Assembly (NCBI GenBank): GCA_003599175.1
Contig: QZIY01000024.1
Span: 1-54,069, forward strand
Reading direction: 5' to 3'
Length of the DNA: 54,069 nt
Source: Candidatus Parcubacteria bacterium
Lineage (GTDB): Bacteria > Patescibacteriota > Minisyncoccia > Phycocordibacterales > UBA2100
Part shown: piece after piece, positions 1 to 54,069 of the stretch
Layout of the letters: the number at the start of each line of letters is the position of its first letter
How positions within the stretch are numbered: the stretch's first letter is position 1
Position numbers and translations under genes: made by a program
The notes under the pieces: model-generated
Database searches by the model: none
The model's input: only the letters and a program-made list of their open reading frames with translations
What the model was told of the DNA's origin: nothing

Positions 1-67
1 ATCATACTCGGCTGAGTCCCTTCGGATTTCATCCGAACAACCGTACGTCACCTCACCACTACCAAAT

Positions 68-90
68 ACTCCGGACTTTCAGTCCGGAGT
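68..90. other. perfect hairpin (10-bp stem, 3-nt loop), possibly the terminator of a gene outside the window
   Basis: ACTCCGGACT-TTC-AGTCCGGAGT read directly. No clear U-tract. Confidence 0.3.
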
Positions 91-143
91 GGTTTACTTA
101 TCGTTACATCAGCGTCACTCATGCTGTGTGCTACCATCTTTCC

Positions 144-398
144 ATGCACAAAGAGAAGCACCCGCTCTTCAATTTTTTCATGCAGGCGGGGCTCTTGGTC
201 TTCACCGCCGGTGGATTCCTTCTCACCGGCATGAAGATGCCGGAGTATGGACTCATTTCCAATCTCGTCGCTGAAGTGTTTTGGCTCTATGCGAGTTATC
301 GCGCGTGGAAGGAGGCCGATCAGTACGGCATCATGATCAACACGGTTATTATCACGATCGTCGTTATATACGGCGTCCTCAACTATTGGGTGCTCTAG
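144..398 (+). CDS. small 3-TM membrane protein, function unknown (paralog of 20159..20410)
   Basis: ORF track 126..398. ATG at 144 aligns with the paralog N-terminus (NFFMQAGLL / NFMQIGLV). A -10-like TACCAT (132-137) lies 6 nt upstream. Confidence 0.5.
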   Translation: MHKEKHPLFNFFMQAGLLVFTAGGFLLTGMKMPEYGLISNLVAEVFWLYASYRAWKEADQYGIMINTVIITIVVIYGVLNYWVL

Positions 399-401
399 AT
401 C

Positions 402-866
402 ATGGGACATCTCAACGAAAAAATAGATTTCACCGTCTGCATTTATATTATTTTTGAGCGCAAAATACTTTTGCATAAACATAAAAAATTGCACATTTGG
501 CTACCACCCGGAGGACACATCGAACTTGATGAGGATCCAAACGAGGCAGCAATCCGGGAAGCAAAAGAAGAGACAGGACTCGACGTTGAGTTGATCGGTG
601 AATCGAGAACGTATCCAGGATCACCCTATGCGTCTCGCGATCTCATTCCGCCCCGGTTTCTCAATAGACATTTTTACGATACTGATGCGACGCATGAGCA
701 TGTGAATCTTGCATACTTTGCTCGTGCCCATTCGGCTGAGGCGCGGCATGAAGTCGAGGGAGGGGAGATCAGGTGGTTTTCAAAAGAGGAATTGGAAGGC
801 GATACGTACGACATTGTGCCCGACGTACGCAATCACGCGCTCATTGCACTTGCCGAAGTGCGGTAG
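402..866 (+). CDS. NUDIX hydrolase
   Basis: Nudix box GGHIELDEDPNEAAIREAKEETGL (GX5EX7REUXEEXGU). Confidence 0.85.
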   Translation: MGHLNEKIDFTVCIYIIFERKILLHKHKKLHIWLPPGGHIELDEDPNEAAIREAKEETGLDVELIGESRTYPGSPYASRDLIPPRFLNRHFYDTDATHEHVNLAYFARAHSAEARHEVEGGEIRWFSKEELEGDTYDIVPDVRNHALIALAEVR

Positions 867-875
867 AATAAACGC

Positions 876-1562
876 ATGAGATACATCGCCGCGTTCATCG
901 CCTCTCTTATTACACTCACGCCTATGCTTGCATCGGCAGATCAAATCGCCGATTTGCAGGCGCAGATTCTGCTGCTTAGTCAGCAGCTTGCGGCAATGCA
1001 ACAGCAGGGGGCTCCCACAGGATGCCCGACGATCACGGCACCCATCGGCCCCGGCTCGAGCGGCCCCAATGTGACGACACTCCAGCAATTCCTCGCACGC
1101 GATCGCAATATCTATCCAGAAGCGCAGATCACGGGCTACTATGGCACGCTCACCACGACCGCCGTGCAGCGTTTCCAGGCGAAGTACAACATCGTAAGCT
1201 CGGGCTCACCCTCGACGACGGGCTACGGAAGAGTCGGCCCCAAGACCATGGATGTCATCAATAGTATGTGCGGCGCCGCATCAAACGATGTGGGTGCATT
1301 CATGCAAGTCTCGCCAACATCGGGCGATACGCCGCTTGAGGTGGTGATTCAGGTCACGGTCAATGCGACCAATAGCTGCGCCGCCGCGACCTACAAACTC
1401 GACTACGGAGACCAATCTCCTGTGCAGACGATCCAGGTCCCCTCGGGTGTGTGTCAGCCACTGCAGCAAACGTATCGCCATACGTACACGAAATCCGCCC
1501 TCTACCAGATCAAGCTCTCCTCCGGCAGTCACTCGAGCCAGGCAGAAGTCGTCGCGCAGTAA
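876..1562 (+). CDS. secreted protein with coiled-coil and peptidoglycan-binding (PG_binding_1-like) domain
   Basis: Signal peptide MRYIAAFIASLITLTPMLASA. Coiled coil IADLQAQILLLSQQL. PG-binding-like GPNVTTLQQFLARD...YYGTLTTTAVQRFQAKYNI. Confidence 0.7.
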   Translation: MRYIAAFIASLITLTPMLASADQIADLQAQILLLSQQLAAMQQQGAPTGCPTITAPIGPGSSGPNVTTLQQFLARDRNIYPEAQITGYYGTLTTTAVQRFQAKYNIVSSGSPSTTGYGRVGPKTMDVINSMCGAASNDVGAFMQVSPTSGDTPLEVVIQVTVNATNSCAAATYKLDYGDQSPVQTIQVPSGVCQPLQQTYRHTYTKSALYQIKLSSGSHSSQAEVVAQ

Positions 1563-3740
1563 TTATTCTTGATGCAATTCTTGCGAAGCGTTTGCAACAC
1601 GTTCGTGGAGTGTTTTGTGACGTGAGAGCATTGGATCGTTCGCAACGAGCTCTTGTGCCTCGGTGCGCGCTGCACTGATGAGCCGCGGATTTTTGAGGGC
1701 TTCCATGCCGAGATCGGAGATGCCCCACTGCTGCTTTCCATACAAATCGCCCGGGCCGCGCGTCTCGAGGTCGACTTCGGCGAGCTTGAAGCCGTCGTCG
1801 GATTTCTCAAGTGCTTTGAGTCGTCGCATCGAGATCTCGCCACGTGATTCGGGCAAGAGATAGCAATACGGCGCATGTGATGAGCGCTGTACGCGACCGC
1901 GCAGCTGATGGAGCTGTGCGAGACCAAATCGCTCCGCACCTTCTATGAGAATCACCGTGGCATTCGGCACATTGACGCCGACTTCGACGACCGACGTCGC
2001 GACGAGTATATGAATCTCGCCCGCGCTAAATTTTTTCATCACCGCATCTTTTTCTCCCGGCTTCATTGCGCCATGCAAGAGCCCGATCTCAAATTCTGGA
2101 AACACCTCTTTCTTGAGTCGCGTCGCTTCCACTTTCGCGCTCTTTGCCATGACCGCATTAATCTTCGTGGGATCTGGTTCGTCGATGCGCGGACAGATCA
2201 CGTATGCCTGCCTGCCTTTCTCCAGTTGCTTGCGCACAGCTTCGTAGCACTCTGCGCGCCCTTCGGGGGCAATGATCTTCGTCGTGATCTGCGCGCGGCC
2301 CACGGGCTTTTCATCGAGTACGGAAATATCCAGGTCGCCGTAGATCGTGAGCGCGAGCGTGCGCGGAATCGGCGTTGCGGTCATCGAGAGAAAGTGCGGC
2401 GCAATGCTCTCGGATTCTTTCTTTGCGAGTTTTGCGCGCTGCTTCGTACCGAAACGGTGTTGCTCATCGACGATCGCGTATGCAAGGTGCTGAAACTTCA
2501 CAGACTTCTGGATGAGTGCGTGCGTGCCCACGACCATCGCGATCTCGCCATTTGCCACCCACTTCAAGAGTTGCGAGCGCGAAATGTCGGTCGGCTTATC
2601 TTTGTGAAGCTTCGAAGGAAATTTTTTGCATCCGCTCCCTGTCATGAGCGCAATATTGATGGGGAGATGCTTGAAATATGAAATGAAACTTTCGAAATGC
2701 TGCTGCGCAAGGATTTCTGTCGGCGCCATGTATGCCACCTGCAGCGTGCCGCTCTTCCGATCTGGCGGCCGCGAATTCACGACCGCATAGCTCGTCGCGG
2801 CGGCGACCAAGGTCTTGCCGCTCCCCACATCACCTTCGAGGAGGCGCGCCATCGGATGCGGTTTGCCGAAGTCGGCGATGATCTCGGCTATCGCGCGACG
2901 TTGCGCATTGGTCGCACTATATTCCTGTGCGGCAATGAACGAGTCGGCAAGCGCTGTAGCACCATCGATTGCAAACGCACGTTCACGGTCATTCTCTGAT
3001 CGTTCAAGGAAGCGAGAGATCTGGAGCACGAACATTTCTTCAAACGAAAATCGCTTGCGCGCCGTGTCCGCATGCGACTGTTTCTCGGGTGTATGGATCC
3101 ATACGAGCGCCGACGAAATATCGGGCAGATTGAGTTTTGCGCGTGTGTCTTCCGGAATCGGATCTTCAATGTGTTTGTGAATGCCGGTTTCAAACACTTT
3201 GCGAAGCGTGTGGTAAAACCATCGCGACGTGATGCCACGGCTTTCCGGATACACGGGAAAAAGATTCGGCATTTCATTCTCAAGCACAACATCATCTTTT
3301 TGTGCGGCAAATAATCCTTGTGCTGCTTCGGTAGACGAAATTTTTTCGACTTCGGGATTTGAAATGTAGGGCTTGTCGCTTTTTCCCCCGACGGTGCCGG
3401 TGAGTCGCACGCTCGTACCAGATGGCACGTAGGAAGCCATGTACGGCTGGTTGAACCACATGACTTTCACACGGCCCGATGCATCTTCAAACCACCCTTC
3501 GGTGATGTTGCGTCGACTCTTCCACAATTTTTTTGCTTTAAGGCCAGAGAGCGATCCGTAGAGCGTCACCTTGGTGCCGGGGACGAGCTGGCCCGATACC
3601 GAATCCTCTCCTGCTTGTTCGTAGCGTGTCGGAAAATGATAGAGCAAATCGCCGATCGTGGTGATACCGAGTCGCTTGAGCGCCGCTTTTTGCGGCGGAA
3701 TAAGACGAAAGTGTTTCTCGATTTGATCGTCTTGGTGCAT
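1563..3740 (-). CDS. recG: ATP-dependent DNA helicase RecG
   Basis: Wedge/OB N-terminus, Walker A GDVGSGKT, DEQHRFG, helicase C motifs (QLHQLRGRVQRS). ORF track extends to 3794, but ATG 3740 sits 6 nt after a -10-like TATACT. Confidence 0.9.
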   Translation of the reverse strand: MHQDDQIEKHFRLIPPQKAALKRLGITTIGDLLYHFPTRYEQAGEDSVSGQLVPGTKVTLYGSLSGLKAKKLWKSRRNITEGWFEDASGRVKVMWFNQPYMASYVPSGTSVRLTGTVGGKSDKPYISNPEVEKISSTEAAQGLFAAQKDDVVLENEMPNLFPVYPESRGITSRWFYHTLRKVFETGIHKHIEDPIPEDTRAKLNLPDISSALVWIHTPEKQSHADTARKRFSFEEMFVLQISRFLERSENDRERAFAIDGATALADSFIAAQEYSATNAQRRAIAEIIADFGKPHPMARLLEGDVGSGKTLVAAATSYAVVNSRPPDRKSGTLQVAYMAPTEILAQQHFESFISYFKHLPINIALMTGSGCKKFPSKLHKDKPTDISRSQLLKWVANGEIAMVVGTHALIQKSVKFQHLAYAIVDEQHRFGTKQRAKLAKKESESIAPHFLSMTATPIPRTLALTIYGDLDISVLDEKPVGRAQITTKIIAPEGRAECYEAVRKQLEKGRQAYVICPRIDEPDPTKINAVMAKSAKVEATRLKKEVFPEFEIGLLHGAMKPGEKDAVMKKFSAGEIHILVATSVVEVGVNVPNATVILIEGAERFGLAQLHQLRGRVQRSSHAPYCYLLPESRGEISMRRLKALEKSDDGFKLAEVDLETRGPGDLYGKQQWGISDLGMEALKNPRLISAARTEAQELVANDPMLSRHKTLHERVANASQELHQE

Positions 3741-3810
3741 AGCGAGAGTATATCCACACGTCTGTGGATTTACTATCTTGCACGAGAAACGCATATAGGT
3801 AATATAGCCA

Positions 3811-4002
3811 ATGTTAGAAATAAAAAATGCACGGTGTATGGCTCATGATGAGAACGAAGATGAGATGATAGATGAGGAAGGACTTCCTGAAGCCGAAGAA
3901 GACGATGAGGATTTGGAAGATGAAGATGATGATGATGAAATGGACATGTTTGGAGACGATGGGGTGGAAGACACCGGAAATCGAGATAGGGATTGGATGT
4001 AG
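3811..4002 (+). CDS. small highly acidic protein (hypothetical)
   Basis: 63-aa ORF rich in D/E (EEDDEDLEDEDDDDEMD). TAATAT lies 5 nt upstream of the ATG. No homology recognised. Confidence 0.3.
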   Translation: MLEIKNARCMAHDENEDEMIDEEGLPEAEEDDEDLEDEDDDDEMDMFGDDGVEDTGNRDRDWM

Positions 4003-4015
4003 CAATAGGGGTGTG

Positions 4016-4193
4016 AACAGCGCGGCAGGCGCAAAAATTTTGTTCTGCGGGACTCGCAGTGTCCTATAGTGTCCAGAGGCGCGACAGGCACCACTGCGAA
4101 CAAAAGGCATCGCGTCGGAAATACTCACCTGCGCCTCTGCGGAGTAAGCTGAAGAAAGTCCTCGAAAAAAATTTTTGCGCCTGCCGCGCTGTT
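4016..4193. repeat. 178-nt element closed by 26-bp perfect inverted termini (MITE-like element or rod-shaped structured RNA)
   Basis: AACAGCGCGGCAGGCGCAAAAATTTT (4016-4041) is the exact reverse complement of 4168-4193. Inner stems: CAGAGGCGC/GCGCCTCTG and GGACT/AGTCC. Confidence 0.55.
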
Positions 4194-4231
4194 CTGGTGG
4201 TGAGGTTGAGGGAGAATGGTAAGATAGATCA

Positions 4232-4585
4232 ATGCACATGCTGCTGAAATTCCTTGGTACGGCCGCGGTCGTGTTCCTCACGATCAACATCGTGAGCGGG
4301 ATTTCGGTAGAAGGCGGATGGGTGACCATCCTACTCGTCGCGCTCGTATGGTCGGGCGTATCACTCGTGATTAAGCCGATCATCCACATACTCGCGCTCC
4401 CGATCACCATCCTCACCTTTGGCCTCTTTGCTCTCATCATCAACGCCTTTCTATTCTGGCTCGTCTCGGTCATCGTGCCGGGCTTCACCGTCGGCGGCCC
4501 CGTCGCGGCCTTGCTTGGCTCGATCGTACTCTCGATCCTCACCTGGCTTATCCACTCTGTCATCAAACCTGCACACGGCGTATAG
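4232..4585 (+). CDS. DUF360 / phage-holin-4_2 family membrane protein
   Basis: 117 aa, 4 TM. Family-like pattern VIKPIIHILALPITILTFGLFALIINAFLFWL. Extended -10 TGgTAAGAT lies 6 nt before the ATG. Confidence 0.65.
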   Translation: MHMLLKFLGTAAVVFLTINIVSGISVEGGWVTILLVALVWSGVSLVIKPIIHILALPITILTFGLFALIINAFLFWLVSVIVPGFTVGGPVAALLGSIVLSILTWLIHSVIKPAHGV

Positions 4586-4603
4586 AAGTGCTAGACTCGG
4601 TTT

Positions 4604-5452
4604 ATGATCGAGCAATTCTGTTACCTCAATGGAAAAATCCTTCCCGTCTCCGAGGCGAAGGTGGGAGTGAATGACATCGGCCTTCTGCGCGGCTTCGGCA
4701 TCTACGAGGCGATGCGCACGTTCAACCGCGTGCCGTTTATGTTTGCCGATCACATGACGCGCTTTCATACATCGACCGATGCTCTGAAGCTCACGATTCC
4801 CGAGAGCGATGAAGAAATCCATAGAATTATCGCGCAGCTCGTCGACAAAAATATTCCGGAAGGGAAGGATGCGGTGATCCGTTTCATCTTGACCGGTGGG
4901 GAAGCGATCGGCGGTATCGAATACAATCCTAAGCACCCGACGTTCTACATCCTTGTCGAAGAGCTCAAGCCACTCCCGCCTGAAGTGTTTGAACAAGGAT
5001 GCACGCTTCTTGTGCACGAACATCAGCGCGTCTTCCCCGGATACAAAACGACCAACTACATCACTGCCGTCCTCTTGCAGGAGGAGCGCAAGAAGGCGGG
5101 CGCGCTCGAAATTTTGTACACGTACAAGGGTAAGGTATTGGAGCCCGCGACGAGCAATCTCTTTATCGTAAAGAACGGCAAGATCGCAACGGCAAAAGAC
5201 GACATTCTCGCAGGCATCACGCGCAAAGTATCGATCGATTTGGCAAGAAAGGAATTTCAAGTGGATGAGCGAGACGTATCGGTGGATGAAATGTACGCGG
5301 CCGATGAGGCGTTTCTCACGTCGAGCTTCAAAGACATCGTGCCGGTCGTCGAAATCGACGGCAAAAAAATCGGCGCGGGTGTCCCAGGGCCGGTGACGAA
5401 GCGTGTCATGCAGCTTTTCCACGAGTTCACCGTCAATTACGGTCAAACATAG
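4604..5452 (+). CDS. class IV aminotransferase (branched-chain or D-amino-acid aminotransferase)
   Basis: Fold-type IV motifs: GLLRGFGIYEAMR, GYKTTNY, ATSNLFIVKNGKI..P....LAGITR. Confidence 0.85.
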   Translation: MIEQFCYLNGKILPVSEAKVGVNDIGLLRGFGIYEAMRTFNRVPFMFADHMTRFHTSTDALKLTIPESDEEIHRIIAQLVDKNIPEGKDAVIRFILTGGEAIGGIEYNPKHPTFYILVEELKPLPPEVFEQGCTLLVHEHQRVFPGYKTTNYITAVLLQEERKKAGALEILYTYKGKVLEPATSNLFIVKNGKIATAKDDILAGITRKVSIDLARKEFQVDERDVSVDEMYAADEAFLTSSFKDIVPVVEIDGKKIGAGVPGPVTKRVMQLFHEFTVNYGQT

Positions 5453-5465
5453 TTGAGTTGTCACA

Positions 5466-6098
5466 ATGGCGAAACTTATTTTAGTGCGTCACGCGAAGTC
5501 GGCGTGGAATGCGGAGGGTAAATGGACGGGCTGGGCCGACCCTTCGCTTAGCTCGGATGGCCGAGATCAGGCCAAGGAGACTGCCAAGCAGCTCCATGGA
5601 CTCGACATCCACAAAGCCTACTCGTCTGTTTTGAGGCGCGCGCATGAGACACTCGACATCATTCTTGAGCACATTGGCCTTTCGCACATCGATAAGGTGC
5701 AGCATGCAGCACTCAATGAGCGCGACTACGGCGAGTTCACCGGAAAAAATAAGTGGGAGGTTAAACAAGAGGTGGGAGATGAGCGATTCCAGCGCATCAG
5801 GCGTGGGTGGGACGAGCCGATCCCCGGCGGTGAGACGCTGAAGAATGTGCACGATCGTGTGGTGCCGTACTACAAAAAGACGATTCATCCGGATCTGCTC
5901 GCGGGATTCAATGTGGCCATCGTCGCGCACGGCAATTCGCTGCGTGCACTCGTCAAACATTTGGAAAGTATTTCAGAAGAAGAGATTGCCGATCTCGAGA
6001 TCGGCGTTGGCGAGGCGCATGTGTACGAGATGGATGCGAAAGGAAAGATCATTGGCAAGGAAATCCGCGCCGAAAATGTGCAGAAAGGGAAAATCTAA
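5466..6098 (+). CDS. gpmA: 2,3-bisphosphoglycerate-dependent phosphoglycerate mutase (histidine phosphatase family)
   Basis: LVRHAKSAWN (RHG-type motif), RRAHETL, AHGNSLRAL. Confidence 0.8.
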   Translation: MAKLILVRHAKSAWNAEGKWTGWADPSLSSDGRDQAKETAKQLHGLDIHKAYSSVLRRAHETLDIILEHIGLSHIDKVQHAALNERDYGEFTGKNKWEVKQEVGDERFQRIRRGWDEPIPGGETLKNVHDRVVPYYKKTIHPDLLAGFNVAIVAHGNSLRALVKHLESISEEEIADLEIGVGEAHVYEMDAKGKIIGKEIRAENVQKGKI

Positions 6099-6237
6099 AG
6101 GGAGAAAGGCCTGCCTGCCGGCGGGCAGGGGCAAAAGTGATATCCACAGGGGGTGCTTGAACGCAAAGGGGAGATGCGGGAAGATACGTCTTACGTGGAA
6201 GCCGCATTATAAGGTTTATCAGTTAGCTAGTACTCCT

Positions 6238-7170
6238 ATGTTTTCTAAAAAGCTCTTAGCAGGAGCAGCTGTTGCAGCTGTTGTCTTGCCGGCGCTCGCG
6301 TTTGCAGAAACAAACACGACCGCCACGGATAGAGAGAGTCAGATACGAGCACTTGTGGAGCAAATACAGACGCTCCAGAAGCAACTCACGGCTCTCATCG
6401 CTTCGTCCGGTTCCTTTAAGCCTGTGGGCTTAGAGGGTGTCGGACTCACGAGCGGTCAGATATCCGCCGTCAATTCTTCATCGATCACGGTGGAGAACCG
6501 GCAAGCTAGTAAATCGGTGGTAGTGAACTACACTGCGTCGACGACCATCGAAGTCTTTAAGGCAAGTTCGACTCCTCAGTGGCAGTCGGGCACGACCGCT
6601 GATCTCGTCGTCGGGCGAGGGGTCGTGGTGCAAGGTTCAAGAGTTGAAGGCAGTGAAAATACTGTCAATGCATCGCGCATCAAGGTAGGTATTGCGCTTG
6701 CCATGAACGACAGAATAAAGAGCGTGCCGCCGGGCCAAGTAGGCAAGGCACTCTGCATTGCGCTCAATCGCAATCTTGGTCCCGGATCCCGCGGCGAGGA
6801 TGTGAAAAAGCTGCAGGAAATGCTACGGGAAGACAAGTCACTCGGCTTCACCTCCGATGCGACGGGCATCTTTGGCCCTCTTACCGCGAAAGCGATGATG
6901 ATGTATCAGCGCAAAAACGGCATCAATCCTGCCGACGATGGCTCTGTCGGGCCACTCACGCGCGGCGTCTTGATGCGCAATTGTGGCAGGGGCCTCGACA
7001 ATAGCGGCTCCGGCTCATGGAATAGCGGCAAGAGTAAGCCGGGCGATGACGACGTCTGCAATGGCGTCAACGCTCCGTGCGATGATGATTCATCGGACGA
7101 CGATGAAGATGAAGATGAAGACGAGAACGATGATGCCGATGATACGGCATCATCAACACCGAGCACATAA
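6238..7170 (+). CDS. secreted protein with coiled-coil, C-terminal PG-binding domain and poly-acidic tail
   Basis: Start taken at MFSKKLLAGAAVAAVVLPALAFA (signal peptide); the upstream part of ORF 5845.. overlaps gpmA. PG-binding GSRGEDVKKLQEML...GPLTAKAMMMYQRKNGI. Tail DDDSSDDDEDEDEDENDDADD. Confidence 0.7.
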   Translation: MFSKKLLAGAAVAAVVLPALAFAETNTTATDRESQIRALVEQIQTLQKQLTALIASSGSFKPVGLEGVGLTSGQISAVNSSSITVENRQASKSVVVNYTASTTIEVFKASSTPQWQSGTTADLVVGRGVVVQGSRVEGSENTVNASRIKVGIALAMNDRIKSVPPGQVGKALCIALNRNLGPGSRGEDVKKLQEMLREDKSLGFTSDATGIFGPLTAKAMMMYQRKNGINPADDGSVGPLTRGVLMRNCGRGLDNSGSGSWNSGKSKPGDDDVCNGVNAPCDDDSSDDDEDEDEDENDDADDTASSTPST

Positions 7171-7199
7171 AGCGCTCGGGTGCGTCTCAATCGCAAAAA

Positions 7200-7226
7200 C
7201 CGTCTGCCCAAGGCAGACGGTTTTTG
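7200..7226 (+). terminator. rho-independent terminator
   Basis: CCGTCTGCC-caa-GGCAGACGG followed by TTTTTGT. Confidence 0.7.
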
Positions 7227-7250
7227 TATTTGACGTGGTACAATGGAGAC

Positions 7251-8246
7251 GTGCTTGAATCGTTTATATCTGGACCGCGAGCATTATTTAAAAAAGGCGG
7301 CCAGAGCTCATTCCTCTTATCAGTCGAAGCAAAAATTGGATTTCAGCGCATGATCGAAATTTGTGATTGCTCCGCTCGCACACTTCGCGACTGGAAGCGA
7401 GAAAAATTCCCGATGCCTCTCGCGTGTGCGACGTCGCTTGGCAAACAGGCGAAAGTACCACTACCTAGAAATTTTCTGACTCGCGAACGGTATGCGCACA
7501 CAAAGAAAGCAGGTCTCCAAGGCGCTCAGGCAGTTATGAAAAAATATGGCCGCATGCAAGTAGATGAGACGAAGCGAAAGCAGCGCTGGCACGCCTGGTG
7601 GCAACAAGAGGGTAGATTCAACAAGCATACGATAGCAACAGCGCGAGCGATCCATACGCCGGATAACGGCGAAATGTTGGCAGAATTTATCGGTATTGTC
7701 ATGGGCGATGGTGGTATCAGTGATTACCAGGTTACGATCAGTCTGCATCACGTTACCGATCTTCCATACATCGGATTCGTTACTCGGCTTATTCGCAAGC
7801 TATTCAAAGTGCGAGCGAGCGTGTATCACCATGAGAGTCGTTCGGTCAAAGACATTGTTGTATCGAGGAAAGCGCTCGTGGATTTTCTGCACTCGCGGGG
7901 CTTGCCGATTGGCAACAAAGTGCGTCAGCAGTTTGATATTCCTGAATGGATAAAAAAGAATCCAAAATACGCAAGAGCGTGCGTTCGTGGACTTGTCGAT
8001 ACAGACGGATCAGTTTTCACACACTCGTATCGTGTGAAGGGGAAGCGGTATAACTATAAAAAACTCTCTTTTTGTAGCCGTTCCCGTCCACTTCAGTTGA
8101 GTGTCGCGAAAATTCTTGCAGACTCAGGCCTTCATCCACGAGTGACTCTGTACGATGTGTGGCTCGATCGGAAGACGGATGTAAAGCGGTATTTTGAAGT
8201 TATTGGATCGCATAACCCAAAACATTTGAAGAGATACCGCAACTAG
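7251..8246 (+). CDS. free-standing LAGLIDADG-family endonuclease-like protein (copy 1)
   Basis: Two LAGLIDADG motifs: LAEFIGIVMGDGG and ACVRGLVDTDGS. The GTG 7251 start aligns with the ATG of paralog 29715..30710. TGgTACAAT lies 6 nt upstream. Confidence 0.8.
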   Translation: MLESFISGPRALFKKGGQSSFLLSVEAKIGFQRMIEICDCSARTLRDWKREKFPMPLACATSLGKQAKVPLPRNFLTRERYAHTKKAGLQGAQAVMKKYGRMQVDETKRKQRWHAWWQQEGRFNKHTIATARAIHTPDNGEMLAEFIGIVMGDGGISDYQVTISLHHVTDLPYIGFVTRLIRKLFKVRASVYHHESRSVKDIVVSRKALVDFLHSRGLPIGNKVRQQFDIPEWIKKNPKYARACVRGLVDTDGSVFTHSYRVKGKRYNYKKLSFCSRSRPLQLSVAKILADSGLHPRVTLYDVWLDRKTDVKRYFEVIGSHNPKHLKRYRN

Positions 8247-8264
8247 AGTACGATGCATCGCACG

Positions 8265-8353
8265 GGAGAGGTGGCTGAGCGGTCGAAGGCGATGGATTGC
8301 TAATCCATTATACGGGTAAAACCGTATCGAGGGTTCGAATCCCTCCCTCTCCG
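8265..8353 (+). tRNA. tRNA-Ser (anticodon GCT), long variable arm, no encoded CCA
   Basis: Acceptor GGAGAGG/CCTCTCC. Anticodon stem ATGGA/TCCAT with loop TTGCTAA. Variable arm TATACGGGTAAAACCGTAT. T-arm GAGGGTTCGAATCCCTC. Confidence 0.9.
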
Positions 8354-8434
8354 CAGGAACGTGAGGCGGTGTTACGCGACCGTTCCGCATTGAAAAATAT
8401 GGGTATTGTGCAATCGCGTCCACTCCGTCAAAAA

Positions 8435-8458
8435 GCAGCACGGCGCAGGGATTCGAAC
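8435..8458 (-). other. tRNA 3'-end-like fragment (T-loop plus acceptor-like tail only)
   Basis: Minus strand reads GTTCGAATCCCTGCGCCGTGCTGC. It shares the 12-mer AGGGATTCGAAC with tRNA-Ser at 29608..29696 in the same orientation. No matching 5' half is present. Confidence 0.35.
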
Positions 8459-9187
8459 TTATAGAGTCTCGCATGCAGCGAATAGTTGCTTTGCGTACTC
8501 ATCTCCCGCGACTTTGATCCATGAGCGATTAATGCGAAATACCCACCATGTCAGCAGTATCGCGTTAATTGCTAAGCACGCCCAAGCGACGACCATTTCG
8601 TACTCGCTTTTCGGAAATGCGGCGAGAGAAGTCGCACACGCTACTAATCCAATCAGAGCAAGCACTATGCCTGCTGGCTTCATGCCCCATAGATTTCTAC
8701 GAAAACCGTAACTCACGTTCTCTTTAAAAAGCAGTGCATACTTTGTTATGTCTCGAGTCTTTTCTCGCATAAAATTCGTGCATGATCGATAGATGTCTCT
8801 CGCCGCTTTCGGATCTTTTGCCTCTTGCTCAGCTGTTGGAAATACAATGTCCGGCAATAAACCTCGCAGTTTGTTTTTGTACCGTTCAACCGTTGGGCGA
8901 TCTAATGCTGATTGATAGGACAGGGTAAAGTCAGTCGGCATGCCACCCCAACTTTCGTACAATTCCGGTTCTTTTTTCTTGCCAAGGTCACGTCCTATTT
9001 CAGAAAAAAGGAGCGTCAGTAGGCTTTGTACCGAGAGCGTGCCGAACAGCCCGACGAGTGCTGAAACTATAGACGTGAGTGGAAAGAAGGCGAAGAATGC
9101 CAATCCGATCGGCAGCAGTACGATGAACACAGGCACTAACCGAGCGCGAAATGTGTAAGTATCGATATGCATGTTAGTTTTCGACAC
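8459..9187 (-). CDS. membrane protein, function unknown (partner of the MBL-fold gene)
   Basis: Two N-terminal and two C-terminal TM segments. GTG at 9187 overlaps the MBL gene by 14 nt. An alternative ATG at 9172 lies 1 nt after the MBL stop. Confidence 0.5.
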   Translation of the reverse strand: MSKTNMHIDTYTFRARLVPVFIVLLPIGLAFFAFFPLTSIVSALVGLFGTLSVQSLLTLLFSEIGRDLGKKKEPELYESWGGMPTDFTLSYQSALDRPTVERYKNKLRGLLPDIVFPTAEQEAKDPKAARDIYRSCTNFMREKTRDITKYALLFKENVSYGFRRNLWGMKPAGIVLALIGLVACATSLAAFPKSEYEMVVAWACLAINAILLTWWVFRINRSWIKVAGDEYAKQLFAACETL

Positions 9188-10232
9188 TGGCGTTAAACGG
9201 CATTTCCTCCACGGCGAACCAACCGGGACGCGTCACGCCGTCGCTTGGGTAGCAAACTCCTTTTCCTTGCGTTGTATAAACCTTGCTTCCGCGTCGTATG
9301 AGAGCATTGATGACTTTTTTGGCCGGATGTTTTGGTGAGTCCGGTGGCGCGGAGATGTGTGCCTTCTCTGCTTTGATGAGGTTGAGCACCGTCGGGCCCA
9401 CATTGCGTTTGCTACCGTGGTGCGGTACGTCGAGGAGATGTAAATCGTTCAGCGCAATTCCTTGGCTCGCGGCGCAAGCTGCTGCCTGCATGAGCGCGTC
9501 GATATCGGCATCGCCGGTGAATAGTATCTTGTTCGTACCGAGCGTGAACAAAATCACCGTGCTTGAGCTATTTTCCGCACTAAAGTGCCCACCCTCGTCG
9601 GTCAGTGTTTCTATCTCCATCGTCTCTGCGACCCATTCAACGGCTTCTTCTACCGCGTGAACCGCTGTCGTCAGGATATGACCCAAGGTCGGCGTCGGCG
9701 ATTCTGCGGCCTCGGGCAGCGTGCGGTAATGCGGCAACATGTTTTGGTAATGCTCGCGTGAGGGCCCGAGCACACGAATCATTCCATCCAAGTATATGTC
9801 CCCAGCAAACGGCTCGATGACTGGAACTTTCTTACGCGCAGCGATCTTATTCAGCTCGTGCACGAACTCAAGCTCCTCTCTCGCTTTGCGCTGCAAGCCG
9901 AGTGTCGTCAAACCTCGGTTCTCGAAGAGATGTCTGATGTTCTCGGCATGGTCCCACGGTTTGTGCATAACAAGCGCTCTCACGTCCATATTCTCTAGCA
10001 CTTCTGTAAGTCCAGATGCGTGATCGCCGTCGGGGTGCGTTGAAATGACCGCGTTGACTGTAGAGGTACTGTAATATTGCTGAATATGACTCACCAAAGC
10101 TTTGCCCGAGTCTTTGGTTCCACCATCAATTACAAACACATACTGACCTGTTTGGTCCCATACTCGGAGAGTAGCCGCATCGCCACCCTTCGATCCAGTT
10201 CCTACCGGCAAAAAATCTACTTCAAAATTCAT
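9174..10232 (-). CDS. MBL-fold metallo-hydrolase (ComEC/Rec2 C-terminal-domain-like)
   Basis: ISTHPDGDHASGL (HxHxDH-type motif), FTGDAD, DVPHHGSKRN. ATG 10232 sits 7 nt after extended -10 TGgTAGTAT. Confidence 0.75.
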   Translation of the reverse strand: MNFEVDFLPVGTGSKGGDAATLRVWDQTGQYVFVIDGGTKDSGKALVSHIQQYYSTSTVNAVISTHPDGDHASGLTEVLENMDVRALVMHKPWDHAENIRHLFENRGLTTLGLQRKAREELEFVHELNKIAARKKVPVIEPFAGDIYLDGMIRVLGPSREHYQNMLPHYRTLPEAAESPTPTLGHILTTAVHAVEEAVEWVAETMEIETLTDEGGHFSAENSSSTVILFTLGTNKILFTGDADIDALMQAAACAASQGIALNDLHLLDVPHHGSKRNVGPTVLNLIKAEKAHISAPPDSPKHPAKKVINALIRRGSKVYTTQGKGVCYPSDGVTRPGWFAVEEMPFNASVEN

Positions 10233-10288
10233 CCGGGCAATACTACCACCGTGCACGCTTCATATACAGCAAAGACTCACAGCTCTTT

Positions 10289-11623
10289 TTATTTCTCCAG
10301 CGTCACCAATCCTTTCGTGAGTACCAGTTTGCTTTTGATACACAGCAGTAATTCACGCTTCTCGGTCACGCTACCTTCTTTGAGCAGGTACTTTGCGTAA
10401 TCGCGCAGGTCAATTTCTTTTTGTGGCTTGGCCTCCGCTGCAGTACCGGTAAAGGCACGCTGGAACTTCCGCATGCGCTCCACCTCCGCCTCGAATTTCT
10501 CCCGCATGCTGATGTTGTTGAGATCGATCTTGTCCATAATCTTTACCGTCTGCGTAATCAACTCTTCCTCGCGCACGTAGCCATTCTTACAATCCCTGTC
10601 CCGTGCGCGCGTGCAGCCGTAGTAGACGTAGCGATTGGAACTGCCATCTTTCAGCTTCTTGAATTTCTCCTCCGCGGTGATGCCCGATCCGCACGCTCCG
10701 CATAGCATGAGTTTGATAAAGGCGAACTCTTTAATATCCGAGCGTATGATGCGGTCGCGCTTCAACTGTTCCTGCACTTTGTCGAACAATTCCTTGGTGA
10801 TGAGCGGTTGGTGTTTGCCGTCGTACCAGATGCCGCTCTTAACTGGGTACTCGAAAACACCGTAGTAAAAGGGATTTTGGAGTACGACGTACACACTGCT
10901 CAACGTCATGTTTTTGTTCCCTCGACTCTTGAAGTTGATCTCGAACTTGAGCCACTGGTATATTTTCCTGCCGCTCCATTTTTCGTTCGCTACTTTCTCG
11001 AACATCTGCTTTACCACTGGCGCTCGCAGAGCATCTACCACCGCGTGGCATTTTCGATCCATGTGTTTCTCGTTGCTGTAGCCGACCGGCGCGACACCGG
11101 GACGTAGTCCCATCTCGCAGCGGGTTCGTAGCCCCCGCTTCACATTCACGCCACGATTGTCGTTCTCGAGCTTTGCTTGCGAGCCGAGAATCATGAGAAG
11201 AAACTTCTCGTTCGGATTATTCCTAAAGCTCTGACTGTGCGTCCGTATCTCTTGTAGTCCACCCGCGTCCATGAGGTCGACTATCTTGCCGAGGTCACCC
11301 GCGTTTCTACTAATACGATCCGGTGCCCACGTTAGGATGCCGTTGTATTTACCGGCCCGCAGGTCCTCGACTATCTCATTGAAGACCGGTCGTGTGCCAG
11401 TCTCTTTTGCCGAGTGGCTCTCTCGCTTCATCTCCACGATCTCCAGCCCCTCTCGATCAGCGAGCTGGAGCATCTCCTTAATTTGCGAGTCGATGGAGAG
11501 CACTTGGCGCTCCTCCGACTCAGTGCTCTTTCTTGCATAGAGGCAGTATTTGACCTTAACGGGCTGCGCTTGGGGTTGCCTCCTAATGTCCCCCAGAGCA
11601 GGCCTTGGCACTATATTTTCCAT
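10289..11623 (-). CDS. large serine recombinase (copy 1)
   Basis: Resolvase catalytic N-terminus YARKSTESEERQVLSIDSQ...DRISRN, recombinase domain, Zn-ribbon CGACG...YYGC, coiled-coil tail. ATG taken at 11623; the ORF track TTG is at 11704. Confidence 0.85.
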   Translation of the reverse strand: MENIVPRPALGDIRRQPQAQPVKVKYCLYARKSTESEERQVLSIDSQIKEMLQLADREGLEIVEMKRESHSAKETGTRPVFNEIVEDLRAGKYNGILTWAPDRISRNAGDLGKIVDLMDAGGLQEIRTHSQSFRNNPNEKFLLMILGSQAKLENDNRGVNVKRGLRTRCEMGLRPGVAPVGYSNEKHMDRKCHAVVDALRAPVVKQMFEKVANEKWSGRKIYQWLKFEINFKSRGNKNMTLSSVYVVLQNPFYYGVFEYPVKSGIWYDGKHQPLITKELFDKVQEQLKRDRIIRSDIKEFAFIKLMLCGACGSGITAEEKFKKLKDGSSNRYVYYGCTRARDRDCKNGYVREEELITQTVKIMDKIDLNNISMREKFEAEVERMRKFQRAFTGTAAEAKPQKEIDLRDYAKYLLKEGSVTEKRELLLCIKSKLVLTKGLVTLEK

Positions 11624-11768
11624 ACACCACAAGGGATGACGCAGACCCTTGAAGGAGTCCAGGGCGTCCGAGAGGGCCGAGGTGTTGGTAACTTGCCCAC
11701 GCAATACGACGTTTAATCAATGCATCAACAGCTTCGCTTTCTATCCGAAGCTCGTTATACTATTTTCA

Positions 11769-12176
11769 ATGTTTGTCCGTATCGACAACCGATCCAGAGT
11801 ATTTGTCACTGTTGCTATCGTCGCGTTCTTGATGGTGGGAGTATTCGGGATTTTCCACGGCATGGATATGAGCTCGAGCGAGCAGATGTCCAACTGTCCT
11901 TTTATTATGGGAATTGCGGCGATCTGTAATATGTCGCCCTTTGAACACATAGCAGCGTGGCAGAACATGTTTGCATCGATTCCTCAGCAGACCACTGTAC
12001 TTACACTCTTACTTCTTGCGCTCTCGTTTGCGTTTTCGCGGCTCCTCTTATTTGCATTTCCGAGAGATGGTGATCAGGAACCACAGCGTCTCCTTTATGC
12101 AGATCGAGAACCAAAAGCCATCGATCCGTTACGACTTGCACTCGCCCGAGGCATAATTCATCCGAAGATTTTCTAG
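11769..12176 (+). CDS. membrane protein, function unknown
   Basis: 135 aa from MFVRIDNRSR. TATACT lies 7 nt upstream. TM segments present; no recognised domain. Confidence 0.4.
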   Translation: MFVRIDNRSRVFVTVAIVAFLMVGVFGIFHGMDMSSSEQMSNCPFIMGIAAICNMSPFEHIAAWQNMFASIPQQTTVLTLLLLALSFAFSRLLLFAFPRDGDQEPQRLLYADREPKAIDPLRLALARGIIHPKIF

Positions 12177-12232
12177 TGATCGTTGAATGGGCGTAGCTCT
12201 ATGCTTGCGTCTTTATTATCTCAGCAGTCACT

Positions 12233-12952
12233 ATGGAACCACAATTGAAACAAAATAATCTTGCTATCCCACTTGCGATCGTTATCGCGGGCGCTTTGAT
12301 CGCCGCTGCCGTCTACTTCGGCAACGCTGGTGCGGGTGGAGCGAGTGCCCTCCAGCCTCAAGGTGCGGAACAGCTTACGGGCGACCTCGAACAGATGAAG
12401 CCCATCTCTGCGGATGACCACATTCGCGGCAATCTAAACGCACCGGTTAAGATCGTGGAATATTCAGATCCCGAGTGTCCGTTCTGCAAACGCTTCCACG
12501 ACACGATGAAGCAAGTCATGAACGAATACGGTAAAGACGGAAAAGTTGCATGGGTCTACCGCAATTTTCCGCTTGATCAGCTCCACCCGAAGGCGCGCAG
12601 CGAAGCGACGGCTATTGAATGTGCCGGAGAGCTTGGCGGCAATGACAAATTCTGGGCATATGCGGATCGTCTCTACGAAGTCACACCATCAAATAATGGA
12701 CTCGACCCAATGGAGCTTCATAACATTGCGCAGTATGTTGGCCTTGACATGACCAAATTCAACACTTGCCTTACCAGCGACACGTTCGCACAGCACATTG
12801 AAGATGATGTTCAGAACGCAGTCGCTACCGGAGGCAATGGAACCCCATGGAGCATTGTCGTAGCCCCAAGCGGCAAAAAGTATCCGCTCTCGGGAGCACA
12901 GCCATACGAATCGGTTAAGCAACTCATCGAAATCGCGCTGAAAGACAAGTAA
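12233..12952 (+). CDS. DsbA-family thiol:disulfide oxidoreductase (membrane-anchored thioredoxin fold)
   Basis: N-terminal TM, active site CPFC, DsbA-like GTPWSIV. cis-Pro region. Confidence 0.8.
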   Translation: MEPQLKQNNLAIPLAIVIAGALIAAAVYFGNAGAGGASALQPQGAEQLTGDLEQMKPISADDHIRGNLNAPVKIVEYSDPECPFCKRFHDTMKQVMNEYGKDGKVAWVYRNFPLDQLHPKARSEATAIECAGELGGNDKFWAYADRLYEVTPSNNGLDPMELHNIAQYVGLDMTKFNTCLTSDTFAQHIEDDVQNAVATGGNGTPWSIVVAPSGKKYPLSGAQPYESVKQLIEIALKDK

Positions 12953-12958
12953 GCACCT

Positions 12959-13483
12959 ATGCGAGCCATTCTCAGAATATTCACAAACGTGCATTCGACG
13001 CTTCTTGCGCTCGCGGTGTCGCTGTTTGTGTTTGTGCTTGCGGTGTGGCTCCCGAATCTGCGCTTGTTGTTCCAGGTGTGGACAGATGCGTCAGTTTCGC
13101 TAGGAGATAAAGTCGCGCTTCCGATCAACTTGTTGCCTTCCATCGCCACTAACTTCACGCCCCTATCGGCCTCGTACACCATCGCAATCGCCATTCTCAC
13201 CGGTATCAACGTGGCTCTCATAATCCATCTGATTAAGACAAGGGGGATGCTCGGACAAGGCACTGTAGTTGGCGCTTCGGGCATATTCACTGGCGCGTTA
13301 GGGCTTGGATGTGCTGCCTGCGGCTCGATAATTCTGACATCACTTGTCGGCACGGCGGGCGGAGTAGGCATACTCGCCCTACTGCCACTTCGTGGAAGCG
13401 AGTTTGGCATCATCGGTGTCGTGCTCCTTGGGTATTCCACCTACTTGTTAGCAAAACAAATCAACAAACCACTGGTTTGTTAA
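12959..13483 (+). CDS. polytopic membrane protein with intramembrane CxxC (possible DsbB/VKOR-like partner)
   Basis: GALGLGCAACGSIILT within a TM segment, directly downstream of the DsbA-like gene. The function is inference only. Confidence 0.4.
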   Translation: MRAILRIFTNVHSTLLALAVSLFVFVLAVWLPNLRLLFQVWTDASVSLGDKVALPINLLPSIATNFTPLSASYTIAIAILTGINVALIIHLIKTRGMLGQGTVVGASGIFTGALGLGCAACGSIILTSLVGTAGGVGILALLPLRGSEFGIIGVVLLGYSTYLLAKQINKPLVC

Positions 13484-13502
13484 TTAAAACGGCTCTTAAA
13501 CT

Positions 13503-13934
13503 ATGAAAAATATAAAAACATCTTACATTCTTATCGGACTCGCAGTGCTCATCATCGGCGGATTCGGCTTAAGTAAATACCTGCAATCGAGTGATCCAAA
13601 TGTCGTCTCACAAAGTGGCTTTCATTGGCATCCTACGCTCACTATTTATGTGAAGGGAGAAAAACAAGAGGTACCGGCAAATATCGGTATCGGTGCTGTG
13701 CATCAACCGATGCATACGCATACTGAAGATGCCGCAGCGGGCGTGATTCATCTCGAATTTGCCGGAGCTGCGAAGAGAGAAGACCTTATGCTCGGGCAGT
13801 TCTTTAGGAATTGGGGTAAAGAGTTTAATTCATTCGGAACGAGCGTGAAGATGACCGTGAACGGGAAAGAAAACACCGAATTGGAAAATTACGTCCTACA
13901 AGAGAAAGACAGAATCGAACTCCGATACGAGTAG
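13503..13934 (+). CDS. membrane-anchored extracytoplasmic protein with His-rich patch
   Basis: N-terminal TM, then FHWHPTL and HQPMHTHTED motifs. No recognised family. Confidence 0.45.
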   Translation: MKNIKTSYILIGLAVLIIGGFGLSKYLQSSDPNVVSQSGFHWHPTLTIYVKGEKQEVPANIGIGAVHQPMHTHTEDAAAGVIHLEFAGAAKREDLMLGQFFRNWGKEFNSFGTSVKMTVNGKENTELENYVLQEKDRIELRYE

Positions 13935-13948
13935 GCCACTTGTGCTTC

Positions 13949-13965
13949 ATACCCTATAGGGGTAT
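13949..13965. promoter_or_regulatory. CsoR-type operator (GC-tract pseudo-palindrome)
   Basis: ATACCCTATAGGGGTAT lies 12 nt upstream of the 13977 ATG and resembles known CsoR operators (TACCC-N-GGGGTA). Confidence 0.5.
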
Positions 13966-13976
13966 CATGTGGACAT

Positions 13977-14249
13977 ATGAAAGCGAACGCAAAGAAAAAC
14001 GTACTCCGACGTCTTAGTCTCATTAGAGGACAGATTAATGGACTCATTAAAATGGTTGAGAACGAGCGCTATTGTATTGATATCATTACTCAATCAAGCG
14101 CAATTAAGGAAGCGCTATCGGGCGTTCAGGACGTGATGCTTGAGAACCATCTTACAACGCATGTCATTCATCAGATCAAGAACGGGGAGAGCAAGAAGGC
14201 GACTGCTGAAATATTGAAAATGTACAAGCTAGCGCAGAAGAAAAAGTAA
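13977..14249 (+). CDS. CsoR/RcnR-family (DUF156) metal-sensing repressor, copy 1
   Basis: RLSLIRGQINGLIKMVENERYCIDIITQ...LENHLTTHV. Ligand fingerprint read as x-C-H-H. Confidence 0.85.
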   Translation: MKANAKKNVLRRLSLIRGQINGLIKMVENERYCIDIITQSSAIKEALSGVQDVMLENHLTTHVIHQIKNGESKKATAEILKMYKLAQKKK

Positions 14250-14250
14250 T

Positions 14251-14907
14251 ATGCAGCAACTCATCGCACATTCCGGCACTTGGATTCTCGCGATCATCTT
14301 TGTGGTGATCGCCTCGTGGATCTTCTATCGTTATTTCGCGCCGAAGACGTGGCACGAGTGGGCGGGAGCTGGGCTTGTGCAGGCCTTTATTATCGCGCTT
14401 TATGCCGAGATGTACGGCTTTCCGCTCACAATCTATCTTCTTGTCCGATTCTTCGGCCTCGATCGTACCGTGCTCAACGCCAATCTCTGGTCGACGCTCC
14501 TCGGGATGGGAGAAACCGGCATGTTTATCTCTATGATCATCGGCTACGCGCTGCTGTTTGTCGGCATCGGATTGTTCGCCGAAGGGTGGCGCGAACTCTA
14601 TCGCGCCCATGAAGAAAAGCGCCTTGCTACTGATGGCTTGTATGGACTCGTCAGGCATCCACAGTATACAGGCCTCTTCATCGGCCTCTTTGGCGAGGGT
14701 GTGGTGCACTGGCCCACCATCTTTTCGGTTGTGCTGTTTCCGATAATCGTGCTCGCTTATATCCTACTGGCGTATCGAGAAGAGCGACGCATGCTTCAAG
14801 AGTTCGGAGAAAGCTATCGCGTGTACAAAGAGCGCACGCCGATGTTTTTCCCCGGCAAGCGTCAGTGGCGGCAATTTATTAAATTATCACAAGGAACAAA
14901 CATATGA
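14251..14907 (+). CDS. isoprenylcysteine carboxyl / phospholipid methyltransferase family membrane protein
   Basis: LATDGLYGLVRHPQYTG...REERRMLQEFGESY. Polytopic. Confidence 0.7.
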   Translation: MQQLIAHSGTWILAIIFVVIASWIFYRYFAPKTWHEWAGAGLVQAFIIALYAEMYGFPLTIYLLVRFFGLDRTVLNANLWSTLLGMGETGMFISMIIGYALLFVGIGLFAEGWRELYRAHEEKRLATDGLYGLVRHPQYTGLFIGLFGEGVVHWPTIFSVVLFPIIVLAYILLAYREERRMLQEFGESYRVYKERTPMFFPGKRQWRQFIKLSQGTNI

Positions 14908-15107
14908 ATAAACAAACTATACGCTGGATACTCATCGGTCTTCTCGTAATCGTCGGGCTTTATCTCGTGATCGACCACGGCCAGCACCTTATTCCGTACC
15001 TCCCATTCGCGTTTCTTCTCGGCTGTCTCGTTATGCACCTTTTCATGCACGGCAGTCACGGTGGGCACGGCGGCCATCACGACGACTCGACGAATAAATC
15101 ACAATGA
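14904..15107 (+). CDS. DUF2933-like small membrane protein with His-rich tail
   Basis: 67 aa, 2 TM, HLFMHGSHGGHGGHHDD. Overlaps its neighbours by 4 nt at each end. Confidence 0.5.
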   Translation: MNKQTIRWILIGLLVIVGLYLVIDHGQHLIPYLPFAFLLGCLVMHLFMHGSHGGHGGHHDDSTNKSQ

Positions 15108-15802
15108 ACATACACTATGCCTGGCTGACATGGAGCTTGATATTGCTCGGCATCTGGCTCGTGATATACGCGACGCTGGATTCGAAGGAAAAGAAGCGCG
15201 AGATGCTTGTGGTGAGCCTGTGGACATCGCTCCTCGGCCTTTCGGAGCCGATTTTTGTACCCGCCTACTGGTCGCCGCCGTCACTTTTTAATCTTGCGCT
15301 CACGACACGGTTCGATATCGAAAGCCTCATCTTTGCATTCGCGATCGGCGGAGGCGCTTCGCTCATTTACGAGCGGATATTTGCGACACGCCACGAAGTC
15401 GTGCCGCCTTCTGCCCGGCATGATCCGCGTCATCGCTACCACGCATGGGCGCTTCTCTCGGCTCCGATCGTGTTTGGCATCCTCTATGTCGCAACGAGCC
15501 TCAACCCCATCTACAGCGCGTCTATCGCATTAGTGGTAGGCGGGGTTGCCTCTCTGTATTGCCGCCCCGACCTTTGGAAAAAGATGCTCGTGAGCGCATG
15601 CATCTTTCTCGTCCTCTATTTCTTGTACTTTGGAACGCTTATCGCTCTCTACCCAGGATACGTGGAGCAGGTGTGGAATCTCAAAGCCATCTCCGGCATC
15701 CTCGTCATCGGCGTTCCGATCGAGGAGCTACTGTTTGCACTCAGCTTCGGGTTCCTCTGGTCGAGCATCTATGAGCATTTCACGTGGCGAGCCGTGCGAT
15801 AG
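15104..15802 (+). CDS. polytopic membrane protein, function unknown
   Basis: About 7 TM. The GVPIEELLF motif is reminiscent of lycopene-cyclase-domain proteins, but this is a weak call. Confidence 0.4.
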   Translation: MNIHYAWLTWSLILLGIWLVIYATLDSKEKKREMLVVSLWTSLLGLSEPIFVPAYWSPPSLFNLALTTRFDIESLIFAFAIGGGASLIYERIFATRHEVVPPSARHDPRHRYHAWALLSAPIVFGILYVATSLNPIYSASIALVVGGVASLYCRPDLWKKMLVSACIFLVLYFLYFGTLIALYPGYVEQVWNLKAISGILVIGVPIEELLFALSFGFLWSSIYEHFTWRAVR

Positions 15803-15809
15803 CAATTAT

Positions 15810-16667
15810 ATGAAAAAAGAAATACACATTACCAAAGCATCCGGTGAACAAGAGTTATTCTCTGAAGCAAAGCTGCGTCGTTCATTGCAACGAGTCCATG
15901 CGTCACCTGATACGATCGATACGGTTGTCGTGCAAGTTGAAGCCGAATTGCGGCAGGGCATGAGCACGGCGGACATATACCGTAAGGCATTTTCGCTCCT
16001 TAGGAAAAAGAGCCGCCCCACCGCCGCGCGCTACAGTTTGAAAAACGCGTTGATGGAACTCGGCCCCACAGGTCGTCCGTTCGAGCATTTTGTCGGAGAA
16101 CTCCTAAAGTCGGAAGGGTTTAATGTCGAGGTGGCGCGAATCGTGCCAGGTGTCTGCGTCAAACATGAGGTGGATGTGGTCGGGACGAAGGGCGATCGGC
16201 ACATTATGGTTGAGTGTAAATTTCATAACAGACCGGGACTTCGCTCCGACGTAAAAATCTCGCTCTACGTACAAGCGCGATTTGAGGACATTGAGCGCCG
16301 ATGGAAAAAAGAGCCGCAGCACGTCAAGAAATTTCACGAAGTATGGCTCGTCACGAACACCAAACTCACGTCCGATGCGACTGATTATGCGAAGTGCGTC
16401 GGCATGACCGCGATCGGTTGGAGTTACCCGCAAGGTAATAGTCTTGAGAACCGCATCGAGCGCGCCGGACTACACCCCGTCACATGTCTCACAACCCTCA
16501 CGCGCTTTCAAAAGAACGCCCTGATGCAGAAAGGTGTCTATCTATGCAAAGAATTACTTGTACGCACTGACGTCTTATCGTCTGTTGGCATAAAAGAAGA
16601 TGCTACCGAGAAGATTCTTAACGAAACGCGACAACTTTGCCAGAAAACAAAATTGTATGAAGAATAA
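15810..16667 (+). CDS. ATP-cone domain fused to Mrr/PD-(D/E)xK restriction-endonuclease-like domain (copy 1)
   Basis: ATP-cone IHITKASGEQELFSEAKLRRSLQRV...TADIYRKAF. Nuclease core HEVDVVG...IMVECKFH. 285 aa, the same length as paralog 19305..20162. Confidence 0.75.
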   Translation: MKKEIHITKASGEQELFSEAKLRRSLQRVHASPDTIDTVVVQVEAELRQGMSTADIYRKAFSLLRKKSRPTAARYSLKNALMELGPTGRPFEHFVGELLKSEGFNVEVARIVPGVCVKHEVDVVGTKGDRHIMVECKFHNRPGLRSDVKISLYVQARFEDIERRWKKEPQHVKKFHEVWLVTNTKLTSDATDYAKCVGMTAIGWSYPQGNSLENRIERAGLHPVTCLTTLTRFQKNALMQKGVYLCKELLVRTDVLSSVGIKEDATEKILNETRQLCQKTKLYEE

Positions 16668-17403
16668 AATTATCAGCATCATAGTTAGCGTGGCAGTGCT
16701 TGGCGGCATTGGGTACTTTTTCTTTGAGCAAAATAAGGATGCTAATGTTCCCGCATCTCAACCCACTGAAGCTGAGGAGATTAAGGTTTCTCCCCAGGAG
16801 GCGCGTACCAGTGTCACGATAGATTCAGCGACGTTTACTAAAGGTGGCTATGTTGTTGTGCGAGGCAGCGACGGCAAGAGGATCGGTCAGGTTATTGAGA
16901 TCAGCAGCTATCTCCCAACTGGTACGCATACAAACATTACTATCGAGCTCGGAGCGTTTTACACGTACAACCAAGAGGATCAGCTTATCGCAATGATCTA
17001 TCACGATGATGGTGATAAGTCATTCAATGAACTCGATCAGCCGATTAACTCTTCAGCAGTTTTTGCAGAAACGGGTAACCCCGTAATTGCCTCTGTTTTT
17101 GAGCATGAAGTAGCTCCAAGCGACGGCATGGGTATGGTGACTGTTCGTTATACCAATACCGGATTCGAACCAGTAAAGCTCACCGTGCCAGTTGGCACGA
17201 TGGTCGAATTTATCAATCAAAGTGACGAGGAGATGTGGGTCGCATCTAATATGCATCCATCACACGAAATACTTTCGACCTTTGATCAATTTCAAGGAGT
17301 CGGAAAGAGCCAGAGCTACATGTACACCTTTGACAAGAAAGGGATATGGCCATACCACGATCACATAAATCCAGCATTGGAAGGAGTGATTACAGTCGAA
17401 TAA
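16657..17403 (+). CDS. membrane-anchored cupredoxin-like copper-binding protein
   Basis: N-terminal TM. C-terminal VEFINQSDEEMWVASNMHPSHE...GIWPYHDHINPALEGVITVE. Confidence 0.6.
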   Translation: MKNKIISIIVSVAVLGGIGYFFFEQNKDANVPASQPTEAEEIKVSPQEARTSVTIDSATFTKGGYVVVRGSDGKRIGQVIEISSYLPTGTHTNITIELGAFYTYNQEDQLIAMIYHDDGDKSFNELDQPINSSAVFAETGNPVIASVFEHEVAPSDGMGMVTVRYTNTGFEPVKLTVPVGTMVEFINQSDEEMWVASNMHPSHEILSTFDQFQGVGKSQSYMYTFDKKGIWPYHDHINPALEGVITVE

Positions 17404-17431
17404 AGGCATTAGTTATCCACAGAGCGACTGT

Positions 17432-17458
17432 TTGACAAATAGGGGGTAGGGGTATAAG
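17432..17458 (+). promoter_or_regulatory. putative promoter with G-tract operator-like spacer upstream of csoR copy 2
   Basis: TTGACA-aatagggggtagggg-TATAAG. The G-tracts TAGGGGGTAGGGGTAT resemble a CsoR operator half-site. Confidence 0.4.
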
Positions 17459-17502
17459 GTATTAGTAAAGGCCGATTATTATTATTAATAACTTATAAAC
17501 AT

Positions 17503-17784
17503 ATGCACCACAACGTAGATCAAAAAATTAAGGGTCGAGCCCTCCATCGGGCGAAGATCCTTCGGGGTCAATTCGATGGACTCATCAAGGCTATTGAGAA
17601 AGAGGAGTACTGCCCCACACTATTGGAACAGTCTCTCTCAATTCAAAGGTCGCTCAAAAGTCTCGACAGCTTTCTCCTTGAAAATCATTTGCGCTCGCAC
17701 GTAATGCATCAAATGCAAAGCAAGGGTGAGGACGAGAAAGCAGTTAAAGAGCTAATCAAGATTTATAACTTATCCAATAAATAA
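17503..17784 (+). CDS. CsoR/RcnR-family metal-sensing repressor, copy 2
   Basis: MHHN..., RAKILRGQFDGLIKAIEKEEYCPTLLEQ...LENHLRSHV. Fingerprint read as H-C-H-H (RcnR-like). Confidence 0.85.
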   Translation: MHHNVDQKIKGRALHRAKILRGQFDGLIKAIEKEEYCPTLLEQSLSIQRSLKSLDSFLLENHLRSHVMHQMQSKGEDEKAVKELIKIYNLSNK

Positions 17785-17786
17785 TT

Positions 17787-17990
17787 ATGTCTAGCAACAA
17801 TACAAAACAACTGAAAAAGGCTGGCATGCACATTGAACTTCCAAACAAAGCTATCGATGTGATCTGCGGTATGGAGGTCGATCCGGCGCAGACAAAACTG
17901 CATGTTGAGCACAAGGGAGAGGTCTATTATTTCTGTAGCATTGTATGCAAGAATCATTTCGTCAATGATCCTCAAAAATACGTCGGTTAA
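17787..17990 (+). CDS. YHS/TRASH-domain metal-binding protein
   Basis: DVICGMEVDP...YYFCSIVCKNHF. Confidence 0.8.
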   Translation: MSSNNTKQLKKAGMHIELPNKAIDVICGMEVDPAQTKLHVEHKGEVYYFCSIVCKNHFVNDPQKYVG

Positions 17991-18017
17991 TTAATAAATT
18001 AAACGTAATAAAAATAT

Positions 18018-18239
18018 ATGAAATTCTCAAAATTAATGCATGTTGCAAGTGTAATCGTTGGTTTTGCTGGGGTCATCTCATTTATTGGTGCCCTCGTCGG
18101 CGGTGGCGACAATCTCGTATTCGGTATTACAAAGGTCGATGCCTTGCTCTGTGCCGCGATCCTTATTCTTATCGCTATCTGGACCCAGATTGCAACGATC
18201 CATCACATGATGCTTGAGAAGCGTGGAGAGATAGTTTAA
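18018..18239 (+). CDS. small 2-TM membrane protein (tandem paralog A)
   Basis: MKFSKLMHVASV... pairs with MKLSKIMHTASI... in the next gene. The upstream sequence AAAATATATGAAATT is also duplicated. Confidence 0.5.
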   Translation: MKFSKLMHVASVIVGFAGVISFIGALVGGGDNLVFGITKVDALLCAAILILIAIWTQIATIHHMMLEKRGEIV

Positions 18240-18257
18240 TCAATTAATTCAAAATAT

Positions 18258-18491
18258 ATGAAATTATCAAAAATCATGCATACCGCTAGTATCCTACTTG
18301 CGATTTGTGGCCCAGTTATGCTCATCGGAGCATGGATCGCCGGCGATAACGGAACATTTTTCGGACTTTCGCAGGGACATCTTTACAATGATGCCATTGT
18401 AATTGAACTGATCGCAATCGCCGCAAGCGTGTGTACTCTAGTGCGTATGCAAATGGAAAAAGAGAATCCTGGAAAGCTCAATGTGATATAG
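18258..18491 (+). CDS. small 2-TM membrane protein (tandem paralog B)
   Basis: Paralog of 18018..18239. Confidence 0.5.
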   Translation: MKLSKIMHTASILLAICGPVMLIGAWIAGDNGTFFGLSQGHLYNDAIVIELIAIAASVCTLVRMQMEKENPGKLNVI

Positions 18492-18526
18492 CTGGAAAAA
18501 TCGTTTTATCAATTAATTAAAAAATT

Positions 18527-18757
18527 ATGCACAATCATAACAACAATAAAGATGGCGGGCATAAAGGGATGATGTGGATGATGATTCCTTGTCTCCTTCT
18601 ATTGGGTTTTATATTCATTGGTGGAGGTAATTTGTCTTCAGGTGGATACCTTTGGCCAATCCTTATCGGTATCTTTGTAATCGCACATGTCTGGATGATG
18701 TTTAAAGGTCATGGCGGTCACGGGGATCACGATAGCGAACAGCAGAGCAAAAAATGA
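18527..18757 (+). CDS. DUF2933-like small membrane protein with His-rich tail (copy 2)
   Basis: MMFKGHGGHGDHDSEQ; 2 TM; analogous to 14904..15107. Confidence 0.5.
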   Translation: MHNHNNNKDGGHKGMMWMMIPCLLLLGFIFIGGGNLSSGGYLWPILIGIFVIAHVWMMFKGHGGHGDHDSEQQSKK

Positions 18758-18758
18758 T

Positions 18759-19298
18759 ATGCCAAATAATGTAATCAAAACAAGTTGGTACGTGATCACG
18801 GGAGGACCGAGCTCGGGCAAAACGACAACGGTCAATCTGCTCAAAGATCGAGGATACAAAACCACTATCGAGCATGCACGGCATTACATAGATACGCAGA
18901 AAATTGCCGGAAAAACAGTTGAGGAAATAAGAAAGAATCAACTTTCTTTTCAGCAAGGTATCCTCAATATGCAGACTGATCAAGAACAAGCACTTCCTTC
19001 CGATGAGACCATATTTCTTGATCGGGCGATACCGGATGCGCTTGCATACTATCGTTTTCTCAAGCTCCCCGAAGATGAAAAGTTGCAAAAGGCCATGCAC
19101 AAATTCTCATACAAGAAAGTGTTTGTTCTTGATCCACTCCCGTTGGTTAAAGATTATGCTCGCACCGAAGACGAAGCCGCGCAAAAAAATATCCATGTAT
19201 TACTTACGAATGTGTATGAGTCGCTTCAATACCCAGTTGTTCACGTACCAGTTCTGCCACCAGAAGAACGCGTCGACTTTATTTTGAAGAATCTCTAA
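18759..19298 (+). CDS. AAA_28/NadR-like P-loop ATPase
   Basis: WYVITGGPSSGKTTT Walker A and FLDR Walker B-like. ATG at 18759 lies 1 nt after the previous stop. Confidence 0.6.
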   Translation: MPNNVIKTSWYVITGGPSSGKTTTVNLLKDRGYKTTIEHARHYIDTQKIAGKTVEEIRKNQLSFQQGILNMQTDQEQALPSDETIFLDRAIPDALAYYRFLKLPEDEKLQKAMHKFSYKKVFVLDPLPLVKDYARTEDEAAQKNIHVLLTNVYESLQYPVVHVPVLPPEERVDFILKNL

Positions 19299-19304
19299 AA
19301 CAAT

Positions 19305-20162
19305 ATGACAAATCAAACTCAGTCAAAACAAATACGAATAGTGAAAGCCTCCGGGGAGACTGAGTTATTCAGCGAGTCGAAATTGCGATCCTCTCTCAAG
19401 CGGGCCGGTGCTTCGGAAGAAAGCATCGACGCGATAGTGCGCGATATCACCACAAGACTCCATGAAGGCATGACGACGAAAGATATATATTCTCGCGCAT
19501 TCTCTCACTTGCGCCGAAAGGAACGTCCGACTGCTGGCCGGTATCATTTGCGAATGGCGCTCATGGAACTTGGCCCTTCAGGTCATCCGTTTGAGAAATT
19601 TGTCGGTGCGCTTTTAGAATCCGAGGGGTTTTCAACCGAAGTGTCGGTTATAGCGCAAGGCAGGTGCGTCTCGCACGAACTCGATGTTGTCGGCCATAAG
19701 GGAGAGGAACACGTCATGGTCGAGTGCAAATACCATAATCAGTACGGCATCAAATCAGATGTAAAGATCGCCCTCTACGTGCAGGCGCGTTTCGAGGATA
19801 TAGAAAAGCGATGGAAAGCGGAGCCGGGGCATGGAACAAAATTGCACGCGGTCTGGCTCGTCACGAATACCAAGCTCACGACCGATGCGACGCGCTATGC
19901 CGAATGCGTCGGCATGCGTGCGCTTGGCTGGAGCTATCCGTCGATCGGCAGTCTCGAACAACTTATCGAGCGATACGGACTCCATCCCGTGACTTGCCTG
20001 ACGACGCTTAACCGCCTGCAAAAGCAGGAAATGATGCGACAAGGACTCGTATTGTGTAAAGACGTTTTGGAACAAGCAGATGTCCTGCGGAAAGTGGTCG
20101 GAAATCCTACACGTGCCGAGGATGTATTACAAGAGATACGCGACTTAACAAAAACTATATGA
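19305..20162 (+). CDS. ATP-cone domain fused to Mrr/PD-(D/E)xK restriction-endonuclease-like domain (copy 2)
   Basis: IRIVKASGETELFSESKLRSSLKRA...; HELDVVG...VMVECKYH. Roughly two-thirds identical to copy 1 by eye. Confidence 0.75.
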   Translation: MTNQTQSKQIRIVKASGETELFSESKLRSSLKRAGASEESIDAIVRDITTRLHEGMTTKDIYSRAFSHLRRKERPTAGRYHLRMALMELGPSGHPFEKFVGALLESEGFSTEVSVIAQGRCVSHELDVVGHKGEEHVMVECKYHNQYGIKSDVKIALYVQARFEDIEKRWKAEPGHGTKLHAVWLVTNTKLTTDATRYAECVGMRALGWSYPSIGSLEQLIERYGLHPVTCLTTLNRLQKQEMMRQGLVLCKDVLEQADVLRKVVGNPTRAEDVLQEIRDLTKTI

Positions 20163-20410
20163 AAGAACAAGAACGGCGATCTCTAAATAATTTCATGCAG
20201 ATAGGGCTTGTGGGATTCACGATGCTCGGCTTTTTGCTCACGTCGCTCAAGCTTCCTCAATACGGAGTCATCTCGAACTTAATTTCGGAGGTCTTCTGGG
20301 TCTACAGTACCTATAAGGCCTGGAAGGAAGCGAACCAGATCGGCATGTTTGTTAATACTCTCATTGTGACCGCTATCCTCATTTTCGGCGTCATTAATTA
20401 TTGGCTTTAA
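20159..20410 (+). CDS. small 3-TM membrane protein (paralog of 144..398)
   Basis: LPQYGVISNLISEVFWVYSTYKAWKEANQIG versus MPEYGLISNLVAEVFWLYASYRAWKEADQYG. Confidence 0.55.
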   Translation: MKEQERRSLNNFMQIGLVGFTMLGFLLTSLKLPQYGVISNLISEVFWVYSTYKAWKEANQIGMFVNTLIVTAILIFGVINYWL

Positions 20411-20422
20411 TACTCACACTCT

Positions 20423-22651
20423 ATGAATCACGACCACAATTCAAAAGAAATTCTGTACACCTGCCCCATGCATCCGGAGGTGCAACAAGATAAACCTGGC
20501 TCATGCCCGAAGTGTGGCATGAGGCTTGTAAAAACTGAAGCAAAAACGGATCACAGCGCTCACGCCGGACATACAATGGGCGATCCGTCCAAGATGAGCT
20601 TCTGGGAAAGATTCAAAATGAGCATGTCTATGACGATGGGCATGGATCACACCGGACTGGCAGGTCGTGAGATGGCGCGACTCATGGAGATAGATATCCG
20701 AAACAAATTCTTTTTCGCACTTTTTCTTACGATCCCAATAATTCTCTATTCGCCTCTTGGCACCGAATTTCTAAAGCTCAACCTTCCTTCGCCAATTCCC
20801 GTTCCGTGGCTTCTCTTTATTTTAACCACGCCGGTATTCTTCTACTCTGGCTGGATTTTCCTCTATTCAACATACTTTGCTCTAAAAAATAAGCTGTTGA
20901 ACATGGCGGTGTTGATCGCCGTCGGCATTACTGCGGCCTATGGCTTCAGTGTTTTATTGACGCTGATCGGCAGTGCCGACTCGTACTACGAAGCGGCCGC
21001 CATGCTCATTACGTTCGTCTTGTTCGGCCACTGGATGGAGATGAAGTCTCGTCGCGGAACAACGGACGCACTTCAAGCCCTTTTCAATCTCGTACCGCCT
21101 CAAGCAAGAGTCTTCAAAGACGGCAAAGAGATGATGATTTCCACTTCCGATATACAACTCGGCGACATCATCATTCTTAAGCCGGGAGACAAAGTTCCCG
21201 TCGATGGAGAAATTACCGAGGGAGAAACTGCCATCGATGAATCCCTGGTTACCGGAGAGTCAATTCCGACTACTAAAAAGATCGGGGATCAAGTCATTGG
21301 CGGATCAATCAACACTGCCGGATCGGTAAAATTCAAAGCAACAAAAATCGGTAAGGACACCGCACTTGCGCGAATTGTGGCAATGGTAGAAGAAGCGCAG
21401 AACTCTAAAGCACCTGGACAAAGAATTGCGGATAAGTTTGCAAAGTACCTCGTCATTGGAGCCATAGGATCGGGGCTTCTTGTTTTTGGTATCTGGTACT
21501 TTGTGGCAGGTGCATCGCTTCTTGTCGCGCTGTCTTTTGCTATCGCAACAGTCGTCATCGCTTGTCCGGACGCTCTCGGACTCGCTACACCAACAGCCGT
21601 AGCCGTTGGGACCGGCCTCGGGGCTAAGCACAATATCCTCATTAAAGACGCTCCGACTCTTGAGCAGGTTTCAAAGATTCAAGCAATTGTCCTCGATAAA
21701 ACCGGCACGCTCACTGAAGGAAAACCGAAAGTTACCGACATAGCGACGGTGGATGGATACGACGCAGGCGAAGCACTTCGCTTGGTCGGCGCGGCTGAAG
21801 CGAAGTCGTCTCATCCTTTGGCCGGAGCGGTTCTCGATGAACTCAAAGTGCGAGGTCTCACACTGCCAGAGTCGGTTCTCAAATTTGAAAATCTTTCAGG
21901 TCTTGGAGTGAAAGCGGTCGTTGACGGAAAATCCGTACTTATCGGCACAGTGAGGCTGATGAAAGAAAGCAACATTACGCTCGGCACTTTGGATAAAAAG
22001 GTAAATGAGTTCTTAGAAAGAGGAGAGACGATCATGATACTCGCGGTTGATGGCGCTATTAAAGCTGTCATTGGCGCGGCTGATCCGATAAAGCCTAACG
22101 CCATAAAAGCAGTTGAGCGTTTGAAAGCGCTAGGAATCGAGATTGCCATGATCACCGGCGACAACAAAATGACCGCAGAAAAAGTAGCGAGTCAAATCGG
22201 TATAGAAAGAGTGTTTGCAGAAGTAATGCCTGCGGATAAAGCAAGCTATGTCAAAAAGCTCCAGCAAGAGGGTAAATTTACGGCGATGGTGGGAGACGGC
22301 GTAAACGACGCGCCAGCACTTGCCCAGTCTGATGTGGGCATTGCTATCGGCGCAGGCACGGACGTTGCGATAGAAACAGCAAAGGTCGTGCTGATGAAAT
22401 CTGATCCGTTAGACATACTGCGTGCAATAACCTTAAGCAAGGCAACGGTTCGCAAAATGAAGCAGAATCTTTTCTGGGCATCAATCTACAACATTCTCGC
22501 TATACCAGTTGCCGGTGGAATCTTGTATCCCAGCTTCGGTATCATGCTTCGTCCGGAATTTGCGGCACTTCTGATGAGCGTGTCCTCGATCATTGTTGCA
22601 GTAAATGCCGTATTATTAAAACGTGTCGAGAAAGATTTAATCACCCCATAA
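20423..22651 (+). CDS. heavy-metal translocating P1B-type ATPase (CopB-like N-terminus, atypical CPD motif)
   Basis: N-terminal CPMHPEV...CPKCGM metal-binding module and Met/His-rich stretch. TGES, ACPDALGLATP, DKTGTLT, GDGVNDAP. Confidence 0.9.
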   Translation: MNHDHNSKEILYTCPMHPEVQQDKPGSCPKCGMRLVKTEAKTDHSAHAGHTMGDPSKMSFWERFKMSMSMTMGMDHTGLAGREMARLMEIDIRNKFFFALFLTIPIILYSPLGTEFLKLNLPSPIPVPWLLFILTTPVFFYSGWIFLYSTYFALKNKLLNMAVLIAVGITAAYGFSVLLTLIGSADSYYEAAAMLITFVLFGHWMEMKSRRGTTDALQALFNLVPPQARVFKDGKEMMISTSDIQLGDIIILKPGDKVPVDGEITEGETAIDESLVTGESIPTTKKIGDQVIGGSINTAGSVKFKATKIGKDTALARIVAMVEEAQNSKAPGQRIADKFAKYLVIGAIGSGLLVFGIWYFVAGASLLVALSFAIATVVIACPDALGLATPTAVAVGTGLGAKHNILIKDAPTLEQVSKIQAIVLDKTGTLTEGKPKVTDIATVDGYDAGEALRLVGAAEAKSSHPLAGAVLDELKVRGLTLPESVLKFENLSGLGVKAVVDGKSVLIGTVRLMKESNITLGTLDKKVNEFLERGETIMILAVDGAIKAVIGAADPIKPNAIKAVERLKALGIEIAMITGDNKMTAEKVASQIGIERVFAEVMPADKASYVKKLQQEGKFTAMVGDGVNDAPALAQSDVGIAIGAGTDVAIETAKVVLMKSDPLDILRAITLSKATVRKMKQNLFWASIYNILAIPVAGGILYPSFGIMLRPEFAALLMSVSSIIVAVNAVLLKRVEKDLITP

Positions 22652-22655
22652 ATAT

Positions 22656-23315
22656 ATGTGTTTCTCAGCAACAGCAAGTTTGGTAGCAGGTGGAGCGCTT
22701 AGTGCGGTCGGAGTGGTGACCACTGCGAAAGCAAAGACCAAAAAGGAGTTGCCTTTTGCAATGGTGCCGCTCTTGTTCGGCATTCAACAACTGACCGAAG
22801 GGTTCGTGTGGCTGTCTTTCAGCTGGAATGCGGCAACTCTCAATCTCATCACGACATACATCTTTTCGCTGTTCGCATTCGTAGTCTGGCCTGTCTATGT
22901 GCCATTTGCGGTTGGACTCATGGAGACGGTGCCGTGGCGAAAGAAAGCAATCTACGCCTGCCAGATTGCAGGTCTTGCCGTTGGTGCATACCTGCTGTAC
23001 TCACACACGGCAAGTCTGGTTATTTCAGAGATCATTGGCAGGCATGTTGTCTACAGTAATTCTCACTTCTATCAATTTGCAGTAATGGTGCTGTATTTTG
23101 CGGCGACGATCGTGAGCTGTCTTTTCTCAAGCAAGAGGATAATTAGAGTGTTCGGTGTTTGCGCCTTCCTTCTTGCGATGGTGGCGGCATGGTTCTACAC
23201 GCAAGCCTTCGTGTCGGTTTGGTGTTTCTTTGCGGCAGTCTTGAGCTTTATCGTGTTCTGGCATTTCCGAAGTAACCCTATTACTGAAAGAGTCGACCCT
23301 AAATTAAAACTGTAA
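22656..23315 (+). CDS. polytopic membrane protein (DUF6629-like)
   Basis: MCFSATASLVAGG start, about 6 TM. The family assignment is from memory and weak. Confidence 0.45.
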   Translation: MCFSATASLVAGGALSAVGVVTTAKAKTKKELPFAMVPLLFGIQQLTEGFVWLSFSWNAATLNLITTYIFSLFAFVVWPVYVPFAVGLMETVPWRKKAIYACQIAGLAVGAYLLYSHTASLVISEIIGRHVVYSNSHFYQFAVMVLYFAATIVSCLFSSKRIIRVFGVCAFLLAMVAAWFYTQAFVSVWCFFAAVLSFIVFWHFRSNPITERVDPKLKL

Positions 23316-23321
23316 TTAACT

Positions 23322-23717
23322 ATGACTAAAAAACTCCAACAACTATTTCTGATCTCTATTCCGCTGTTTATCATTCACGGCTTGGAAGAGATTTTTATGG
23401 GTTTCTATAATATCGACTCCCAAGTAGATTTTTGGTTCGGTAATTTAAATTCTCTGCCTACTTCGCAAGCAACTTTTATTCTGTTCCAGATCATGATATG
23501 GCTCATGCTTATAGTTGCGTATCTACTTTTGCTTGGCCCCAAATGGCAACTACGGCTGATGTTCATCCCAGGAATTATCTTTGTGTATGAATTGCATCAC
23601 CTGTATAAAGCGGTTGAGGTTGGCGGTTATTATCCGGGACTTATCACCGCTATACCGCTTTACATAGTCGGGTTCCTTTTCTGGAAAGAATTAGTAAAAA
23701 ATTATAAATTAACATAA
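23322..23717 (+). CDS. HXXEE-domain membrane protein
   Basis: IIHGLEEIF (HXXEE motif), 4 TM. Confidence 0.6.
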   Translation: MTKKLQQLFLISIPLFIIHGLEEIFMGFYNIDSQVDFWFGNLNSLPTSQATFILFQIMIWLMLIVAYLLLLGPKWQLRLMFIPGIIFVYELHHLYKAVEVGGYYPGLITAIPLYIVGFLFWKELVKNYKLT

Positions 23718-23725
23718 TCAATCAT

Positions 23726-25330
23726 ATGAAAAATAAACTAATCGTTGGAGTCATTGCAGTCGTAGTCGTGATCGGTGGGATTGTCCTCCTGCAACAGTCA
23801 GGCACGGGGAATAAAGTGTTAGCTGGTAGTTTCTCAACTGACATCACTGGTCTCCCAGAAGCAATCTCATCAGAGATGGTCGAACTTAAAAATGGCGATA
23901 CCTACGACCTCACGGCTTCGATCGTAAAGAAAACGATCGGCAACAGCGTGGTCAAGATGCTCGCATATAACGGCATGATTCCGGGACCTATGATTAAAGT
24001 GCAACAAGGTGCGGAAGTGACACTTAATTTCACCAACAACACTGACGTCGATACGACGATTCACTCTCACGGAGTACGGCTAGAGAATAAGTTTGATGGT
24101 GTACCCGACATGACACAGAAAGAGGTCAAGCCAGGAGAGTCTTTCACGTACAAAGTGAAGTTTCCTGACGAGGGTATGTATTGGTATCACCCTCACATTC
24201 GAGAGGACTACGCGCAAGAACTTGGTCTCTACGGTAACTACCTTGTTACTCCCAACGATCCGAATTACTGGTCTCCGGTCAATCGTGAAGTCGCATTATT
24301 TGTAGACGATATTCTCATCGAAAATGGCAAGATTGCGACGTTCAGTAAAGTGTCCGCTGACCGTACTCTTATGGGCCGGTTTGGCAATACCATGCTCGTA
24401 AACGGTGAGACAGATTACGCACTTAAAGCAAAAGCAGGAGAGGTGATCCGTTTCTATATCACCAACTCGGCAAATACTAGAGTATTTAATCTTTCTATCC
24501 CCGGCGCAAAAATGAAGCTTGTGGGAGCTGATGGTGGTAAGTATGAACGCGAAACGTGGAGCGACGGCGTGATATTAAGTCCTTCTGAACGTGCCGTTGT
24601 TGAAGTGCTGTTTGCAAGTGCCGGATCATACAAGCTCGAGCATAAGACTCCGGATCGTACCTATACCCTTGGAACGATTGCCGTTGCGAATGAAAAAATT
24701 GAGACTTCTTTTGAGAAAGAATTTCTCACGCTTCGCTCAAATAAGGATATCCAATCAGAAATTGATGCCTTCAGGTCGTCCTTCAGTAAACCTGCAGACA
24801 AACGATTAAAGCTCACGATTGATATGGGCATGGATATGCAGGGCATGATGCAAAACAATACTGGTGGTCACAATATGAACATGATGGGCGGTGGAGAGAT
24901 GATGTCCAACAGTGAAATGGTGGCAAGCGGCGATCCTATTGAGTGGGAAGAAAACAATACGGCAATGAATACGATGTCTAACCCCGAAATGATGAAGTGG
25001 GTTATCCAAGACGAGGACACCGGTAAGAAAAACATGGATATTGATTGGAAATTCAAGGTCGGCGATAAGGTAAAAATTAAAATAACCAACGACCCGAAAT
25101 CCATGCATCCGATGCAACATCCGATCCACTTTCATGGTCAGCGATTCTTAGTGCTTTCTACCAACGGCAAACCTAGTGACAATCTTGTCTGGAAAGATAC
25201 GACCCTCATTCAAAACGGCGATACCGTGGAGATCCTTGTAGAAATGACCAATCCCGGCGAATGGATGGCACACTGTCATATCGCCGAGCACTTGGAGGCC
25301 AGCATGATGTTTGGCTTCAAGGTCGAGTAA
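23726..25330 (+). CDS. multicopper oxidase with Met-rich insert
   Basis: Copper ligand motifs HSHG, WYHPH, HPIHFHG, HCHIAEHLEASM. Met-rich loop MGMDMQGMMQNNTGGHNMNMMGGGEMM. Confidence 0.85.
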   Translation: MKNKLIVGVIAVVVVIGGIVLLQQSGTGNKVLAGSFSTDITGLPEAISSEMVELKNGDTYDLTASIVKKTIGNSVVKMLAYNGMIPGPMIKVQQGAEVTLNFTNNTDVDTTIHSHGVRLENKFDGVPDMTQKEVKPGESFTYKVKFPDEGMYWYHPHIREDYAQELGLYGNYLVTPNDPNYWSPVNREVALFVDDILIENGKIATFSKVSADRTLMGRFGNTMLVNGETDYALKAKAGEVIRFYITNSANTRVFNLSIPGAKMKLVGADGGKYERETWSDGVILSPSERAVVEVLFASAGSYKLEHKTPDRTYTLGTIAVANEKIETSFEKEFLTLRSNKDIQSEIDAFRSSFSKPADKRLKLTIDMGMDMQGMMQNNTGGHNMNMMGGGEMMSNSEMVASGDPIEWEENNTAMNTMSNPEMMKWVIQDEDTGKKNMDIDWKFKVGDKVKIKITNDPKSMHPMQHPIHFHGQRFLVLSTNGKPSDNLVWKDTTLIQNGDTVEILVEMTNPGEWMAHCHIAEHLEASMMFGFKVE

Positions 25331-25358
25331 AAGCTCGTCACAGGGGCAAACAGGTGGC

Positions 25359-25386
25359 AAAAAGGGGCTTACAAAGGCTCCTTTTT
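25359..25386. terminator. bidirectional rho-independent terminator between convergent genes
   Basis: AAAAAGGGGC-ttacaaag-GCTCCTTTTT (one G-U pair), with A/T runs on both sides. Confidence 0.55.
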
Positions 25387-25406
25387 GCTTTGAGTGTTTA
25401 TAAGAA

Positions 25407-25718
25407 CTAGCAGTGTTGAGCTAGGACAGTGATACATTCATGGATGTGCGGTAGGCATACCAGACAATGAGCCACCGGTAATTGATTAAAGAAACCAAAA
25501 ATAATGGGCAATTTCCTTAGTTTCGGTTTCTTCTCCTGCAGATATCTTTCGGCAGGCTTTATAATGACCTCAATTTTTGTCCGTACTTCTATTTCAAGGA
25601 GTTTCTGACAGCTCGGGCAACGCATCGTAAACGAGGCATTGGAATTGAACGCTCCATTTTTGAAGATAATATTAGTGCAATGAGGGCAATTGCCTATATT
25701 CAACTGATCTTGATCCAT
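25407..25718 (-). CDS. zinc-ribbon protein with C-terminal hydrophobic segment (hypothetical)
   Basis: CPHC...CPSC pairs. Confidence 0.4.
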   Translation of the reverse strand: MDQDQLNIGNCPHCTNIIFKNGAFNSNASFTMRCPSCQKLLEIEVRTKIEVIIKPAERYLQEKKPKLRKLPIIFGFFNQLPVAHCLVCLPHIHECITVLAQHC

Positions 25719-25844
25719 AGATGGTGCTGGAGGTTTCTTGGGCTGGTGGTTGGTTGTGAAGCTTCAGAAATCCTCGATCATGGTTAATTAATAAATCGTT
25801 TCGCTGTCCTGGGTCGACCACCTCCCGGACAGCTAACGGGCAAA

Positions 25845-26378
25845 TTAGGTGTCATCCATTGCCTTTCGTTTCGAGCCAGTCATCGACATCTTGTCGACCA
25901 GCACTTTTTTCATTTCCTCCAAGTTATCCACAGTTTTTTGATCACGAGCGTAATTCTTTTTATTTAAGTCTTTTTCTTTATTCTTGTTAGTAATTCCGGC
26001 TGACTGATCTGACCGGTCTGTGTGACCGATGTGCCGGTCTGACTGACCGATCTGATTTGGGGTCGGTCTGTGTGACCGATCTAGTTTTAAGAGGTAGTAC
26101 AGGTTGTGGTATCGTTGTCGGCCTTTGCGAATGAGATTCAGTTTTATAAGTTGCCGGATGCCTCTTTGCACGCTCGAGATGCTGGCTCCTATTTTGTTGG
26201 CAATGTGCTTGTGTGATGGAAAACAAAAACCCTCCTGATTAGCATGTGCCGCCAGGCAGTTATAAATTGCGATGCCGATCGGCTTGAGTCTTTGGCCATA
26301 TTCCTCGAGGAGTGCTTTGTTGACCCAGTACCAATCGCCATTTCTTAAATCTCTAACTTTTATTTTTTCATCAGACAT
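25845..26378 (-). CDS. helix-turn-helix replication-initiator-like protein (HTH_36/DnaD-like)
   Basis: IAIYNCLAAHANQEGFCFPSHKHIANKIGASISSVQRGIRQLIKLNLI. ATG at 26378 (MSDEKIK). Contains iterons in its 3' half. Confidence 0.6.
   Translation of the reverse strand: MSDEKIKVRDLRNGDWYWVNKALLEEYGQRLKPIGIAIYNCLAAHANQEGFCFPSHKHIANKIGASISSVQRGIRQLIKLNLIRKGRQRYHNLYYLLKLDRSHRPTPNQIGQSDRHIGHTDRSDQSAGITNKNKEKDLNKKNYARDQKTVDNLEEMKKVLVDKMSMTGSKRKAMDDT
25996..26080. repeat. iteron-like direct repeats inside the rep-like gene
   Basis: CCGGTCTGTGTGACCGAT (26013-30), CCGGTCTGACTGACCGAT (26034-51), TCGGTCTGTGTGACCGAT (26063-80), and a degenerate copy at 25996-26012. Confidence 0.65.
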
Positions 26379-26570
26379 GGCAACGAATAATAAAGGCGAC
26401 TGGTTGACCAGACCGCGCCTTATTCCTCCCATCACCGTCTGGCGCCATTGAGGGGAGAGTAAGACGCCGTCTACCATTCTTTTGCTTTGGGTAGTGCCCG
26501 GTCGATGTTGTCCATCGCTCGACAGAAGTCTCGTCGCATAGTTGGATTTTCAAGTTCCCGGATGGTGAAA

Positions 26571-26849
26571 TTAGTCAGCAGACTCTCCCGTCTCCAAAGA
26601 AGTTCCTTCCTCGTCGGCGGCTTCCGAGTTATCCGTTTCCACATCGTCCGGATAAGTCTCTTGATCAGGATTTTCGTTCTCATGTTTTTTGATTTGATCC
26701 ATGTGATCCAATAGCATGAACGCCATGCGCTTAAAGCCAGCATGGACTTTCCAAACTTCTTGTCGGGAAGGCTCTCGGCCGAGAACGTCGGTGAGAGCAT
26801 TGCGAGTAAGCTCAACAAGAGCTTCCTCATCTTTGTTTGGTTTGGACAT
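26571..26849 (-). CDS. hypothetical protein with acidic C-terminus
   Basis: 92-aa ORF preferred over the overlapping 131-aa frame because its composition is more protein-like. No homology recognised. Confidence 0.35.
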   Translation of the reverse strand: MSKPNKDEEALVELTRNALTDVLGREPSRQEVWKVHAGFKRMAFMLLDHMDQIKKHENENPDQETYPDDVETDNSEAADEEGTSLETGESAD

Positions 26850-26907
26850 GCGGTGGTTTGGTTCATAGAAGTGACCTCACACTTTTTTGATCCACCCTGC
26901 CTTACGA

Positions 26908-27114
26908 CTAAGGCAAGAAAACTTCCTCTACTCTGACTCCGAGAGCCAAAGCGATCCGCTGGGCTGTTTCGAGATTCGGACGCTTCCGTCCTGTCTCGTA
27001 CCGGCTGATCGCAGTGTTATGCCTAAAACCAAGGATTCGGGCTAGCTGGTATTGCGTTAGCCCTTTCTTGATTCGAAGGTCACGGAGTTTTATATTCACT
27101 GGTGATTTGTTCAT
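26908..27114 (-). CDS. XRE-family HTH regulator (Cro-like)
   Basis: LRIKKGLTQYQLARILGFRHNTAISRYETGRKRP. Confidence 0.8.
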   Translation of the reverse strand: MNKSPVNIKLRDLRIKKGLTQYQLARILGFRHNTAISRYETGRKRPNLETAQRIALALGVRVEEVFLP

Positions 27115-27143
27115 ATGTTTAACTTTTAGACCCCTACAGTCAT

Positions 27144-27259
27144 ATTAAGCAATTTTGCTTAATAGGTCAATATATTAGCATGTGGATAAGCAAAGTTGCT
27201 TAATATTTACTAATTTGCTATAGTTAAGCAATCAAGGTCGTCATTAATCGCTTAAGCAA
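27144..27259. promoter_or_regulatory. operator cluster of the divergent cro/cI-like switch
   Basis: Perfect palindrome ATTAAGCAA-TT-TTGCTTAAT (27144-63). Near-palindrome ATAAGCAA-AG-TTGCTTAAT (27186-204). Half-sites TTAAGCAA at 27224 and 27252. Confidence 0.65.
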
Positions 27260-27270
27260 AATCAACGAAT

Positions 27271-27987
27271 ATGTCATTTGGTTCATATCTAAAAAAACAA
27301 AGGGAATCGAATAATTGGACTATAAAAGAGCTGGCCGAACGGCTCGGTTTTTCGTCGAGCTACATCAGCCAGCTGGAGAATGGAGCTCGCATCCCGTCCC
27401 AAAAACAGCTGGCCATTTTTGCTAAGGCTTACCAACTCCCCGAGGAGGAAGTCAGGAAGCAGTGGACGGAGGGAAAGATCCAACAGGTCAGTAAGGACGG
27501 TAATTACAAATTTGGCATCACAGATGCCGGTGATAAGCGTGTACACGAAGTCGCCAATAAACTCGAAGAGGGATTGGAGGAATTAAAAAAAAGTTTTTCC
27601 GGTGACGGCCATTTTAAATTGCCAGTACTCGTAGCAATTCCTATTGATGATCTCGATGGTCATCTGAGTCGAACGAGTGACTTTGTGTTATTGCCAAAAG
27701 ATAACGTCATACCGGGTCACCGAGTATTTGGACTGCGTGTGTCCGATCTGACGCTCCCCGATGCCGGCATTCTTTCCGGAGACTTCATCATTCTCGATGC
27801 AGACATTCCTGCAAAGAATGGCGACATCGTGATCATGAGTACACCGGATGGTCTGGTCATGAGTTATTACCAAGAACGGGGCGATCACCTCGAACTTCGG
27901 CCGGAGAGAGATGGTTTCAAAAAGACCTACCATCTCCAAGAAAGCAAAATGATAGGTCGTCTGGTCTATCACATAAAAAAATACTAA
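27271..27987 (+). CDS. CI-like repressor: XRE HTH plus S24/LexA-like C-terminal domain (catalytic dyad apparently degenerate)
   Basis: WTIKELAERLGFSSSYISQLENGAR. C-terminal GDFIILDADIPAKNGDIVIM...LELRPE. Confidence 0.8.
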   Translation: MSFGSYLKKQRESNNWTIKELAERLGFSSSYISQLENGARIPSQKQLAIFAKAYQLPEEEVRKQWTEGKIQQVSKDGNYKFGITDAGDKRVHEVANKLEEGLEELKKSFSGDGHFKLPVLVAIPIDDLDGHLSRTSDFVLLPKDNVIPGHRVFGLRVSDLTLPDAGILSGDFIILDADIPAKNGDIVIMSTPDGLVMSYYQERGDHLELRPERDGFKKTYHLQESKMIGRLVYHIKKY

Positions 27988-27992
27988 TCGCC

Positions 27993-28019
27993 AGGGCTCT
28001 CCACCAAACGGAGAGCCCT
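27993..28019 (+). terminator. hairpin downstream of the cI-like gene (possible terminator)
   Basis: AGGGCTCTCC-accaaac-GGAGAGCCCT. Only a weak T-run follows. Confidence 0.4.
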
Positions 28020-28087
28020 CAAGCATTTTAGAGAATAAAAAGTAAAGAAAAGGTCAAAAATTATTAAAGAATTTATAAACTAAAATC

Positions 28088-29653
28088 ATGAACTACTTAA
28101 TCTACGGCCGTGTCTCTACCTCTCGTCAGGCCGAACGAGAACTGAGTATTCCGGCACAGGTGAAAGCATGTCAGAAGTACGGCATGGATCACCACTGGAC
28201 TCTCGCACCAGACGGCATTTATGAGGAAAAGGGCGAATCAGCTCGAACAGTTGAACGTCCACAGCTTCAGAAAATGCTTCACCGAGCAAAGACGGACGGC
28301 AAGGTCGATGTGATCTTGATGCACAAGTTGGACCGTATGTGTCGTAACGTCGCCGACTATGCGGCCATAAAGATGATGCTCAAAAAGCACGACGTCCGAT
28401 TGATCTCGGTGGTCGAGCAGTTCGACGAGTCTTTCTCCGGAGAGCTGGTCGAGAACATCATGTCGTCGATCGCTCAGTGGACGTCCCAGAACATCAGCTG
28501 GGAGGTCAAGAAGGGTCTCAAGGAGGCCGTAGAGCGTGGTCGTTTTCCCGGATACGCACCAACCGGTTACTTAAACGATAAGAAAACAAAGTCACTCATC
28601 GTCGATACTCTGCGAGCACCATTCGTAAAGATGGCGTTTGAGTTCTACGCCACCGGCAAGTACAGCTACGATTCACTTGCCGCCGAGCTTGCTAAGCGTG
28701 GCTTCAAAAGCAAATACGGAAATCTGGTGAGACGAACATCGATCGAGCATATCCTGATGAACCCGATCTACTACGGTCTGGTTAAAACTCGTTCAGCAAC
28801 GTGTCAGTCAAGTTTTCCGACACTCATCACCAAAAAACTCTTTGACGACGTTCAGGAGATCATCCAACAGCACAATCACTCTGCCGATCGCAGTCGTAAG
28901 CATTCATATCCGATGGCTGGATTCATGCGATGCGCCGTCTGTGGTTCTACACTTTGTGGGCAGACGCAAAAAGGTCATCTCTACTACGCATGCACCCATT
29001 GGAACGATAAGACCTGTTCGGAGCGCAAATACATCCGCTGGGAGACGGTTGAGGATCAGGTCGCAAATCATCTCTCAAGAGTGCAGTTGCCTGATCGGTT
29101 TAAGAAGGTCTTGGATGCCTACTTCCAGCACTTCGCCAAGGAGCGAATGGGTCAGGAAGAGAGGGAGCGAAAGACTCTCAGGCAGGAGCTAGTAAGGGTG
29201 CAACAGCAGATCCGGAACATCGTCGTGGATCGCTCAAAACGCATCATAGACGCTGATGTGTTTATAAAGATTCAGGACGAGCTCTTAAAGGAGAAAGAGA
29301 TGTATCAGGAACGTTTGTCGATCCTTGAGGGTAAGTCGGACAAATTCGTGCAGAAGTTTAACGAGATACTCGACTTTACGGAGCATGCTGATAAGGTGTT
29401 CCGAACCAGTGGCATGCACCAGAAGCGAACGCTGGTGAAGCTCTGTTTTGAGGGCTTCACGGTGCAAAATCAAAAACTGACGCCAATATGGACGCCAGTC
29501 TTTGATGTTCTTATGGACTTAAACTCTAGCAATTTCGAACCCCCAAAAGTCGGTGGCAAGGGCTCAAAAACTCTTGCCGTGACTAAGGTTCAAAGTTGCC
29601 AATCTGGCGGAGGGGGAGGGATTCGAACCCTCGATACGGTTTTACCCGTATAG
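28088..29653 (+). CDS. large serine recombinase/integrase (copy 2); last ~15 codons overlap tRNA-Ser on the opposite strand
   Basis: YGRVSTSRQ...LDRMCRN catalytic domain, recombinase domain, Zn-ribbon CAVCGS...YYAC, coiled coil. The C-terminal GGGGGIRTLDTVLPV is a translation of the tRNA complement. Confidence 0.85.
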   Translation: MNYLIYGRVSTSRQAERELSIPAQVKACQKYGMDHHWTLAPDGIYEEKGESARTVERPQLQKMLHRAKTDGKVDVILMHKLDRMCRNVADYAAIKMMLKKHDVRLISVVEQFDESFSGELVENIMSSIAQWTSQNISWEVKKGLKEAVERGRFPGYAPTGYLNDKKTKSLIVDTLRAPFVKMAFEFYATGKYSYDSLAAELAKRGFKSKYGNLVRRTSIEHILMNPIYYGLVKTRSATCQSSFPTLITKKLFDDVQEIIQQHNHSADRSRKHSYPMAGFMRCAVCGSTLCGQTQKGHLYYACTHWNDKTCSERKYIRWETVEDQVANHLSRVQLPDRFKKVLDAYFQHFAKERMGQEERERKTLRQELVRVQQQIRNIVVDRSKRIIDADVFIKIQDELLKEKEMYQERLSILEGKSDKFVQKFNEILDFTEHADKVFRTSGMHQKRTLVKLCFEGFTVQNQKLTPIWTPVFDVLMDLNSSNFEPPKVGGKGSKTLAVTKVQSCQSGGGGGIRTLDTVLPV

Positions 29654-29696
29654 CGATTTAGCAAACCGCCGCACTAGGCCACTATGCGACCCCTCC
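29605..29696 (-). tRNA. tRNA-Ser (anticodon GCT) with encoded CCA
   Basis: Reverse complement: GGAGGGG...GCGGT-TTGCTAA-ATCGC...TATACGGGTAAAACCGTAT...GAGGGTTCGAATCCCTC-CCCCTCC-G-CCA. The 38-nt variable arm/T-arm block is identical to tRNA 8265..8353. Confidence 0.9.
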
Positions 29697-29714
29697 AGTG
29701 TGATGCATCGTACT

Positions 29715-30710
29715 TCAGTTCTTGTATCTCTTCAAATGTTTTGGATTATGGCTTCCAATCAAAGCAAAATACCTTTTTAGATCTGCCTTACTGTCTAACC
29801 ATACGTCATATTTCGTAACGCGCGGATTCAAACCTATATCGGCGAGAATTTTTGCAACGCTTATCTGAAGCGGACGCGAGTGGCTGCAAAAGGAGAGCTT
29901 TTTATAATTATACCGTTTCCCACTGGCTATATACGAATGCGTAAAAATTGTTCCATCTGTATCGATGAGCCCACGCACACAAGCGATAGAATAATCTCTG
30001 TTTTTCTTTATCCAATCAGGAATGTCGAATTGCTGCGCTACCTTATTACCGATTGGCAAACCGTGCTCGTGCAAATACAAAACAAGTGCTTTTCTCGATA
30101 TGGTGATGTAATTCACAGAATTTTTGGGGTGATGGTATGTTTGCGGCGTCAGTTTAAATAATCGCTTAATCAATCTGGTCACAAAGCGGCTGTAGGGAAG
30201 ATCAGCGACATGATGCAAACTTATCACCACTTGATATTCGCTGATACCACCATCGCCCATAAGGATTCCAAAAAATTCAGCGAGCTCAGCGCTCTGTCTT
30301 GGGGTATGGATCTTTTTGGGCTGCAGGATCGGTGATTCACTCAATTTGCCCTCTTGATCCCACCACTTCTTCCACGCTGCATTTCGCGTTGTCTCATCGA
30401 ATTGCATCTTCCCGTATTTCTTGATGACAGCTTGCGCCCCCTTCAGGCCCGCAACCTTCGCGTGTGCATATCTTTCTCGCGTTTGCATACGCTTTGGCAA
30501 TGGCACATTCGATGTTCGTGATAGGAGTTGCGCACACGCGAGCGGCATCGGAAACTTTTCGCGACTCCAATCACGCAGCGTGCGCATGGAACAATGACAG
30601 AGGGCGGCCATTCGCTCCATGCCTATCCGTTCTTCGACAGCCAACAAGAATTTTCGCTGCTCGCCGCGCTTGAGTACGATCCGAGGACTAGATATAAACG
30701 ACTCTAGCAT
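29715..30710 (-). CDS. free-standing LAGLIDADG-family endonuclease-like protein (copy 2)
   Basis: LAEFFGILMGDGG and ACVRGLIDTDGT. Roughly two-thirds identical by eye to 7251..8246. TGgTAAAAT lies 6 nt upstream of the ATG. Confidence 0.8.
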   Translation of the reverse strand: MLESFISSPRIVLKRGEQRKFLLAVEERIGMERMAALCHCSMRTLRDWSREKFPMPLACAQLLSRTSNVPLPKRMQTRERYAHAKVAGLKGAQAVIKKYGKMQFDETTRNAAWKKWWDQEGKLSESPILQPKKIHTPRQSAELAEFFGILMGDGGISEYQVVISLHHVADLPYSRFVTRLIKRLFKLTPQTYHHPKNSVNYITISRKALVLYLHEHGLPIGNKVAQQFDIPDWIKKNRDYSIACVRGLIDTDGTIFTHSYIASGKRYNYKKLSFCSHSRPLQISVAKILADIGLNPRVTKYDVWLDSKADLKRYFALIGSHNPKHLKRYKN

Positions 30711-30818
30711 GTCTCCATTTTACCACATCTTCGATGAATTTATTCTCGTGTTTTGCAAAAGACTAGAATAAGAAAAAGCGACTCTTTTTAGGCACGAAGC
30801 ATTTGGTATATTAAACGC

Positions 30819-31724
30819 GTGCAAACTTTTGAAGAGACGAGAAGCGATGTTGGGCAGAAGCAGTATCAGGTGCTCCTCTTTTATCGCTACACTCACATTG
30901 AAAATCCGCAGGCGGTGAAGACCGCTGTCGTTTCGCTCTGTGAAAAATATGAGCTGACGGGCCGCGTGATTGTCGCGGAAGAAGGCATCAATGCCACCCT
31001 CGAAGGCACGGTAGAGAATACCGAACGATTTGTACGAGATTTTCTTGCAGATCCACGGTGGGCAGAGGTGCAGATCAAAAGGAGCGCGAGCTTCGGAAAT
31101 AGCTTCCCAAAGCTTGTCGCCAAAGTGCGCCGCGAAATCGTGGGTACTGGATTTGCGAGGGAAGAGGCAGATCCAACGGTCCGCACCGCCCCGCGCATTT
31201 CGCCGGAGGAGCTGAGAGCGTGGTACGAAAGGGAGGAGGATTTCCTGGTCGTCGACATGCGCAATACATATGAATACGCTTCGGGACATTTTAAGAATGC
31301 GATCGATCCGGGCATTTCTGCTTCGCGCCATCTGCCACTCGCGATGCGCAAGCTCGAGCCGCTTAAGAATAGGAAAGTGCTCACGGTATGCACCGGCGGT
31401 GTGCGGTGCGAGAAGATGTCGGCCTACCTCCTCAGCAAAGGATTCAATAATGTGTATCAACTCGACGGCGGGATACATTCGTATATGGAGAAATATCCGG
31501 GCAAAGATTTTCAGGGGACGCTCTATACCTTTGATCAAAGACAGACGATGCACTTCGGAGGAGAAAGAGAAATTATCGGCACATGCCACCTGTGCGGCAC
31601 GACCACCGAGCGCTACGCTGATTGCGCCAACGACACCTGCCACCTCCACTTCCTCGCCTGCGACACCTGCCGAGACGAAGATGACCGCGCATTCTGCAGC
31701 GAGGTGTGCAAGCAGGTGCTGTAG
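30819..31724 (+). CDS. trhO: rhodanese-domain tRNA U34 hydroxylase-like protein (TrhO/YceA, UPF0176)
   Basis: LLFYRY N-terminus, rhodanese loop CTGGVRCEK, C-terminal Cys cluster CHLCG...C..C. GTG start lies 6 nt after TGgTATATT. Confidence 0.75.
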   Translation: MQTFEETRSDVGQKQYQVLLFYRYTHIENPQAVKTAVVSLCEKYELTGRVIVAEEGINATLEGTVENTERFVRDFLADPRWAEVQIKRSASFGNSFPKLVAKVRREIVGTGFAREEADPTVRTAPRISPEELRAWYEREEDFLVVDMRNTYEYASGHFKNAIDPGISASRHLPLAMRKLEPLKNRKVLTVCTGGVRCEKMSAYLLSKGFNNVYQLDGGIHSYMEKYPGKDFQGTLYTFDQRQTMHFGGEREIIGTCHLCGTTTERYADCANDTCHLHFLACDTCRDEDDRAFCSEVCKQVL

Positions 31725-31780
31725 GGGAAGTATGCTCAATCGCTACGGATGAAGAGGAAGAAAAGGAGTAAAATGATTAA

Positions 31781-32480
31781 ATGAGCGACGAGGACCTTCA
31801 AATTGAGGCAACTGCATTGGCATTTGTAAAGTCACACGAGAAGGACATTATCGAGAAGTTTTGTGGTTCGTGTCAGCAGGTAATAACACCCGTGTCTCTT
31901 TTTATGGCCGGCTCCCCGGGAGCAGGGAAAACAGAAGTTTCAACAAGCTTGGTACGTCGATTTGAAACAGTGCCTGTTCGTATTGATGCTGATGAAATAC
32001 GTTCAATGTGCCCTGGTTATACGGGTGCAAATGCTCATGTGTTTCAGAAAGCAGCGACTAAGGGAGTGCATATTCTGTATGATCACGCGCTTCGTACAAA
32101 CATTCACGTGATATTGGATGGAACATTTGCGTATGCAGATTCCCTAAGAAATATCGAACGATCAATCGATCACAAGCGAAAGGTAGAGCTTTGGTTTATC
32201 TATCAAGACCCAGTGATGGCATGGAAGTTTACGCAGGCGAGAGAGGCCCTCGAATCACGTCGTATATCGAAGGATACGTTTATTACAAGCGTTCATAAAG
32301 TCCAAGGAAAATGCGAAGGCCGCAAAGGAAGCGTTCGGTCCTTCACTTACCCTTAACCTCCTTATTAAGAATATAGACAACAGTGATGGTAGTCTGCATC
32401 TCAATATCCAAAGCACTGATCTTGACCCACATATCGGGCAAGCCTATACTGCAGATGAGCTATCGCGCTTACTGGTATGA
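31781..32480 (+). pseudogene. zeta-toxin-family P-loop kinase interrupted by a +1 frameshift near 32220-32300
   Basis: MAGSPGAGKTE Walker A and RIDADEIR. Frame 1 stops at 32356. The next frame reads on as AFIKSKENAKAAKEAFGPSLTLNLLIKN... to a TGA at 32478-80 that overlaps the next ATG (ATGA). Confidence 0.55.
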
Positions 32481-32677
32481 CACAATATATTCTCAAATTA
32501 CTTGGCTTCTCCCGAGGCGAAGCTCCCACAGAAACCGACGATTTTTCGGAGTTTTTTCTTCATGCTAAGTCAAAAACAAAAGCAAAGGTGATGCGTGAGA
32601 TTATGCGGGAAGCAACAGAAGAGCAGGAAGCGCTTCTTCGGCGCTATCAAGATAGCAAGCTAAGCACTGTAAAGTAA
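32477..32677 (+). CDS. hypothetical 66-aa protein, start overlaps the extended zeta-toxin frame
   Basis: ATGA overlap. Charged helical composition. No homology recognised. Confidence 0.35.
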   Translation: MTQYILKLLGFSRGEAPTETDDFSEFFLHAKSKTKAKVMREIMREATEEQEALLRRYQDSKLSTVK

Positions 32678-32778
32678 TCAGCTTGTAAGGTCTCATCTCC
32701 CTTGGATTTCTCCGTTTCCATAAAATGCCTGCCCGGTAGTCTCTATACTGCCGGGAAGATTTGTGGGATAGTGAGGAA

Positions 32779-33033
32779 ATGGCGAAGAGAGAATTTACGC
32801 ACGACGAGGCGAAGCGGATCGGGGAGGCTCTTGGTATCGACTTTTCAATCGTTGATCTGGAGCAATTTCGCATGGGGCTCGGTGTGGAGCTTGAGCATGG
32901 GGCGCATGACAGGGAGACCAATGTGACGGGGGACGATGAGTTGATGACCGGGAAAATTGCCTGGGCGCATCTCAAAGAAATTCCCGATTACTATACGCGC
33001 CTCTCTCAGATGGAGGCCGAGGCCGAAGCATAG
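32779..33033 (+). CDS. small conserved hypothetical (DUF5661-like)
   Basis: MAKREFTHDEAKRIGEALGIDF...LGVELEHG. ATG lies 6 nt after the GATAGT of the 12-mer TTGTGGGATAGT. Confidence 0.45.
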   Translation: MAKREFTHDEAKRIGEALGIDFSIVDLEQFRMGLGVELEHGAHDRETNVTGDDELMTGKIAWAHLKEIPDYYTRLSQMEAEAEA

Positions 33034-33087
33034 GCAGGAGCGTATCGCGCCGTTGGCACAGGAGGGGTTTTGTGGGATAGTTTTGGC

Positions 33088-33453
33088 ATGGCCGAGAGGA
33101 AGACAGCGACTTTGCAGAATTTGGAAAAACAGGTGATCGCGTTTCGTGACCTGCGAGATTGGAAGCAATTTAATAATCCCAAAGACTTGGCCTTGTCACT
33201 TTCACTCGAAGCGGCGGAGGTGTTGGAGCATTTTCAATGGAAGGCGACGCCGGAGGATATTGAGAAGCACATTAAGATGCACAAAAAGGAGATCGGGGAA
33301 GAGCTTTCGGATGTGCTCTATTGGGTGCTCACGATGAGCCATGATCTTGAAATAGATCTTGCCGATGCGTTTGAGAAAAAGATGAGAAAGAATGCCAAAA
33401 AATATCCCCTCAAAAAATCCAAAGGCAAGAGCGCCAAATACAACCAGCTCTAG
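33088..33453 (+). CDS. MazG-like nucleotide pyrophosphohydrolase
   Basis: RDWKQFNNPKDLALSLSLEAAEVLEHFQW...EELSDVLYWVL...KMRKNAKKYP (EExxE/D-type MazG core). Confidence 0.8.
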   Translation: MAERKTATLQNLEKQVIAFRDLRDWKQFNNPKDLALSLSLEAAEVLEHFQWKATPEDIEKHIKMHKKEIGEELSDVLYWVLTMSHDLEIDLADAFEKKMRKNAKKYPLKKSKGKSAKYNQL

Positions 33454-33454
33454 T

Positions 33455-35458
33455 ATGGCGACGATTCAAAGTTTCGAATTCAACGAAACTGGTTTTGAAG
33501 ACATTAGGAACCATCCTCTCGGTAGGGACTGGCCGATTGTTTACATAATCGAAAATGGAAAAGATGTATACATTGGTGAGACGACAAGTGCGTTTGGAAG
33601 AAGCAAACAACATTTTGAAGATGAACGGCGGCTAAAACTAAGAAAGATTCATCTTGTACTCGATGATGAGTTTAATAAGTCAGCAACACTCGATTTGGAA
33701 TCACAGCTCATTCAGTATTTTTCTGCGGAAGGCAGTGTTAAATTGCAAAACCTAAATAAAGGGCTCGTTAACCATAACTTTTTTGATAAAGGCAGGTATC
33801 GCGCAAAGCTTCAGAGCATTTGGGAGCAGCTTCAGCGCATGCTGCTTGTTAGCAAGAGTTTAGAAGAAATTGAAAACAGCGAACTGTTTAAGTACTCTCC
33901 ATACAAAGCGCTAACCGAAGACCAACTCATCGTTGCCGAGGAGCTGTATGAGGCCGTAAAAAATCGTGATGGGGTTACGCATATCGTAAATGGCGGTCCG
34001 GGCACCGGCAAAAGTGTTTTGGCTACATATCTGGCTAAGAGACTGAAAGAGGAACCAGAGACAAAAGATTTGTCGATTGGACTCGTGATCTCTATGTCAC
34101 CACTCCGCAAATCTATTCAGGATGTTTTTTCTGCAATTTCTGGTCTCAACAGAAAGATGGTAGTTGGGCCGAGCGAAGTCGTGGGGCAGAAATTCGACCT
34201 ACTAATTGTGGACGAAGCTCATCGATTGCGCCAGCGAAAATCAATCGTAAATTATGGAGGACATGATCGAGCAAACCGACGGCTTGGTTTGGGCAATGAG
34301 GGAACGGAGCTCGATTGGATATTGATGAGCTCGAAACAGCAAATACTTTTCTATGATGAAAATCAAAGCATTCGTCCTTCCGACATTCACGTCAAGCGGT
34401 TCAAGGATATTGATGCGCGACATCACAAGCTGACTACTCAAATTCGTGTAAAAGGCGGTGATAAATATATTGCGTTTGTCGACGATCTTTTTTCGGGAAA
34501 ACAGGAACTAGATACCGCTTTCGAAAACTATGATTTTCAAATTTACGATGACATCGAACAAATGGTAGAGGATATTAAGAAGAAAGATAAAGAAATGCGT
34601 CTTTCAAGAATAGTTGCTGGCTTTGCATGGCCCTGGATAAGCAAGAATAATCCTGAGGCATTCGACATAGAAATCGATGACACGAAATTGCGCTGGAATA
34701 GTACTACCGAGGATTGGGTTAATTCACCAAATGCGATCAACGAGGTTGGTTGCATACATACCGTGCAAGGATACGACCTCAATTACGTTGGCATTATCGT
34801 CGGACCTGAGCTTGCCTATGATGCAAAGAATGATCGACTGACTGCTGACAAGGATAAATATGAGGATCGGAACGGATGGCAGGGCGTCGAAGATCCGGCC
34901 GAACTGGAGCGTTACATCATTAATATTTACAAGACGTTGATGACTCGCGGGATTCGCGGCTGCTACCTGTACTTCGTCGATAAGGAAACCGAGCGCTATT
35001 TCAAATCGCGACTTGGGCAACAATCGGTTGAAAGTTTCATTCAGCTCGTTAAATCGCCAATAACTGTTGAAATGGTTCAAGTACCGCTTGTAGGGTCAGC
35101 GCCGTGCGGTAATCCGCTGCTCGGAGAGGAAAACATCGAGGAATATATCGAAGTGCCAAAAGCAAAACTTCGATCCGGTGCTAAATATTTTATTGTCCGC
35201 GCTGAAGGCGATTCAATGAATCTGGCGGGAATTCAAAACGGCGATTTGGTGCTTTGCCGACTTGCAGAAAAAGGGGAAACAGGGGATCGAGTTGTGGCAC
35301 TCTTCGATGGGGAATATGTCACGATCAAGGAATATGGACCACGCATTGACGGGATCCGGCAGCTACTCCCTAAAAGCACCAACAAAAGACACTCGGTCAT
35401 AACTCCGGGAGAAGGAGACAGTGTCCAGGGGATTGTACAGGAGGTTCTAAAAGATTAA
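33455..35458 (+). CDS. three-domain protein: GIY-YIG nuclease + DUF2075/SF1-like P-loop NTPase + C-terminal S24 (LexA/UmuD-like) autopeptidase
   Basis: IVYIIENGKDVYIGETTSAFGRSKQH (GIY-YIG). GGPGTGKS and LLIVDEAHRL. IHTVQGYD and MTRGIRGCY. PLVGSAPCGNPLL, GDSM and TIKEY (S24). Confidence 0.8.
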   Translation: MATIQSFEFNETGFEDIRNHPLGRDWPIVYIIENGKDVYIGETTSAFGRSKQHFEDERRLKLRKIHLVLDDEFNKSATLDLESQLIQYFSAEGSVKLQNLNKGLVNHNFFDKGRYRAKLQSIWEQLQRMLLVSKSLEEIENSELFKYSPYKALTEDQLIVAEELYEAVKNRDGVTHIVNGGPGTGKSVLATYLAKRLKEEPETKDLSIGLVISMSPLRKSIQDVFSAISGLNRKMVVGPSEVVGQKFDLLIVDEAHRLRQRKSIVNYGGHDRANRRLGLGNEGTELDWILMSSKQQILFYDENQSIRPSDIHVKRFKDIDARHHKLTTQIRVKGGDKYIAFVDDLFSGKQELDTAFENYDFQIYDDIEQMVEDIKKKDKEMRLSRIVAGFAWPWISKNNPEAFDIEIDDTKLRWNSTTEDWVNSPNAINEVGCIHTVQGYDLNYVGIIVGPELAYDAKNDRLTADKDKYEDRNGWQGVEDPAELERYIINIYKTLMTRGIRGCYLYFVDKETERYFKSRLGQQSVESFIQLVKSPITVEMVQVPLVGSAPCGNPLLGEENIEEYIEVPKAKLRSGAKYFIVRAEGDSMNLAGIQNGDLVLCRLAEKGETGDRVVALFDGEYVTIKEYGPRIDGIRQLLPKSTNKRHSVITPGEGDSVQGIVQEVLKD

Positions 35459-35526
35459 TTTCAGCGATAAAAAGCTCTTGTGTGTCGTTACTTTGAGGCG
35501 TAGTCTGAAGGCGGTTTCCCATACAT

Positions 35527-37311
35527 ATGAAATATCTAAGCTTTGAAATTCAGGACTACAGGGCCGTCGCGCGGGCCATAATCCCTGTCGGGAACAACCT
35601 GATTCCGATCATTGGCATAAATGAGTCGGGCAAAACGACAATACTCCAAGCAATTCTCGCTTTCGACAAAAACAAGGACAGATATAACAGGGGAGTACAT
35701 CTCGAACACAAAAATAAATACGAACTCGGCGAAAAGGGTGGCAAGGTATCAGCCCAAATTCTCATCGAATCTAAGGACGACCTTGAATGGATTGCCTCAA
35801 AACTCGATTTGAACGTCGCGACTCCGCGATACAAAGCGCTTGAGGCCTTTTTCGATAATAAGAAGCCGATAACCCTAAGCAGGGTCTTCCCCGGTAAGTT
35901 GTATCAAATCGAGAACACCGAATTTGATATTGGTACAAAAAAAGAGAAAAAAGACATGGCAAATGCGTTATACGAAAGATTGCCGTTCGTGCTCTACTTC
36001 GACGATTTTAGTGATCGTGTTCCGGAACAAATCGAATTCTTCCTGAAATCAGAGTTGCAAATACCCGTTACAAGCCCCGAAGGCGGCCAAACCTTTAGGA
36101 CGCAGAAGATCGACAAACATCGTCCTGCCGTAGCAGACGATGAGTGGCATGAGATTCTTGAGGAGGTTTTCAAGAGAGCGGGAAATCATACTCTCGCGGA
36201 CTTTCTCAAAATGAAGGATGGAGACGATCAAAAAGGCCTCATGAGCGATATTCAGGATACTCTCCAGCGGGAAGTGATGGAGGACTGGAAGAAGCTGAAA
36301 AACTACGGCGGTCATTTTGCCGATGAACCAGAGGATCTTGAATTGAAGCTCGACTGGGAGATAACGGATGACGGAGAGAGCATTATATTCGAGTTTCAAG
36401 TCGAAGATCGTACGGCGAAGAAGAGTCGTTTTTTCAGCATTCCGGAACGCAGCAAGGGATTCCAATGGTTCTTTAACTTTACGATGAAGCTAAAGTTCAA
36501 CCCGAAATATCAAGCGAATCAGAAAGGAGCAATTTATCTCCTTGATGAACCGGGGTCGTATCTACACACATCCGCCCAGGAGGAGCTTCTCAAGAAACTT
36601 AGTGACATATCCAACACAAACACGATCCTATACTGCACGCACTCACAGTATCTTCTAGACCCAGAAGTGATAAACATCGCAAAAATAAAGATCGCAAAAA
36701 AGGAGAAAGGAGTGATTGAGGCGGTCTCATTCGACGAGGCGGGGGTTACGAAAAACGAGGGGGCGCTAACTCCGTTGTACCAGGCGCTTCATATTAAATC
36801 TGGTGCGTTCAACAAGCACGTAAAACACCCGGTAATTACCGAGGGAATCACCGATTTCTACTTGTTCAGCTTACTCAAAAAACATAGCTCAGGTTTTTTC
36901 AAGGATGGAATAGATTTTATTCCCGGAGGAGGCGCAAGTCATCTCACGGAACTAATCTCGCAAGCCATAGCTTTTTCAGATTCCTACCTGGTCCTTCTCG
37001 ATTCTGACGGCGCAGGGCGCGACGCGTATGAAAAATACCGTACCTTTTTCGGGGATGAAGAGGCTAAGAAATTCTTCAAATACAGACTTCACTCAACGGA
37101 TGAAAACGTAGTGCTCGAAGACCACGTATCAGCTGGCGACAAAAAAAGATTGAGCGACATCACGGGGGTCGCGGACGTGAAGGCCGCTTTCCCGGTGCTC
37201 TACTATTCCAAAATTAAGGACCAAAAAGAGTTCATCGGCAATCTCGACGCCGACACTCAGAAAAACCTGAGCATCGTCCAAGGTAAGGTAAACGGCATTG
37301 CAAAGAAATGA
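35527..37311 (+). CDS. OLD-family nuclease (ABC-like ATPase + TOPRIM)
   Basis: GINESGKTT Walker A, IYLLDEPGSYLH Walker B, CTHSQ. TOPRIM VITEGITD...LLDSDGAGRD. Confidence 0.85.
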   Translation: MKYLSFEIQDYRAVARAIIPVGNNLIPIIGINESGKTTILQAILAFDKNKDRYNRGVHLEHKNKYELGEKGGKVSAQILIESKDDLEWIASKLDLNVATPRYKALEAFFDNKKPITLSRVFPGKLYQIENTEFDIGTKKEKKDMANALYERLPFVLYFDDFSDRVPEQIEFFLKSELQIPVTSPEGGQTFRTQKIDKHRPAVADDEWHEILEEVFKRAGNHTLADFLKMKDGDDQKGLMSDIQDTLQREVMEDWKKLKNYGGHFADEPEDLELKLDWEITDDGESIIFEFQVEDRTAKKSRFFSIPERSKGFQWFFNFTMKLKFNPKYQANQKGAIYLLDEPGSYLHTSAQEELLKKLSDISNTNTILYCTHSQYLLDPEVINIAKIKIAKKEKGVIEAVSFDEAGVTKNEGALTPLYQALHIKSGAFNKHVKHPVITEGITDFYLFSLLKKHSSGFFKDGIDFIPGGGASHLTELISQAIAFSDSYLVLLDSDGAGRDAYEKYRTFFGDEEAKKFFKYRLHSTDENVVLEDHVSAGDKKRLSDITGVADVKAAFPVLYYSKIKDQKEFIGNLDADTQKNLSIVQGKVNGIAKK

Positions 37312-37386
37312 GAACTAAGGCTATGCTTTCTCTTCTCAAAACGGGTGCATTGCGCAGTAGAGTAAGGCAATGATAGGCTATGTCTC

Positions 37387-38163
37387 ATGAAGGCCACAAA
37401 GTATCTAGCCACGGCAATCGGTTGTCTGTTATTTTCTCTCATCTTGCCTACTCAGGCTTCAGCACTCAGTTGCTTCGATGTGGATGGAATGTCAGTTTTT
37501 GGCTACGACGGATACGAGTGGATACATATTGGGGCTATCGGGAATGAATTCAATAGTCTTTCTATTGCGAACGAATTTGGCGCGGGTAATGAGTTCAAAT
37601 CGACTTCTATCTTTAATGAATTCGGAAAATTCGGGAGTAAGTTCAGCTCGTATAGCGCATTCAATGATTTTGCCTACAAGCCACCTATCGTTGTGAGTGA
37701 TAGTTACAAATTCGTTGGATATATGACCACGGGTTACAAGTTTCCAAGCATCAACACCTATGAGGCAATAGCTTGTGCAAACAAATCTTTCCGTTCTCCG
37801 AACAGAGATATGGAAGATGTTACATTCAAAGATATTCCCTCGAGTAGTTCTTCATACAGCAATTCCTACTATCCGTCAGGTGCGTACTCAAGTTATACGC
37901 CATTGAATAGTTGCCCTAAGAATTCAAGTCTTTCGACAAAAGATTTTAGCAGCTGTGTTTGTAACACTGGATACACAACGAATGCGAAAAAAGACGCCTG
38001 TGTTCCAGTTTCGAAAAAAACCAATGATAAAGTTTGCCAAAAGGAATTTGGTTCAAAAAGCTTGTGGGACGGTACAACAAACGTTGATGAAACTCTGAAT
38101 TGCACTTGTAAGAAAGGCTATAGTTTTGATTCGAAAGGCACAAAATGCGTCAAAGATAAGTAA
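37387..38163 (+). CDS. secreted Cys-containing protein with NEF/NDF short repeats
   Basis: Signal peptide MKATKYLATAIGCLLFSLILPTQASA. Repeats GNEFNS..ANEFGAGNEFKS..FNEFGKFGSKFS..FNDF. Confidence 0.55.
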   Translation: MKATKYLATAIGCLLFSLILPTQASALSCFDVDGMSVFGYDGYEWIHIGAIGNEFNSLSIANEFGAGNEFKSTSIFNEFGKFGSKFSSYSAFNDFAYKPPIVVSDSYKFVGYMTTGYKFPSINTYEAIACANKSFRSPNRDMEDVTFKDIPSSSSSYSNSYYPSGAYSSYTPLNSCPKNSSLSTKDFSSCVCNTGYTTNAKKDACVPVSKKTNDKVCQKEFGSKSLWDGTTNVDETLNCTCKKGYSFDSKGTKCVKDK

Positions 38164-38221
38164 TAAATCTGTTCTAGGTAGAAAGCGACGCCCAGGTACC
38201 ATTTCATTAAAAGTAGATCCC

Positions 38222-38252
38222 GGTCGGGGTCGGGGTCGGGGTCGGGGTTGGG
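38222..38252 (+). repeat. tandem hexamer (GGGGTC)x4 plus GGG: canonical G-quadruplex motif
   Basis: GGTCGGGGTCGGGGTCGGGGTCGGGGTTGGG read directly. Confidence 0.75.
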
Positions 38253-38451
38253 CAATGCTTTGGTCGGAAAGTAACCTGTCCAGCGTCCAGCGCCGATTTT
38301 CTAGAGATCGGTGTCAGGTACCGTTTTGAATAAAACTTGTTTTTGGGGGAAACGGTGTCAGGGAAACGGTGTCAGGTACTTTTTTCTTGATTGGAAACGG
38401 GAAGAAAGCATGGCCTTAAAATGAAATGAGATTTGTGGTATAATGTTATAT

Positions 38452-39003
38452 ATGCAGGATATTGATGCGTTGAGTTTGGAACGGGCTAAAAAGCTCTTTG
38501 GGAGCACTGAGCTCGCTGGCTTTGAGGTTGGCACAATGCGCGGTTTGCAGCAGATCCACGCGTATCTTTTTGATGGGCTCTATGAATTCGCCGGCAAAAT
38601 CCGCACCAAAGACATAAGTAAGGGCGGTTTTCGCTTTGCCTCGCACCTCTATCTCCCTGAGGTTTTGGAGAAGATCGAGCGCATGCCGGAGGCGACGTTT
38701 GAAAATATTGTCGACAAATACGTCGAGATGAACATCGTGCACCCCTTTATGGAGGGCAATGGCCGCTCTATGCGACTGTGGCTCGACTTGATGCTGAAGA
38801 AGAATCTCAAGCAGTGCGTCGATTGGGCGCGTATCGACAAGGTGAGTTATCTCTCCGCGATGGAGCGCAGCCCCGTCAATGCGCTTGAGATACGCGAACT
38901 TCTGCGCAGCGCCTCTACGCTCGACATCGAAAACCGAGATGTCTTTATGAAAGGCATCGAACAGTCCTACTACTACGAAGAGCCTGATTTTTATAAAGAG
39001 TAA
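38452..39003 (+). CDS. Fic-family protein (AMPylase-type)
   Basis: [12 protein letters not shown] (HPFx[D/E]GNGR). ATG 38452 lies 7 nt after the perfect extended -10 TGgTATAAT (38436-44); the track start 38443 falls inside the -10. Confidence 0.85.
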
Positions 39004-39125
39004 GACAGAAGCGGTGTTTCCAGAAGCAGTGTCTGGTACCGTTTATCCTTTGTGGGCAAGATTCCGTTGCCAGTGGTTCCGCTTCTTGTTATAGATGAGG
39101 CATCAGGGTATCCACCTGGATTGTC

Positions 39126-39560
39126 ATGACCGATAAACAAAGTTCAGTTGTGAAAGCGGTGATTTTTTATCGTGACTATATCGCTGGGCCGCTCTGGGAG
39201 AAGCGCAAGGAAGAATACTACTCGCGCCATGCGAAAGCCTGCTATATCTGCGGTGATACAAAGGGGGTAGAACTCAACCACAAGAAGTATGGAAATTATG
39301 GCCACGAGAAAGATTCGGATCTAGTGGCGCTCTGCCGCACGCACCATCAGATCATTACCGATCGCCACAAAACACGAAAGAACATGCACTACCAGCACGA
39401 CTACATGATTGATGAATTGAAGCGCGAGTGGGACGCGGAGCATGAGGGTAAATCAATTGCTATGACTCCAGTGCGACAGGCGAAATCGTCTCCCGGATCA
39501 GTGGAGAAGGCGTTGGAATCATTGGCGAATCCTATTTGGAAATTGTTTGGGAGAAAGTGA
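39126..39560 (+). CDS. HNH-like nuclease-fold protein
   Basis: CYICGD...ELNHKKY...LVALCRTHHQ. Confidence 0.55.
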   Translation: MTDKQSSVVKAVIFYRDYIAGPLWEKRKEEYYSRHAKACYICGDTKGVELNHKKYGNYGHEKDSDLVALCRTHHQIITDRHKTRKNMHYQHDYMIDELKREWDAEHEGKSIAMTPVRQAKSSPGSVEKALESLANPIWKLFGRK

Positions 39561-39648
39561 TCGGCTGAACGTTTCAATTGGCCGCGGAAAAAATAAAGAG
39601 GCCGATGCTGAGTATCGTCTATCTTTCGGGAGAGTGGAGCAGCCGCAA

Positions 39649-39680
39649 AAACAAAACACCCCGTTGGGGGTGTTTTGTTT
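39649..39680. terminator. bidirectional rho-independent terminator
   Basis: AAACAAAACACCCC-gttg-GGGGTGTTTTGTTT, with T-runs on both strands, between convergent genes. Confidence 0.8.
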
Positions 39681-39703
39681 GATGCCTGTAAGAAGTGAAG
39701 TAG

Positions 39704-41662
39704 CTAGTTGAGATACAACACATCTGTTTTGAAGTCATCGAGGTCAAACGTGTACAGATTGTACGACGTGTCGTCTGCCGTGCTCCAGGCAATCGCTCCA
39801 AGGAACATGCGGTAGAATCCAGCATCGTCCGATGAATCGTTCAGTCGCGTTACGAAGAGCGAGATCTCAGTCGATTCGCCATCGTCGAGTCGAATGTTGT
39901 CCCCACTTGAACTTAGTGAAGCACCGCGGCTTTTGGTGAAGTTCAGCACATTGGAGAGACCGTCTGTGGTCGCAACACCAGCGCCTTCGACGACATACAG
40001 ATTTCCTTCTGTATCGGTCGAAGCAGTGATGTTCGCGGTGGTGGTGGCTGCAGCAGTCGCCGCGATATAGACCGTATCATCGAGCGCTTCGACGCGGAAT
40101 TTGAGAACGAATGAACCAATGTCGTTGCCAGGACCATCGCTCCCCAAGAGTGATTGAGACGCCGAGATCAATGACACGCTGATTCCGCTGTCGTAGAATG
40201 CCATCTGCTCGCCAAGCGCCGTGCCGCGCATGTCACCTGCGGCGAGATCTTCGCCCGATTCGTCTTCTGCTTCGATCGCATCGCGGTTCGTTGCAGTAAG
40301 TTCTGCGATGAGCGAATCACCGGCGGTGAAGTTACCGCTGAGTTTGTTGATGTCTGCAAGTACAATGACCGTCACTTTGTCTCCCTCGTCGATCTCCAGG
40401 TCGAGACGATCGAAGGTTATGGTCGAGGAGGCAGCGGACGTCGTGATGCTTTCATTGAAGCGGTCACTACCGATGCGCAAGGTCACTGCATGTGCAATCT
40501 CATTGAGATAAGCACCTGTCGCGGTGAGTGTGATCGGAAGTTCATCAATCACCACGTCGGAACCTTTCGCCTCGATCGTGAATTTGAGAAGTTCGACGTT
40601 ATCGGTATCGCTTCTGCTGTCGACATTGACAATACCTGCTTTCGGGCTGTCATTCGTGCGTTGAATTTTCAACTCGACGCCCCTTGCCGTGGCGAATGTT
40701 TCGAATGAGAAGGTGCGCGCATTGCCGATATCTCCTGTCGAGGTATCGGAAATCGAAGCACCCTGTGCATCGCGGAAACGGATGCTGTTGATCGCGACAC
40801 TCCAGGTCTCGCCAAGATCAGCCGAATCCAGGTTCTTGAGGCCAGATACGGCAATCACCAGCTCGCCGGTTTTTCCTGCCTTGATAATGCCGCTCGAGCT
40901 GAGCGAGATTGTGCGATTGAAGTTGTTGTCATCTTCAAACATGTCTGCGTCAACACGGGCGAGTCGTTTGCCATCGAGCCAGACGGAGACTTCATCGGCA
41001 TAGCGATCGAAATCTCGATCTGCCGTAAGCGGCGAGAAGTCGAGTGTAATTGCTGTGATCTCGATATCAGAGCCCCTGTCGGCCTCGATTTCAAGACCCA
41101 TCACGTCGACATTCTGAGCTCCTTCTCCCACCTCTTCATTGTTGAGACTGGAGACAAAGCGTGCATCATCGATGGAGCCTGCGCCACCTTGAAGTGGACC
41201 GGGAGTCGGTGTCGGATTTGGCGTGGGAGTCGGCGTCGGTACGGGTATCGGCGAACATGTCGCATGTACCTGCGCGCGGGTCACCGGGCCGAAGTATCCG
41301 GCCGCTGGCGAGATCGCATTCGCCGCCTGATAACGCGCCAGAGCGGCGCTCGTTGCCGCACCGAAATACGTGGTCTCGTTGCCACGTGATCCTGCTCCCG
41401 TGGATGCGACGACAGAGCCTTTTCCGTTGAGGAAAATTTGCAATTGTCGTACATCTTCGCCGGTTGCGCCTATGGTAAGGTTTCTCGTAAATGCGAAGCA
41501 CGAAGACGGCGTGCTCGCCATCTGTCCTTGCAGGACTGCAATTTGCGCGAGGAGTGCATTGATCTGTGCCTGCAGATCCGCAACGCTCTGCGCTGAAGCG
41601 GGGAGCGCGATCGTCATAGCTATGACGACAAGCGTGCCCGCAAAGAATTTCTTGATATGCAT
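39704..41662 (-). CDS. large secreted surface protein: coiled coil, PG-binding domain, PT-linker, beta-rich C-terminal region
   Basis: Signal peptide, VADLQAQINALLAQIAVLQ, GEDVRQLQIFL...AALARYQAANAI, PVPTPTPTPNPTPTPGP. Confidence 0.7.
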   Translation of the reverse strand: MHIKKFFAGTLVVIAMTIALPASAQSVADLQAQINALLAQIAVLQGQMASTPSSCFAFTRNLTIGATGEDVRQLQIFLNGKGSVVASTGAGSRGNETTYFGAATSAALARYQAANAISPAAGYFGPVTRAQVHATCSPIPVPTPTPTPNPTPTPGPLQGGAGSIDDARFVSSLNNEEVGEGAQNVDVMGLEIEADRGSDIEITAITLDFSPLTADRDFDRYADEVSVWLDGKRLARVDADMFEDDNNFNRTISLSSSGIIKAGKTGELVIAVSGLKNLDSADLGETWSVAINSIRFRDAQGASISDTSTGDIGNARTFSFETFATARGVELKIQRTNDSPKAGIVNVDSRSDTDNVELLKFTIEAKGSDVVIDELPITLTATGAYLNEIAHAVTLRIGSDRFNESITTSAASSTITFDRLDLEIDEGDKVTVIVLADINKLSGNFTAGDSLIAELTATNRDAIEAEDESGEDLAAGDMRGTALGEQMAFYDSGISVSLISASQSLLGSDGPGNDIGSFVLKFRVEALDDTVYIAATAAATTTANITASTDTEGNLYVVEGAGVATTDGLSNVLNFTKSRGASLSSSGDNIRLDDGESTEISLFVTRLNDSSDDAGFYRMFLGAIAWSTADDTSYNLYTFDLDDFKTDVLYLN

Positions 41663-41873
41663 GTTTCTAAGAGTTATGAGAAACAGGGAGTTTCTCTCTG
41701 ATAATTAATAATGTGTTTGCTGCGGCCTTGAAACAACCGACTGAAACGGAGGTGGGAAGACCCACCGTAGCTTATAGACACAGGGGAGGGTACAAATATG
41801 ACACCGGTCAGAAAGGAGCTCCTTATCCGTCTTCATTAACAATCCGTGTCATCTTTTGGGCTACCATGTGTCT

Positions 41874-42368
41874 ATGACTACAGACCCTCGAGAGCAATTC
41901 GAGCACGCGTATGACGAATACGCCGATGCGATATTTCGCTTCTTGTTCTATCGTCTGCAAAATCGAGAACGAGCACTGGAAATGACACAAGATGTGTTCA
42001 CCCGTTTTTTTGAGTATCTCTCGCGTGGGGGCGTCGTCGAACATACGCGCACCTTTTTATATCGGAGCGCGACCAATGCATTCATCAACGAGATACGAAC
42101 AAAAAAGCGCATTACATCTCTCGATGAGGCGCTTGAGTCCGGCATTGAGTTTCGCTACGACGCTCTCGATGCCGAGGCGCTCGCAGCGCAAAGGGAAGCG
42201 GTAGAGCGTGTGAGATCGCTCGACGAGCCATATCGATCCGCACTCGTCTTGCGGTATGTCGACGACTTGCCGGTGCGTGAGATTGCAGACATTCTTGGAG
42301 CGCGAGAGAATACGGTTTCGGTGTGGATCAAGCGAGGGTTGGAACAACTCAAACAGATTTATGGATAA
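41874..42368 (+). CDS. ECF-type sigma-70 family RNA polymerase sigma factor
   Basis: Region 2 FRFLFYRL.NRE.A.E.TQDVF. Region 4 LRYVDDLPVREIADILGARENTVSVWIKRG. Confidence 0.85.
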   Translation: MTTDPREQFEHAYDEYADAIFRFLFYRLQNRERALEMTQDVFTRFFEYLSRGGVVEHTRTFLYRSATNAFINEIRTKKRITSLDEALESGIEFRYDALDAEALAAQREAVERVRSLDEPYRSALVLRYVDDLPVREIADILGARENTVSVWIKRGLEQLKQIYG

Positions 42369-43212
42369 TACAGAAGAAAAATTTCATACAGACGGACAAA
42401 CAGTTCACCTCCGTGCATCCGAAAAGGCCGCAATCAAAAAGCGTGTCTTGAATACGCAAGTGCCGAAGGTTTCTCAGCCAGTCCCTACGTTTTTCCCCTT
42501 TGTGTATGTAGGAAGAACGGCCCTCGTTGGCCTCCTCTTTTTAATCGTGGGAGGAAGTTCTCTCACCTATGCCGCGCAGCAAAGTGCGCCGGGAGATAGT
42601 CTGTATCATCTTGAAATGTATGTCGTCGAACCCATCGAGGAGGCGATTCAGATAACGCCGAGCGCGAAAATTGCCTATTCGGCAAGTCGCGTTGAAGAGC
42701 GGTTGGAGGAATTGCAGCAGATAAAAGAAGATGTGCCCTCGGAAGAGGTGGCGATTGCGAGTGAGAACGTCAAAGCGCACGTCCAGAACGTGCTCTCGGT
42801 ACTGCCGGAACAGCCAGAGACAGAGAAGAATGTCGACCAGCTGGTCAAGGTGTCGGCGCTTTTGAACGTGCACGAGCATCTTCCCGCTTTCAGTGATGAA
42901 GGAACACAAAGTATTGCTGCGCTGAAAGAAGATGTGACAAGCGAGCTTACCGATCAAGTGTCTGAGTATGCGAACGGGATTTCGCCGATGGATGTCGTGC
43001 AGGAAGTGCAGCAAACATTGATGGAAACATCGGCACTTATTGATGATGCGGCCACCACGACCGACAATGCAATCATTGCTGAACATTTGGCGAACGTTCA
43101 AAATGAGGTAGTCGATGGCAACTTCGACAATGCGCTGCAGGAGGCAGTTGATGCAAAGGTGCAGGCGTTGACGCAAGAATACGCGGCAGACGGCTCTATC
43201 GAGACTGAATAG
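42361..43212 (+). CDS. putative anti-sigma / membrane-anchored protein (DUF5667-like)
   Basis: ATG overlaps the sigma stop (ATGGATAA). Single TM ALVGLLFLIVGG, then a helical extracytoplasmic region. Confidence 0.5.
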   Translation: MDNTEEKFHTDGQTVHLRASEKAAIKKRVLNTQVPKVSQPVPTFFPFVYVGRTALVGLLFLIVGGSSLTYAAQQSAPGDSLYHLEMYVVEPIEEAIQITPSAKIAYSASRVEERLEELQQIKEDVPSEEVAIASENVKAHVQNVLSVLPEQPETEKNVDQLVKVSALLNVHEHLPAFSDEGTQSIAALKEDVTSELTDQVSEYANGISPMDVVQEVQQTLMETSALIDDAATTTDNAIIAEHLANVQNEVVDGNFDNALQEAVDAKVQALTQEYAADGSIETE

Positions 43213-43400
43213 CGTATCTATAGAGGCGACGCCTCACGAGACTGGCTGCGAAAACAAAGATTGTCGGCGAGAAGCCTGGTGAATTGAAGGAGAAAGATTA
43301 ACGCTCGGCCAAATGAACCGTCTCGGTTTCCAGGTCGAGCGGTTCTTTTTTGCTATCCACACACCGAAGCGCTTTACACGGAGGACAGAGTTGCTATTAT

Positions 43401-43505
43401 CGCGGCATCCCACTCCGGTAAACCTTCGCGGGACAAGTCCAACTCCGAATCAACGTAGCGGGACAAGTCCAACTCCGAATAAACGTAGTGGGATAAGTTA
43501 CCGCG
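43401..43505 (+). repeat. tandem ~30-nt repeats (2 near-identical units flanked by degenerate copies)
   Basis: GCGGGACAAGTCCAACTCCGAATCAACGTA (43428-57) and GCGGGACAAGTCCAACTCCGAATAAACGTA (43458-87). Degenerate copies lie on either side. Confidence 0.7.
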
Positions 43506-43547
43506 AAAAAACCGAAAGGGTCTAACAAAACAATCGTCACATCATAG

Positions 43548-44558
43548 ATGAAACAGAATCAGGATCGCCTTTCGTTCTACGAGCCAAAGGAAAACGGATC
43601 GCCTGTGACTCTCCTCTCGATTCCGCTCGAACTCGGCAGCGATGAGCGCGGGCTTGCCGAATCGCCAAAATATTTGGAACAGAACGGCCTCCTCAAGATG
43701 TTCCCCGCGATCGGGCGGGAAGTGCGCGAACGCCGCAGCATCTTTTGCCCCAAACCAAAGGGAATCGTTTCAGCCGGATCGATGAAAAATCTTGAGGAAG
43801 TGATGTCGGTCGCGCGTCGCACCAAGGCGGCTACAGAAAAGGCGCGAAAGCGCGGGGACACGGTGATTGCGCTTGGTGGGGATCACTCGATCGCACTCGG
43901 CACGATCGCGGGCGCGGCAGCTGCGCACGAGAGCGTAGGACTCATCTATATAGATGCGCATCCGGATTGCGTCACCGACACCACGACCATCTCCGGCAAT
44001 ATTCACGGCATGATCGTCTCGACGGCTACAGGGCAGGGCAACCCGCTGATGACCGACGTCTTTACCCGCACCGTGAAGCCAGACAACGTGCTCTACGTCG
44101 CGATCAAAGAGATCGACCAGCCCGAAATTTCGCTCATTCGCGAGAGCGGCATCCACTATTTCACGATGCTCGACATGGTGATGGATGGCCTCTCGCCCTT
44201 GAAGCAGGCGATCGACGAGCTTTCAAAGCGCGTAGATCATGTGTGGGTGAGCTTGGATCTCGACTCTATCGATGCGCGCTTCGCACCGGGGGTGGCGATG
44301 ACCAACATCGACGGCCTCACGCGCCGCGAGATCATGTCGCTCGCGCACTACATCGGCAAGGTCTGCAATGTTGCAGGCGTCGATATCGTGGAGATGGTGC
44401 CAGCGAAAGATAGGGAGGCGCTGACCGCGAAGCTCGTGATAGAGGTCTTGGCGCGATTCCTTGGAGGACAGTATGGATGGTACGAACAGTATATGGAGCA
44501 CTATGCTTCTACTAATGTAACCAAAGAGCCGGAGAAGGTAAGAGTAAGGCGCGCCTAA
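43548..44558 (+). CDS. arginase/agmatinase-family ureohydrolase
   Basis: GGDHSIALG, IYIDAHPD, SLDLDSID (Mn-binding motifs). Confidence 0.85.
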   Translation: MKQNQDRLSFYEPKENGSPVTLLSIPLELGSDERGLAESPKYLEQNGLLKMFPAIGREVRERRSIFCPKPKGIVSAGSMKNLEEVMSVARRTKAATEKARKRGDTVIALGGDHSIALGTIAGAAAAHESVGLIYIDAHPDCVTDTTTISGNIHGMIVSTATGQGNPLMTDVFTRTVKPDNVLYVAIKEIDQPEISLIRESGIHYFTMLDMVMDGLSPLKQAIDELSKRVDHVWVSLDLDSIDARFAPGVAMTNIDGLTRREIMSLAHYIGKVCNVAGVDIVEMVPAKDREALTAKLVIEVLARFLGGQYGWYEQYMEHYASTNVTKEPEKVRVRRA

Positions 44559-44593
44559 ATCTTTTTAGACACGCTGTGGTTTGATGACGTCTG

Positions 44594-45250
44594 CTAAGCA
44601 CGCGCTAAAGCCACAAGAGAAACCTCAGTATTAAAATTCTTCAGTGGTTTGCCGGCATTAAGTAGAGTGGCGCCGGTGGTGGTGACGTCGTCTATAAGAA
44701 AGATGTAGGCGTTTTGAATTTTTTCGGTGTTCGATGCGGTGAAGGCGCCGACAACATTGTTGATCCGCTCTTTTCTTGAGAGCTTAGTCTGCGGATTGGT
44801 AGCTTTTGTGCGCTCGAGCGCATCTTTCACAATGATTGCGAGCGTCCCATCCTTGAATTCCTGTGGCAGCGACTCGAGTACCAGCTCTATTTGATTGAAT
44901 CCGCGTTCACGTCTACGCGATATGTGGAGCGGCAAGGGAATGAGAATGATAGATCGGGTAGAAAACGCGCGGATGGAAGAAATTTCTTCACGAAGGTAGT
45001 CAGCAAGCAAATCCGCCGCTATCTTTGCGGCATAGCGGGAGCGATCGTACTTGAGCGCCCGGATCAAATCCGCGACCGCAGCGTTGCGGTAGTCCATAAG
45101 CGTCGTGATCCGCGCGCCGAGAAGTTCGTGCTCGGTCGGCGTGAGCGGAATATCTTCCGCCGTACGCTCCTTCGTCCGAGCACTCCGCGCCCGTAGCGGC
45201 ATCACGGCGTCAACTATTGCTTCAAAACCGCGCTTCAGGCTCTCGATCAT
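44594..45250 (-). CDS. comFC: ComF-family phosphoribosyltransferase-domain protein
   Basis: FLIDDVTTTGATL PRTase motif and RGFNQ. ATG at 45250 avoids overlap with the divergent gene. Confidence 0.7.
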   Translation of the reverse strand: MIESLKRGFEAIVDAVMPLRARSARTKERTAEDIPLTPTEHELLGARITTLMDYRNAAVADLIRALKYDRSRYAAKIAADLLADYLREEISSIRAFSTRSIILIPLPLHISRRRERGFNQIELVLESLPQEFKDGTLAIIVKDALERTKATNPQTKLSRKERINNVVGAFTASNTEKIQNAYIFLIDDVTTTGATLLNAGKPLKNFNTEVSLVALARA

Positions 45251-45283
45251 GCAAATATAATTGTAGCTTGGTATAGTGCGTTC

Positions 45284-45619
45284 ATGACGGAATTGGCCCA
45301 GAAGAAATGTGTGGCATGTGAGGGGTTCGAAACGCCGTTTGTGCGGGAAGAAGCCATCGTACTCCTCAAACAAGTGAAAAATTGGCAGCTCGCAGATGAT
45401 GCGAAGAGTATTTCAAAAGCATTTACCTTCAAAAACTTCGCCGATGCCCTCGAATTTACCAACAAAGTAGGCGCCATCGCCGAAGAGGAAGGACATCATC
45501 CTGATATTGAGCTTGCGTGGGGGAAAGTGAAAGTGTTTCTTACGACGCACGCAATACATGGTCTCAGTGAGAACGACTTCATTTTGGCGGCAAAGATCGA
45601 TCAGTTGAACGCAACGTAA
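45284..45619 (+). CDS. phhB: pterin-4-alpha-carbinolamine dehydratase
   Basis: EEGHHPDIELAWGKVKVFLTTH. TGgTATAGT lies 6 nt upstream of the ATG. Confidence 0.85.
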   Translation: MTELAQKKCVACEGFETPFVREEAIVLLKQVKNWQLADDAKSISKAFTFKNFADALEFTNKVGAIAEEEGHHPDIELAWGKVKVFLTTHAIHGLSENDFILAAKIDQLNAT

Positions 45620-45628
45620 CTCGTTATT

Positions 45629-45687
45629 CGGCAGCGCAGCGCGTATCGGCTTACGTCAACCGTCTAACGATACGCGCTGCGCTGCCG
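45629..45687. terminator. 20-bp perfect hairpin with 19-nt loop (terminator or structured element)
   Basis: CGGCAGCGCAGCGCGTATCG ... CGATACGCGCTGCGCTGCCG. Confidence 0.5.
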
Positions 45688-45746
45688 TCAAACGCTTGCC
45701 GCTTTTTTTCCTCCATACCCTATACTCCATACGCTATACTATAGTG

Positions 45747-46892
45747 ATGGCACTGTCGCTCGACTTCAAGAAAGTCCTCGGATCTCTAGTGAAAGGCAAG
45801 ATAGGCAGCGTCGTTGGCATTGATATCGGCGCTTCATCTATCAAGATGGTACAACTGCGCCTCGCGCGCGGCGCGCCTATCCTCGAAACCTACGGCGAAC
45901 TCTCGCTCGGCCCCTATGCACGCCTGCCGATCGGGAAAGCAGTTAGATTACCGCAGGAGAAAATCACTGAAGCGGTGCAGGATCTCATCCGCGAAGCCAA
46001 TGTGACGGCAAAAAACGGCAGCATCTCGATCCCATTTGCCTCGAGCTTGATCACGGTACTCACGTTGCCAAAGGTTCCCGAGGATCAGCTGCAGCAGATC
46101 GTGCCGATCGAGGCGCGCAAGTATATTCCGATGGCAGTTTCGGAAGTTGCACTCGATTGGTTTGTGATTCCCAAAGACGAAAGCATCCAGGGCGAGTTTG
46201 ATCGTGTGAATCCGCAGACACCACTCCAGGCAAAGGGGGAGGAAGTCCTCTTGGTAGCGATCCACAACAATATTTTGCAAACGCATCAATCACTCGCCAC
46301 CGCCGTCGGCGTCGCCGCCGAGTTTTATGAGATCGAAATCTTCAGCGGCATCCGATCATCCTTGCCGCATGGCTTGGGTCCGATGCTTTTCGTCGACATC
46401 GGTGCAGCGACAACGAAGATGTATGTGGTGGAGCGTGGTGTCGTGCGACTCACGCACTTACTTACCATGGGTGGCATGCAAATGACAGACACACTTGCGG
46501 TATCGATGCAGTGGGATTTTGAAAAAGCAGAGCGCGTGAAGCGCGAGCGAGGCCTCTTGGATGCGTCTGCATTCTCCGGAGATGAGAACGCGCACGTGCA
46601 GCAAGCAATGTTATCAACACTCACCCGTGTTTTTTCTGAAGTTAATCGGGTACTATTGAGTTACGGGCAGCGATACAACAAAAATATTGCACGCGTCATT
46701 CTTGCAGGTGGCGGTGCATCGCTCCCCGGATTGAAAGATGTTGCTAGAGCCGCGCTTTCAGTCGAAGTGGAGATGGCGAATCCGTTTGCAAAAACAGAAG
46801 CGCCCGCATTCATGGGCAACGTGCTGCAGGAGATCGGTCCGGGATTCGCAGTATCAGTCGGTCTCGCGCTCCGCGCACTCAAACGAGAATAA
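45747..46892 (+). CDS. pilM: type IV pilus assembly protein PilM (actin-like ATPase)
   Basis: VVGIDIGASSIKMVQL, FVDIGAATT, ILAGGGA. TATACT lies 6 nt upstream of the ATG. Confidence 0.85.
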   Translation: MALSLDFKKVLGSLVKGKIGSVVGIDIGASSIKMVQLRLARGAPILETYGELSLGPYARLPIGKAVRLPQEKITEAVQDLIREANVTAKNGSISIPFASSLITVLTLPKVPEDQLQQIVPIEARKYIPMAVSEVALDWFVIPKDESIQGEFDRVNPQTPLQAKGEEVLLVAIHNNILQTHQSLATAVGVAAEFYEIEIFSGIRSSLPHGLGPMLFVDIGAATTKMYVVERGVVRLTHLLTMGGMQMTDTLAVSMQWDFEKAERVKRERGLLDASAFSGDENAHVQQAMLSTLTRVFSEVNRVLLSYGQRYNKNIARVILAGGGASLPGLKDVARAALSVEVEMANPFAKTEAPAFMGNVLQEIGPGFAVSVGLALRALKRE

Positions 46893-47030
46893 AAAGAAAA
46901 ATACTTTACTATGGAATCCCGTTAGAAGCCGCGGATACACGATATACTATGCATATGAAAATAGCGTCGATATTAGAAGCAAATAACCAAGGAGGAGGCG
47001 GCCTCACGTCCGCGTCCTGCTTCTAACGGG

Positions 47031-47747
47031 ATGGAACCTGCCGGACAACCATCATTCATCCCGCACGATGCAGGCACACCGTCGGCACGCCGCACGAGTG
47101 AAGGGGGATTGTGGGATCTCTTGATGATGATCGGCATTGTCGCCCTGGCCGTATCGGTCGCCCTCGCCGCGGGCGTCTTTTTGTACCAGCAGTATCTGAA
47201 GGCCAATATCAATCGCAGCTTGGAGCGTCTTGCAGAGGCGCGCCGCCAGTTTGATCCGTCGCTCGTCGACCAGCTCACGCGTCTCGACAACCGCATGGAT
47301 GCGGGCGATGAACTTTTGCATGCACACATTGCGCCGTCGTCCGTCTTTACGGTGCTCGATCAAATCACGGCACAGACTGTCGCCTATGATAGTCTCGATG
47401 TGAAGGTCGTCGATCCGCGCAATATCACGCTCGCGATCGAGGGTGTGGCCCGGAGCGTGAATTCCGTCGCATTCCAGGCGGATCTCTTGAGTAAGAGCGG
47501 GGTGATCACCAACCCGATCTTCTCTGATCTCGTACGTGAAGAAGATGGCGTGCACTTCTCCCTCGCCGCGCTCATTGATGCATCGAAGATCAATTTTGGC
47601 AGTCTTGTAAACACGGCGGTAAATGCTGCGGGTGCTGCGCAGCCGACGACGCAGCCAACGGAATCAGCACAGCCCATAGCGCCGACCGCATCATCTTCTG
47701 AACCAGCTTCACCATTTGGCGGCGCGCCGCAACAGACGACACCATAA
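47031..47747 (+). CDS. PilN-like bitopic membrane protein
   Basis: Single TM LLMMIGIVALAVSVALAAGVFLY, followed by a periplasmic domain. Called by position between pilM and the pilO-like gene. Confidence 0.5.
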   Translation: MEPAGQPSFIPHDAGTPSARRTSEGGLWDLLMMIGIVALAVSVALAAGVFLYQQYLKANINRSLERLAEARRQFDPSLVDQLTRLDNRMDAGDELLHAHIAPSSVFTVLDQITAQTVAYDSLDVKVVDPRNITLAIEGVARSVNSVAFQADLLSKSGVITNPIFSDLVREEDGVHFSLAALIDASKINFGSLVNTAVNAAGAAQPTTQPTESAQPIAPTASSSEPASPFGGAPQQTTP

Positions 47748-47750
47748 TCT

Positions 47751-48362
47751 ATGTCAAAAATGCTCACAGCCATCCTCCTCTTTATCCTCGCGATCGGTAT
47801 ATTCTTCATCTATACCAAGCCGGGATACACCGGCCCCGGCACGCCGGAGAGTCCATCGGTCAATGAAATGCAGGCGCAGATCGCACAGTATGATGATGCG
47901 CTGCAGAAAGTCGCCGAGCTCGAACAGCTCAAGCAGCGACTCTTGGCCAAGTACAATTCCTTCAACCCGAATGACATCGAACGACTCGAGACTCTCTTGC
48001 CGGATCACGTCGACAACATCGGCCTCATCCTTGAGCTCGACTCCTTGGCGAGCCGCTACGGTATGACGCTCGAAAACGTCGATGTGGATAGTTCGCGAAC
48101 AGCCGCTTCGACGGAAAGCGCAGAAGCGGCGGATCTCGGTGACGGAACGCTCAAGGTAGAGGGCCAGAATTATGAATCGATCACCATGACGTTTTCGACA
48201 TTCGGTACCTATGAGAAATTCAAGACCTTCATGCAAGATCTGGAAGCGAGCTTGCGCATGGTCGATCTCGTATCGCTCACTTTCGAGGGGCAGGAGACAT
48301 CCTCCGGCGGACAGCCCACATACAACTTCGATATCTCGATTCGCACCTACTGGCTCAAATAA
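47751..48362 (+). CDS. PilO-like bitopic membrane protein
   Basis: N-terminal TM plus coiled coil (QKVAELEQLKQRLLAKY); called by position in the cluster. Confidence 0.55.
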   Translation: MSKMLTAILLFILAIGIFFIYTKPGYTGPGTPESPSVNEMQAQIAQYDDALQKVAELEQLKQRLLAKYNSFNPNDIERLETLLPDHVDNIGLILELDSLASRYGMTLENVDVDSSRTAASTESAEAADLGDGTLKVEGQNYESITMTFSTFGTYEKFKTFMQDLEASLRMVDLVSLTFEGQETSSGGQPTYNFDISIRTYWLK

Positions 48363-48368
48363 ATTCGT

Positions 48369-48674
48369 ATGGATTGGCTTGTAAAACATAAACTCGTCGC
48401 TGGCATCGTTATCCTCGTGATCACGGCGGCCGCCTGGTACATGCTCTCTGGCTCTGCGCCGGCGGATGATGCGGTCTTGATGACTGAAAATGTGCAGGAT
48501 ATTCCGCCGGAGGCGCAGGAACTCCTCGACAGCCTTCGTCGGCTCCAAGAGGTTGATTTGGATAGCCCGATTTTCGCCAACCCGTCATTCCAGGTTTTGA
48601 AGGATTTCACGACGCCGGTTATTCCGGAGCCGATTGGTCGCACAAATCCATTCGCCCCCTTAGGTGTACAGTAG
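48369..48674 (+). CDS. small bitopic membrane protein (pilus-cluster associated)
   Basis: N-terminal TM. No recognised domain. Confidence 0.4.
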   Translation: MDWLVKHKLVAGIVILVITAAAWYMLSGSAPADDAVLMTENVQDIPPEAQELLDSLRRLQEVDLDSPIFANPSFQVLKDFTTPVIPEPIGRTNPFAPLGVQ

Positions 48675-48680
48675 ACTTGT

Positions 48681-50369
48681 ATGGTGGATCCCACTCCGGC
48701 AGCGCCTTCTGACGGTGCGCCTCTCATAGACGTGCCGGTATGGACACTAGGAGAGACCAAGATTCCGTACGATGTCTTGAAATACATTCCGCAGGAGAGC
48801 GCGGAGCACTATCGGTTTGCGCCCTTAGGCGTGGTTGAGGGAGTGCTTGAAGTTGGCATGGTCGACCCTGATGAGATTCAGGGTATAGATGCGTTGAATT
48901 TCATCGGCCGCGCGACCGGCATGCCTTTCAAAGTGTTCCGCATATCGGATGCCGACTTCGATCGCATCCTCAAAATGTATGCGGGTCTCACGAGCGACGT
49001 CGAGCGTGCCGTCTCCGATCTCGAGAGCGACCAGAAAACAACGAAGCCGAGTACGCTCGATTCGGGAGAAATGCCGCTCGATATCAGCGCGCCCGAGATG
49101 CGAGGGGAGGGCAGCCAGATGCAGACGATCCAAGAAGATGCGCCGACCATCAAGATCGTCTCTACGATTTTGCGCTACGCGGTCGACGGCCGCGCGTCTG
49201 ACATCCACATCGAACCGCAATCGAACGGCGTGCGCGTGCGCTACCGCGTGGACGGCGATTTGCACACGTCGGTTGTGTTGCCCCTCGCTGCGCATCGCGC
49301 TCTCATCGCACGCATCAAAGTGCTCTCATCAATTCGCCTCGACGAGCAGCGAAAGCCGCAAGACGGACGCTTCTCTGCGACCATCGACAATCGTGCGATC
49401 GACTTCCGTGTCTCGACCTTTCCGTCGTACAACGGCGAAAAGGTCGTGATGCGTATTCTTGATCGTGAACAGGGCTTCATTCCGCTCGATCAGATCGGAC
49501 TTTCGCCGCGCAATCTCGGCATTTTGCGCAAAGCCGCGCAGGCACCGCACGGACTCGTTCTTATCTCAGGCCCGACGGGTAGCGGTAAATCGACGACGCT
49601 CTATTCGCTCCTCTCCGAAGTCGATCGCGAACGCAAAAACGTGCTCTCACTCGAAGATCCGATCGAATACTATCTCGATGGCATCAACCAATCGCAAATG
49701 CGTCCTGAAATCGGCTACACCTTCGCAACAGGCCTCCGTACGACACTCCGTCAGGACCCGGACGTCATCATGGTCGGCGAAATCCGCGACGGCGAAACGG
49801 CAAAGCTCGCGATCCAGGCGGCACTCACCGGTCACCTTGTGCTCTCGACTATTCACACCAACGATTCTGTCGGCACGATTGCGCGCCTCATCGACATGGG
49901 CGTCGAGCCGTACCTTATTCCGCCGGTCCTTATTTGCTCTATCGCACAGCGTCTCGTACGTACGCTGTGTCCTGGCACCGGGAAGGGTGTGCCTCTCTCC
50001 GCTTCGCAGAAGAAAAACTTGCAGGATCAGATGGAGACATTGCCGCCGGAGTACCGTTTCCCCATATCCGACACCGTGTACGAGCCGGAAAAATCCGCCA
50101 CCTGTCCTACGGGTATGCGCGGTCGCGAAGCAGTCTTCGAAATTCTCGAAATGTCGCCCGAAATCGAACGCATCGTTCTGGAAAATCCGGTCGACAGCAA
50201 GATTTGGGCGGCAGCACGAAAGCAAGGCATGCTCACTATGCGCGAAGATGCCACCATAAAGGCCTTCAATAAGCAGATTCCGTATGAGGAAGTCGAATCG
50301 CTTTCGGCGCTCCTCCTTGCAGAAGGGGAAGAGGCAGCCTCGGAAGTTGCAGAAAGTGCGGTATCATAG
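48681..50369 (+). CDS. pilB: type IV pilus assembly ATPase PilB (GspE family)
   Basis: GSPII_E N-terminal domain, Walker A GPTGSGKSTT, Asp box, Walker B IMVGEIRD, tetracysteine CPGTG...C...CP. Confidence 0.9.
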   Translation: MVDPTPAAPSDGAPLIDVPVWTLGETKIPYDVLKYIPQESAEHYRFAPLGVVEGVLEVGMVDPDEIQGIDALNFIGRATGMPFKVFRISDADFDRILKMYAGLTSDVERAVSDLESDQKTTKPSTLDSGEMPLDISAPEMRGEGSQMQTIQEDAPTIKIVSTILRYAVDGRASDIHIEPQSNGVRVRYRVDGDLHTSVVLPLAAHRALIARIKVLSSIRLDEQRKPQDGRFSATIDNRAIDFRVSTFPSYNGEKVVMRILDREQGFIPLDQIGLSPRNLGILRKAAQAPHGLVLISGPTGSGKSTTLYSLLSEVDRERKNVLSLEDPIEYYLDGINQSQMRPEIGYTFATGLRTTLRQDPDVIMVGEIRDGETAKLAIQAALTGHLVLSTIHTNDSVGTIARLIDMGVEPYLIPPVLICSIAQRLVRTLCPGTGKGVPLSASQKKNLQDQMETLPPEYRFPISDTVYEPEKSATCPTGMRGREAVFEILEMSPEIERIVLENPVDSKIWAAARKQGMLTMREDATIKAFNKQIPYEEVESLSALLLAEGEEAASEVAESAVS

Positions 50370-50375
50370 CCGGGT

Positions 50376-50783
50376 ATGACACAATCAGAGACTCCCGCCG
50401 CGAGTGGCAAGGGCATGATCATGCTCGTTGACGACGATAAATTCCTTTTGGATATGTACGCGATGAAATTTACGCAGGCGGGTTTTTCCGTGTATCCCGC
50501 ATCATCGACTGCGGATGCTTTGAAGGTGCTCCGCGAAGGATTGCAGCCCAAGGCGGTACTCTTCGATCTCATCATGCCAGAAGGTGATGGTTTTTATCTT
50601 TTGGAAACGATTGGGAATGAAAAGTTGGCGAAGGGTGCAACCTTTATCGCGCTCACGAATGAAATGAATGACGACGAACAAAAGCGCATCATGGAACTCG
50701 GTGCATCGAAGTACATCGTGAAGGCGATGCTCATCCCGTCGGAAGTTGTCAACAGTGTTGCCCTCGAAGTCGAGAAAAAATAG
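50376..50783 (+). CDS. single-domain response regulator (CheY-like receiver)
   Basis: MLVDDD acidic pocket, phospho-acceptor LFDLIMP, conserved K in YIVKA. Confidence 0.8.
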   Translation: MTQSETPAASGKGMIMLVDDDKFLLDMYAMKFTQAGFSVYPASSTADALKVLREGLQPKAVLFDLIMPEGDGFYLLETIGNEKLAKGATFIALTNEMNDDEQKRIMELGASKYIVKAMLIPSEVVNSVALEVEKK

Positions 50784-50815
50784 CCGTCATACTGCATACT
50801 GTACATACAGTTGCT

Positions 50816-51883
50816 ATGGCGATGGACTATTCGGGCCTTCTCAAAAAATATATCAACGTGGTGATTCACGAAGGTGGATCCGATTTGCATTTCTCAACCA
50901 CGTCGCACCCGACCATTCGCATCAACGGCAACCTTGCACCGATGCTGAAAGAGCCTGTCTTGGGTCCGGAAGATACGCTCGGCTTTTTGAAAGCGCTCAT
51001 CAATGAGGCGCAGATGAAGCGATTCAACGAAACGCAGGAGCTCGACTTCGCGATCGATAGCGACGACGGCAATCGCTTCCGCTGCAATGCATTTTTTCAG
51101 CGCCGATCAGTCGGTATCGCGATGCGCCTCATCCCAAAGAGGATCCGCACGGTGCAGGAATTGAATTTGCCCGAGAGTCTCTTGATGTTCCCGCGCAAGA
51201 CGCAGGGCTTTTTCTTAGTGGTGGGCCCGGTAGGGCAGGGGAAGACGACCACGCTCGCTGCGCTCATCGAGCTCATCAATATCGAGCGCATGGAACACAT
51301 CATCACGATCGAAGATCCGATCGAATATCTCTTTGAGCCGAAGCAGTCGATCGTGGATCAGCGTGAAGTGGGCATCGATACGAGGACATTTGCCGATGCG
51401 CTCGTTTCGGCATTCCGCGAAGATGTCGACGTGCTTCTGGTCGGTGAAATGCGTGATTATAAGACGATGGCCGCCGCAGTCACTGCCGCCGAAACGGGCC
51501 ACCTCGTCTTTGCGACCATGCACACCAACGACGCCGCGCAGACCGTGGACCGCATCATCGACACCTTCCCGGCGGAGCAGCAGGATCAAATTCGCTTGCA
51601 GCTGGCCGCATCCCTCGCAGGTATCTTCTCGCAGCGCCTGATTCCGCGCATCTCCGGCGGTCTCATCCCCGCGTACGAGCTCCTCATAAACAACAAAGCC
51701 GTCGCCAACCTCATCCGCGAGAAGCGCACGCACGAAATCAACACGGTGATCGAAACCGGTTCGACCGAAGGTATGATCGACATGAACCGTTCTCTCATGG
51801 AGCTCGTGTCGCGTGGAGAGATTTCCGTCGAAACCGCATACCAATTCTCGCCCAATCCGACCAGTCTTGAGCGATTACTGTAG
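50816..51883 (+). CDS. pilT: twitching-motility ATPase PilT
   Basis: GSDLH, GPVGQGKTTT, LLVGEMRD, ATMHTNDA, AIRNLIREKK-like VANLIREKRTHE. Confidence 0.9.
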   Translation: MAMDYSGLLKKYINVVIHEGGSDLHFSTTSHPTIRINGNLAPMLKEPVLGPEDTLGFLKALINEAQMKRFNETQELDFAIDSDDGNRFRCNAFFQRRSVGIAMRLIPKRIRTVQELNLPESLLMFPRKTQGFFLVVGPVGQGKTTTLAALIELINIERMEHIITIEDPIEYLFEPKQSIVDQREVGIDTRTFADALVSAFREDVDVLLVGEMRDYKTMAAAVTAAETGHLVFATMHTNDAAQTVDRIIDTFPAEQQDQIRLQLAASLAGIFSQRLIPRISGGLIPAYELLINNKAVANLIREKRTHEINTVIETGSTEGMIDMNRSLMELVSRGEISVETAYQFSPNPTSLERLL

Positions 51884-51885
51884 AT

Positions 51886-51988
51886 TAGTACGTAGAACGT
51901 AGTTCGTAGTACGTAGAAAAAACATGAAAAAATCAGGTACAATAAGAAGCGTTCAGACTACGTACTACGTTCTACAAACTACGAACTA
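51886..51988. repeat. ACGTAG-type short-repeat inverted arms forming a long imperfect hairpin (pilT-pilC intergenic)
   Basis: TTAGTACGTAGAACGTAGTTCGTAGTACGTAG (51886-51916) versus GACTACGTACTACGTTCTACAAACTACGAACTA (51955-51988). Confidence 0.55.
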
Positions 51989-51992
51989 GCAT

Positions 51993-53207
51993 ATGGCTGT
52001 ATTTAAATACAAAGCACTTGATGCAGAAGGGAACAAGCGGGAGGGTACGATCGACGCGCCATCGATTGATCTTGCGATCTCCGCCCTGCAGCGCCGCGGC
52101 CTCATCATTGCCGCGATTGATCCAGAGAACGAGAAAAAGAAGCTCGGGCTGAAGACGGGTATCGCGATTTTCGATCGTGTCGCCCCGTCCGACATTGTGA
52201 TGATTTCGCGTCAGATGACGACGCTCTTTGAGGCGCAGGTCTCGGCCCTCCGCGCGTTCCGACTTCTTGCCGCAGAGGCGCGTACCGAAAAATTGGCCAC
52301 GATTTTGAATACGGTCGCCAACGACATCCAAGGCGGCAGCGCGATCTCAGCCGCGCTCTCCAACCACCCGCAGGTCTTTTCCGCCTTCTACGTCAACATG
52401 GTGAAAGCAGGCGAGGAGTCTGGTAAGCTCGATGAGACGTTCTCCTTCCTCGCGGATTACCTCGATCGCAACTACGAAGTTGCCTCCAAGGCGAAGAATG
52501 CGTTAATCTATCCTGCGTTCATCATCATCACCTTCGGCATCGTCATGACCTTGATGATGACGCTCGTCATTCCGAATCTCGCGAAAATGCTCACCGAATC
52601 CGGCCAGGCAGTGCCGATCTATACGCAGATTGTCATCGGCATCTCTCTGTTTATGAAAAATTACTTTATCTTCCTCTTCATCGGATTCATCGGCGGCTGC
52701 TTCGCGCTCATTCGCTATGCGCAGACAGAAAAAGGGAAACTCGTCATTGCGCAGGCGCGGCTCGAGATGCCAGGCGTGGGTGATGTGTATAAAAAGGTCT
52801 TTCTTTCACGCATCGCCGACAATCTCTCGACGATGCTCCGCAGTGGTATACAAGTCTTGCGCGCGCTCGAAATTACGGGCGATGTCGTGCAAGATCCGAT
52901 CTACCAGAAGGTGCTCGCCGATGCGGCGGTGGACGTAAAGGGTGGTATGCCGCTCTCCGATGCCTTCCGCAAACACGAAGAAATCCCGGGTATTATCGTC
53001 GCCATGGTCAAAATTGGCGAGGAGACGGGTAACATGAGCGAAATCCTCTCGACCATGGCCAAGTTCTACCGCCGTGAAGTCAATAATGCGGTAGACACAT
53101 TGGTCGGGCTCATCGAACCGTTCATTATCGTGATTCTCGCCGTCGGCGTCGCCGTCCTCCTTGCGTCCGTACTCATGCCGATCTACAACATCGCGACGAG
53201 CTTCTAG
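51993..53207 (+). CDS. pilC: type IV pilus inner-membrane platform protein PilC (GspF family)
   Basis: Two T2SSF repeats (ISRQMTTLFEAQVS / LSRIADNLSTMLRSGIQ); 3 TM. Confidence 0.9.
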   Translation: MAVFKYKALDAEGNKREGTIDAPSIDLAISALQRRGLIIAAIDPENEKKKLGLKTGIAIFDRVAPSDIVMISRQMTTLFEAQVSALRAFRLLAAEARTEKLATILNTVANDIQGGSAISAALSNHPQVFSAFYVNMVKAGEESGKLDETFSFLADYLDRNYEVASKAKNALIYPAFIIITFGIVMTLMMTLVIPNLAKMLTESGQAVPIYTQIVIGISLFMKNYFIFLFIGFIGGCFALIRYAQTEKGKLVIAQARLEMPGVGDVYKKVFLSRIADNLSTMLRSGIQVLRALEITGDVVQDPIYQKVLADAAVDVKGGMPLSDAFRKHEEIPGIIVAMVKIGEETGNMSEILSTMAKFYRREVNNAVDTLVGLIEPFIIVILAVGVAVLLASVLMPIYNIATSF

Positions 53208-53209
53208 GT

Positions 53210-53821
53210 ATGGAATCAAGGTTTCAGGTTTCAGGCTTCAGGTTTCAGAAAATACGCAGCCACTCTGCATTTCCCCTGAAAGCTGAAAGCTGGCGGCTGA
53301 CAGCTGGTTCCTCCCGCGCTTCGCGCGGCTTCACCCTCATCGAATTGCTCGTGGTGATCGCGATTATCGGCATCCTCTCGGCGGTCGTTTTGTCATCGCT
53401 CACCAATATCCGAGGAAAGGCGCGCATTGCTGTAGCACAACAGACCCTCCGCTCCGCGGTAACGGGATTGTCTCTGTGTCTCAGCGATAACCTTCCGATT
53501 ACGGGGCCGGCAATGACCAATACAGGCGCAGGGACAGGCAATACAACAGGTACCATGTGTGCGGGCGGCGCTACATACCCCAAGCTCCCCACTGGCTGGA
53601 TCTATTGCAACGGGGCAGTACAGGGAACCGGTGCTGGAGATTCGACGGCGGCAACGCCAGTGTGTAGAAATTCAGCTCTGTATACACAGTTCCAGCCAGC
53701 GGGAACACCGCAGGCAGTGCCATTCAGGATTACCGTGTATTCATCGGAGGATAAATGGATGGTGCAGTACAACATGACGACGACGCCATCCGCACAGTAC
53801 ACGAGCCAGGCAGCGCTCTAG
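53210..53821 (+). CDS. prepilin-type N-terminal cleavage/methylation-domain pilin with unusually long leader
   Basis: [22 protein letters not shown] class III signal, preceded by ~40 codons that include the heptamer repeats. No alternative ATG/GTG/TTG lies closer to the pilin core. Confidence 0.7.
   Translation: MESRFQVSGFRFQKIRSHSAFPLKAESWRLTAGSSRASRGFTLIELLVVIAIIGILSAVVLSSLTNIRGKARIAVAQQTLRSAVTGLSLCLSDNLPITGPAMTNTGAGTGNTTGTMCAGGATYPKLPTGWIYCNGAVQGTGAGDSTAATPVCRNSALYTQFQPAGTPQAVPFRITVYSSEDKWMVQYNMTTTPSAQYTSQAAL
53219..53246 (+). repeat. heptanucleotide tandem repeat (AGGTTTC)2-(AGGCTTC)-(AGGTTTC) inside the pilin leader
   Basis: Read directly. A partially complementary (CTGAAAG)x2 lies at 53276-53289. 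Confidence 0.75.
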
Positions 53822-53934
53822 CCCTGGTTATCCACACGTTGTAGCCAAAAAAGGCCGGGTAGACTGGAGAACGGCTATACTTGCACTGTAACGATACAGA
53901 TTGTTTTTATTTAATCTAATTGTTTTATTAAAAT

Positions 53935-54069
53935 ATGATGAATGTTAGGAGTGAGAGGTCGGGTAGTTCAAAGGGCTTCACCCTCATCGAACTTCTCGTG
54001 GTGATCGCGATTATCGGTATTCTCTCAGCAGTTGTCTTGGCGTCGCTCGGTAACTCCCGCGCCCGAGCG
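53935..54069 (+). CDS. second prepilin-type pilin, 5' part only (runs off the window)
   Basis: [45 protein letters not shown]. Frame open to the end of the window. Confidence 0.7.

Follow-up and report, generated by a model that had tools for sequence, protein, structure and literature searches.

The 3' ends of tRNA genes are classic targets of tyrosine integrases, while serine integrases usually target protein-coding genes. Described elements and prophages with large serine recombinases are those of the phiC31, Bxb1 and A118 type (reviewed in PMC3783163). Free-standing homing endonucleases are found in T-even phages, for example SegB in the tRNA gene cluster of T4 (PMC2988022; for SegB also PMC13096335). 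In CPR bacteria, LAGLIDADG homing endonucleases reside in insertions inside 16S and 23S rRNA genes (PMC11270868), a text that makes no mention of tRNA. I-Tsp061I and I-DmoI are monomeric double-motif enzymes of archaeal rRNA introns and have rRNA genes as their targets.

The window analysed here (the whole stretch of 54,069 nt, from the 40-contig MAG of a tiny CPR bacterium) carries two LAGLIDADG ORFs of 331 aa, each followed at a distance of 18 nt by an intact tRNA-Ser(GCT) gene. The two modules are inverted and face each other at a distance of 21.25 kb, as the original prediction had described with small inaccuracies. They comprise:

7236-7244, + strand: extended -10 element TGGTACAAT of LAGL_1, ending 6 nt before the GTG
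7251-8246, + strand: LAGL_1, 331 aa, GTG start, motifs FIGIVMGDGG and VRGLVDTDG
8226-8254, + strand: candidate tRNA_1 promoter, -35 TTGAAG (8226-8231), 17 nt, -10 TACGAT (8249-8254)
8265-8354, + strand: tRNA-Ser(GCT)_1 (ARAGORN; Rfam tRNA model)
29605-29696, - strand: tRNA-Ser(GCT)_2 (ARAGORN; Rfam tRNA model)
29707-29735, - strand: candidate tRNA_2 promoter in the 3' end of LAGL_2, -35 TTGAAG (29735-29730), -10 TACGAT (29712-29707)
29715-30710, - strand: LAGL_2, sister of LAGL_1, 331 aa, ATG start, motifs FFGILMGDGG and VRGLIDTDG
30717-30725, - strand: extended -10 element TGGTAAAAT of LAGL_2, ending 6 nt before the ATG

The similarity of the two proteins, put at about two-thirds by eye in the original prediction, does not collapse in a formal alignment: 224 of 331 residues are identical (68%, no gap, E = 1e-176). 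As inverted repeats, the modules extend over about 1.1 kb each and are only about 72% identical. In a set of 5.8 billion proteins, LAGL_1 and LAGL_2 have each other as nearest relative (68% identity vs at most 60%), and they are sisters on the protein tree (support 100/99). Synonymous divergence between them is saturated (dN = 0.27, pS = 0.80), and both copies appear to be under purifying selection. In LAGL_1, an N-terminal helical, HTH-like domain (residues ~1-130) is followed by a single-chain double-motif LAGLIDADG nuclease fold. The Pfam LAGLIDADG_3 match of the proteins is weak; the AlphaFold model (pLDDT 89.7) matches the monomeric LAGLIDADG enzymes I-Tsp061I (TM 0.75) and I-DmoI, and the catalytic residues D153 and D252 are invariant in 40 homologues. 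The protein is thus modelled as a monomeric double-motif LAGLIDADG nuclease with an additional N-terminal HTH-like domain, whose activity is predicted.

The ARAGORN search of the window gave two tRNAs and no more; each is a tRNA-Ser(GCT) and passes the Rfam tRNA model (60 and 52.7 bits); since this match is full-length, the genes contain no intron. Their acceptor stems are GGAGAGG/CCTCTCC and GGAGGGG/CCCCTCC, as had been read before, and three further metagenome contigs contain precisely the GGAGGGG variant of tRNA_2. While tRNA_1 is of a type present in other Parcubacteria lineages (identity 93% with locus L128 and 81% with tRNA_2), tRNA_2 is of the clade's native type (93-97% identical to the closest congeners G031, G006, G001 and G017), and the metagenome contigs L207 and L208 hold exact copies of it without an endonuclease gene. 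The identical variable-arm/T-arm block reported earlier is present, yet it measures 39 nt (8309-8347) instead of 38. A 17-nt word of the T arm occurs only twice, at the two tRNA sites, with 0.22 occurrences expected by chance. We rejected the 39-nt block as a sign of recent exchange, because relatives without the endonuclease gene carry the same variable and T arm.

The start contexts (GTGGTACAATGGAGAC-GTG for LAGL_1, GTGGTAAAATGGAGAC-ATG for LAGL_2) and the ORF-tRNA spacers (AGTACGATGCATCGCAC in the left, AGTACGATGCATCACAC in the right module) match between the modules, with sequences as originally given. A TGnTAnAAT-GGAGry-ATG pattern precedes nearly all family members across many lineages. 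Judged from its sequence, the LAGL_1 mRNA would be leaderless. The candidate tRNA_1 promoter overlaps the last LAGL_1 codons and the spacer, and the arrangement TTGArr-17 nt-TAnnAT is kept wherever the endonuclease gene is present; decayed remnants retain it too. Both candidates may function as tRNA promoters. A generic two-hexamer promoter scan called neither of the proposed promoters, and the extended -10 element of LAGL_1 is among those that it missed.

That the endonuclease-like gene is hard-wired to a tRNA gene, as had been proposed, holds far beyond the window. A tRNA-Ser gene lies directly downstream on the same strand in 78 of 78 assessable loci (77 GCT, one TGA) from many Parcubacteria lineages, with a median gap of ~18 nt, and in none of 80 wider loci was a second module found within 6 kb. 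By our count, ~24 of 25 paralogues with enough flank in close relatives touch a tRNA gene. The tRNA species tracks the LAGLIDADG subfamily in these relatives, paralogous subfamilies being located upstream of Ser(TGA/CGA/GGA), Tyr and Gln tRNA genes and downstream of Leu(CAA). The cassette subfamily itself occurs in 13 of the 401 genomes of the order (3%) and in a minority within the genus; its orientation is scattered over the protein tree, and the flank upstream of the tRNA is not conserved between genomes. Decayed 3' remnants of the endonuclease gene in G001, G009 and G060 retain the candidate tRNA-promoter stretch, and a pseudogenised paralogue exists. Empty alleles with identical tRNAs are present in G031, G006, L207 and L208. 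Since alleles with and without the endonuclease gene share an identical tRNA, the tRNA body alone cannot be the target.

In relatives, the interval between recG and comF houses a single tRNA-Ser(GCT), which can point either way. G017 and L059 carry it toward recG, where the left module lies; in G001, G009, G060 and L057 it is placed toward comF/pilM, like the right module. Modules at unlinked loci in relatives would have spoken against the original prediction, but the locus itself is conserved; however, relatives have one module and not two, and among the 401 genomes of the order only that of the window has both. GC content is lower between ~17 and 39.6 kb, a stretch that takes in the right module and continues past it, while both outer flanks have equal GC and the recG...comF/pil gene order that the genus shows.

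The DNA between the two tRNA 3' ends is accessory, as claimed before, and holds two large serine recombinases directed toward the tRNAs, copper/metal genes and a cro/cI pair. It is made up of two elements (gene identities of element B from Pfam):

8355 to ~11695, - strand: integrative element A, 3.3 kb, abutting tRNA_1
8459-9187, - strand: element A membrane protein, transcribed toward tRNA_1
9174-10256, - strand: element A MBL-fold protein (Pfam Lactamase_B), toward tRNA_1
10289-11623 (11704 if the longer ORF), - strand: large serine recombinase A (Pfam Resolvase, Recombinase, Zn_ribbon_recom), toward tRNA_1
11696-11768, no strand: gap between the distal ends of A and B, at most ~75 nt, with hairpin AGCTTCG...CGAAGCT and TATACT box
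11769-29604 (start ~11.7 kb), + strand: integrative element B, 17.9 kb, abutting tRNA_2, with copper-resistance cargo and cro/cI core
11769-12176: B cargo, small membrane ORF, homologue at the same position in the G138 element
12233-12952: B cargo, DsbA-like
13977-14249 and 17503-17784: B cargo, two CsoR
14251-14907: B cargo, ICMT-like
15810-16667 and 19305-20162: B cargo, two ATP-cone/Mrr
16600-17403: B cargo, cupredoxin-like
18711-19298: B cargo, AAA_28
20423-22651: B cargo, Cu P-type ATPase
22656-23315: B cargo, DUF6629
23322-23717: B cargo, HXXEE
23726-25330: B cargo, multicopper oxidase
25407-25718, - strand: B core, ORF
25845-26477, - strand: B core, HTH_36 rep-like
26471-26866, - strand: B core, ORF
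26908-27114, - strand: B core, cro-like
27271-27987, + strand: B core, cI/S24
28088-29653, + strand: B core, large serine recombinase B (Pfam), last ~16 codons running into tRNA_2

The junction of element A, CTCCGC followed by AGGAACGTGAGGCGGTGTTACGCGACCGT, is also found behind tRNA-Ser(CGA) of G002, where a recombinase with 84% identity lies 2.7 kb away; the 3' 31 nt of the tRNA are identical in the two element A loci compared, and similarity within this element family stops at ~11694 in more than 10 loci. The core of element B is 66-99% and its integrase 79-90% identical in G138, G087, G160 and G232, members of different families, and over 11.8-29.6 kb the window is collinear with the element of G138. 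The sequence common to all copies begins right after the tRNA (...CCGCCA), and homologues of the B integrase always run into the 3' terminus of a tRNA-Ser, whatever its anticodon. Sequence comparison thus shows horizontal spread of element B, which looks recently mobile. The gap between the distal ends of A and B may be a residue of the original inter-tRNA spacer.

The idea that the modules are island ends, and with it that of a special island architecture, is consequently not supported, since the LAGLIDADG-tRNA link is general to the protein family, both sites are those of the relatives' single chromosomal tRNA-Ser(GCT), and the block consists of two independent elements, each inserted at the 3' terminus of one tRNA, as their relatives are at other tRNA-Ser genes. 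Instead, the mirror image probably reflects two ordinary processes at an unusual, duplicated site, in three superimposed layers, and not a new kind of island. At the base would be the module as a self-contained cassette of extended -10 promoter, leaderless ORF, tRNA promoter within the 3' end of the ORF, and tRNA-Ser(GCT). A free-standing homing-endonuclease gene would dock on the 5' flank of the tRNA gene and supply the tRNA promoter that it displaces, so that the tRNA would still work. Upon this, the tRNA-Ser 3' terminus serves as attachment site for two unrelated large-serine-recombinase element families, with element A at tRNA_1, element B at tRNA_2 and their far ends meeting within ~75 nt. 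Finally, a duplication would have put two convergent cassettes into the recG-comF interval and thereby created two tail-to-tail landing sites which, both filled, resemble one mirror-ended island. For the second cassette we favour an origin in which the resident endonuclease gene was copied before a second, foreign-type tRNA-Ser(GCT) gene; given the saturated synonymous sites, this cassette would be old.

Alternatively, recombination with a congener of opposite cassette orientation could have brought in the second cassette whole, along with island DNA. In that case the contig would combine, as a natural hybrid, a '+' haplotype (recG...LAGL_1-tRNA_1-A) with a '-' haplotype (B-tRNA_2-LAGL_2...comF). 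Both orientations indeed occur as alternative states in the genus, the two tRNAs differ in type, the GC drop runs across and past the right module, and saturated synonymous sites are expected for orthologues of different species. However, as the two LAGL copies are closest sisters, only a very close and unsampled lineage could have been the donor. In addition, tRNA_2 is the clade's native type although it lies in the low-GC part, and tRNA type and endonuclease lineage disagree: LAGL_1 is 68% identical to LAGL_2, yet only 56% to the L128 endonuclease that is linked with a tRNA of the tRNA_1 type. We thus regard whole arrival as possible, but on the unlikely side. That the double module stems from two strains or species mis-joined in the metagenomic assembly is hardly credible. 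The genome is a 40-contig MAG, GC shifts within the block, and contigs of the relatives G006, G018 and G021 end right after this tRNA-Ser(GCT); but the modules are clearly different sequences and therefore no collapsed or mirrored repeat, no long exact repeat that could seed a mis-join is present in 8.4-29.6 kb, and the outer flanks agree in GC and synteny.

Two further readings concern the role of the modules. If they formed the functional inverted-repeat ends of a single composite unit, mobile or invertible, they would move or flip the 21-kb block jointly with the recombinases. The repeats bracket the accessory DNA exactly, the recombinases point outward, module orientation varies among relatives, and the 39-nt identical block could allow rare homologous inversion. 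Nevertheless, we consider such a unit very improbable, since both modules occupy the positions of the relatives' single chromosomal cassette, the two-copy state recurs neither in the 401 genomes nor within 6 kb in the 80 wider loci, the relatives of both interior elements integrate singly at one tRNA-Ser, and the repeats are diverged with saturated synonymous sites. Rather unlikely, too, is that the LAGLIDADG protein represents a domesticated DNA-binding or maintenance factor, similar to WhiA in joining a LAGLIDADG fold to an HTH, that regulates or protects its tRNA-Ser(GCT) gene. This would fit the strictly kept position in all 78 loci, the purifying selection, the HTH-like domain, the presence of WhiA among the structural matches, and the conserved promoter-like element overlapping the gene's own coding end. 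WhiA, however, has lost the catalytic Asp residues, while both are invariant here; active endonucleases from introns and inteins are the nearest structural matches, the distribution is patchy, remnants and a pseudogene exist, and relatives with an identical tRNA do well without the gene.

If the locus is viewed as cassettes plus separately integrated elements, its parts can be compared with known systems. Like SegB, the LAGL genes lie outside introns and inteins, intergenic beside tRNA genes, are optional among relatives, and would be expected to spread by cutting alleles that lack them and co-converting flanking DNA. While SegB is a GIY-YIG enzyme of a phage, the LAGL proteins are LAGLIDADG proteins with an HTH extension and predicted activity, encoded in cellular CPR genomes. 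Their genes are tied to one particular tRNA gene at a distance of no more than ~20 nt, with an overlap in some subfamilies, their coding end holds the tRNA's candidate promoter, and their own promoter is of leaderless type. With I-Tsp061I (2dch) and I-DmoI (2vs7), the best structural matches (TM 0.75 and ~0.68 on target), they share the two motifs and acidic catalytic residues; in contrast to these, they are free-standing, carry ~130 extra N-terminal residues and are linked to an intronless tRNA gene. The CPR rRNA insertions (PMC11270868) have the phylum-level host group, the enzyme superfamily and the invasion of a highly conserved RNA gene region in common with the cassette, whereas the LAGL gene is located on the flank, outside the RNA gene. 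Finally, elements A and B resemble those of the phiC31, Bxb1 and A118 type in their Resolvase, Recombinase and Zn-ribbon domains, in the catalytic Ser motif (YARKST in A, YGRVST in B), in an integrase at the element end by the junction, and in having no long direct repeat at the ends. Unlike them, both families use the tRNA-Ser 3' terminus, B accepts any Ser isoacceptor, and the reading frame of the B integrase continues into the host tRNA DNA.

The paired modules of a LAGLIDADG gene followed by a tRNA-Ser(GCT) are real. According to ARAGORN, the 54-kb window contains no tRNA genes other than two tRNA-Ser(GCT), both full-length matches to the Rfam tRNA model, while the two LAGLIDADG proteins (LAGL_1 and LAGL_2) align without a gap at 68% identity. 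The start contexts (GTGGTAcAATGGAGAC followed by GTG or ATG) and the spacers are as originally described, and the block shared by the two tRNAs is present as well, although it comprises 39 nt (8309-8347) and not 38 nt. The observation was thus correct, whereas its interpretation held only in part. What had been taken for one 21-kb island with built-in endonuclease-tRNA ends is a pair of convergent chromosomal cassettes (LAGLIDADG gene plus tRNA), each of which is the landing site of a different serine-recombinase element. The window is an entire contig of a 0.92 Mb genome in 40 contigs, and the closest homologous proteins in public records belong to Candidatus Kaiserbacteria / Paceibacterota (Parcubacteria, CPR).

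Features of the two cassettes and the elements beside them
7251-8246, plus strand: LAGL_1, open reading frame of 331 aa, 18 nt ahead of tRNA_1
8265-8354, plus strand: tRNA_1, tRNA-Ser(GCT), ARAGORN; Rfam tRNA model end to end, 60 bits
8355 to about 11695: element A, delimited by a junction common to genome G002 and by the end of family similarity
10289-11704, minus strand: recombinase A (PF00239, PF07508, PF13408), N-terminal serine motif YARKST
about 11.77 kb to 29604: element B, delimited by collinearity with genome G138 and by the junction after CCGCCA
28088-29653, plus strand: recombinase B (PF00239, PF07508, PF13408), N-terminal serine motif YGRVST
29605-29696, minus strand: tRNA_2, tRNA-Ser(GCT), ARAGORN; Rfam tRNA model end to end, 52.7 bits
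30710-29715, minus strand: LAGL_2, open reading frame of 331 aa, 18 nt ahead of tRNA_2

Linkage to a tRNA characterizes the LAGLIDADG family as a whole and not the island in the window. Relatives of the protein occur at 469 loci at least (one genome per GTDB species), and the loci of the 331-aa subfamily are labelled Kaiser-, Yanofsky-, Lipton-, Nealson-, Moran- and Uhrbacteria, among others. Linkage was assessed in the best 80 of these loci, and in all 78 assessable ones a tRNA-Ser lies directly downstream on the same strand (77 GCT, one TGA), with a median gap of about 18 nt. The family has a patchy distribution among 60 relatives and the source genome, with members in 17 of these 61; by our own count, about 24 of the 25 matches with enough flank in the relatives touch a tRNA gene. 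In these 60 relatives the tRNA species tracks the LAGLIDADG subfamily. The source genome itself holds two further, shorter LAGLIDADG paralogues, one directly downstream of tRNA-Leu(CAA) on contig 1 and one ending 3 nt ahead of tRNA-Gln(CTG) on contig 11.

Arrangement of LAGLIDADG gene and tRNA by subfamily
Ser(GCT) subfamily: gap of 16-20 nt
Gln(CTG) subfamily: gap of 2-14 nt
Ser(TGA/CGA/GGA) and Tyr(GTA) subfamilies: stop codon 14-38 nt inside the tRNA
Leu(CAA) subfamily: tRNA upstream of the LAGLIDADG gene

Both recombinases comprise Resolvase, Recombinase and zinc ribbon domains (Pfam) together with the catalytic serine, and both elements have a defined host junction that is shared with other loci. 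Homologues of recombinase B with 79-90% identity were found in other families of the order (G138, G087, G160, G232, G293), where their open reading frames always run into the 3' end of an opposite-strand tRNA-Ser (anticodons TGA, CGA, GCT or GGA). At eight loci with four serine anticodons the B-type sequence starts directly after ...CCGCCA (GATTGGCAACTTTGAACC...), while the tRNA bodies differ. This common junction and the homologues in other families argue that element B is horizontally mobile and integrates at the 3' terminus of tRNA-Ser. Such recombinases carry copper-resistance cargo between families of ultra-small bacteria at the above integrase identity, which bears on gene exchange among CPR bacteria.

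Between the two tRNAs, Pfam detected MBL-fold and DsbA-like proteins, two CsoR, two ATP-cone/Mrr proteins, a copper P-type ATPase, a multicopper oxidase, a rep-like HTH protein and cro-like and cI/S24-like repressors. All copies of element B have a conserved core, which runs from the open reading frame at 25407 up to and including the integrase. In addition, the G138 copy shares the copper ATPase (88%), the oxidase (90%), DsbA and a small open reading frame (11769-12176) in the same order; from this collinearity, element B spans about 11.77 kb to 29604, and its far junction is located to within about 75 nt. A split of the island at the GC shift near 17.4 kb was consequently replaced by one at about 11.7 kb, as G138 is collinear with 11.8-29.6 kb. 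Within element B, a segment from CsoR to an ATP-cone/Mrr nuclease is partially duplicated (13977-16667 and 17503-20162; 75% nucleotide identity over 186 nt). The absence of the duplication from the G138 copy and a drop in GC content at about 17 kb suggest a mosaic cargo derived from two related elements. At the border of cargo and core lies a non-coding element of about 70 nt (25323-25391; AAAGCTCGYCACAGGGGCAAACA..GGCAAAAAAGGGGCT...GGCTCCTTTTTGCTTT), conserved in the copies of G232 (88%) and G087 (83%), and the G138 copy has a similar stretch at this position. The frame of integrase B extends 48 nt, about 16 codons, into the antisense of tRNA_2. Since element sequence begins only past the tRNA CCA, this tail is host-encoded and is thus expected to vary with the insertion site and to be different after excision.

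The family of recombinase A is present in 123 of 301 genomes of the order. G002 possesses an 84% identical copy, 2.7 kb from a tRNA-Ser(CGA), and AGGAACGTGAGACCGTGTTTCGCGACCGT right after this tRNA matches the DNA right after tRNA_1. Furthermore, similarity within the family ends at about 11694 in more than 10 loci, and together these two boundaries define element A. Elements A and B lie tail to tail with no more than about 75 nt between them, and a hairpin is present in this stretch. A tyrosine integrase would be expected to leave the tRNA 3' end directly repeated at the far end of the island; no such repeat was found there or elsewhere in the window. A site with a tRNA identical to tRNA_2 is empty in metagenome contig L208, and another is occupied in L207; no circular or attP form was seen. 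The same three-part layout recurs on contig 11 of the source genome (C11:10678-12981; L122:2679-4979), where the LAGLIDADG paralogue and tRNA-Gln(CTG) are followed by a large serine recombinase that is 41% identical to A and transcribed toward the 3' end of the tRNA. About 45 nt past the tRNA-Ser(GCT) of loci L035, L169 and L205, just after a hairpin, there is an inverted copy of the tRNA's last 22 nt or so, weaker in G034 and G029 and with a counterpart at 8447-8458 in the window. It co-varies with the T arm of its own tRNA and may have been left behind by a former tail-to-tail partner or belong to an attachment site. These copies were set aside as proof of such a partner, because they occur at some loci only and the near-palindromic T arm is a confounder.

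In the genus, recG and comF/pilM are neighbors with a single tRNA-Ser(GCT) between them, the orientation of which varies. Its 5' side points toward recG in G036, G020, G034, G063, G021, G015, G018, G017 and L059, and toward comF in G031, G016, G019, G061, G005, G011, G033, G029, G008, G014, G001, G006, G009, G060, L057 and L061. In four genomes with the comF-facing state the tRNA lies only 29-49 nt from the comF stop codon. According to our reading of the coordinates in fully assembled genomes of the genus, the length of the interval varies mostly on the 3' side of the tRNA. The left module corresponds to the recG-facing and the right module to the comF-facing state. No second genome with both orientations was found among 401 genomes of the order and 80 wider loci, and an invertible segment or composite element with inverted-repeat ends is improbable on these grounds. 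An exact scan of metagenomes for strain variants gave no match for tRNA_1 and three contigs for tRNA_2, all without the endonuclease gene and none a strain of the source genome. The recG-comF interval is thus a hotspot of integration in which the tRNA points one way in some species and the other way in others, and in the only genome seen with both orientations at once the flipping mechanism becomes testable with reads.

Two further observations concern the flanks. The real neighbor of LAGL_2 is a TrhO-like rhodanese (30819-31724, plus strand; UPF0176_N, Rhodanese and Rhodanese_C) and not the longer minus-strand open reading frame at 30720-31739. The gene is single-copy in the source genome and was found in 12 of 41 genus genomes searched, elsewhere in the genome; being patchy and differently located, it is uninformative as a marker of the native flank. 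In three relatives (G022:C45:4502-7219, G028:C34:1987-4275, G002:C10:8119-10413) the match to RecG breaks into two parts near residue 463, inside a single open frame of 776-952 aa, which suggests an in-frame insertion of up to about 160 residues.

How did the second cassette arise? LAGL_1 and LAGL_2 are mutual best matches in a set of 5.8 billion proteins (68%, all others at most 60%) and sisters in the protein tree (support 100/99). With synonymous sites saturated, the two must have split long ago and have not undergone recent conversion. The tRNAs are of two types: tRNA_2 is that of the closest congeners (93-97% identity), while tRNA_1 is 93% identical to the tRNA of locus L128 (Paceibacterota), the endonuclease of which shares only 56% identity with LAGL_1. 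Endonuclease lineage and tRNA body therefore have different histories. We hold, if weakly, that the resident endonuclease gene may have been copied ahead of a second, foreign-type tRNA-Ser(GCT) gene; import of the whole cassette from an unsampled close relative seems somewhat less likely to us. An assembly artefact is unlikely, as the two module copies are not identical, a mis-join would find no long exact repeat to start from, and gene order on the flanks is that of the genus. Ancient paralogy, with orthologues of each of the plus and minus cassettes, was rejected because the copies are sisters and orientation requires three changes on the tree. A recent gene conversion or an element-borne origin of the 39-nt block is unsupported, given that relatives without the endonuclease gene share the arm and the shared sequence of element B begins past the CCA. 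A tRNA-Ser(ACT) as ancestral partner was discarded too, being present in only 2 of 41 genus genomes and in other arrangements.

Serine tRNAs with A34 are unusual in bacteria. A tRNA-Ser with anticodon ACT is recurrent in several Parcubacteria (L033:17434-17520 of G028, L124:3957-4044 of G129, G023:C42:2257-2344, L153:5834-5924 and L162:5832-5921). The stems of the G028 and G129 genes differ by paired changes, judged by eye, so the two look like real genes instead of decayed copies. At three loci such a gene is positioned upstream of the LAGLIDADG gene in divergent orientation, and in G129 it abuts a homologue of recombinase A.

The LAGLIDADG_3 match of the 331-aa protein is weak (Pfam). A profile of 40 homologues matches archaeal intein endonuclease domains and I-Tsp061I (2dch, 7qsu). 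The confident AlphaFold (AF2) model built from the same alignment (pLDDT 89.7) predicts a pseudo-dimeric alpha-beta-beta-alpha-beta-beta-alpha fold; its C-terminal 200 residues or so superpose on I-Tsp061I (Foldseek, E = 2e-11, TM 0.75), with further matches to I-DmoI, PI-PfuI and I-AniI, while residues 1-130 or so form an additional helical, HTH-like domain. Both motifs are present in LAGL_1 (FIGIVMGDGG and VRGLVDTDG) and LAGL_2 (FFGILMGDGG and VRGLIDTDG), and the motif-terminal D153 and D252, in GDGG and DTDG contexts, are invariant in the 40 homologues. By predicted fold and catalytic residues, the protein is a putative single-chain, double-motif LAGLIDADG endonuclease.

Nearly all family members are preceded by TGnTAnAAT, GGAGry and a start codon. 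The extended -10 box sits 6 nt from the ATG and would serve as promoter for a leaderless mRNA. TTGAAG lies in the final codons of the open reading frame (NPKHLKRY), followed by 17 nt, TACGAT and 10 nt to the tRNA. This arrangement is kept in all occupied loci, and decayed remnants in G001, G009 and G060 retain just the 3' piece of the gene that contains it. The LAGLIDADG gene thus appears to carry a candidate tRNA promoter. Since a simple two-hexamer scan called neither promoter, we infer both from conservation.

Is the gene selfish or domesticated? A selfish homing gene is favored by the low frequency of the 331-aa subfamily in the order, the intact catalytic residues, the scatter of cassette orientation across the protein tree and the allelic states described next. 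Intact, remnant and empty states exist at the same comF-tRNA-Ser(GCT) position, i.e., presence, absence and decay at one site, as in the homing cycle. Alleles with exactly the same tRNA and no LAGLIDADG gene are found in G031, G006 and metagenome contigs L207 and L208; occupied and empty alleles hence share an identical tRNA and the target cannot be the tRNA body alone. The flank upstream of the tRNA differs between genomes, which adds to the difficulty of placing a target. We lean slightly toward active homing by the cassettes. The strictly conserved position beside the tRNA and the clear purifying selection between LAGL_1 and LAGL_2 (dN 0.27; pS 0.80, saturated) would also suit a domesticated, WhiA-like LAGLIDADG transcription factor with a host function. 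However, the invariant catalytic Asp residues and a sparse, patchy distribution without housekeeping pattern (13 of 401 genomes of the order encode the 331-aa subfamily) make such a factor quite improbable.

Beyond homing, one might speculate that these genes represent an undescribed class of selfish elements in the CPR, a far-reaching idea that we regard as doubtful. Endonuclease genes would dock at the edge of a specific tRNA gene and pay by carrying its promoter, while DNA breaks that the enzyme introduces would cause repeated duplication or flipping of the tRNA locus and thereby leave a single cassette pointing either way in relatives. The source genome would then preserve a two-copy, tail-to-tail intermediate that offers two landing sites for serine-recombinase islands. 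The identical 39-nt block could even permit inversion of the 21-kb block with neither tRNA damaged; the joints expected are the 5' half of tRNA_1 with GATTGGCAACTTTGAACC and the 5' half of tRNA_2 with AGGAACGTGAGG.

We found no published description of tRNA-flanking LAGLIDADG genes in CPR bacteria, and tRNA is absent from the text of a study on rRNA insertions in this group (PMC11270868). The genes described here form an extensive endonuclease family bound to a single tRNA gene, and its sister families sit on other tRNAs. Provided that the proteins are active, natural enzymes with long, conserved target sites would be readily available from this family, which would also clearly exemplify a selfish gene that offers its host a promoter in compensation.

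Follow-up and report, generated by a model that had tools for sequence, protein, structure and literature searches.

The three co-directional and closely packed genes at positions 33088-37311 of the DNA analysed here (54,069 nt of a Candidatus Parcubacteria contig, QZIY01000024.1; hereafter the window) raise the question of whether they make up one defence system in which, as the initial annotation proposed, an OLD nuclease has as its partner a DUF2075-type helicase protein ending in a LexA-like module. The gene coordinates, order and spacing given there (33088-33453, 33455-35458 and 35527-37311) agree with the sequence: one base separates the TAG of the MazG-like gene (33451-33453) from the ATG of the fusion gene (33455), 68 nt separate the fusion ORF from the OLD ORF, and the motifs GGPGTGKS, LLIVDEAH and GDSM were all found. 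The start of the MazG-like gene is ambiguous, the candidates being a TTG at 33070, the ATG at 33088 or a position at about 33112 (the 113-aa product P0241 in the collection). The features of the locus are:

33088..33453, + strand: MazG-like NTP pyrophosphohydrolase, first gene of the pair (Pfam MazG-like, E 5.8e-16)
33455..35458, + strand: 667-aa fusion of GIY-YIG, Schlafen-group-3/DUF2075 SF1B helicase and S24, second gene of the pair
33455..33784, + strand: GIY-YIG nuclease domain (aa 1-110); a helical linker then extends to about aa 140
33875..35014, + strand: SF1B helicase core, aa about 141-520, with Walker A GGPGTGKS, DEAH, motif V IHTVQGYD and motif VI TRG
35084..35458, + strand: S24 (LexA/UmuD-type) autopeptidase, aa 544-667, with Ser587 (GDSM) and Lys625 (TIKEY)
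35105..35110, + strand: Cys551-Gly552 codons, predicted S24 autocleavage site in a flexible linker (invariance, LexA alignment)
35527..37311, + strand: OLD-family ABC-ATPase/TOPRIM nuclease, 594 aa, class-1 (stand-alone) type (AAA_15, PADLOC Old)

The region holding the pair and OLD is variable and of lower GC content (0.44-0.46 over 33-38 kb vs. 0.51-0.59 over 40-54 kb), as expected from the earlier impression that the cassette is more AT-rich than the core genes. Among the island neighbours then listed, zeta toxin and Fic stand, but the ORF taken for an HNH gene (39126-39560) had no Pfam match at E<=1e-3.

The third gene does encode an OLD-family nuclease: it matches Pfam AAA_15 (E 4.4e-21) and the PADLOC Old model (E 1.1e-17), and its best PDB match is the Thermus OLD 6P74, to which the invariant TOPRIM residues E439-G440 and D492-x-D494 align, the OLD-like TOPRIM profile itself falling just under the Pfam threshold (21.9 vs. 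23.2). Nonetheless, its supposed partnership with the DUF2075-S24 protein failed in the co-occurrence analysis. OLD homologs are absent from all 80 loci encoding fusion relatives, and neither MazG nor DUF2075 occurs in any of the 83 loci around OLD homologs; these tests reject the three-gene unit as a conserved system. It is thus very improbable that MazG, DUF2075-S24 and OLD act as one defence system with OLD as effector and the helicase as a Gabija-like partner, even though the genes are co-directional with no terminator predicted in the 68 nt between fusion and OLD. In the closest relative of the fusion (contig L181, 90% aa identity), which also lacks OLD, the fusion is followed by genes for a membrane protein and for an ABC-F protein, and homology with the window stops at the fusion stop codon. 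Only one of the seven close OLD homologs that were looked up, P0132 from another lineage, has the pair nearby, 1.9 kb away, but with the order reversed, two genes in between and S24 absent. Gabija (GajA OLD plus GajB UvrD-like helicase) resembles the window in having OLD next to an SF1 helicase gene; however, the window helicase is SF1B/DUF2075 rather than UvrD-like SF1A, lies upstream of OLD and is not co-conserved with it, on the window OLD the Old/AriA models outscore those of GajA, and the examined OLD homolog loci showed no UvrD-like neighbour. The closer parallel is with class 1 OLDs (P2 Old, Thermus scotoductus OLD 6P74, Vibrio cholerae), which share the ABC ATPase, the C-terminal TOPRIM E...DxD and the lack of a fixed partner, although at about 20-25% similarity only. 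Class 1 OLD genes have been described in a review as located away from defence genes (PMC10568477), whereas the window subfamily, which has no conserved neighbour in its homolog loci, adjoins HpaII RE, ApeA, AIPR, type I/ISP R-M and Septu-like genes. Judged by gene neighbourhoods, OLD behaves as a class-1-type stand-alone gene in defence islands, outside the conserved module. An OLD-partner system is therefore not supported, because the cassette consists of a conserved pair and an unrelated stand-alone OLD.

The conserved pair is that of MazG and the fusion. A MazG-like gene lies directly upstream of the fusion relative in 79/80 loci, with a spacing or overlap of a few bases across Patescibacteria, Bacillus plasmids and Pseudomonas, and the two genes are co-inherited. 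At least 120 fusion homologs (56-90% identity) were retrieved, nearly all of them full-length and with the same Pfam architecture, and the DNA match between L181 and the window covers only 33071-35453 (81.4% nt identity), that is, exactly MazG plus fusion, the flanks being unrelated. Window positions 33071-35458 thus represent a self-contained, horizontally mobile two-gene operon, and the downstream OLD a separate stand-alone defence-type nuclease. Identity is about 45-58% between loci assigned in their records to different candidate phyla, and grouping in the NJ tree seems to follow in part the taxa given there. At least 589 of 185,579 species genomes were matched in our scan; among 2.9 million viral contigs, only 2 carry the family. 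The genes that surround the pair include McrB_N, Mrr_cat, NERD, YhcG/NucS PDDEXK nucleases, YgjP, MazF, AbiEii, SocA, Fic and DNA methylases, and upstream also methyladenine glycosylase, NUDIX and bleomycin-resistance-type genes; on Bacillus cereus-group plasmids (megaplasmids) the pair adjoins HNH, zeta toxin and IS elements. In Pseudomonas putida a MazG gene and a 733-aa GIY-YIG-helicase-S24 protein (38% identical; AG site, GESM, TVKEY) sit among metabolic genes, and no LexA box was found upstream of this pair. MazG plus nuclease-helicase is a genuine, widely conserved two-gene unit without a validated name.

Profile, invariance and fold evidence uphold the domain calls made for all three proteins, and the four catalytic centres of the pair are invariant. 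The MazG-like product (121 aa) is an all-alpha protein of the DCTPP1/RS21-C6 type, with the pyrophosphatase 4qgp (3.8e-19) and dCTP pyrophosphatase 1 (1.7e-16) as PDB matches, and its ExxE...ExxD residues E41, E44, E47, E72 and D75 are conserved in 80/80 sequences. The reading of the second gene as GIY-YIG, DUF2075-type helicase core and S24 was borne out, with the GIY-YIG domain below the Pfam threshold in the window protein (E 1.5e-3, 19.2 bits vs. a cut-off of 22.6) and above it in the divergent relatives P0434, P0475, P0379 and P0453; all 81 relatives retain Y30, Y39, G41, R49, E82 and N99. The top PDB match of the AF2 model of residues 1-138 (pLDDT 88.6) is the UvrC GIY-YIG domain, a weak one by Foldseek E (about 0.1) with probability 0.85-0.93 and TM 0.60. 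The helicase matches Pfam SLFN-g3_helicase, formerly DUF2075 (aa 176-509, E 7.4e-68), its residues K186, D253, E254, H256, Q304, R331 and R498 are likewise invariant in 81/81, and the whole-fusion model (pLDDT 81.8) retrieved RecD2, SLFN11, Upf1, RecD and Dda as top Foldseek matches, and LexA for the C-terminal part.

This C-terminus matches Pfam Peptidase_S24 (E 1.5e-17) and, in the PDB, LexA (7e-16 to 1e-13) and UmuD (7e-13). About half of the fusion relatives carry S24, and in 42/42 of these S587, K625 and Cys551-Gly552 are invariant. In the profile-to-PDB alignment the cleavage site, Ser and Lys all coincide with those of LexA, Cys551-Gly552 falling on the AG of E. coli LexA VAAGEPL, which is the Ala84-Gly85 cleavage site; UmuD is cleaved at Cys24-Gly25. 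The Ser-Lys dyad, the (A/C)-G site, the fold and the location of the site in a linker shortly before the catalytic core (residues 549-557 have pLDDT below 50) are shared with LexA, UmuD and phage CI, but the cargo on the N-terminal side is a nuclease-helicase of 550 aa instead of a DNA-binding HTH domain or the arm of a polymerase subunit, and the S24-bearing fusion has no HTH domain. S24-less orthologs terminate roughly at the would-be cleavage point and are interleaved with S24-bearing forms in the NJ tree, and the domain has been gained or lost repeatedly. No description of an S24 fusion with a nuclease-helicase was found in the searched literature; the self-cleaving nuclease-helicase is a real variant, apparently undescribed.

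The novelty of the cassette as a whole holds in part: no PADLOC model names it, but the MazG plus DUF2075 pairing had already been picked for testing as the candidate defence system 'Pyrophosphatase' (SG192/SG193; Millman et al. 2022, Table S2, 10.1101/2022.05.11.491447). In that screen the B. firmus pair SG192 was clonable and gave no protection against the phage panel, and cloning of SG193 failed (10.1101/2022.05.11.491447); the pyrophosphatase plus DUF2075 pair does not count as a named system but as an unverified candidate. The two-gene logic of SG192/SG193 is that of the window pair, the MazG proteins of the window and SG193 being 50% identical (E 9e-33), including the C-terminal KSKG..KYNQL, and the helicase cores of the window fusion and SG192 28% identical; their DUF2075 proteins begin with a different and longer stretch, in which a D...ExK-like motif was read by eye, and they lack S24. 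By architecture, the validated relatives of the fusion are Nhi (S. epidermidis SERP2475), whose nuclease and helicase activities are both needed for anti-phage defence (Bari et al., 10.1101/776245), and 'Nhi-like' of B. cereus FSL H8-0482 (Millman et al. 2022, 10.1101/2022.05.11.491447); in both, as in the fusion, one polypeptide holds a nuclease at the N-terminus and a helicase core of the DUF2075/SF1B type. PADLOC Nhi and AbiO models match the N-terminal half of the helicase (E about 1e-12). Nonetheless, similarity to Nhi is confined to the helicase core, the nuclease is GIY-YIG rather than PD-(D/E)xK, the tail is S24 rather than glyoxalase-like, and the pair has an obligate MazG-like partner gene.

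Our preferred reading, which we hold to be on balance probable, is a two-gene operon encoding an Nhi-like nuclease-helicase module in which S24 would be a RecA*-responsive latch, OLD being separate. The helicase might load on ssDNA or on intermediates of replication, and the DNA would be nicked or degraded by the GIY-YIG domain, by analogy with Nhi, while the S24 tail would keep the enzyme restrained or dimeric. Contact with RecA-ssDNA filaments, whether these form on phage DNA in replication or on damaged DNA, could then induce self-cleavage at Cys551-Gly552, which would free a 551-aa active nuclease-helicase; MazG may either deprive the invader of the dCTP or modified dCTP that it needs, or check the nucleotide pool of the cell and the nuclease activity. 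The P. putida context and MazG homologs at 65% identity that occur without any DUF2075 speak against this reading. Conflict with phages or mobile DNA is the most likely biological role, favoured by neighbours such as McrB_N, Mrr_cat, MazF and AbiEii and by the validated Nhi and Nhi-like relatives; against it count the results with SG192 and SG193, and the high conservation, the seemingly in part taxon-following tree and the scarcity in viral contigs, which fit a vertically kept genome-maintenance gene.

A role in DNA-damage repair is the main rival, possible if rather unlikely: a damage or replication-stress module, i.e. a post-translational SOS effector, in which MazG clears damaged or non-canonical dNTPs, the GIY-YIG-helicase acts on lesions or stalled forks by UvrC-like incision and unwinding, and S24 makes activation of this enzyme depend on RecA filaments. 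S24 is a hallmark of SOS-controlled proteins, with LexA and UmuD as best matches here, the nuclease domain is closest to UvrC and MazG to the house-cleaning DCTPP1; strong purifying selection, the tree, the near absence from viral contigs, the P. putida neighbourhood and the upstream glycosylase, NUDIX and bleomycin-resistance-type genes point the same way. However, synteny with repair genes is not conserved, restriction-type nucleases, toxin-antitoxin and Abi genes dominate the neighbours, the pair travels as a separate block among contexts that are unrelated, including the megaplasmids with their HNH, zeta toxin and IS elements, the genome count is consistent with an accessory over a core gene, and the P. 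putida pair lacks an upstream LexA box. We regard as improbable an addiction pair that would stabilise a plasmid or island or cause abortive infection, in which MazG would neutralise a toxic nuclease-helicase or its product. Such a pair would accord with the strict asymmetry (the helicase essentially never without MazG, MazG also alone), with an overlap or 1-nt spacing suggestive of translational coupling, with the Bacillus instance that could not be cloned and with megaplasmid locations beside other toxin-antitoxin genes, but typical antitoxins are labile, whereas MazG is an enzyme whose active site is intact, and SG192 was clonable.

The helicase domain is also homologous to that of human SLFN11 and other group-3 Schlafens, SLFN11 (7zel) being a top fold match. 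The fusion lacks their AlbA_2 RNase domain, having GIY-YIG as its nuclease; recently described bacterial Schlafen defence proteins share AlbA_2 and not the fusion-type helicase. SLFN11, like the fusion, couples a nuclease to an ssDNA-sensing SF1B-like module, and in SLFN11 this module acts at stressed replication forks.

The three co-directional open reading frames that the initial annotation had joined into a candidate undescribed defence system were re-found at the same positions, with a 1-nt spacer between the MazG stop and the ATG of the GIY-YIG/helicase/S24 fusion gene and a 68-nt spacer between the latter and the OLD gene:

33088-33453, MazG-like gene, TAG stop at 33451-33453 (Pfam MazG-like, E 5.8e-16)
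33455-35458, fusion gene of 667 aa, ATG at 33455 (Pfam SLFN-g3_helicase, E 7.4e-68; Peptidase_S24, E 1.5e-17)
35527-37311, OLD-family gene of 594 aa (Pfam AAA_15, E 4.4e-21)

These matches support the MazG-like, DUF2075-type helicase, S24 and ATPase assignments, and the GIY-YIG and TOPRIM calls, sub-threshold in Pfam for these proteins, are upheld by invariant residues together with structural and PDB matches. The AT-richness perceived by eye was borne out by GC contents of 0.44-0.46 across 33-38 kb versus 0.51-0.59 across 40-54 kb. The zeta toxin and Fic genes said to share this island are present, beside a DUF5661 gene, but the ORF taken for HNH has no Pfam match.

The genes in this arrangement do not all belong together. 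Relatives of the fusion were sought in one genome per species, which yielded at least 589 confirmed loci, 80 of them being kept. A MazG-like gene lies immediately upstream in 79 of these, mostly overlapping or a few bases apart, and the sole remaining locus is interrupted by the end of its contig. No OLD homolog was found within 8 kb in any of the 80 loci, and the reverse search around OLD homologs retrieved neither MazG nor DUF2075 in 83 loci; this OLD subfamily has no conserved neighbour there, the commonest neighbouring family occurring in 6/83. Seven close OLD homologs looked up singly have contexts that are all different (a methyltransferase, a second AAA_15 ATPase, a Septu-like ATPase with HNH, or nothing recognisable), one of them residing inside an element with a serine recombinase. 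P0132 alone among these seven homologs has a MazG-DUF2075 pair nearby, the OLD gene being upstream with two unrelated genes in between and a helicase devoid of S24. The most direct evidence against a single cassette is the homology boundary in L181, the contig carrying the closest fusion relative (90% aa identity), where the gene order is HD-domain gene, MazG, fusion, membrane protein and ABC-F. The nucleotide match to the window covers 33071-35453 alone (81.4% over 2391 bp), which is exactly MazG plus fusion, leaving OLD and all other window neighbours outside. Therefore, co-conservation of the DUF2075-type and OLD genes, on which the proposed OLD partnership depended, fails in both neighbourhood tests and at this boundary. 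As a conserved unit the OLD-partner system does not exist, the OLD gene being beside the helicase by chance juxtaposition within a variable region; of the three-gene system, the MazG-fusion part stands and the membership of OLD does not. The initial observation is thus confirmed and its interpretation partly supported. Beyond the shared segment, L181 129-164 and window 30741-30776 display a 36-bp match (94% identity), which on the window side lies upstream of a TrhO-like rhodanese gene.

The OLD protein combines an ABC ATPase with a TOPRIM domain, and its catalytic motifs, Walker A/B included, are all present. Its OLD-like TOPRIM domain scores 21.9 bits in Pfam, slightly below the 23.2 cut-off; residues G30-T37, D340-E341, H372, E439-G440 and D492/D494 do not vary among 25 homologs, and Glu439-Gly440 and Asp492-x-Asp494 align with those of the Thermus OLD structure 6P74. 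The class 1 Thermus OLD is also the best PDB match, followed by GajA and AriA. OLD classes are assigned by gene context, class 1 being a single gene (PMC10568477), and by this scheme the window OLD, with its N-terminal ABC ATPase, its C-terminal TOPRIM (Glu, DxD) and no fixed partner gene, is an ordinary class-1-type stand-alone gene. Gabija (class 2) was rejected: the adjacent helicase is of the DUF2075/SF1B type, the two genes never co-occur in the forward and reverse sets, and no UvrD-like helicase adjoins OLD homologs in the loci examined. A retron association (class 3) was likewise discarded, with no Rfam match other than tRNA in window 29-40 kb, hence no msr/msd ncRNA nearby, and no reverse transcriptase domain among the neighbouring ORFs. 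As for PARIS (class 4, in which AriA is the ABC ATPase and AriB a DUF4435-type TOPRIM, separate or fused), the PADLOC AriA model covers aa 1-376 of the window OLD (E 5.9e-20), which is the generic AAA_15 region, AriAB matches only about 50 aa (E 6.5e-11), DUF4435 has no Pfam match in the protein, and the PDB match to AriA (4e-4) is poorer than that to Thermus OLD (1e-6). Homologs occur in many phyla and adjoin HpaII endonuclease, ApeA, AIPR, type I and type ISP restriction enzymes and Septu-like genes. In the loci of two close OLD homologs, L178 (1351-4941) and L083 (417-3562), a second AAA_15/AAA_23 ATPase lies immediately 3' of OLD, in L178 followed by an HNH protein, such that a Septu-like PtuA/PtuB pair sits directly downstream of OLD. 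For annotation purposes, an OLD gene beside a helicase should not be called Gabija-like or a new OLD system without evidence of co-occurrence.

The conserved unit is therefore the pair formed by MazG and the fusion. The MazG-like protein falls within the DCTPP1/RS21-C6 branch of the all-alpha NTP pyrophosphatases, its PDB matches including 4qgp (3.8e-19) and dCTP pyrophosphatase 1 (1.7e-16), and its metal-binding ExxE...ExxD residues are invariant in 80/80 sequences. Homologs about 65% identical to it occur without the helicase too and the helicase essentially never occurs without MazG, therefore the dependence is one-sided. In another locus, L174 (5001-6193), a 66%-identical homolog overlaps by 4 nt the gene of a 282-aa protein with no Pfam match, followed by a transposase, and this protein may be an alternative partner of the MazG subfamily. 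The pair occurs abundantly among bacteria of the candidate phyla radiation, about whose repertoires of defence and repair little is known, and extends to Bacillus cereus-group megaplasmids, annotated there as 'nucleotide pyrophosphohydrolase' plus 'DUF2075' (MazG E about 1e-32) and adjoining HNH genes and in some cases also zeta-toxin genes. In Pseudomonas putida and P. bharatica, MazG overlaps a 733-aa GIY-YIG-helicase-S24 protein 38% identical to the fusion, with an Ala-Gly site, GESM and TVKEY. The P. putida locus (L183 5681-8202, LUCV01000007.1; WP_064301751.1) has a PQQ dehydrogenase on one side and a LysR regulator on the other, and no LexA box upstream of the pair; WP_009394069.1 is the equivalent in P. 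bharatica CSV86, Pseudomonas being a tractable model. The pair is translationally coupled, co-inherited and laterally mobile; all four catalytic centres are intact, and the S24 tail, a modular part, bears a canonical predicted cleavage site. The MazG plus nuclease-helicase module is genuine and widespread, its function being putative.

The N-terminal domain of the fusion bears the hallmarks of the GIY-YIG superfamily (the tyrosines of GIY...YIG and catalytic Arg, Glu and Asn on an alpha/beta fold), with Y30, Y39, G41, R49, E82 and N99 invariant in 81/81 relatives; the Pfam GIY-YIG profile is sub-threshold in the window protein and above cut-off in divergent relatives. The AlphaFold model of residues 1-138 (pLDDT 88.6) finds as its best PDB match the UvrC GIY-YIG domain (1yd4/1ycz), a weakly significant hit in Foldseek (E about 0.1, probability 0.85-0.93, TM 0.60). 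Among 1.84 billion representatives this domain defines 324 clusters (50% identity, E<=1e-10), and S24 was present in 8 of the 10 long members scanned. The full-length model (pLDDT 81.8) matches the SF1B helicases RecD2, SLFN11, Upf1, RecD and Dda, and LexA in its C-terminal part, the helicase motifs being likewise invariant in all 81 relatives. This architecture, an N-terminal nuclease joined to an SF1 helicase of the DUF2075 type whose motifs are intact, recalls Nhi, a validated system made of a PD-(D/E)xK nuclease and DUF2075 (10.1101/776245), and the also validated 'Nhi-like' (10.1101/2022.05.11.491447), which are the nearest validated systems to this unit. By sequence, however, the fusion is not an Nhi family member, since the PADLOC Nhi model covers only aa 142-379 (E 3e-12) and the nuclease is GIY-YIG. 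Recent papers on bacterial Schlafen defence offered no precedent, their subject being the RNase domain and not the helicase found here.

The S24 tail is present in about half of the relatives (42 of 81). Ser587 (GDSM), Lys625 and Cys551-Gly552 are invariant in all 42, and profile alignment to E. coli LexA places C551-G552 on the AG of VAAGEPL, S587 on the serine of GMSM and K625 on the lysine of TVKRL, which are the Ala84-Gly85 cleavage site, Ser119 and Lys156 of LexA, respectively. UmuD cleaves at Cys24-Gly25. The fusion therefore resembles LexA and UmuD in having a Ser-Lys dyad and an (Ala/Cys)-Gly predicted cleavage site N-terminal to the core, here in a low-confidence linker (pLDDT <50, residues 549-557), but differs from LexA and CI in that it has no HTH DNA-binding domain, its N-terminal 540 aa being nuclease plus helicase. 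In a neighbour-joining tree built on the helicase body, forms with and without S24 are intermingled, so that gain or loss of the domain has occurred repeatedly. Orthologs lacking S24 stop at around residue 520-545, near the predicted cleavage point, and no separate S24 gene was found beside them in their loci. Our literature search found no paper describing S24 fused to DUF2075 or a comparable enzyme, and this variant of the module, with its predicted self-cleavage, appears to be undescribed so far. If it works as inferred, it would be the first case known to us in which a self-cleaving module of LexA type controls an enzyme effector directly, and not a repressor or polymerase subunit.

Regarding earlier descriptions of the pair itself, PADLOC has no model for the unit and returned partial matches only (AbiO, Nhi, PDC-S41, PDC-S14); no paper was found with MazG plus DUF2075 in its main text. 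Nonetheless, a candidate 'Pyrophosphatase' system listed in Table S2 of 10.1101/2022.05.11.491447 consists of a 98-108-aa pyrophosphatase and a DUF2075 protein, with instances from B. firmus (SG192, marked 'x') and B. thuringiensis (SG193, marked 'Cloning failed'), the authors cautioning that candidates left unverified may nonetheless be defensive. The window MazG shares 50% identity with the pyrophosphatase of SG193, and its gene lies beside a DUF2075 gene read in the same direction; the helicase core is 28% identical to that of SG192, and the N-terminal regions differ.

The neighbours of the pair, which include McrB_N, Mrr_cat, NERD, YhcG/NucS-type nucleases, YgjP, DNA methylases and MazF, as well as AbiEii, SocA, Fic, RhuM and Bro-N, are typical of variable, conflict-related regions. 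No third conserved gene emerged, the best recurring family being TspO (12/80 loci), then MazF, YgjP and Fic; among the zeta toxin, Fic, HNH-like ORF and DUF5661 genes considered as recurrent partners, only the zeta toxin with its 66-aa ORF recurs, in 1/80. A phage origin was also dismissed: fusion relatives were found on 2 of 2.9 million IMG/VR contigs, and among GenBank 'Bacteriophage sp.' contigs one unverified record has the pair and two the helicase only.

We infer an Nhi-like action in which the helicase would engage ssDNA or replication intermediates and the GIY-YIG domain would cut. S24 would serve as a latch opened by RecA-ssDNA filaments, leaving an enzyme of 551 aa that corresponds to the orthologs without S24, and MazG could deplete dCTP or modified dCTP, or buffer the cell against the nuclease. 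We put forward tentatively, and as a rather doubtful proposal when taken as a whole, that RecA* removes an inhibitory or dimerising domain so that a Schlafen-type helicase-nuclease becomes active where foreign DNA replicates or forks stall, with the DCTPP1-like MazG as its obligatory nucleotide-pool partner, in an ancient two-gene immunity or genome-surveillance system common to Patescibacteria, Bacillota and Pseudomonas. If so, the fusion would be a post-translational 'SOS effector', unlike the gene de-repression operated by LexA, and a bacterial counterpart of SLFN11 at stressed forks. The main rival is a function of the pair in DNA damage or replication stress instead of defence, which is favoured by how highly it is conserved (about 45-58% identity across different candidate phyla, as named in the records of the loci), by a tree that appears partly to follow the taxon names in the records, by the SOS flavour of S24, the UvrC-like GIY-YIG and the house-cleaning MazG, and by the metabolic neighbourhood of the P. 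putida pair. The negative screen of SG192 counts against defence too, although not decisively; the conflict-related surroundings of the pair speak for defence. Given that the full architecture exists in cultivable P. putida and P. bharatica, the idea of a self-cleaving effector is directly testable. It would also help to explain the failure of the Bacillus 'pyrophosphatase + DUF2075' candidate in a standard screen, where the trigger or suitable phages may have been absent.

Several further elements were recorded around the pair. A 30-nt direct repeat (32760-32789 and 33069-33098; 77% identity; TTTGTGGGATAGT...ATGGC.GAGAG) marks the 5' ends of the DUF5661 and MazG genes and may be a shared promoter or leader element, its second copy overlapping a promoter-like site at 33053-33081 and coinciding with the start of the L181 homology (33071). 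A terminator-like hairpin (CGGTGTCAGGTACCGTTTT) occurs three times flanking the Fic gene (38309-38327, 38367-38385 and 39027-39045). The zeta-toxin gene (31781-32356) is followed by a 66-aa ORF (32477-32677), and the recurrence of this duo in the comparison locus L009 (11633-12506; E 2e-34 and 6e-7) suggests a two-gene zeta module with its partner. Two inverted tRNA-Ser(GCT) genes, at 8265-8354 (+) and 29605-29696 (-), have identical 3' halves (about 46 nt) and different 5' halves, the second lying beside a large serine recombinase (28088-29653) and an HTH_3 plus Peptidase_S24 CI/LexA-like repressor (27271-27987); such an arrangement resembles what a tRNA-targeting integrative element would leave behind, possibly with a later inversion. 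The block at about 17000-29700 has a lower GC content (0.41-0.50) and encodes an AAA_28 protein (18711-19298), an ATP-cone plus Mrr_cat fusion of unusual combination (19305-20162), a Cu P-type ATPase (20423-22651), a multicopper oxidase (23726-25330) and an HTH_36 protein (25845-26477), being probably a mobile element carrying copper resistance.

Follow-up and report, generated by a model that had tools for sequence, protein, structure and literature searches.

What does a LexA/UmuD-type autoprotease do at the C-terminus of a nuclease-helicase? This question is raised by a gene of a Candidatus Parcubacteria bacterium that lies in the window analysed here, the whole stretch of 54,069 nucleotides of contig QZIY01000024.1 (assembly GCA_003599175.1). 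Textbooks present the self-cleavage of S24 proteins as the switch behind the SOS response and prophage induction, and to our knowledge cleavage in the characterised S24 proteins always controls a repressor or UmuD and never a nuclease or helicase in cis. The attachment of an S24 domain in cis to a nuclease-helicase implies that a damage or infection signal would act on the enzyme directly, without a transcription step. The answer that we consider somewhat likelier to be right than wrong is that this S24 domain is a post-translational self-cleavage switch, probably triggered by RecA-ssDNA, by which the nuclease-helicase is set free from its tether.

The open reading frame at 33392..35458 (+) was confirmed, and it encodes 688 aa from its mechanical start. 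Because homologs cover 97% of the 688-aa ORF, the likely start is ATG 33455 (M22 of the ORF), from which the protein has 667 aa. The ORF and the Pfam domains define a three-domain protein gene at 33455..35458 (+, stop codon included) with a GIY-YIG domain, an SLFN-g3/DUF2075 SF1 helicase, a linker and an S24 domain. The AlphaFold2 model of the 667-aa protein had a pLDDT of 84.1 and a pTM of 0.70. An earlier reading, made from the letters of the sequence only, had described the autoprotease as fused to the C-terminus of a GIY-YIG/P-loop nuclease-helicase, and this fusion was borne out by Pfam, by conservation and by fold matches.

The S24 domain, of LexA/UmuD type, occupies residues 540-667 (35072..35455, +), as delimited by PF00717, PDB and Foldseek matches. 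In Pfam, Peptidase_S24 (PF00717) was matched at E=1.6e-17 and 63.7 bits, against a cut-off of 23.3 bits, over residues 565-667 of the 688-aa ORF, and the NCBIfam LexA model TIGR00498 was matched at its C-terminal part only (model positions 76-199 of 203). A phmmer search of the PDB returned T. maritima LexA (1.5e-13), UmuD (1.1e-9) and E. coli LexA (1.9e-9); in these alignments PLVGSAPCGNPLL lies on LexA PLVGRVAAGEPLL and on UmuD ..VQCGFP, GDSM pairs with GMSM/GDSM, and VTIK pairs with VTVK. Moreover, Foldseek superposed the AlphaFold model on the C-terminal domain of E. coli LexA (chains 7b5g_C, 7zra_B and 7ocj_F) with a TM of 0.78-0.82 and an rmsd of 2.4-2.6 A.

The predicted scissile bond, Cys551-Gly552 (TGC GGT, 35105..35110, +), sits within PLVGSAPCGNPLL (35084-35122) and is aligned to LexA Ala84-Gly85 and UmuD Cys24-Gly25. 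The predicted nucleophile is Ser587 (TCA, 35213..35215, +), aligned to LexA Ser119 and UmuD Ser60, in a GDSM motif whose codons were read directly as GGC GAT TCA ATG at 35207-35218. The predicted general base is Lys625 (AAG, 35327..35329, +) in VTIKEY, aligned to LexA Lys156 and UmuD Lys97. In the AlphaFold2 model, loop residues 549-553 had low pLDDT, as expected of a loop that would be mobile for cleavage. The sequence-only reading had proposed a LexA/UmuD-type S24 module with exactly this Cys-Gly bond, Ser nucleophile and Lys base. The module was upheld by Pfam, NCBIfam, the PDB alignments and Foldseek; in the Peptidase_S24 profile comparison the domain lay above the cut-off, and the Ser/Lys and cleavage-site positions were confirmed. 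Furthermore, Cys-Gly, GDSM and Lys were invariant in 120/120 close homologs (55-90% identity) and in 61/61 S24-bearing loci from species-representative genomes. Self-cleavage on RecA filaments is common to all characterised SOS-like S24 regulators, which are defined by an Ala/Cys-Gly bond together with a Ser-Lys dyad (PMC8565304). By sequence and predicted fold, the S24 domain of the window protein appears catalytically intact.

In its layout the window protein resembles LexA, UmuD and lambda CI, all of which consist of a cargo, a flexible linker, a cleavage loop and a Ser/Lys core. Its cleavage loop is identical to that of E. coli LexA at 9/13 positions (PLVGSAPCGNPLL versus PLVGRVAAGEPLL), its Cys-Gly bond is shared with UmuD, and the Ala-Gly bond of LexA and CI is shared with the Bacteroidota clade described below. 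The cargo is different: about 550 aa of nuclease-helicase stand where LexA and CI have a DNA-binding domain and UmuD a 24-residue arm. Assignment to the LexA-type repressors was rejected at 61.1 bits against a cut-off of 110.95, the nuclease-helicase replacing the N-terminal winged-helix DNA-binding domain; a UmuD-like role was likewise rejected, with NF007621 at 44.5 bits against a cut-off of 110 and no umuC adjacent. Elsewhere in the window, a second S24-like domain (27271..27987) carries SDLT in place of G-x-S-M.

The putative GIY-YIG nuclease domain comprises residues 1 to ~130 (33455..33844, +) and was assigned from Pfam below the cut-off, from conservation and from fold. In the window protein PF01541 reached 1.6e-3 and 19.1 bits, under the 22.6-bit cut-off; the domain was above the cut-off in 7/10 more distant relatives tested (23-31 bits), and several close homologs carry precomputed PF01541 matches. 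Its candidate catalytic residues are Y30, Y39, G41, R49, H53, E82 and N99, and Y30, Y39, G41, R49, E82 and N99 were invariant in 83/83 sequences. The model of this N-terminal domain matched the UvrC GIY-YIG domain 1ycz with a probability of 0.98, a TMt of 0.59 and 24% identity, at a weak E-value of 3.5e-2. The SF1 helicase core (33980..34981, +) was identified by PF09848, SLFN-g3_helicase/DUF2075, at 7.9e-68 and 229.7 bits against a 24-bit cut-off. It contains a Walker A motif GPGTGKS at 33995-34015 (+) and a Walker B/DEAH motif (VDEAHR) at 34208-34225 (+). The residues K186, D253, E254, H256, Q329 and R331 were invariant in 83/83 sequences, as were GPGTGK[ST] and DEAH. A sequence search of the PDB with the nuclease-helicase part returned nothing, and its relationships came from the fold search, in which the helicase matched RecD, SLFN11, RecD2, Upf1 and Dna2. 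The helicase is predicted, from Pfam and the model, to be of the Schlafen group 3/DUF2075 SF1 type.

Between helicase and S24 lies a variable, low-confidence linker (residues 521-539, 35015..35071, +), of which residues 524-537 had pLDDT < 50. The linker and the cleavage loop were the only low-confidence segments of the AlphaFold2 model, which fits a module held on a tether and a loop that is mobile. The linker differs in length and sequence among homologs, and orthologs without S24 terminate inside this stretch. Such orthologs were found at 22/83 non-redundant loci (80 from the scan of species-representative genomes and three found earlier); they have about 524 aa, are 53-63% identical to the window protein and keep the same MazG partner. 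They end within about 5-25 residues past the helicase, some 25-30 residues short of the cleavage site. Because natural orthologs thus stop just before that site, the predicted cleavage product recreates the S24-less architecture. The S24 domain is accordingly read, from these sequences, as an add-on to a self-sufficient enzyme.

The S24 domains have also moved between cores. In pairwise comparisons, cores that are 82-84% identical bear S24 domains just 39-49% identical, and S24 domains that are 86-93% identical occur on cores 51-61% identical. The S24 domain of the window protein scored 53 bits against the C-terminal domain of E. coli LexA and 32 bits against the S24 domain of a Bacteroidota homolog, although the cores of these two proteins matched at 465 bits and 43% identity. 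These data show that closely related cores have exchanged or lost their S24 cassettes or gained them independently; the mosaic argument uses the pairwise core-versus-S24 identities, the neighbour-joining tree of the cores being poorly resolved. Moreover, exchange between cores of about 50% identity argues against the idea of occlusion raised by the sequence-only reading, namely a specific, co-evolved docking of S24 on the nuclease or ATPase site. Exchangeable S24 cassettes amount to a natural experiment in modular regulation, and if the effector reading proposed below is true, different S24 subfamilies on one core would represent a convergent, selectable design.

The fusion belongs, as judged by homology, to a very large family and is no one-off. 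At E<=1e-30, 515 clusters (at 50% identity) were matched, and at least 558 family loci occur in species-representative genomes. The family was found in CPR/Patescibacteria and in Bacteroidota, including the cultured genera Chitinophaga, Flavobacterium and Aquirufa; these cultured members make the hypothesis directly testable, CPR members being hard to study. In the Bacteroidota clade the proteins have about 730 aa and a core that shares 43% identity with that of the window protein, and the bond is Ala-Gly (Ala in 120/120, Gly in 117/120, Ser in 120/120 and Lys in 120/120). In divergent forms of 700-820 aa, G-x-S-M and Lys are likewise retained, and the bond is Ala-Gly or Cys-Gly; most of these long forms escaped a phmmer search that used the S24 domain of the window protein as its single query, and their S24 was revealed by Pfam and local alignment. 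Among type-A proteins, mean pairwise identity was higher in S24 (73%) than in the enzyme core (61%). This conservation indicates purifying selection on the cleavage apparatus itself. The distribution across phyla is patchy and accessory, with Bacillus megaplasmids among the carriers, and the sequences point clearly to horizontal spread. In a search for a phage origin, one distant match was found in IMG/VR, and GenBank phages gave distant or S24-only matches only.

Upstream of the nuclease-helicase gene lies a partner at 33088..33453 (+), assigned by Pfam and PDB matches to the MazG-like (DCTPP1/RS21-C6-like) all-alpha NTP pyrophosphohydrolases. The mechanical ORF start of this gene is TTG 33070, and the likely start is ATG 33088. 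Its product matched PF12643 at 6.5e-16 in Pfam and, in the PDB, the pyrophosphatase 4qgp at 4.7e-19 and dCTP pyrophosphatase 1 (6sqw) at 1.8e-16; the matches to mouse and human dCTP pyrophosphatase 1 (~2e-16) spanned nearly the full length of the protein. It thus shares the all-alpha MazG-like match of DCTPP1/RS21-C6 and differs in being coupled to a nuclease-helicase gene. The stop codon TAG (33451-33453) is followed after 1 nt by the nuclease-helicase ATG. A MazG-like homolog stands immediately upstream in 83/83 non-redundant loci, and a MazG-like gene was also seen directly upstream on one B. thuringiensis plasmid and in three Bacteroidota genomes, where the two genes overlap by ATGA. From gene order, the MazG-like gene is the obligatory partner of the nuclease-helicase gene in the loci examined, always translationally coupled to it. 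The operon is a mobile two-gene module, MazG-like then GIY-YIG/DUF2075, that was previously unrecognised: in the literature, no description was found of the fusion or operon (DUF2075 with S24, GIY-YIG or MazG; Schlafen with bacterial GIY-YIG; S24 peptidases and LexA-like proteins in defence).

We infer that self-cleavage occurs, that RecA-ssDNA is the trigger and that the outcome is activation rather than inactivation. The sequence-only reading had already offered, as speculation, that self-cleavage upon DNA damage or phage ssDNA would activate or release the effector; the S24-less orthologs, the different S24 subfamilies on one core and the strict conservation of the catalytic residues in three clades lend this indirect support. 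In the proposed mechanism, the S24 tail, joined in this lineage by a linker predicted to be flexible and some 20-30 residues long, would restrain the full-length protein, most simply by S24-S24 dimerisation or by tethering, as in LexA, CI and UmuD. The co-protease signal would most likely be RecA on ssDNA arising from DNA damage or from phage or plasmid replication, and would stabilise the loop PLVGSAPC / GNPLL in the conformation that can be cut. Ser587, activated by Lys625, would then cleave Cys551-Gly552. A nuclease-helicase of about 551 aa, approximately the natural S24-less ortholog with a short tail, would be freed and would act on DNA, while the MazG partner would act on the nucleotide pool.

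As to the biological role, we infer the operon to be a module of accessory, defence-like character. Among characterised enzymes, the nearest in layout, a nuclease plus an SLFN-type SF1B helicase, are Nhi of S. epidermidis and AbiO of Lactococcus. Like the Nhi-like nuclease-helicases, these are anti-phage proteins in which one polypeptide carries the nuclease at its N-terminus and the DUF2075/Schlafen-group-3 SF1B helicase behind it; for Nhi, degradation of phage replication intermediates has been proposed. The AbiO nuclease is predicted to be PD-(D/E)XK, whereas that of the window protein is GIY-YIG, and the descriptions of Nhi and AbiO speak of single-gene systems and mention neither a MazG partner nor an S24 domain. 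PADLOC matched the window protein to AbiO (7.9e-13) and Nhi (3.5e-12) over residues 163-401 only, the N-terminal half of the helicase; such weak, partial AbiO/Nhi matches (1e-12 to 1e-15) were obtained with an S24-less ortholog and a Bacillus homolog alike, and the other PADLOC matches, to PDC-S14/S41, were also weak and partial. Membership of Nhi/AbiO was not supported, since the match is partial and leaves the nuclease domain uncovered; the likeness is architectural. The MazG-like partner matched no defence model in PADLOC.

The helicase domain is also homologous to that of the eukaryotic group III Schlafens (SLFN11, SLFN5 and SLFN14). Foldseek matched SLFN11 (7zep, 7zel) and SLFN14, with about 13% sequence identity in the structural alignment. 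The Schlafens differ in that their N-terminal domain, the slfn core, is a tRNA/RNA nuclease and not GIY-YIG, and in that their recruitment depends on RPA-ssDNA and not on a self-cleaving module. Damaged replication forks are where the helicase domain of human SLFN11 acts. These Schlafen-family proteins are described as blocking DNA replication and promoting cell death upon extensive DNA damage (PMC6765204). We tentatively propose an outcome to which we give less than even weight: RecA filaments formed during phage replication or irreparable damage would lead S24 to remove itself, and the nuclease-helicase with its dCTPase-like MazG would destroy replicating DNA or abort the cell. The family connects Schlafen-type helicases of bacteria with a sensor of DNA damage, in parallel to SLFN11 biology. 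If the proposed outcome is true, the system would be a bacterial counterpart to SLFN11-type killing of replication-stressed cells, and its S24 module the first known to us to gate an enzyme directly in place of a repressor or UmuD.

A role in DNA repair, which is compatible with the cleavage mechanism and concerns only the biological role, is possible but on balance doubtful. MazG would sanitise the dNTP pool, the UvrC-like nuclease-helicase would process damaged forks, and S24 would activate it in the manner of UmuD to UmuD'. Such a role agrees with S24 being the canonical DNA-damage sensor, with GIY-YIG being the nuclease fold of UvrC and Slx1, with the house-cleaning function of DCTPP1-like pyrophosphatases and with the work of the homologous SLFN11 helicase domain at damaged forks. 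Housekeeping or stress genes make up many of the neighbours, and MsrA, MsrB, TspO and DinB-family genes recur in some loci. In all-against-all ORF clustering (8 kb, 83 loci), no conserved neighbour beyond MazG exceeded 19/83 (TspO). In the window, the genes adjoining the nuclease-helicase encode the MazG-like protein and an OLD-family ATPase, and the defence- or toxin-like genes are those for a zeta toxin, the OLD-family ATPase and Fic; the OLD-family ATPase and the zeta toxin are not conserved partners across the 83 loci. HigB, PIN and M78 genes neighbour the Aquirufa locus, and a zeta toxin and an HNH nuclease gene neighbour the B. thuringiensis plasmid locus. Against repair stand the patchy accessory distribution, the horizontal spread and the cassette-like mosaic evolution, together with the Bacillus megaplasmids, the toxin-antitoxin neighbours and the anti-phage function of the nearest characterised relatives. 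Moreover, the search for an SOS box was negative: in 86 loci the sequence upstream of the operon had 0 exact matches to GAAC-N4-GTTC, which may not be the LexA motif of Patescibacteria, and the Bacteroidetes box CTAA-N5-TTAG was absent in 3 Bacteroidota loci. With no LexA-type operator upstream, nothing independent links the operon to the SOS response. A motif search for RecA on the fetched loci saw none, which has little bearing on whole genomes.

It is unlikely that the S24 domain is instead an off-switch, in which S24 dimerisation would be needed for activity, for example for paired GIY-YIG domains making double-strand cuts, and self-cleavage would monomerise the enzyme or expose a degron on it, so that the formation of RecA filaments would shut it down. 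The sequence evidence for an active S24 applies equally here, and S24 swapping between divergent cores fits a generic dimerisation handle. There is precedent in LexA and CI, in which cleavage destroys a dimer-dependent function, the LexA fragments then being degraded. However, the S24-less orthologs with the same partner are common and conserved, and therefore the core should function without S24. The repeated gain of an enzyme-destroying module is also less economical than restraint and release, an argument that is not decisive.

Still less probable, in our view, are two variants of the switch reading: that S24 docks the enzyme on RecA-ssDNA to deliver and release it, or that the trigger is not RecA but the protein's own helicase on ssDNA, another co-protease or a phage protein. 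S24 proteins do bind in the groove of the RecA filament prior to cleavage, and a long flexible linker would suit a tethered docking domain; nonetheless, the strict invariance of Cys/Ala-Gly and of the dyad points to selection on cleavage and not on binding alone. For a trigger other than RecA, the helicase domain is itself predicted to be an ssDNA-binding motor, and the LexA-like protein IrvR is cleaved independently of RecA (PMC7101444).

Finally, many S24-like domains in databases are inactive, but a degenerate S24 used structurally or for dimerisation is here highly improbable and effectively refuted at the sequence level, catalytic and cleavage-site residues being kept across hundreds of sequences in three clades, and an assembly or gene-calling artefact is equally so, as hundreds of independent contigs carry the same fusion and the reading frame is continuous in all.

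The mechanical ORF in this region spans 33392..35458 on the forward strand (688 aa). Since the best database homologs covered just 97% of this ORF, and since direct reading of the sequence showed a single base between the TAG of the upstream gene (33451-33453) and an ATG at 33455, the latter start was adopted, giving a nuclease-helicase-S24 gene at 33455..35458 (+) that encodes 667 aa. Residue numbers such as Ser587 count from this ATG, and Pfam residue numbers refer to the 688-aa ORF. The Pfam analysis returned a SLFN-g3_helicase/DUF2075 match (7.9e-68, 229.7 bits), a Peptidase_S24 match at residues 565-667 (1.6e-17, 63.7 bits against a cut-off of 23.3 bits) and a GIY-YIG score (1.6e-3, 19.1 bits) slightly under the 22.6-bit cut-off, which was passed by 7 of 10 more distant relatives tested. 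When a single genome was scanned for each species, at least 558 relatives were recovered; the best 80 of these loci, combined with the window and six previously identified loci, formed a set of 83 sequences after removal of duplicates. The GIY-YIG residues Y30, Y39, G41, R49, E82 and N99, as well as the Walker A motif GPGTGK[ST] and the DEAH box, were invariant in all 83. Moreover, an AlphaFold2 model built from a 52-sequence alignment (mean pLDDT 84.1, pTM 0.70) fell below a pLDDT of 50 only at residues 524-537 and 549-553, which correspond to the flexible linker and to the cleavage loop, respectively. Foldseek comparison with the PDB matched this model to the SF1 helicases RecD, SLFN11, RecD2, Upf1 and Dna2, and its tail to LexA C-terminal domains (TM 0.78-0.82, rmsd 2.4-2.6 A). 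When residues 1-140 were modelled on their own (pLDDT 82.6), the top matches included the GIY-YIG domain of UvrC, with a probability of 0.95-0.98, a TMt of 0.59 and 24% identity at a weak E-value of 3.5e-2. The Pfam domains, the invariant catalytic residues and the models thus agree with the sequence-only reading, which had placed an S24 domain on a GIY-YIG/P-loop enzyme, and "nuclease-helicase" is justified as a description of the predicted protein.

S24 proteins cleave themselves at an Ala-Gly or Cys-Gly bond by means of a Ser-Lys dyad. In the NCBIfam models of LexA (positions 76-199 of 203) and UmuD, only the C-terminal part was matched by the window enzyme, with both scores far under the family cut-offs. 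A PDB sequence search with the last 147 residues matched Thermotoga maritima LexA (1.5e-13), UmuD (1.1e-9) and Escherichia coli LexA (1.9e-9). In these alignments PLVGSAPCGNPLL lay on LexA PLVGRVAAGEPLL, with Cys-Gly at the position of Ala84-Gly85, and the same segment lay on UmuD ...VQCGFP, with Cys-Gly at Cys24-Gly25. Furthermore, GDSM aligned with LexA GMSM (Ser119) and UmuD GDSM, and VTIK aligned with LexA VTVK (Lys156). The predicted scissile pair is therefore Cys551-Gly552 (TGC GGT, 35105-35110, +), the predicted nucleophile Ser587 (TCA, 35213-35215, +) and the predicted general base Lys625 (AAG, 35327-35329, +). The earlier by-eye assignment of these residues to the LexA/UmuD catalytic positions was borne out by the profile and sequence alignments, and its codon positions proved exact on direct reading.

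This apparatus was conserved among the S24-bearing members of the family. The 120 best database homologs, mostly from metagenome-assembled genomes of CPR/Patescibacteria (Jorgensen-, Kerfeld- and Pacebacteria), were 55-90% identical to the query, all had the three-domain architecture, and all retained Cys-Gly, GDSM and Lys (120/120). Within the 83-sequence set, S24 was present in 61 and absent in 22. Two types were distinguished among the 61: type A, PLVGSAPCGNPLL, of the PLVGSAPCG... form (44 sequences), and type B, PLYDSVGCGELMFAD, of the PLYDSVGCG... form (17 sequences), and the Cys, Gly, G-D-S-M and Lys residues were invariant in both. An exhaustive search of cluster representatives at 50% identity recovered 515 clusters at E<=1e-30, including longer forms of 700-820 aa, of which 9 of 10 tested combined GIY-YIG, SLFN-g3 and S24; these forms retained Ala-Gly or Cys-Gly, G-x-S-M and T-[VIL]-K. 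One longer-form clade comes from Bacteroidota, its cultured species including Chitinophaga filiformis, Flavobacterium aciduliphilum, Aquirufa beregesia, Haliscomenobacter and Mucilaginibacter; its best 120 members kept the scissile Ala (120/120), Gly (117/120), Ser (120/120) and Lys (120/120). As judged from this conservation, selection acts on the cleavage apparatus. The family was essentially absent from the viral contig collections searched. Two relatives differed in their modules: P0245 (700 aa) apparently ends in an XRE-type helix-turn-helix where others have S24, and P0157 has an HSDR_N domain at its N-terminus, which indicates that other accessory modules exist on the same core.

The S24 domain behaves as an exchangeable addition to the nuclease-helicase core. 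The 22 S24-less orthologs, from Gammaproteobacteria, Bdellovibrionales, Erysipelotrichia, Cloacimonadota and Falkow-, Kerfeld- and Peribacteria, were about 524 aa long, 53-63% identical to the query, and retained the MazG partner described below. They stopped about 5-25 residues past the last helicase helix, inside the linker region of the S24-bearing forms, so that a cut at Cys551-Gly552 would give an equivalent of the natural short form with a short tail added. In pairwise comparisons, cores 82-84% identical carried S24 domains only 39-49% identical (loci L013/L007, L021/L056 and L029/L059), and S24 domains 86-93% identical were found on cores 51-61% identical (L020/L034 and L008/L016); the core of the S24-less L048 was 75% identical to that of the S24-bearing L009. 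At greater divergence, the window S24 matched the C-terminal domain of E. coli LexA better (53 bits) than the S24 of the Bacteroidota protein P0123 (32 bits), whose core was 43% identical to that of the window enzyme over 546 residues (465 bits); the Bacteroidota-type S24 also has about 20 extra residues inserted ahead of the Lys. Across the core phylogeny (L007-L086), the S24 types formed a mosaic interleaved with S24-less forms. Most simply, this pattern reflects several gains, replacements and losses of S24 modules from different subfamilies, all at one position. With the cleavage site intact in every case, such repeated attachment of a self-cleaving module is the strongest evidence in this analysis that selection favors cleavage itself. 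The fusion is real, widespread and evolutionarily reinforced.

A gene for a MazG-like protein of about 115 aa (PF12643; DCTPP1/RS21-C6-like) immediately precedes the nuclease-helicase gene in every locus examined; in the window it is located at 33088..33453 (+), 1 nt from its partner. The nearest solved relatives of its product were the archaeal pyrophosphatase 4qgp (4.7e-19) and dCTP pyrophosphatase 1/RS21-C6 (about 2e-16). The gene held this upstream position in 83/83 non-redundant loci, in three Bacteroidota genomes, where its stop overlaps the next start as ATGA, and for a 31%-identical homolog on the Bacillus thuringiensis plasmid pIS56-233. Besides MazG no conserved neighbor was detected, the next commonest being TspO (19 of 83 loci), and the pair looks like an unrecognised two-gene module. 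Database labels for the relatives go no further than "DUF2075 domain-containing" and "DNA/RNA helicase domain-containing", to which JGI multi-COG labels add "LexA", and a full-text literature search found no description of a DUF2075-S24 fusion or a MazG-DUF2075 operon. Both the S24 and the nuclease-helicase modules are of known kinds; to our knowledge, an S24 switch in cis on an enzyme is an undescribed combination.

With regard to mechanism, we infer that the full-length enzyme is held in check by its S24 tail, that cleavage is set off by RecA-ssDNA arising from damage or from the replication of phages or plasmids, and that the freed 551-aa nuclease-helicase then acts. Because cassettes can be swapped among cores that share only about 50% identity, we favor a generic restraint through S24-S24 dimerisation or tethering rather than active sites occluded by a co-evolved S24. 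The characterised SOS-like S24 members are all stimulated by RecA-ssDNA filaments (PMC8565304), with IrvR as one reported RecA-independent exception (PMC7101444); by the latter precedent, a trigger other than RecA is possible. The opposite polarity, in which cleavage switches the enzyme off, is likewise conceivable. Activation or release by self-cleavage was offered as speculation in the sequence-only reading. No LexA-type operator was found upstream of the operon in 86 loci plus the three Bacteroidota loci; any damage-linked control would then act after translation, which accords with the S24 domain but adds no independent evidence. The proposed switch could be tested in cultured Bacteroidota. 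A canonical-looking LexA of 226 aa with GDSM and VTVK was encoded at L040 13291..13971 (+), about 6 kb from an S24-fused nuclease-helicase, and the fusion thus coexists with ordinary LexA in one CPR genome. A 513-aa protein at L072 1718..3259 (-) may represent a second S24-enzyme joining: its first approximately 190 residues resemble a complete LexA (by eye; S24 match 1e-9), with a LexA-like DNA-binding region and an S24 part carrying an A-G pair and GNSM, followed by an apparent C-5 cytosine DNA methyltransferase.

By layout, the closest characterised enzymes are Nhi, AbiO and "Nhi-like", all of them anti-phage, in which a nuclease precedes a DUF2075/Schlafen-3-type SF1B helicase; Nhi has been proposed to degrade phage replication intermediates. 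The PADLOC AbiO and Nhi models matched only the N-terminal half of the helicase (about 1e-12), and the AbiO nuclease is predicted to be PD-(D/E)XK whereas that of the window enzyme is GIY-YIG; this is a resemblance, and membership is not supported. Patchy cross-phylum spread, megaplasmid carriage, mosaicism and toxin-antitoxin neighbors, as at the Aquirufa locus, favor an accessory, defence-like module; the Bacillus megaplasmid copy adjoins a zeta toxin and an HNH nuclease. The operon might alternatively serve DNA repair, which would fit the UvrC-like fold of its nuclease and the stress and repair genes lying near some loci.

The operon in the window is accompanied by a zeta toxin family kinase (31781..32356, +), a directly downstream OLD-family AAA_15 plus TOPRIM protein with AriA/Old/GajA-like PADLOC matches (35527..37311, +) and Fic (38443..39003). 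These were rejected as parts of the system, being local company and not conserved neighbors. No epsilon-like antitoxin for the zeta toxin was recognised in the window, and no GajB- or AriB-like partner of the OLD-family protein was identified. A zeta toxin kinase was also near the operon in one CPR locus (L022 11633..12334) and on the B. thuringiensis plasmid (L087 1895..2644).

Elsewhere in the window, a CI-like HTH_3 plus Peptidase_S24 protein (27271..27987, +) has SDLT in place of G-x-S-M, as placed by eye against LexA-like proteins (GDSM in the window enzyme, GMSM in LexA), and may be non-cleavable or Thr-using. It is followed by a large serine recombinase (28088..29653, +), the ORF end of which overlaps a tRNA-Ser(GCT) gene (29605..29696, -); a second large serine recombinase (10289..11704, -) lies near another tRNA-Ser(GCT) gene (8265..8354, +). 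The two tRNA genes are nearly identical in the 3' half (about 45 nt) and different in the 5' half. Between them lie a Cu-ATPase and a multicopper oxidase, with a GC content of 0.45-0.48 against 0.52-0.54, which suggests one or more integrated elements. Two ATP-cone-containing proteins are encoded at 15630..16667 and 19305..20162 (both +), one of them fused to an Mrr-type restriction endonuclease domain, an unusual pairing. Finally, a LAGLIDADG-like ORF (29715..30710, -) lies beside the tRNA-Ser gene, with a weak Pfam match (1.5e-4) and LAGLIDADG-type motifs in its translation.
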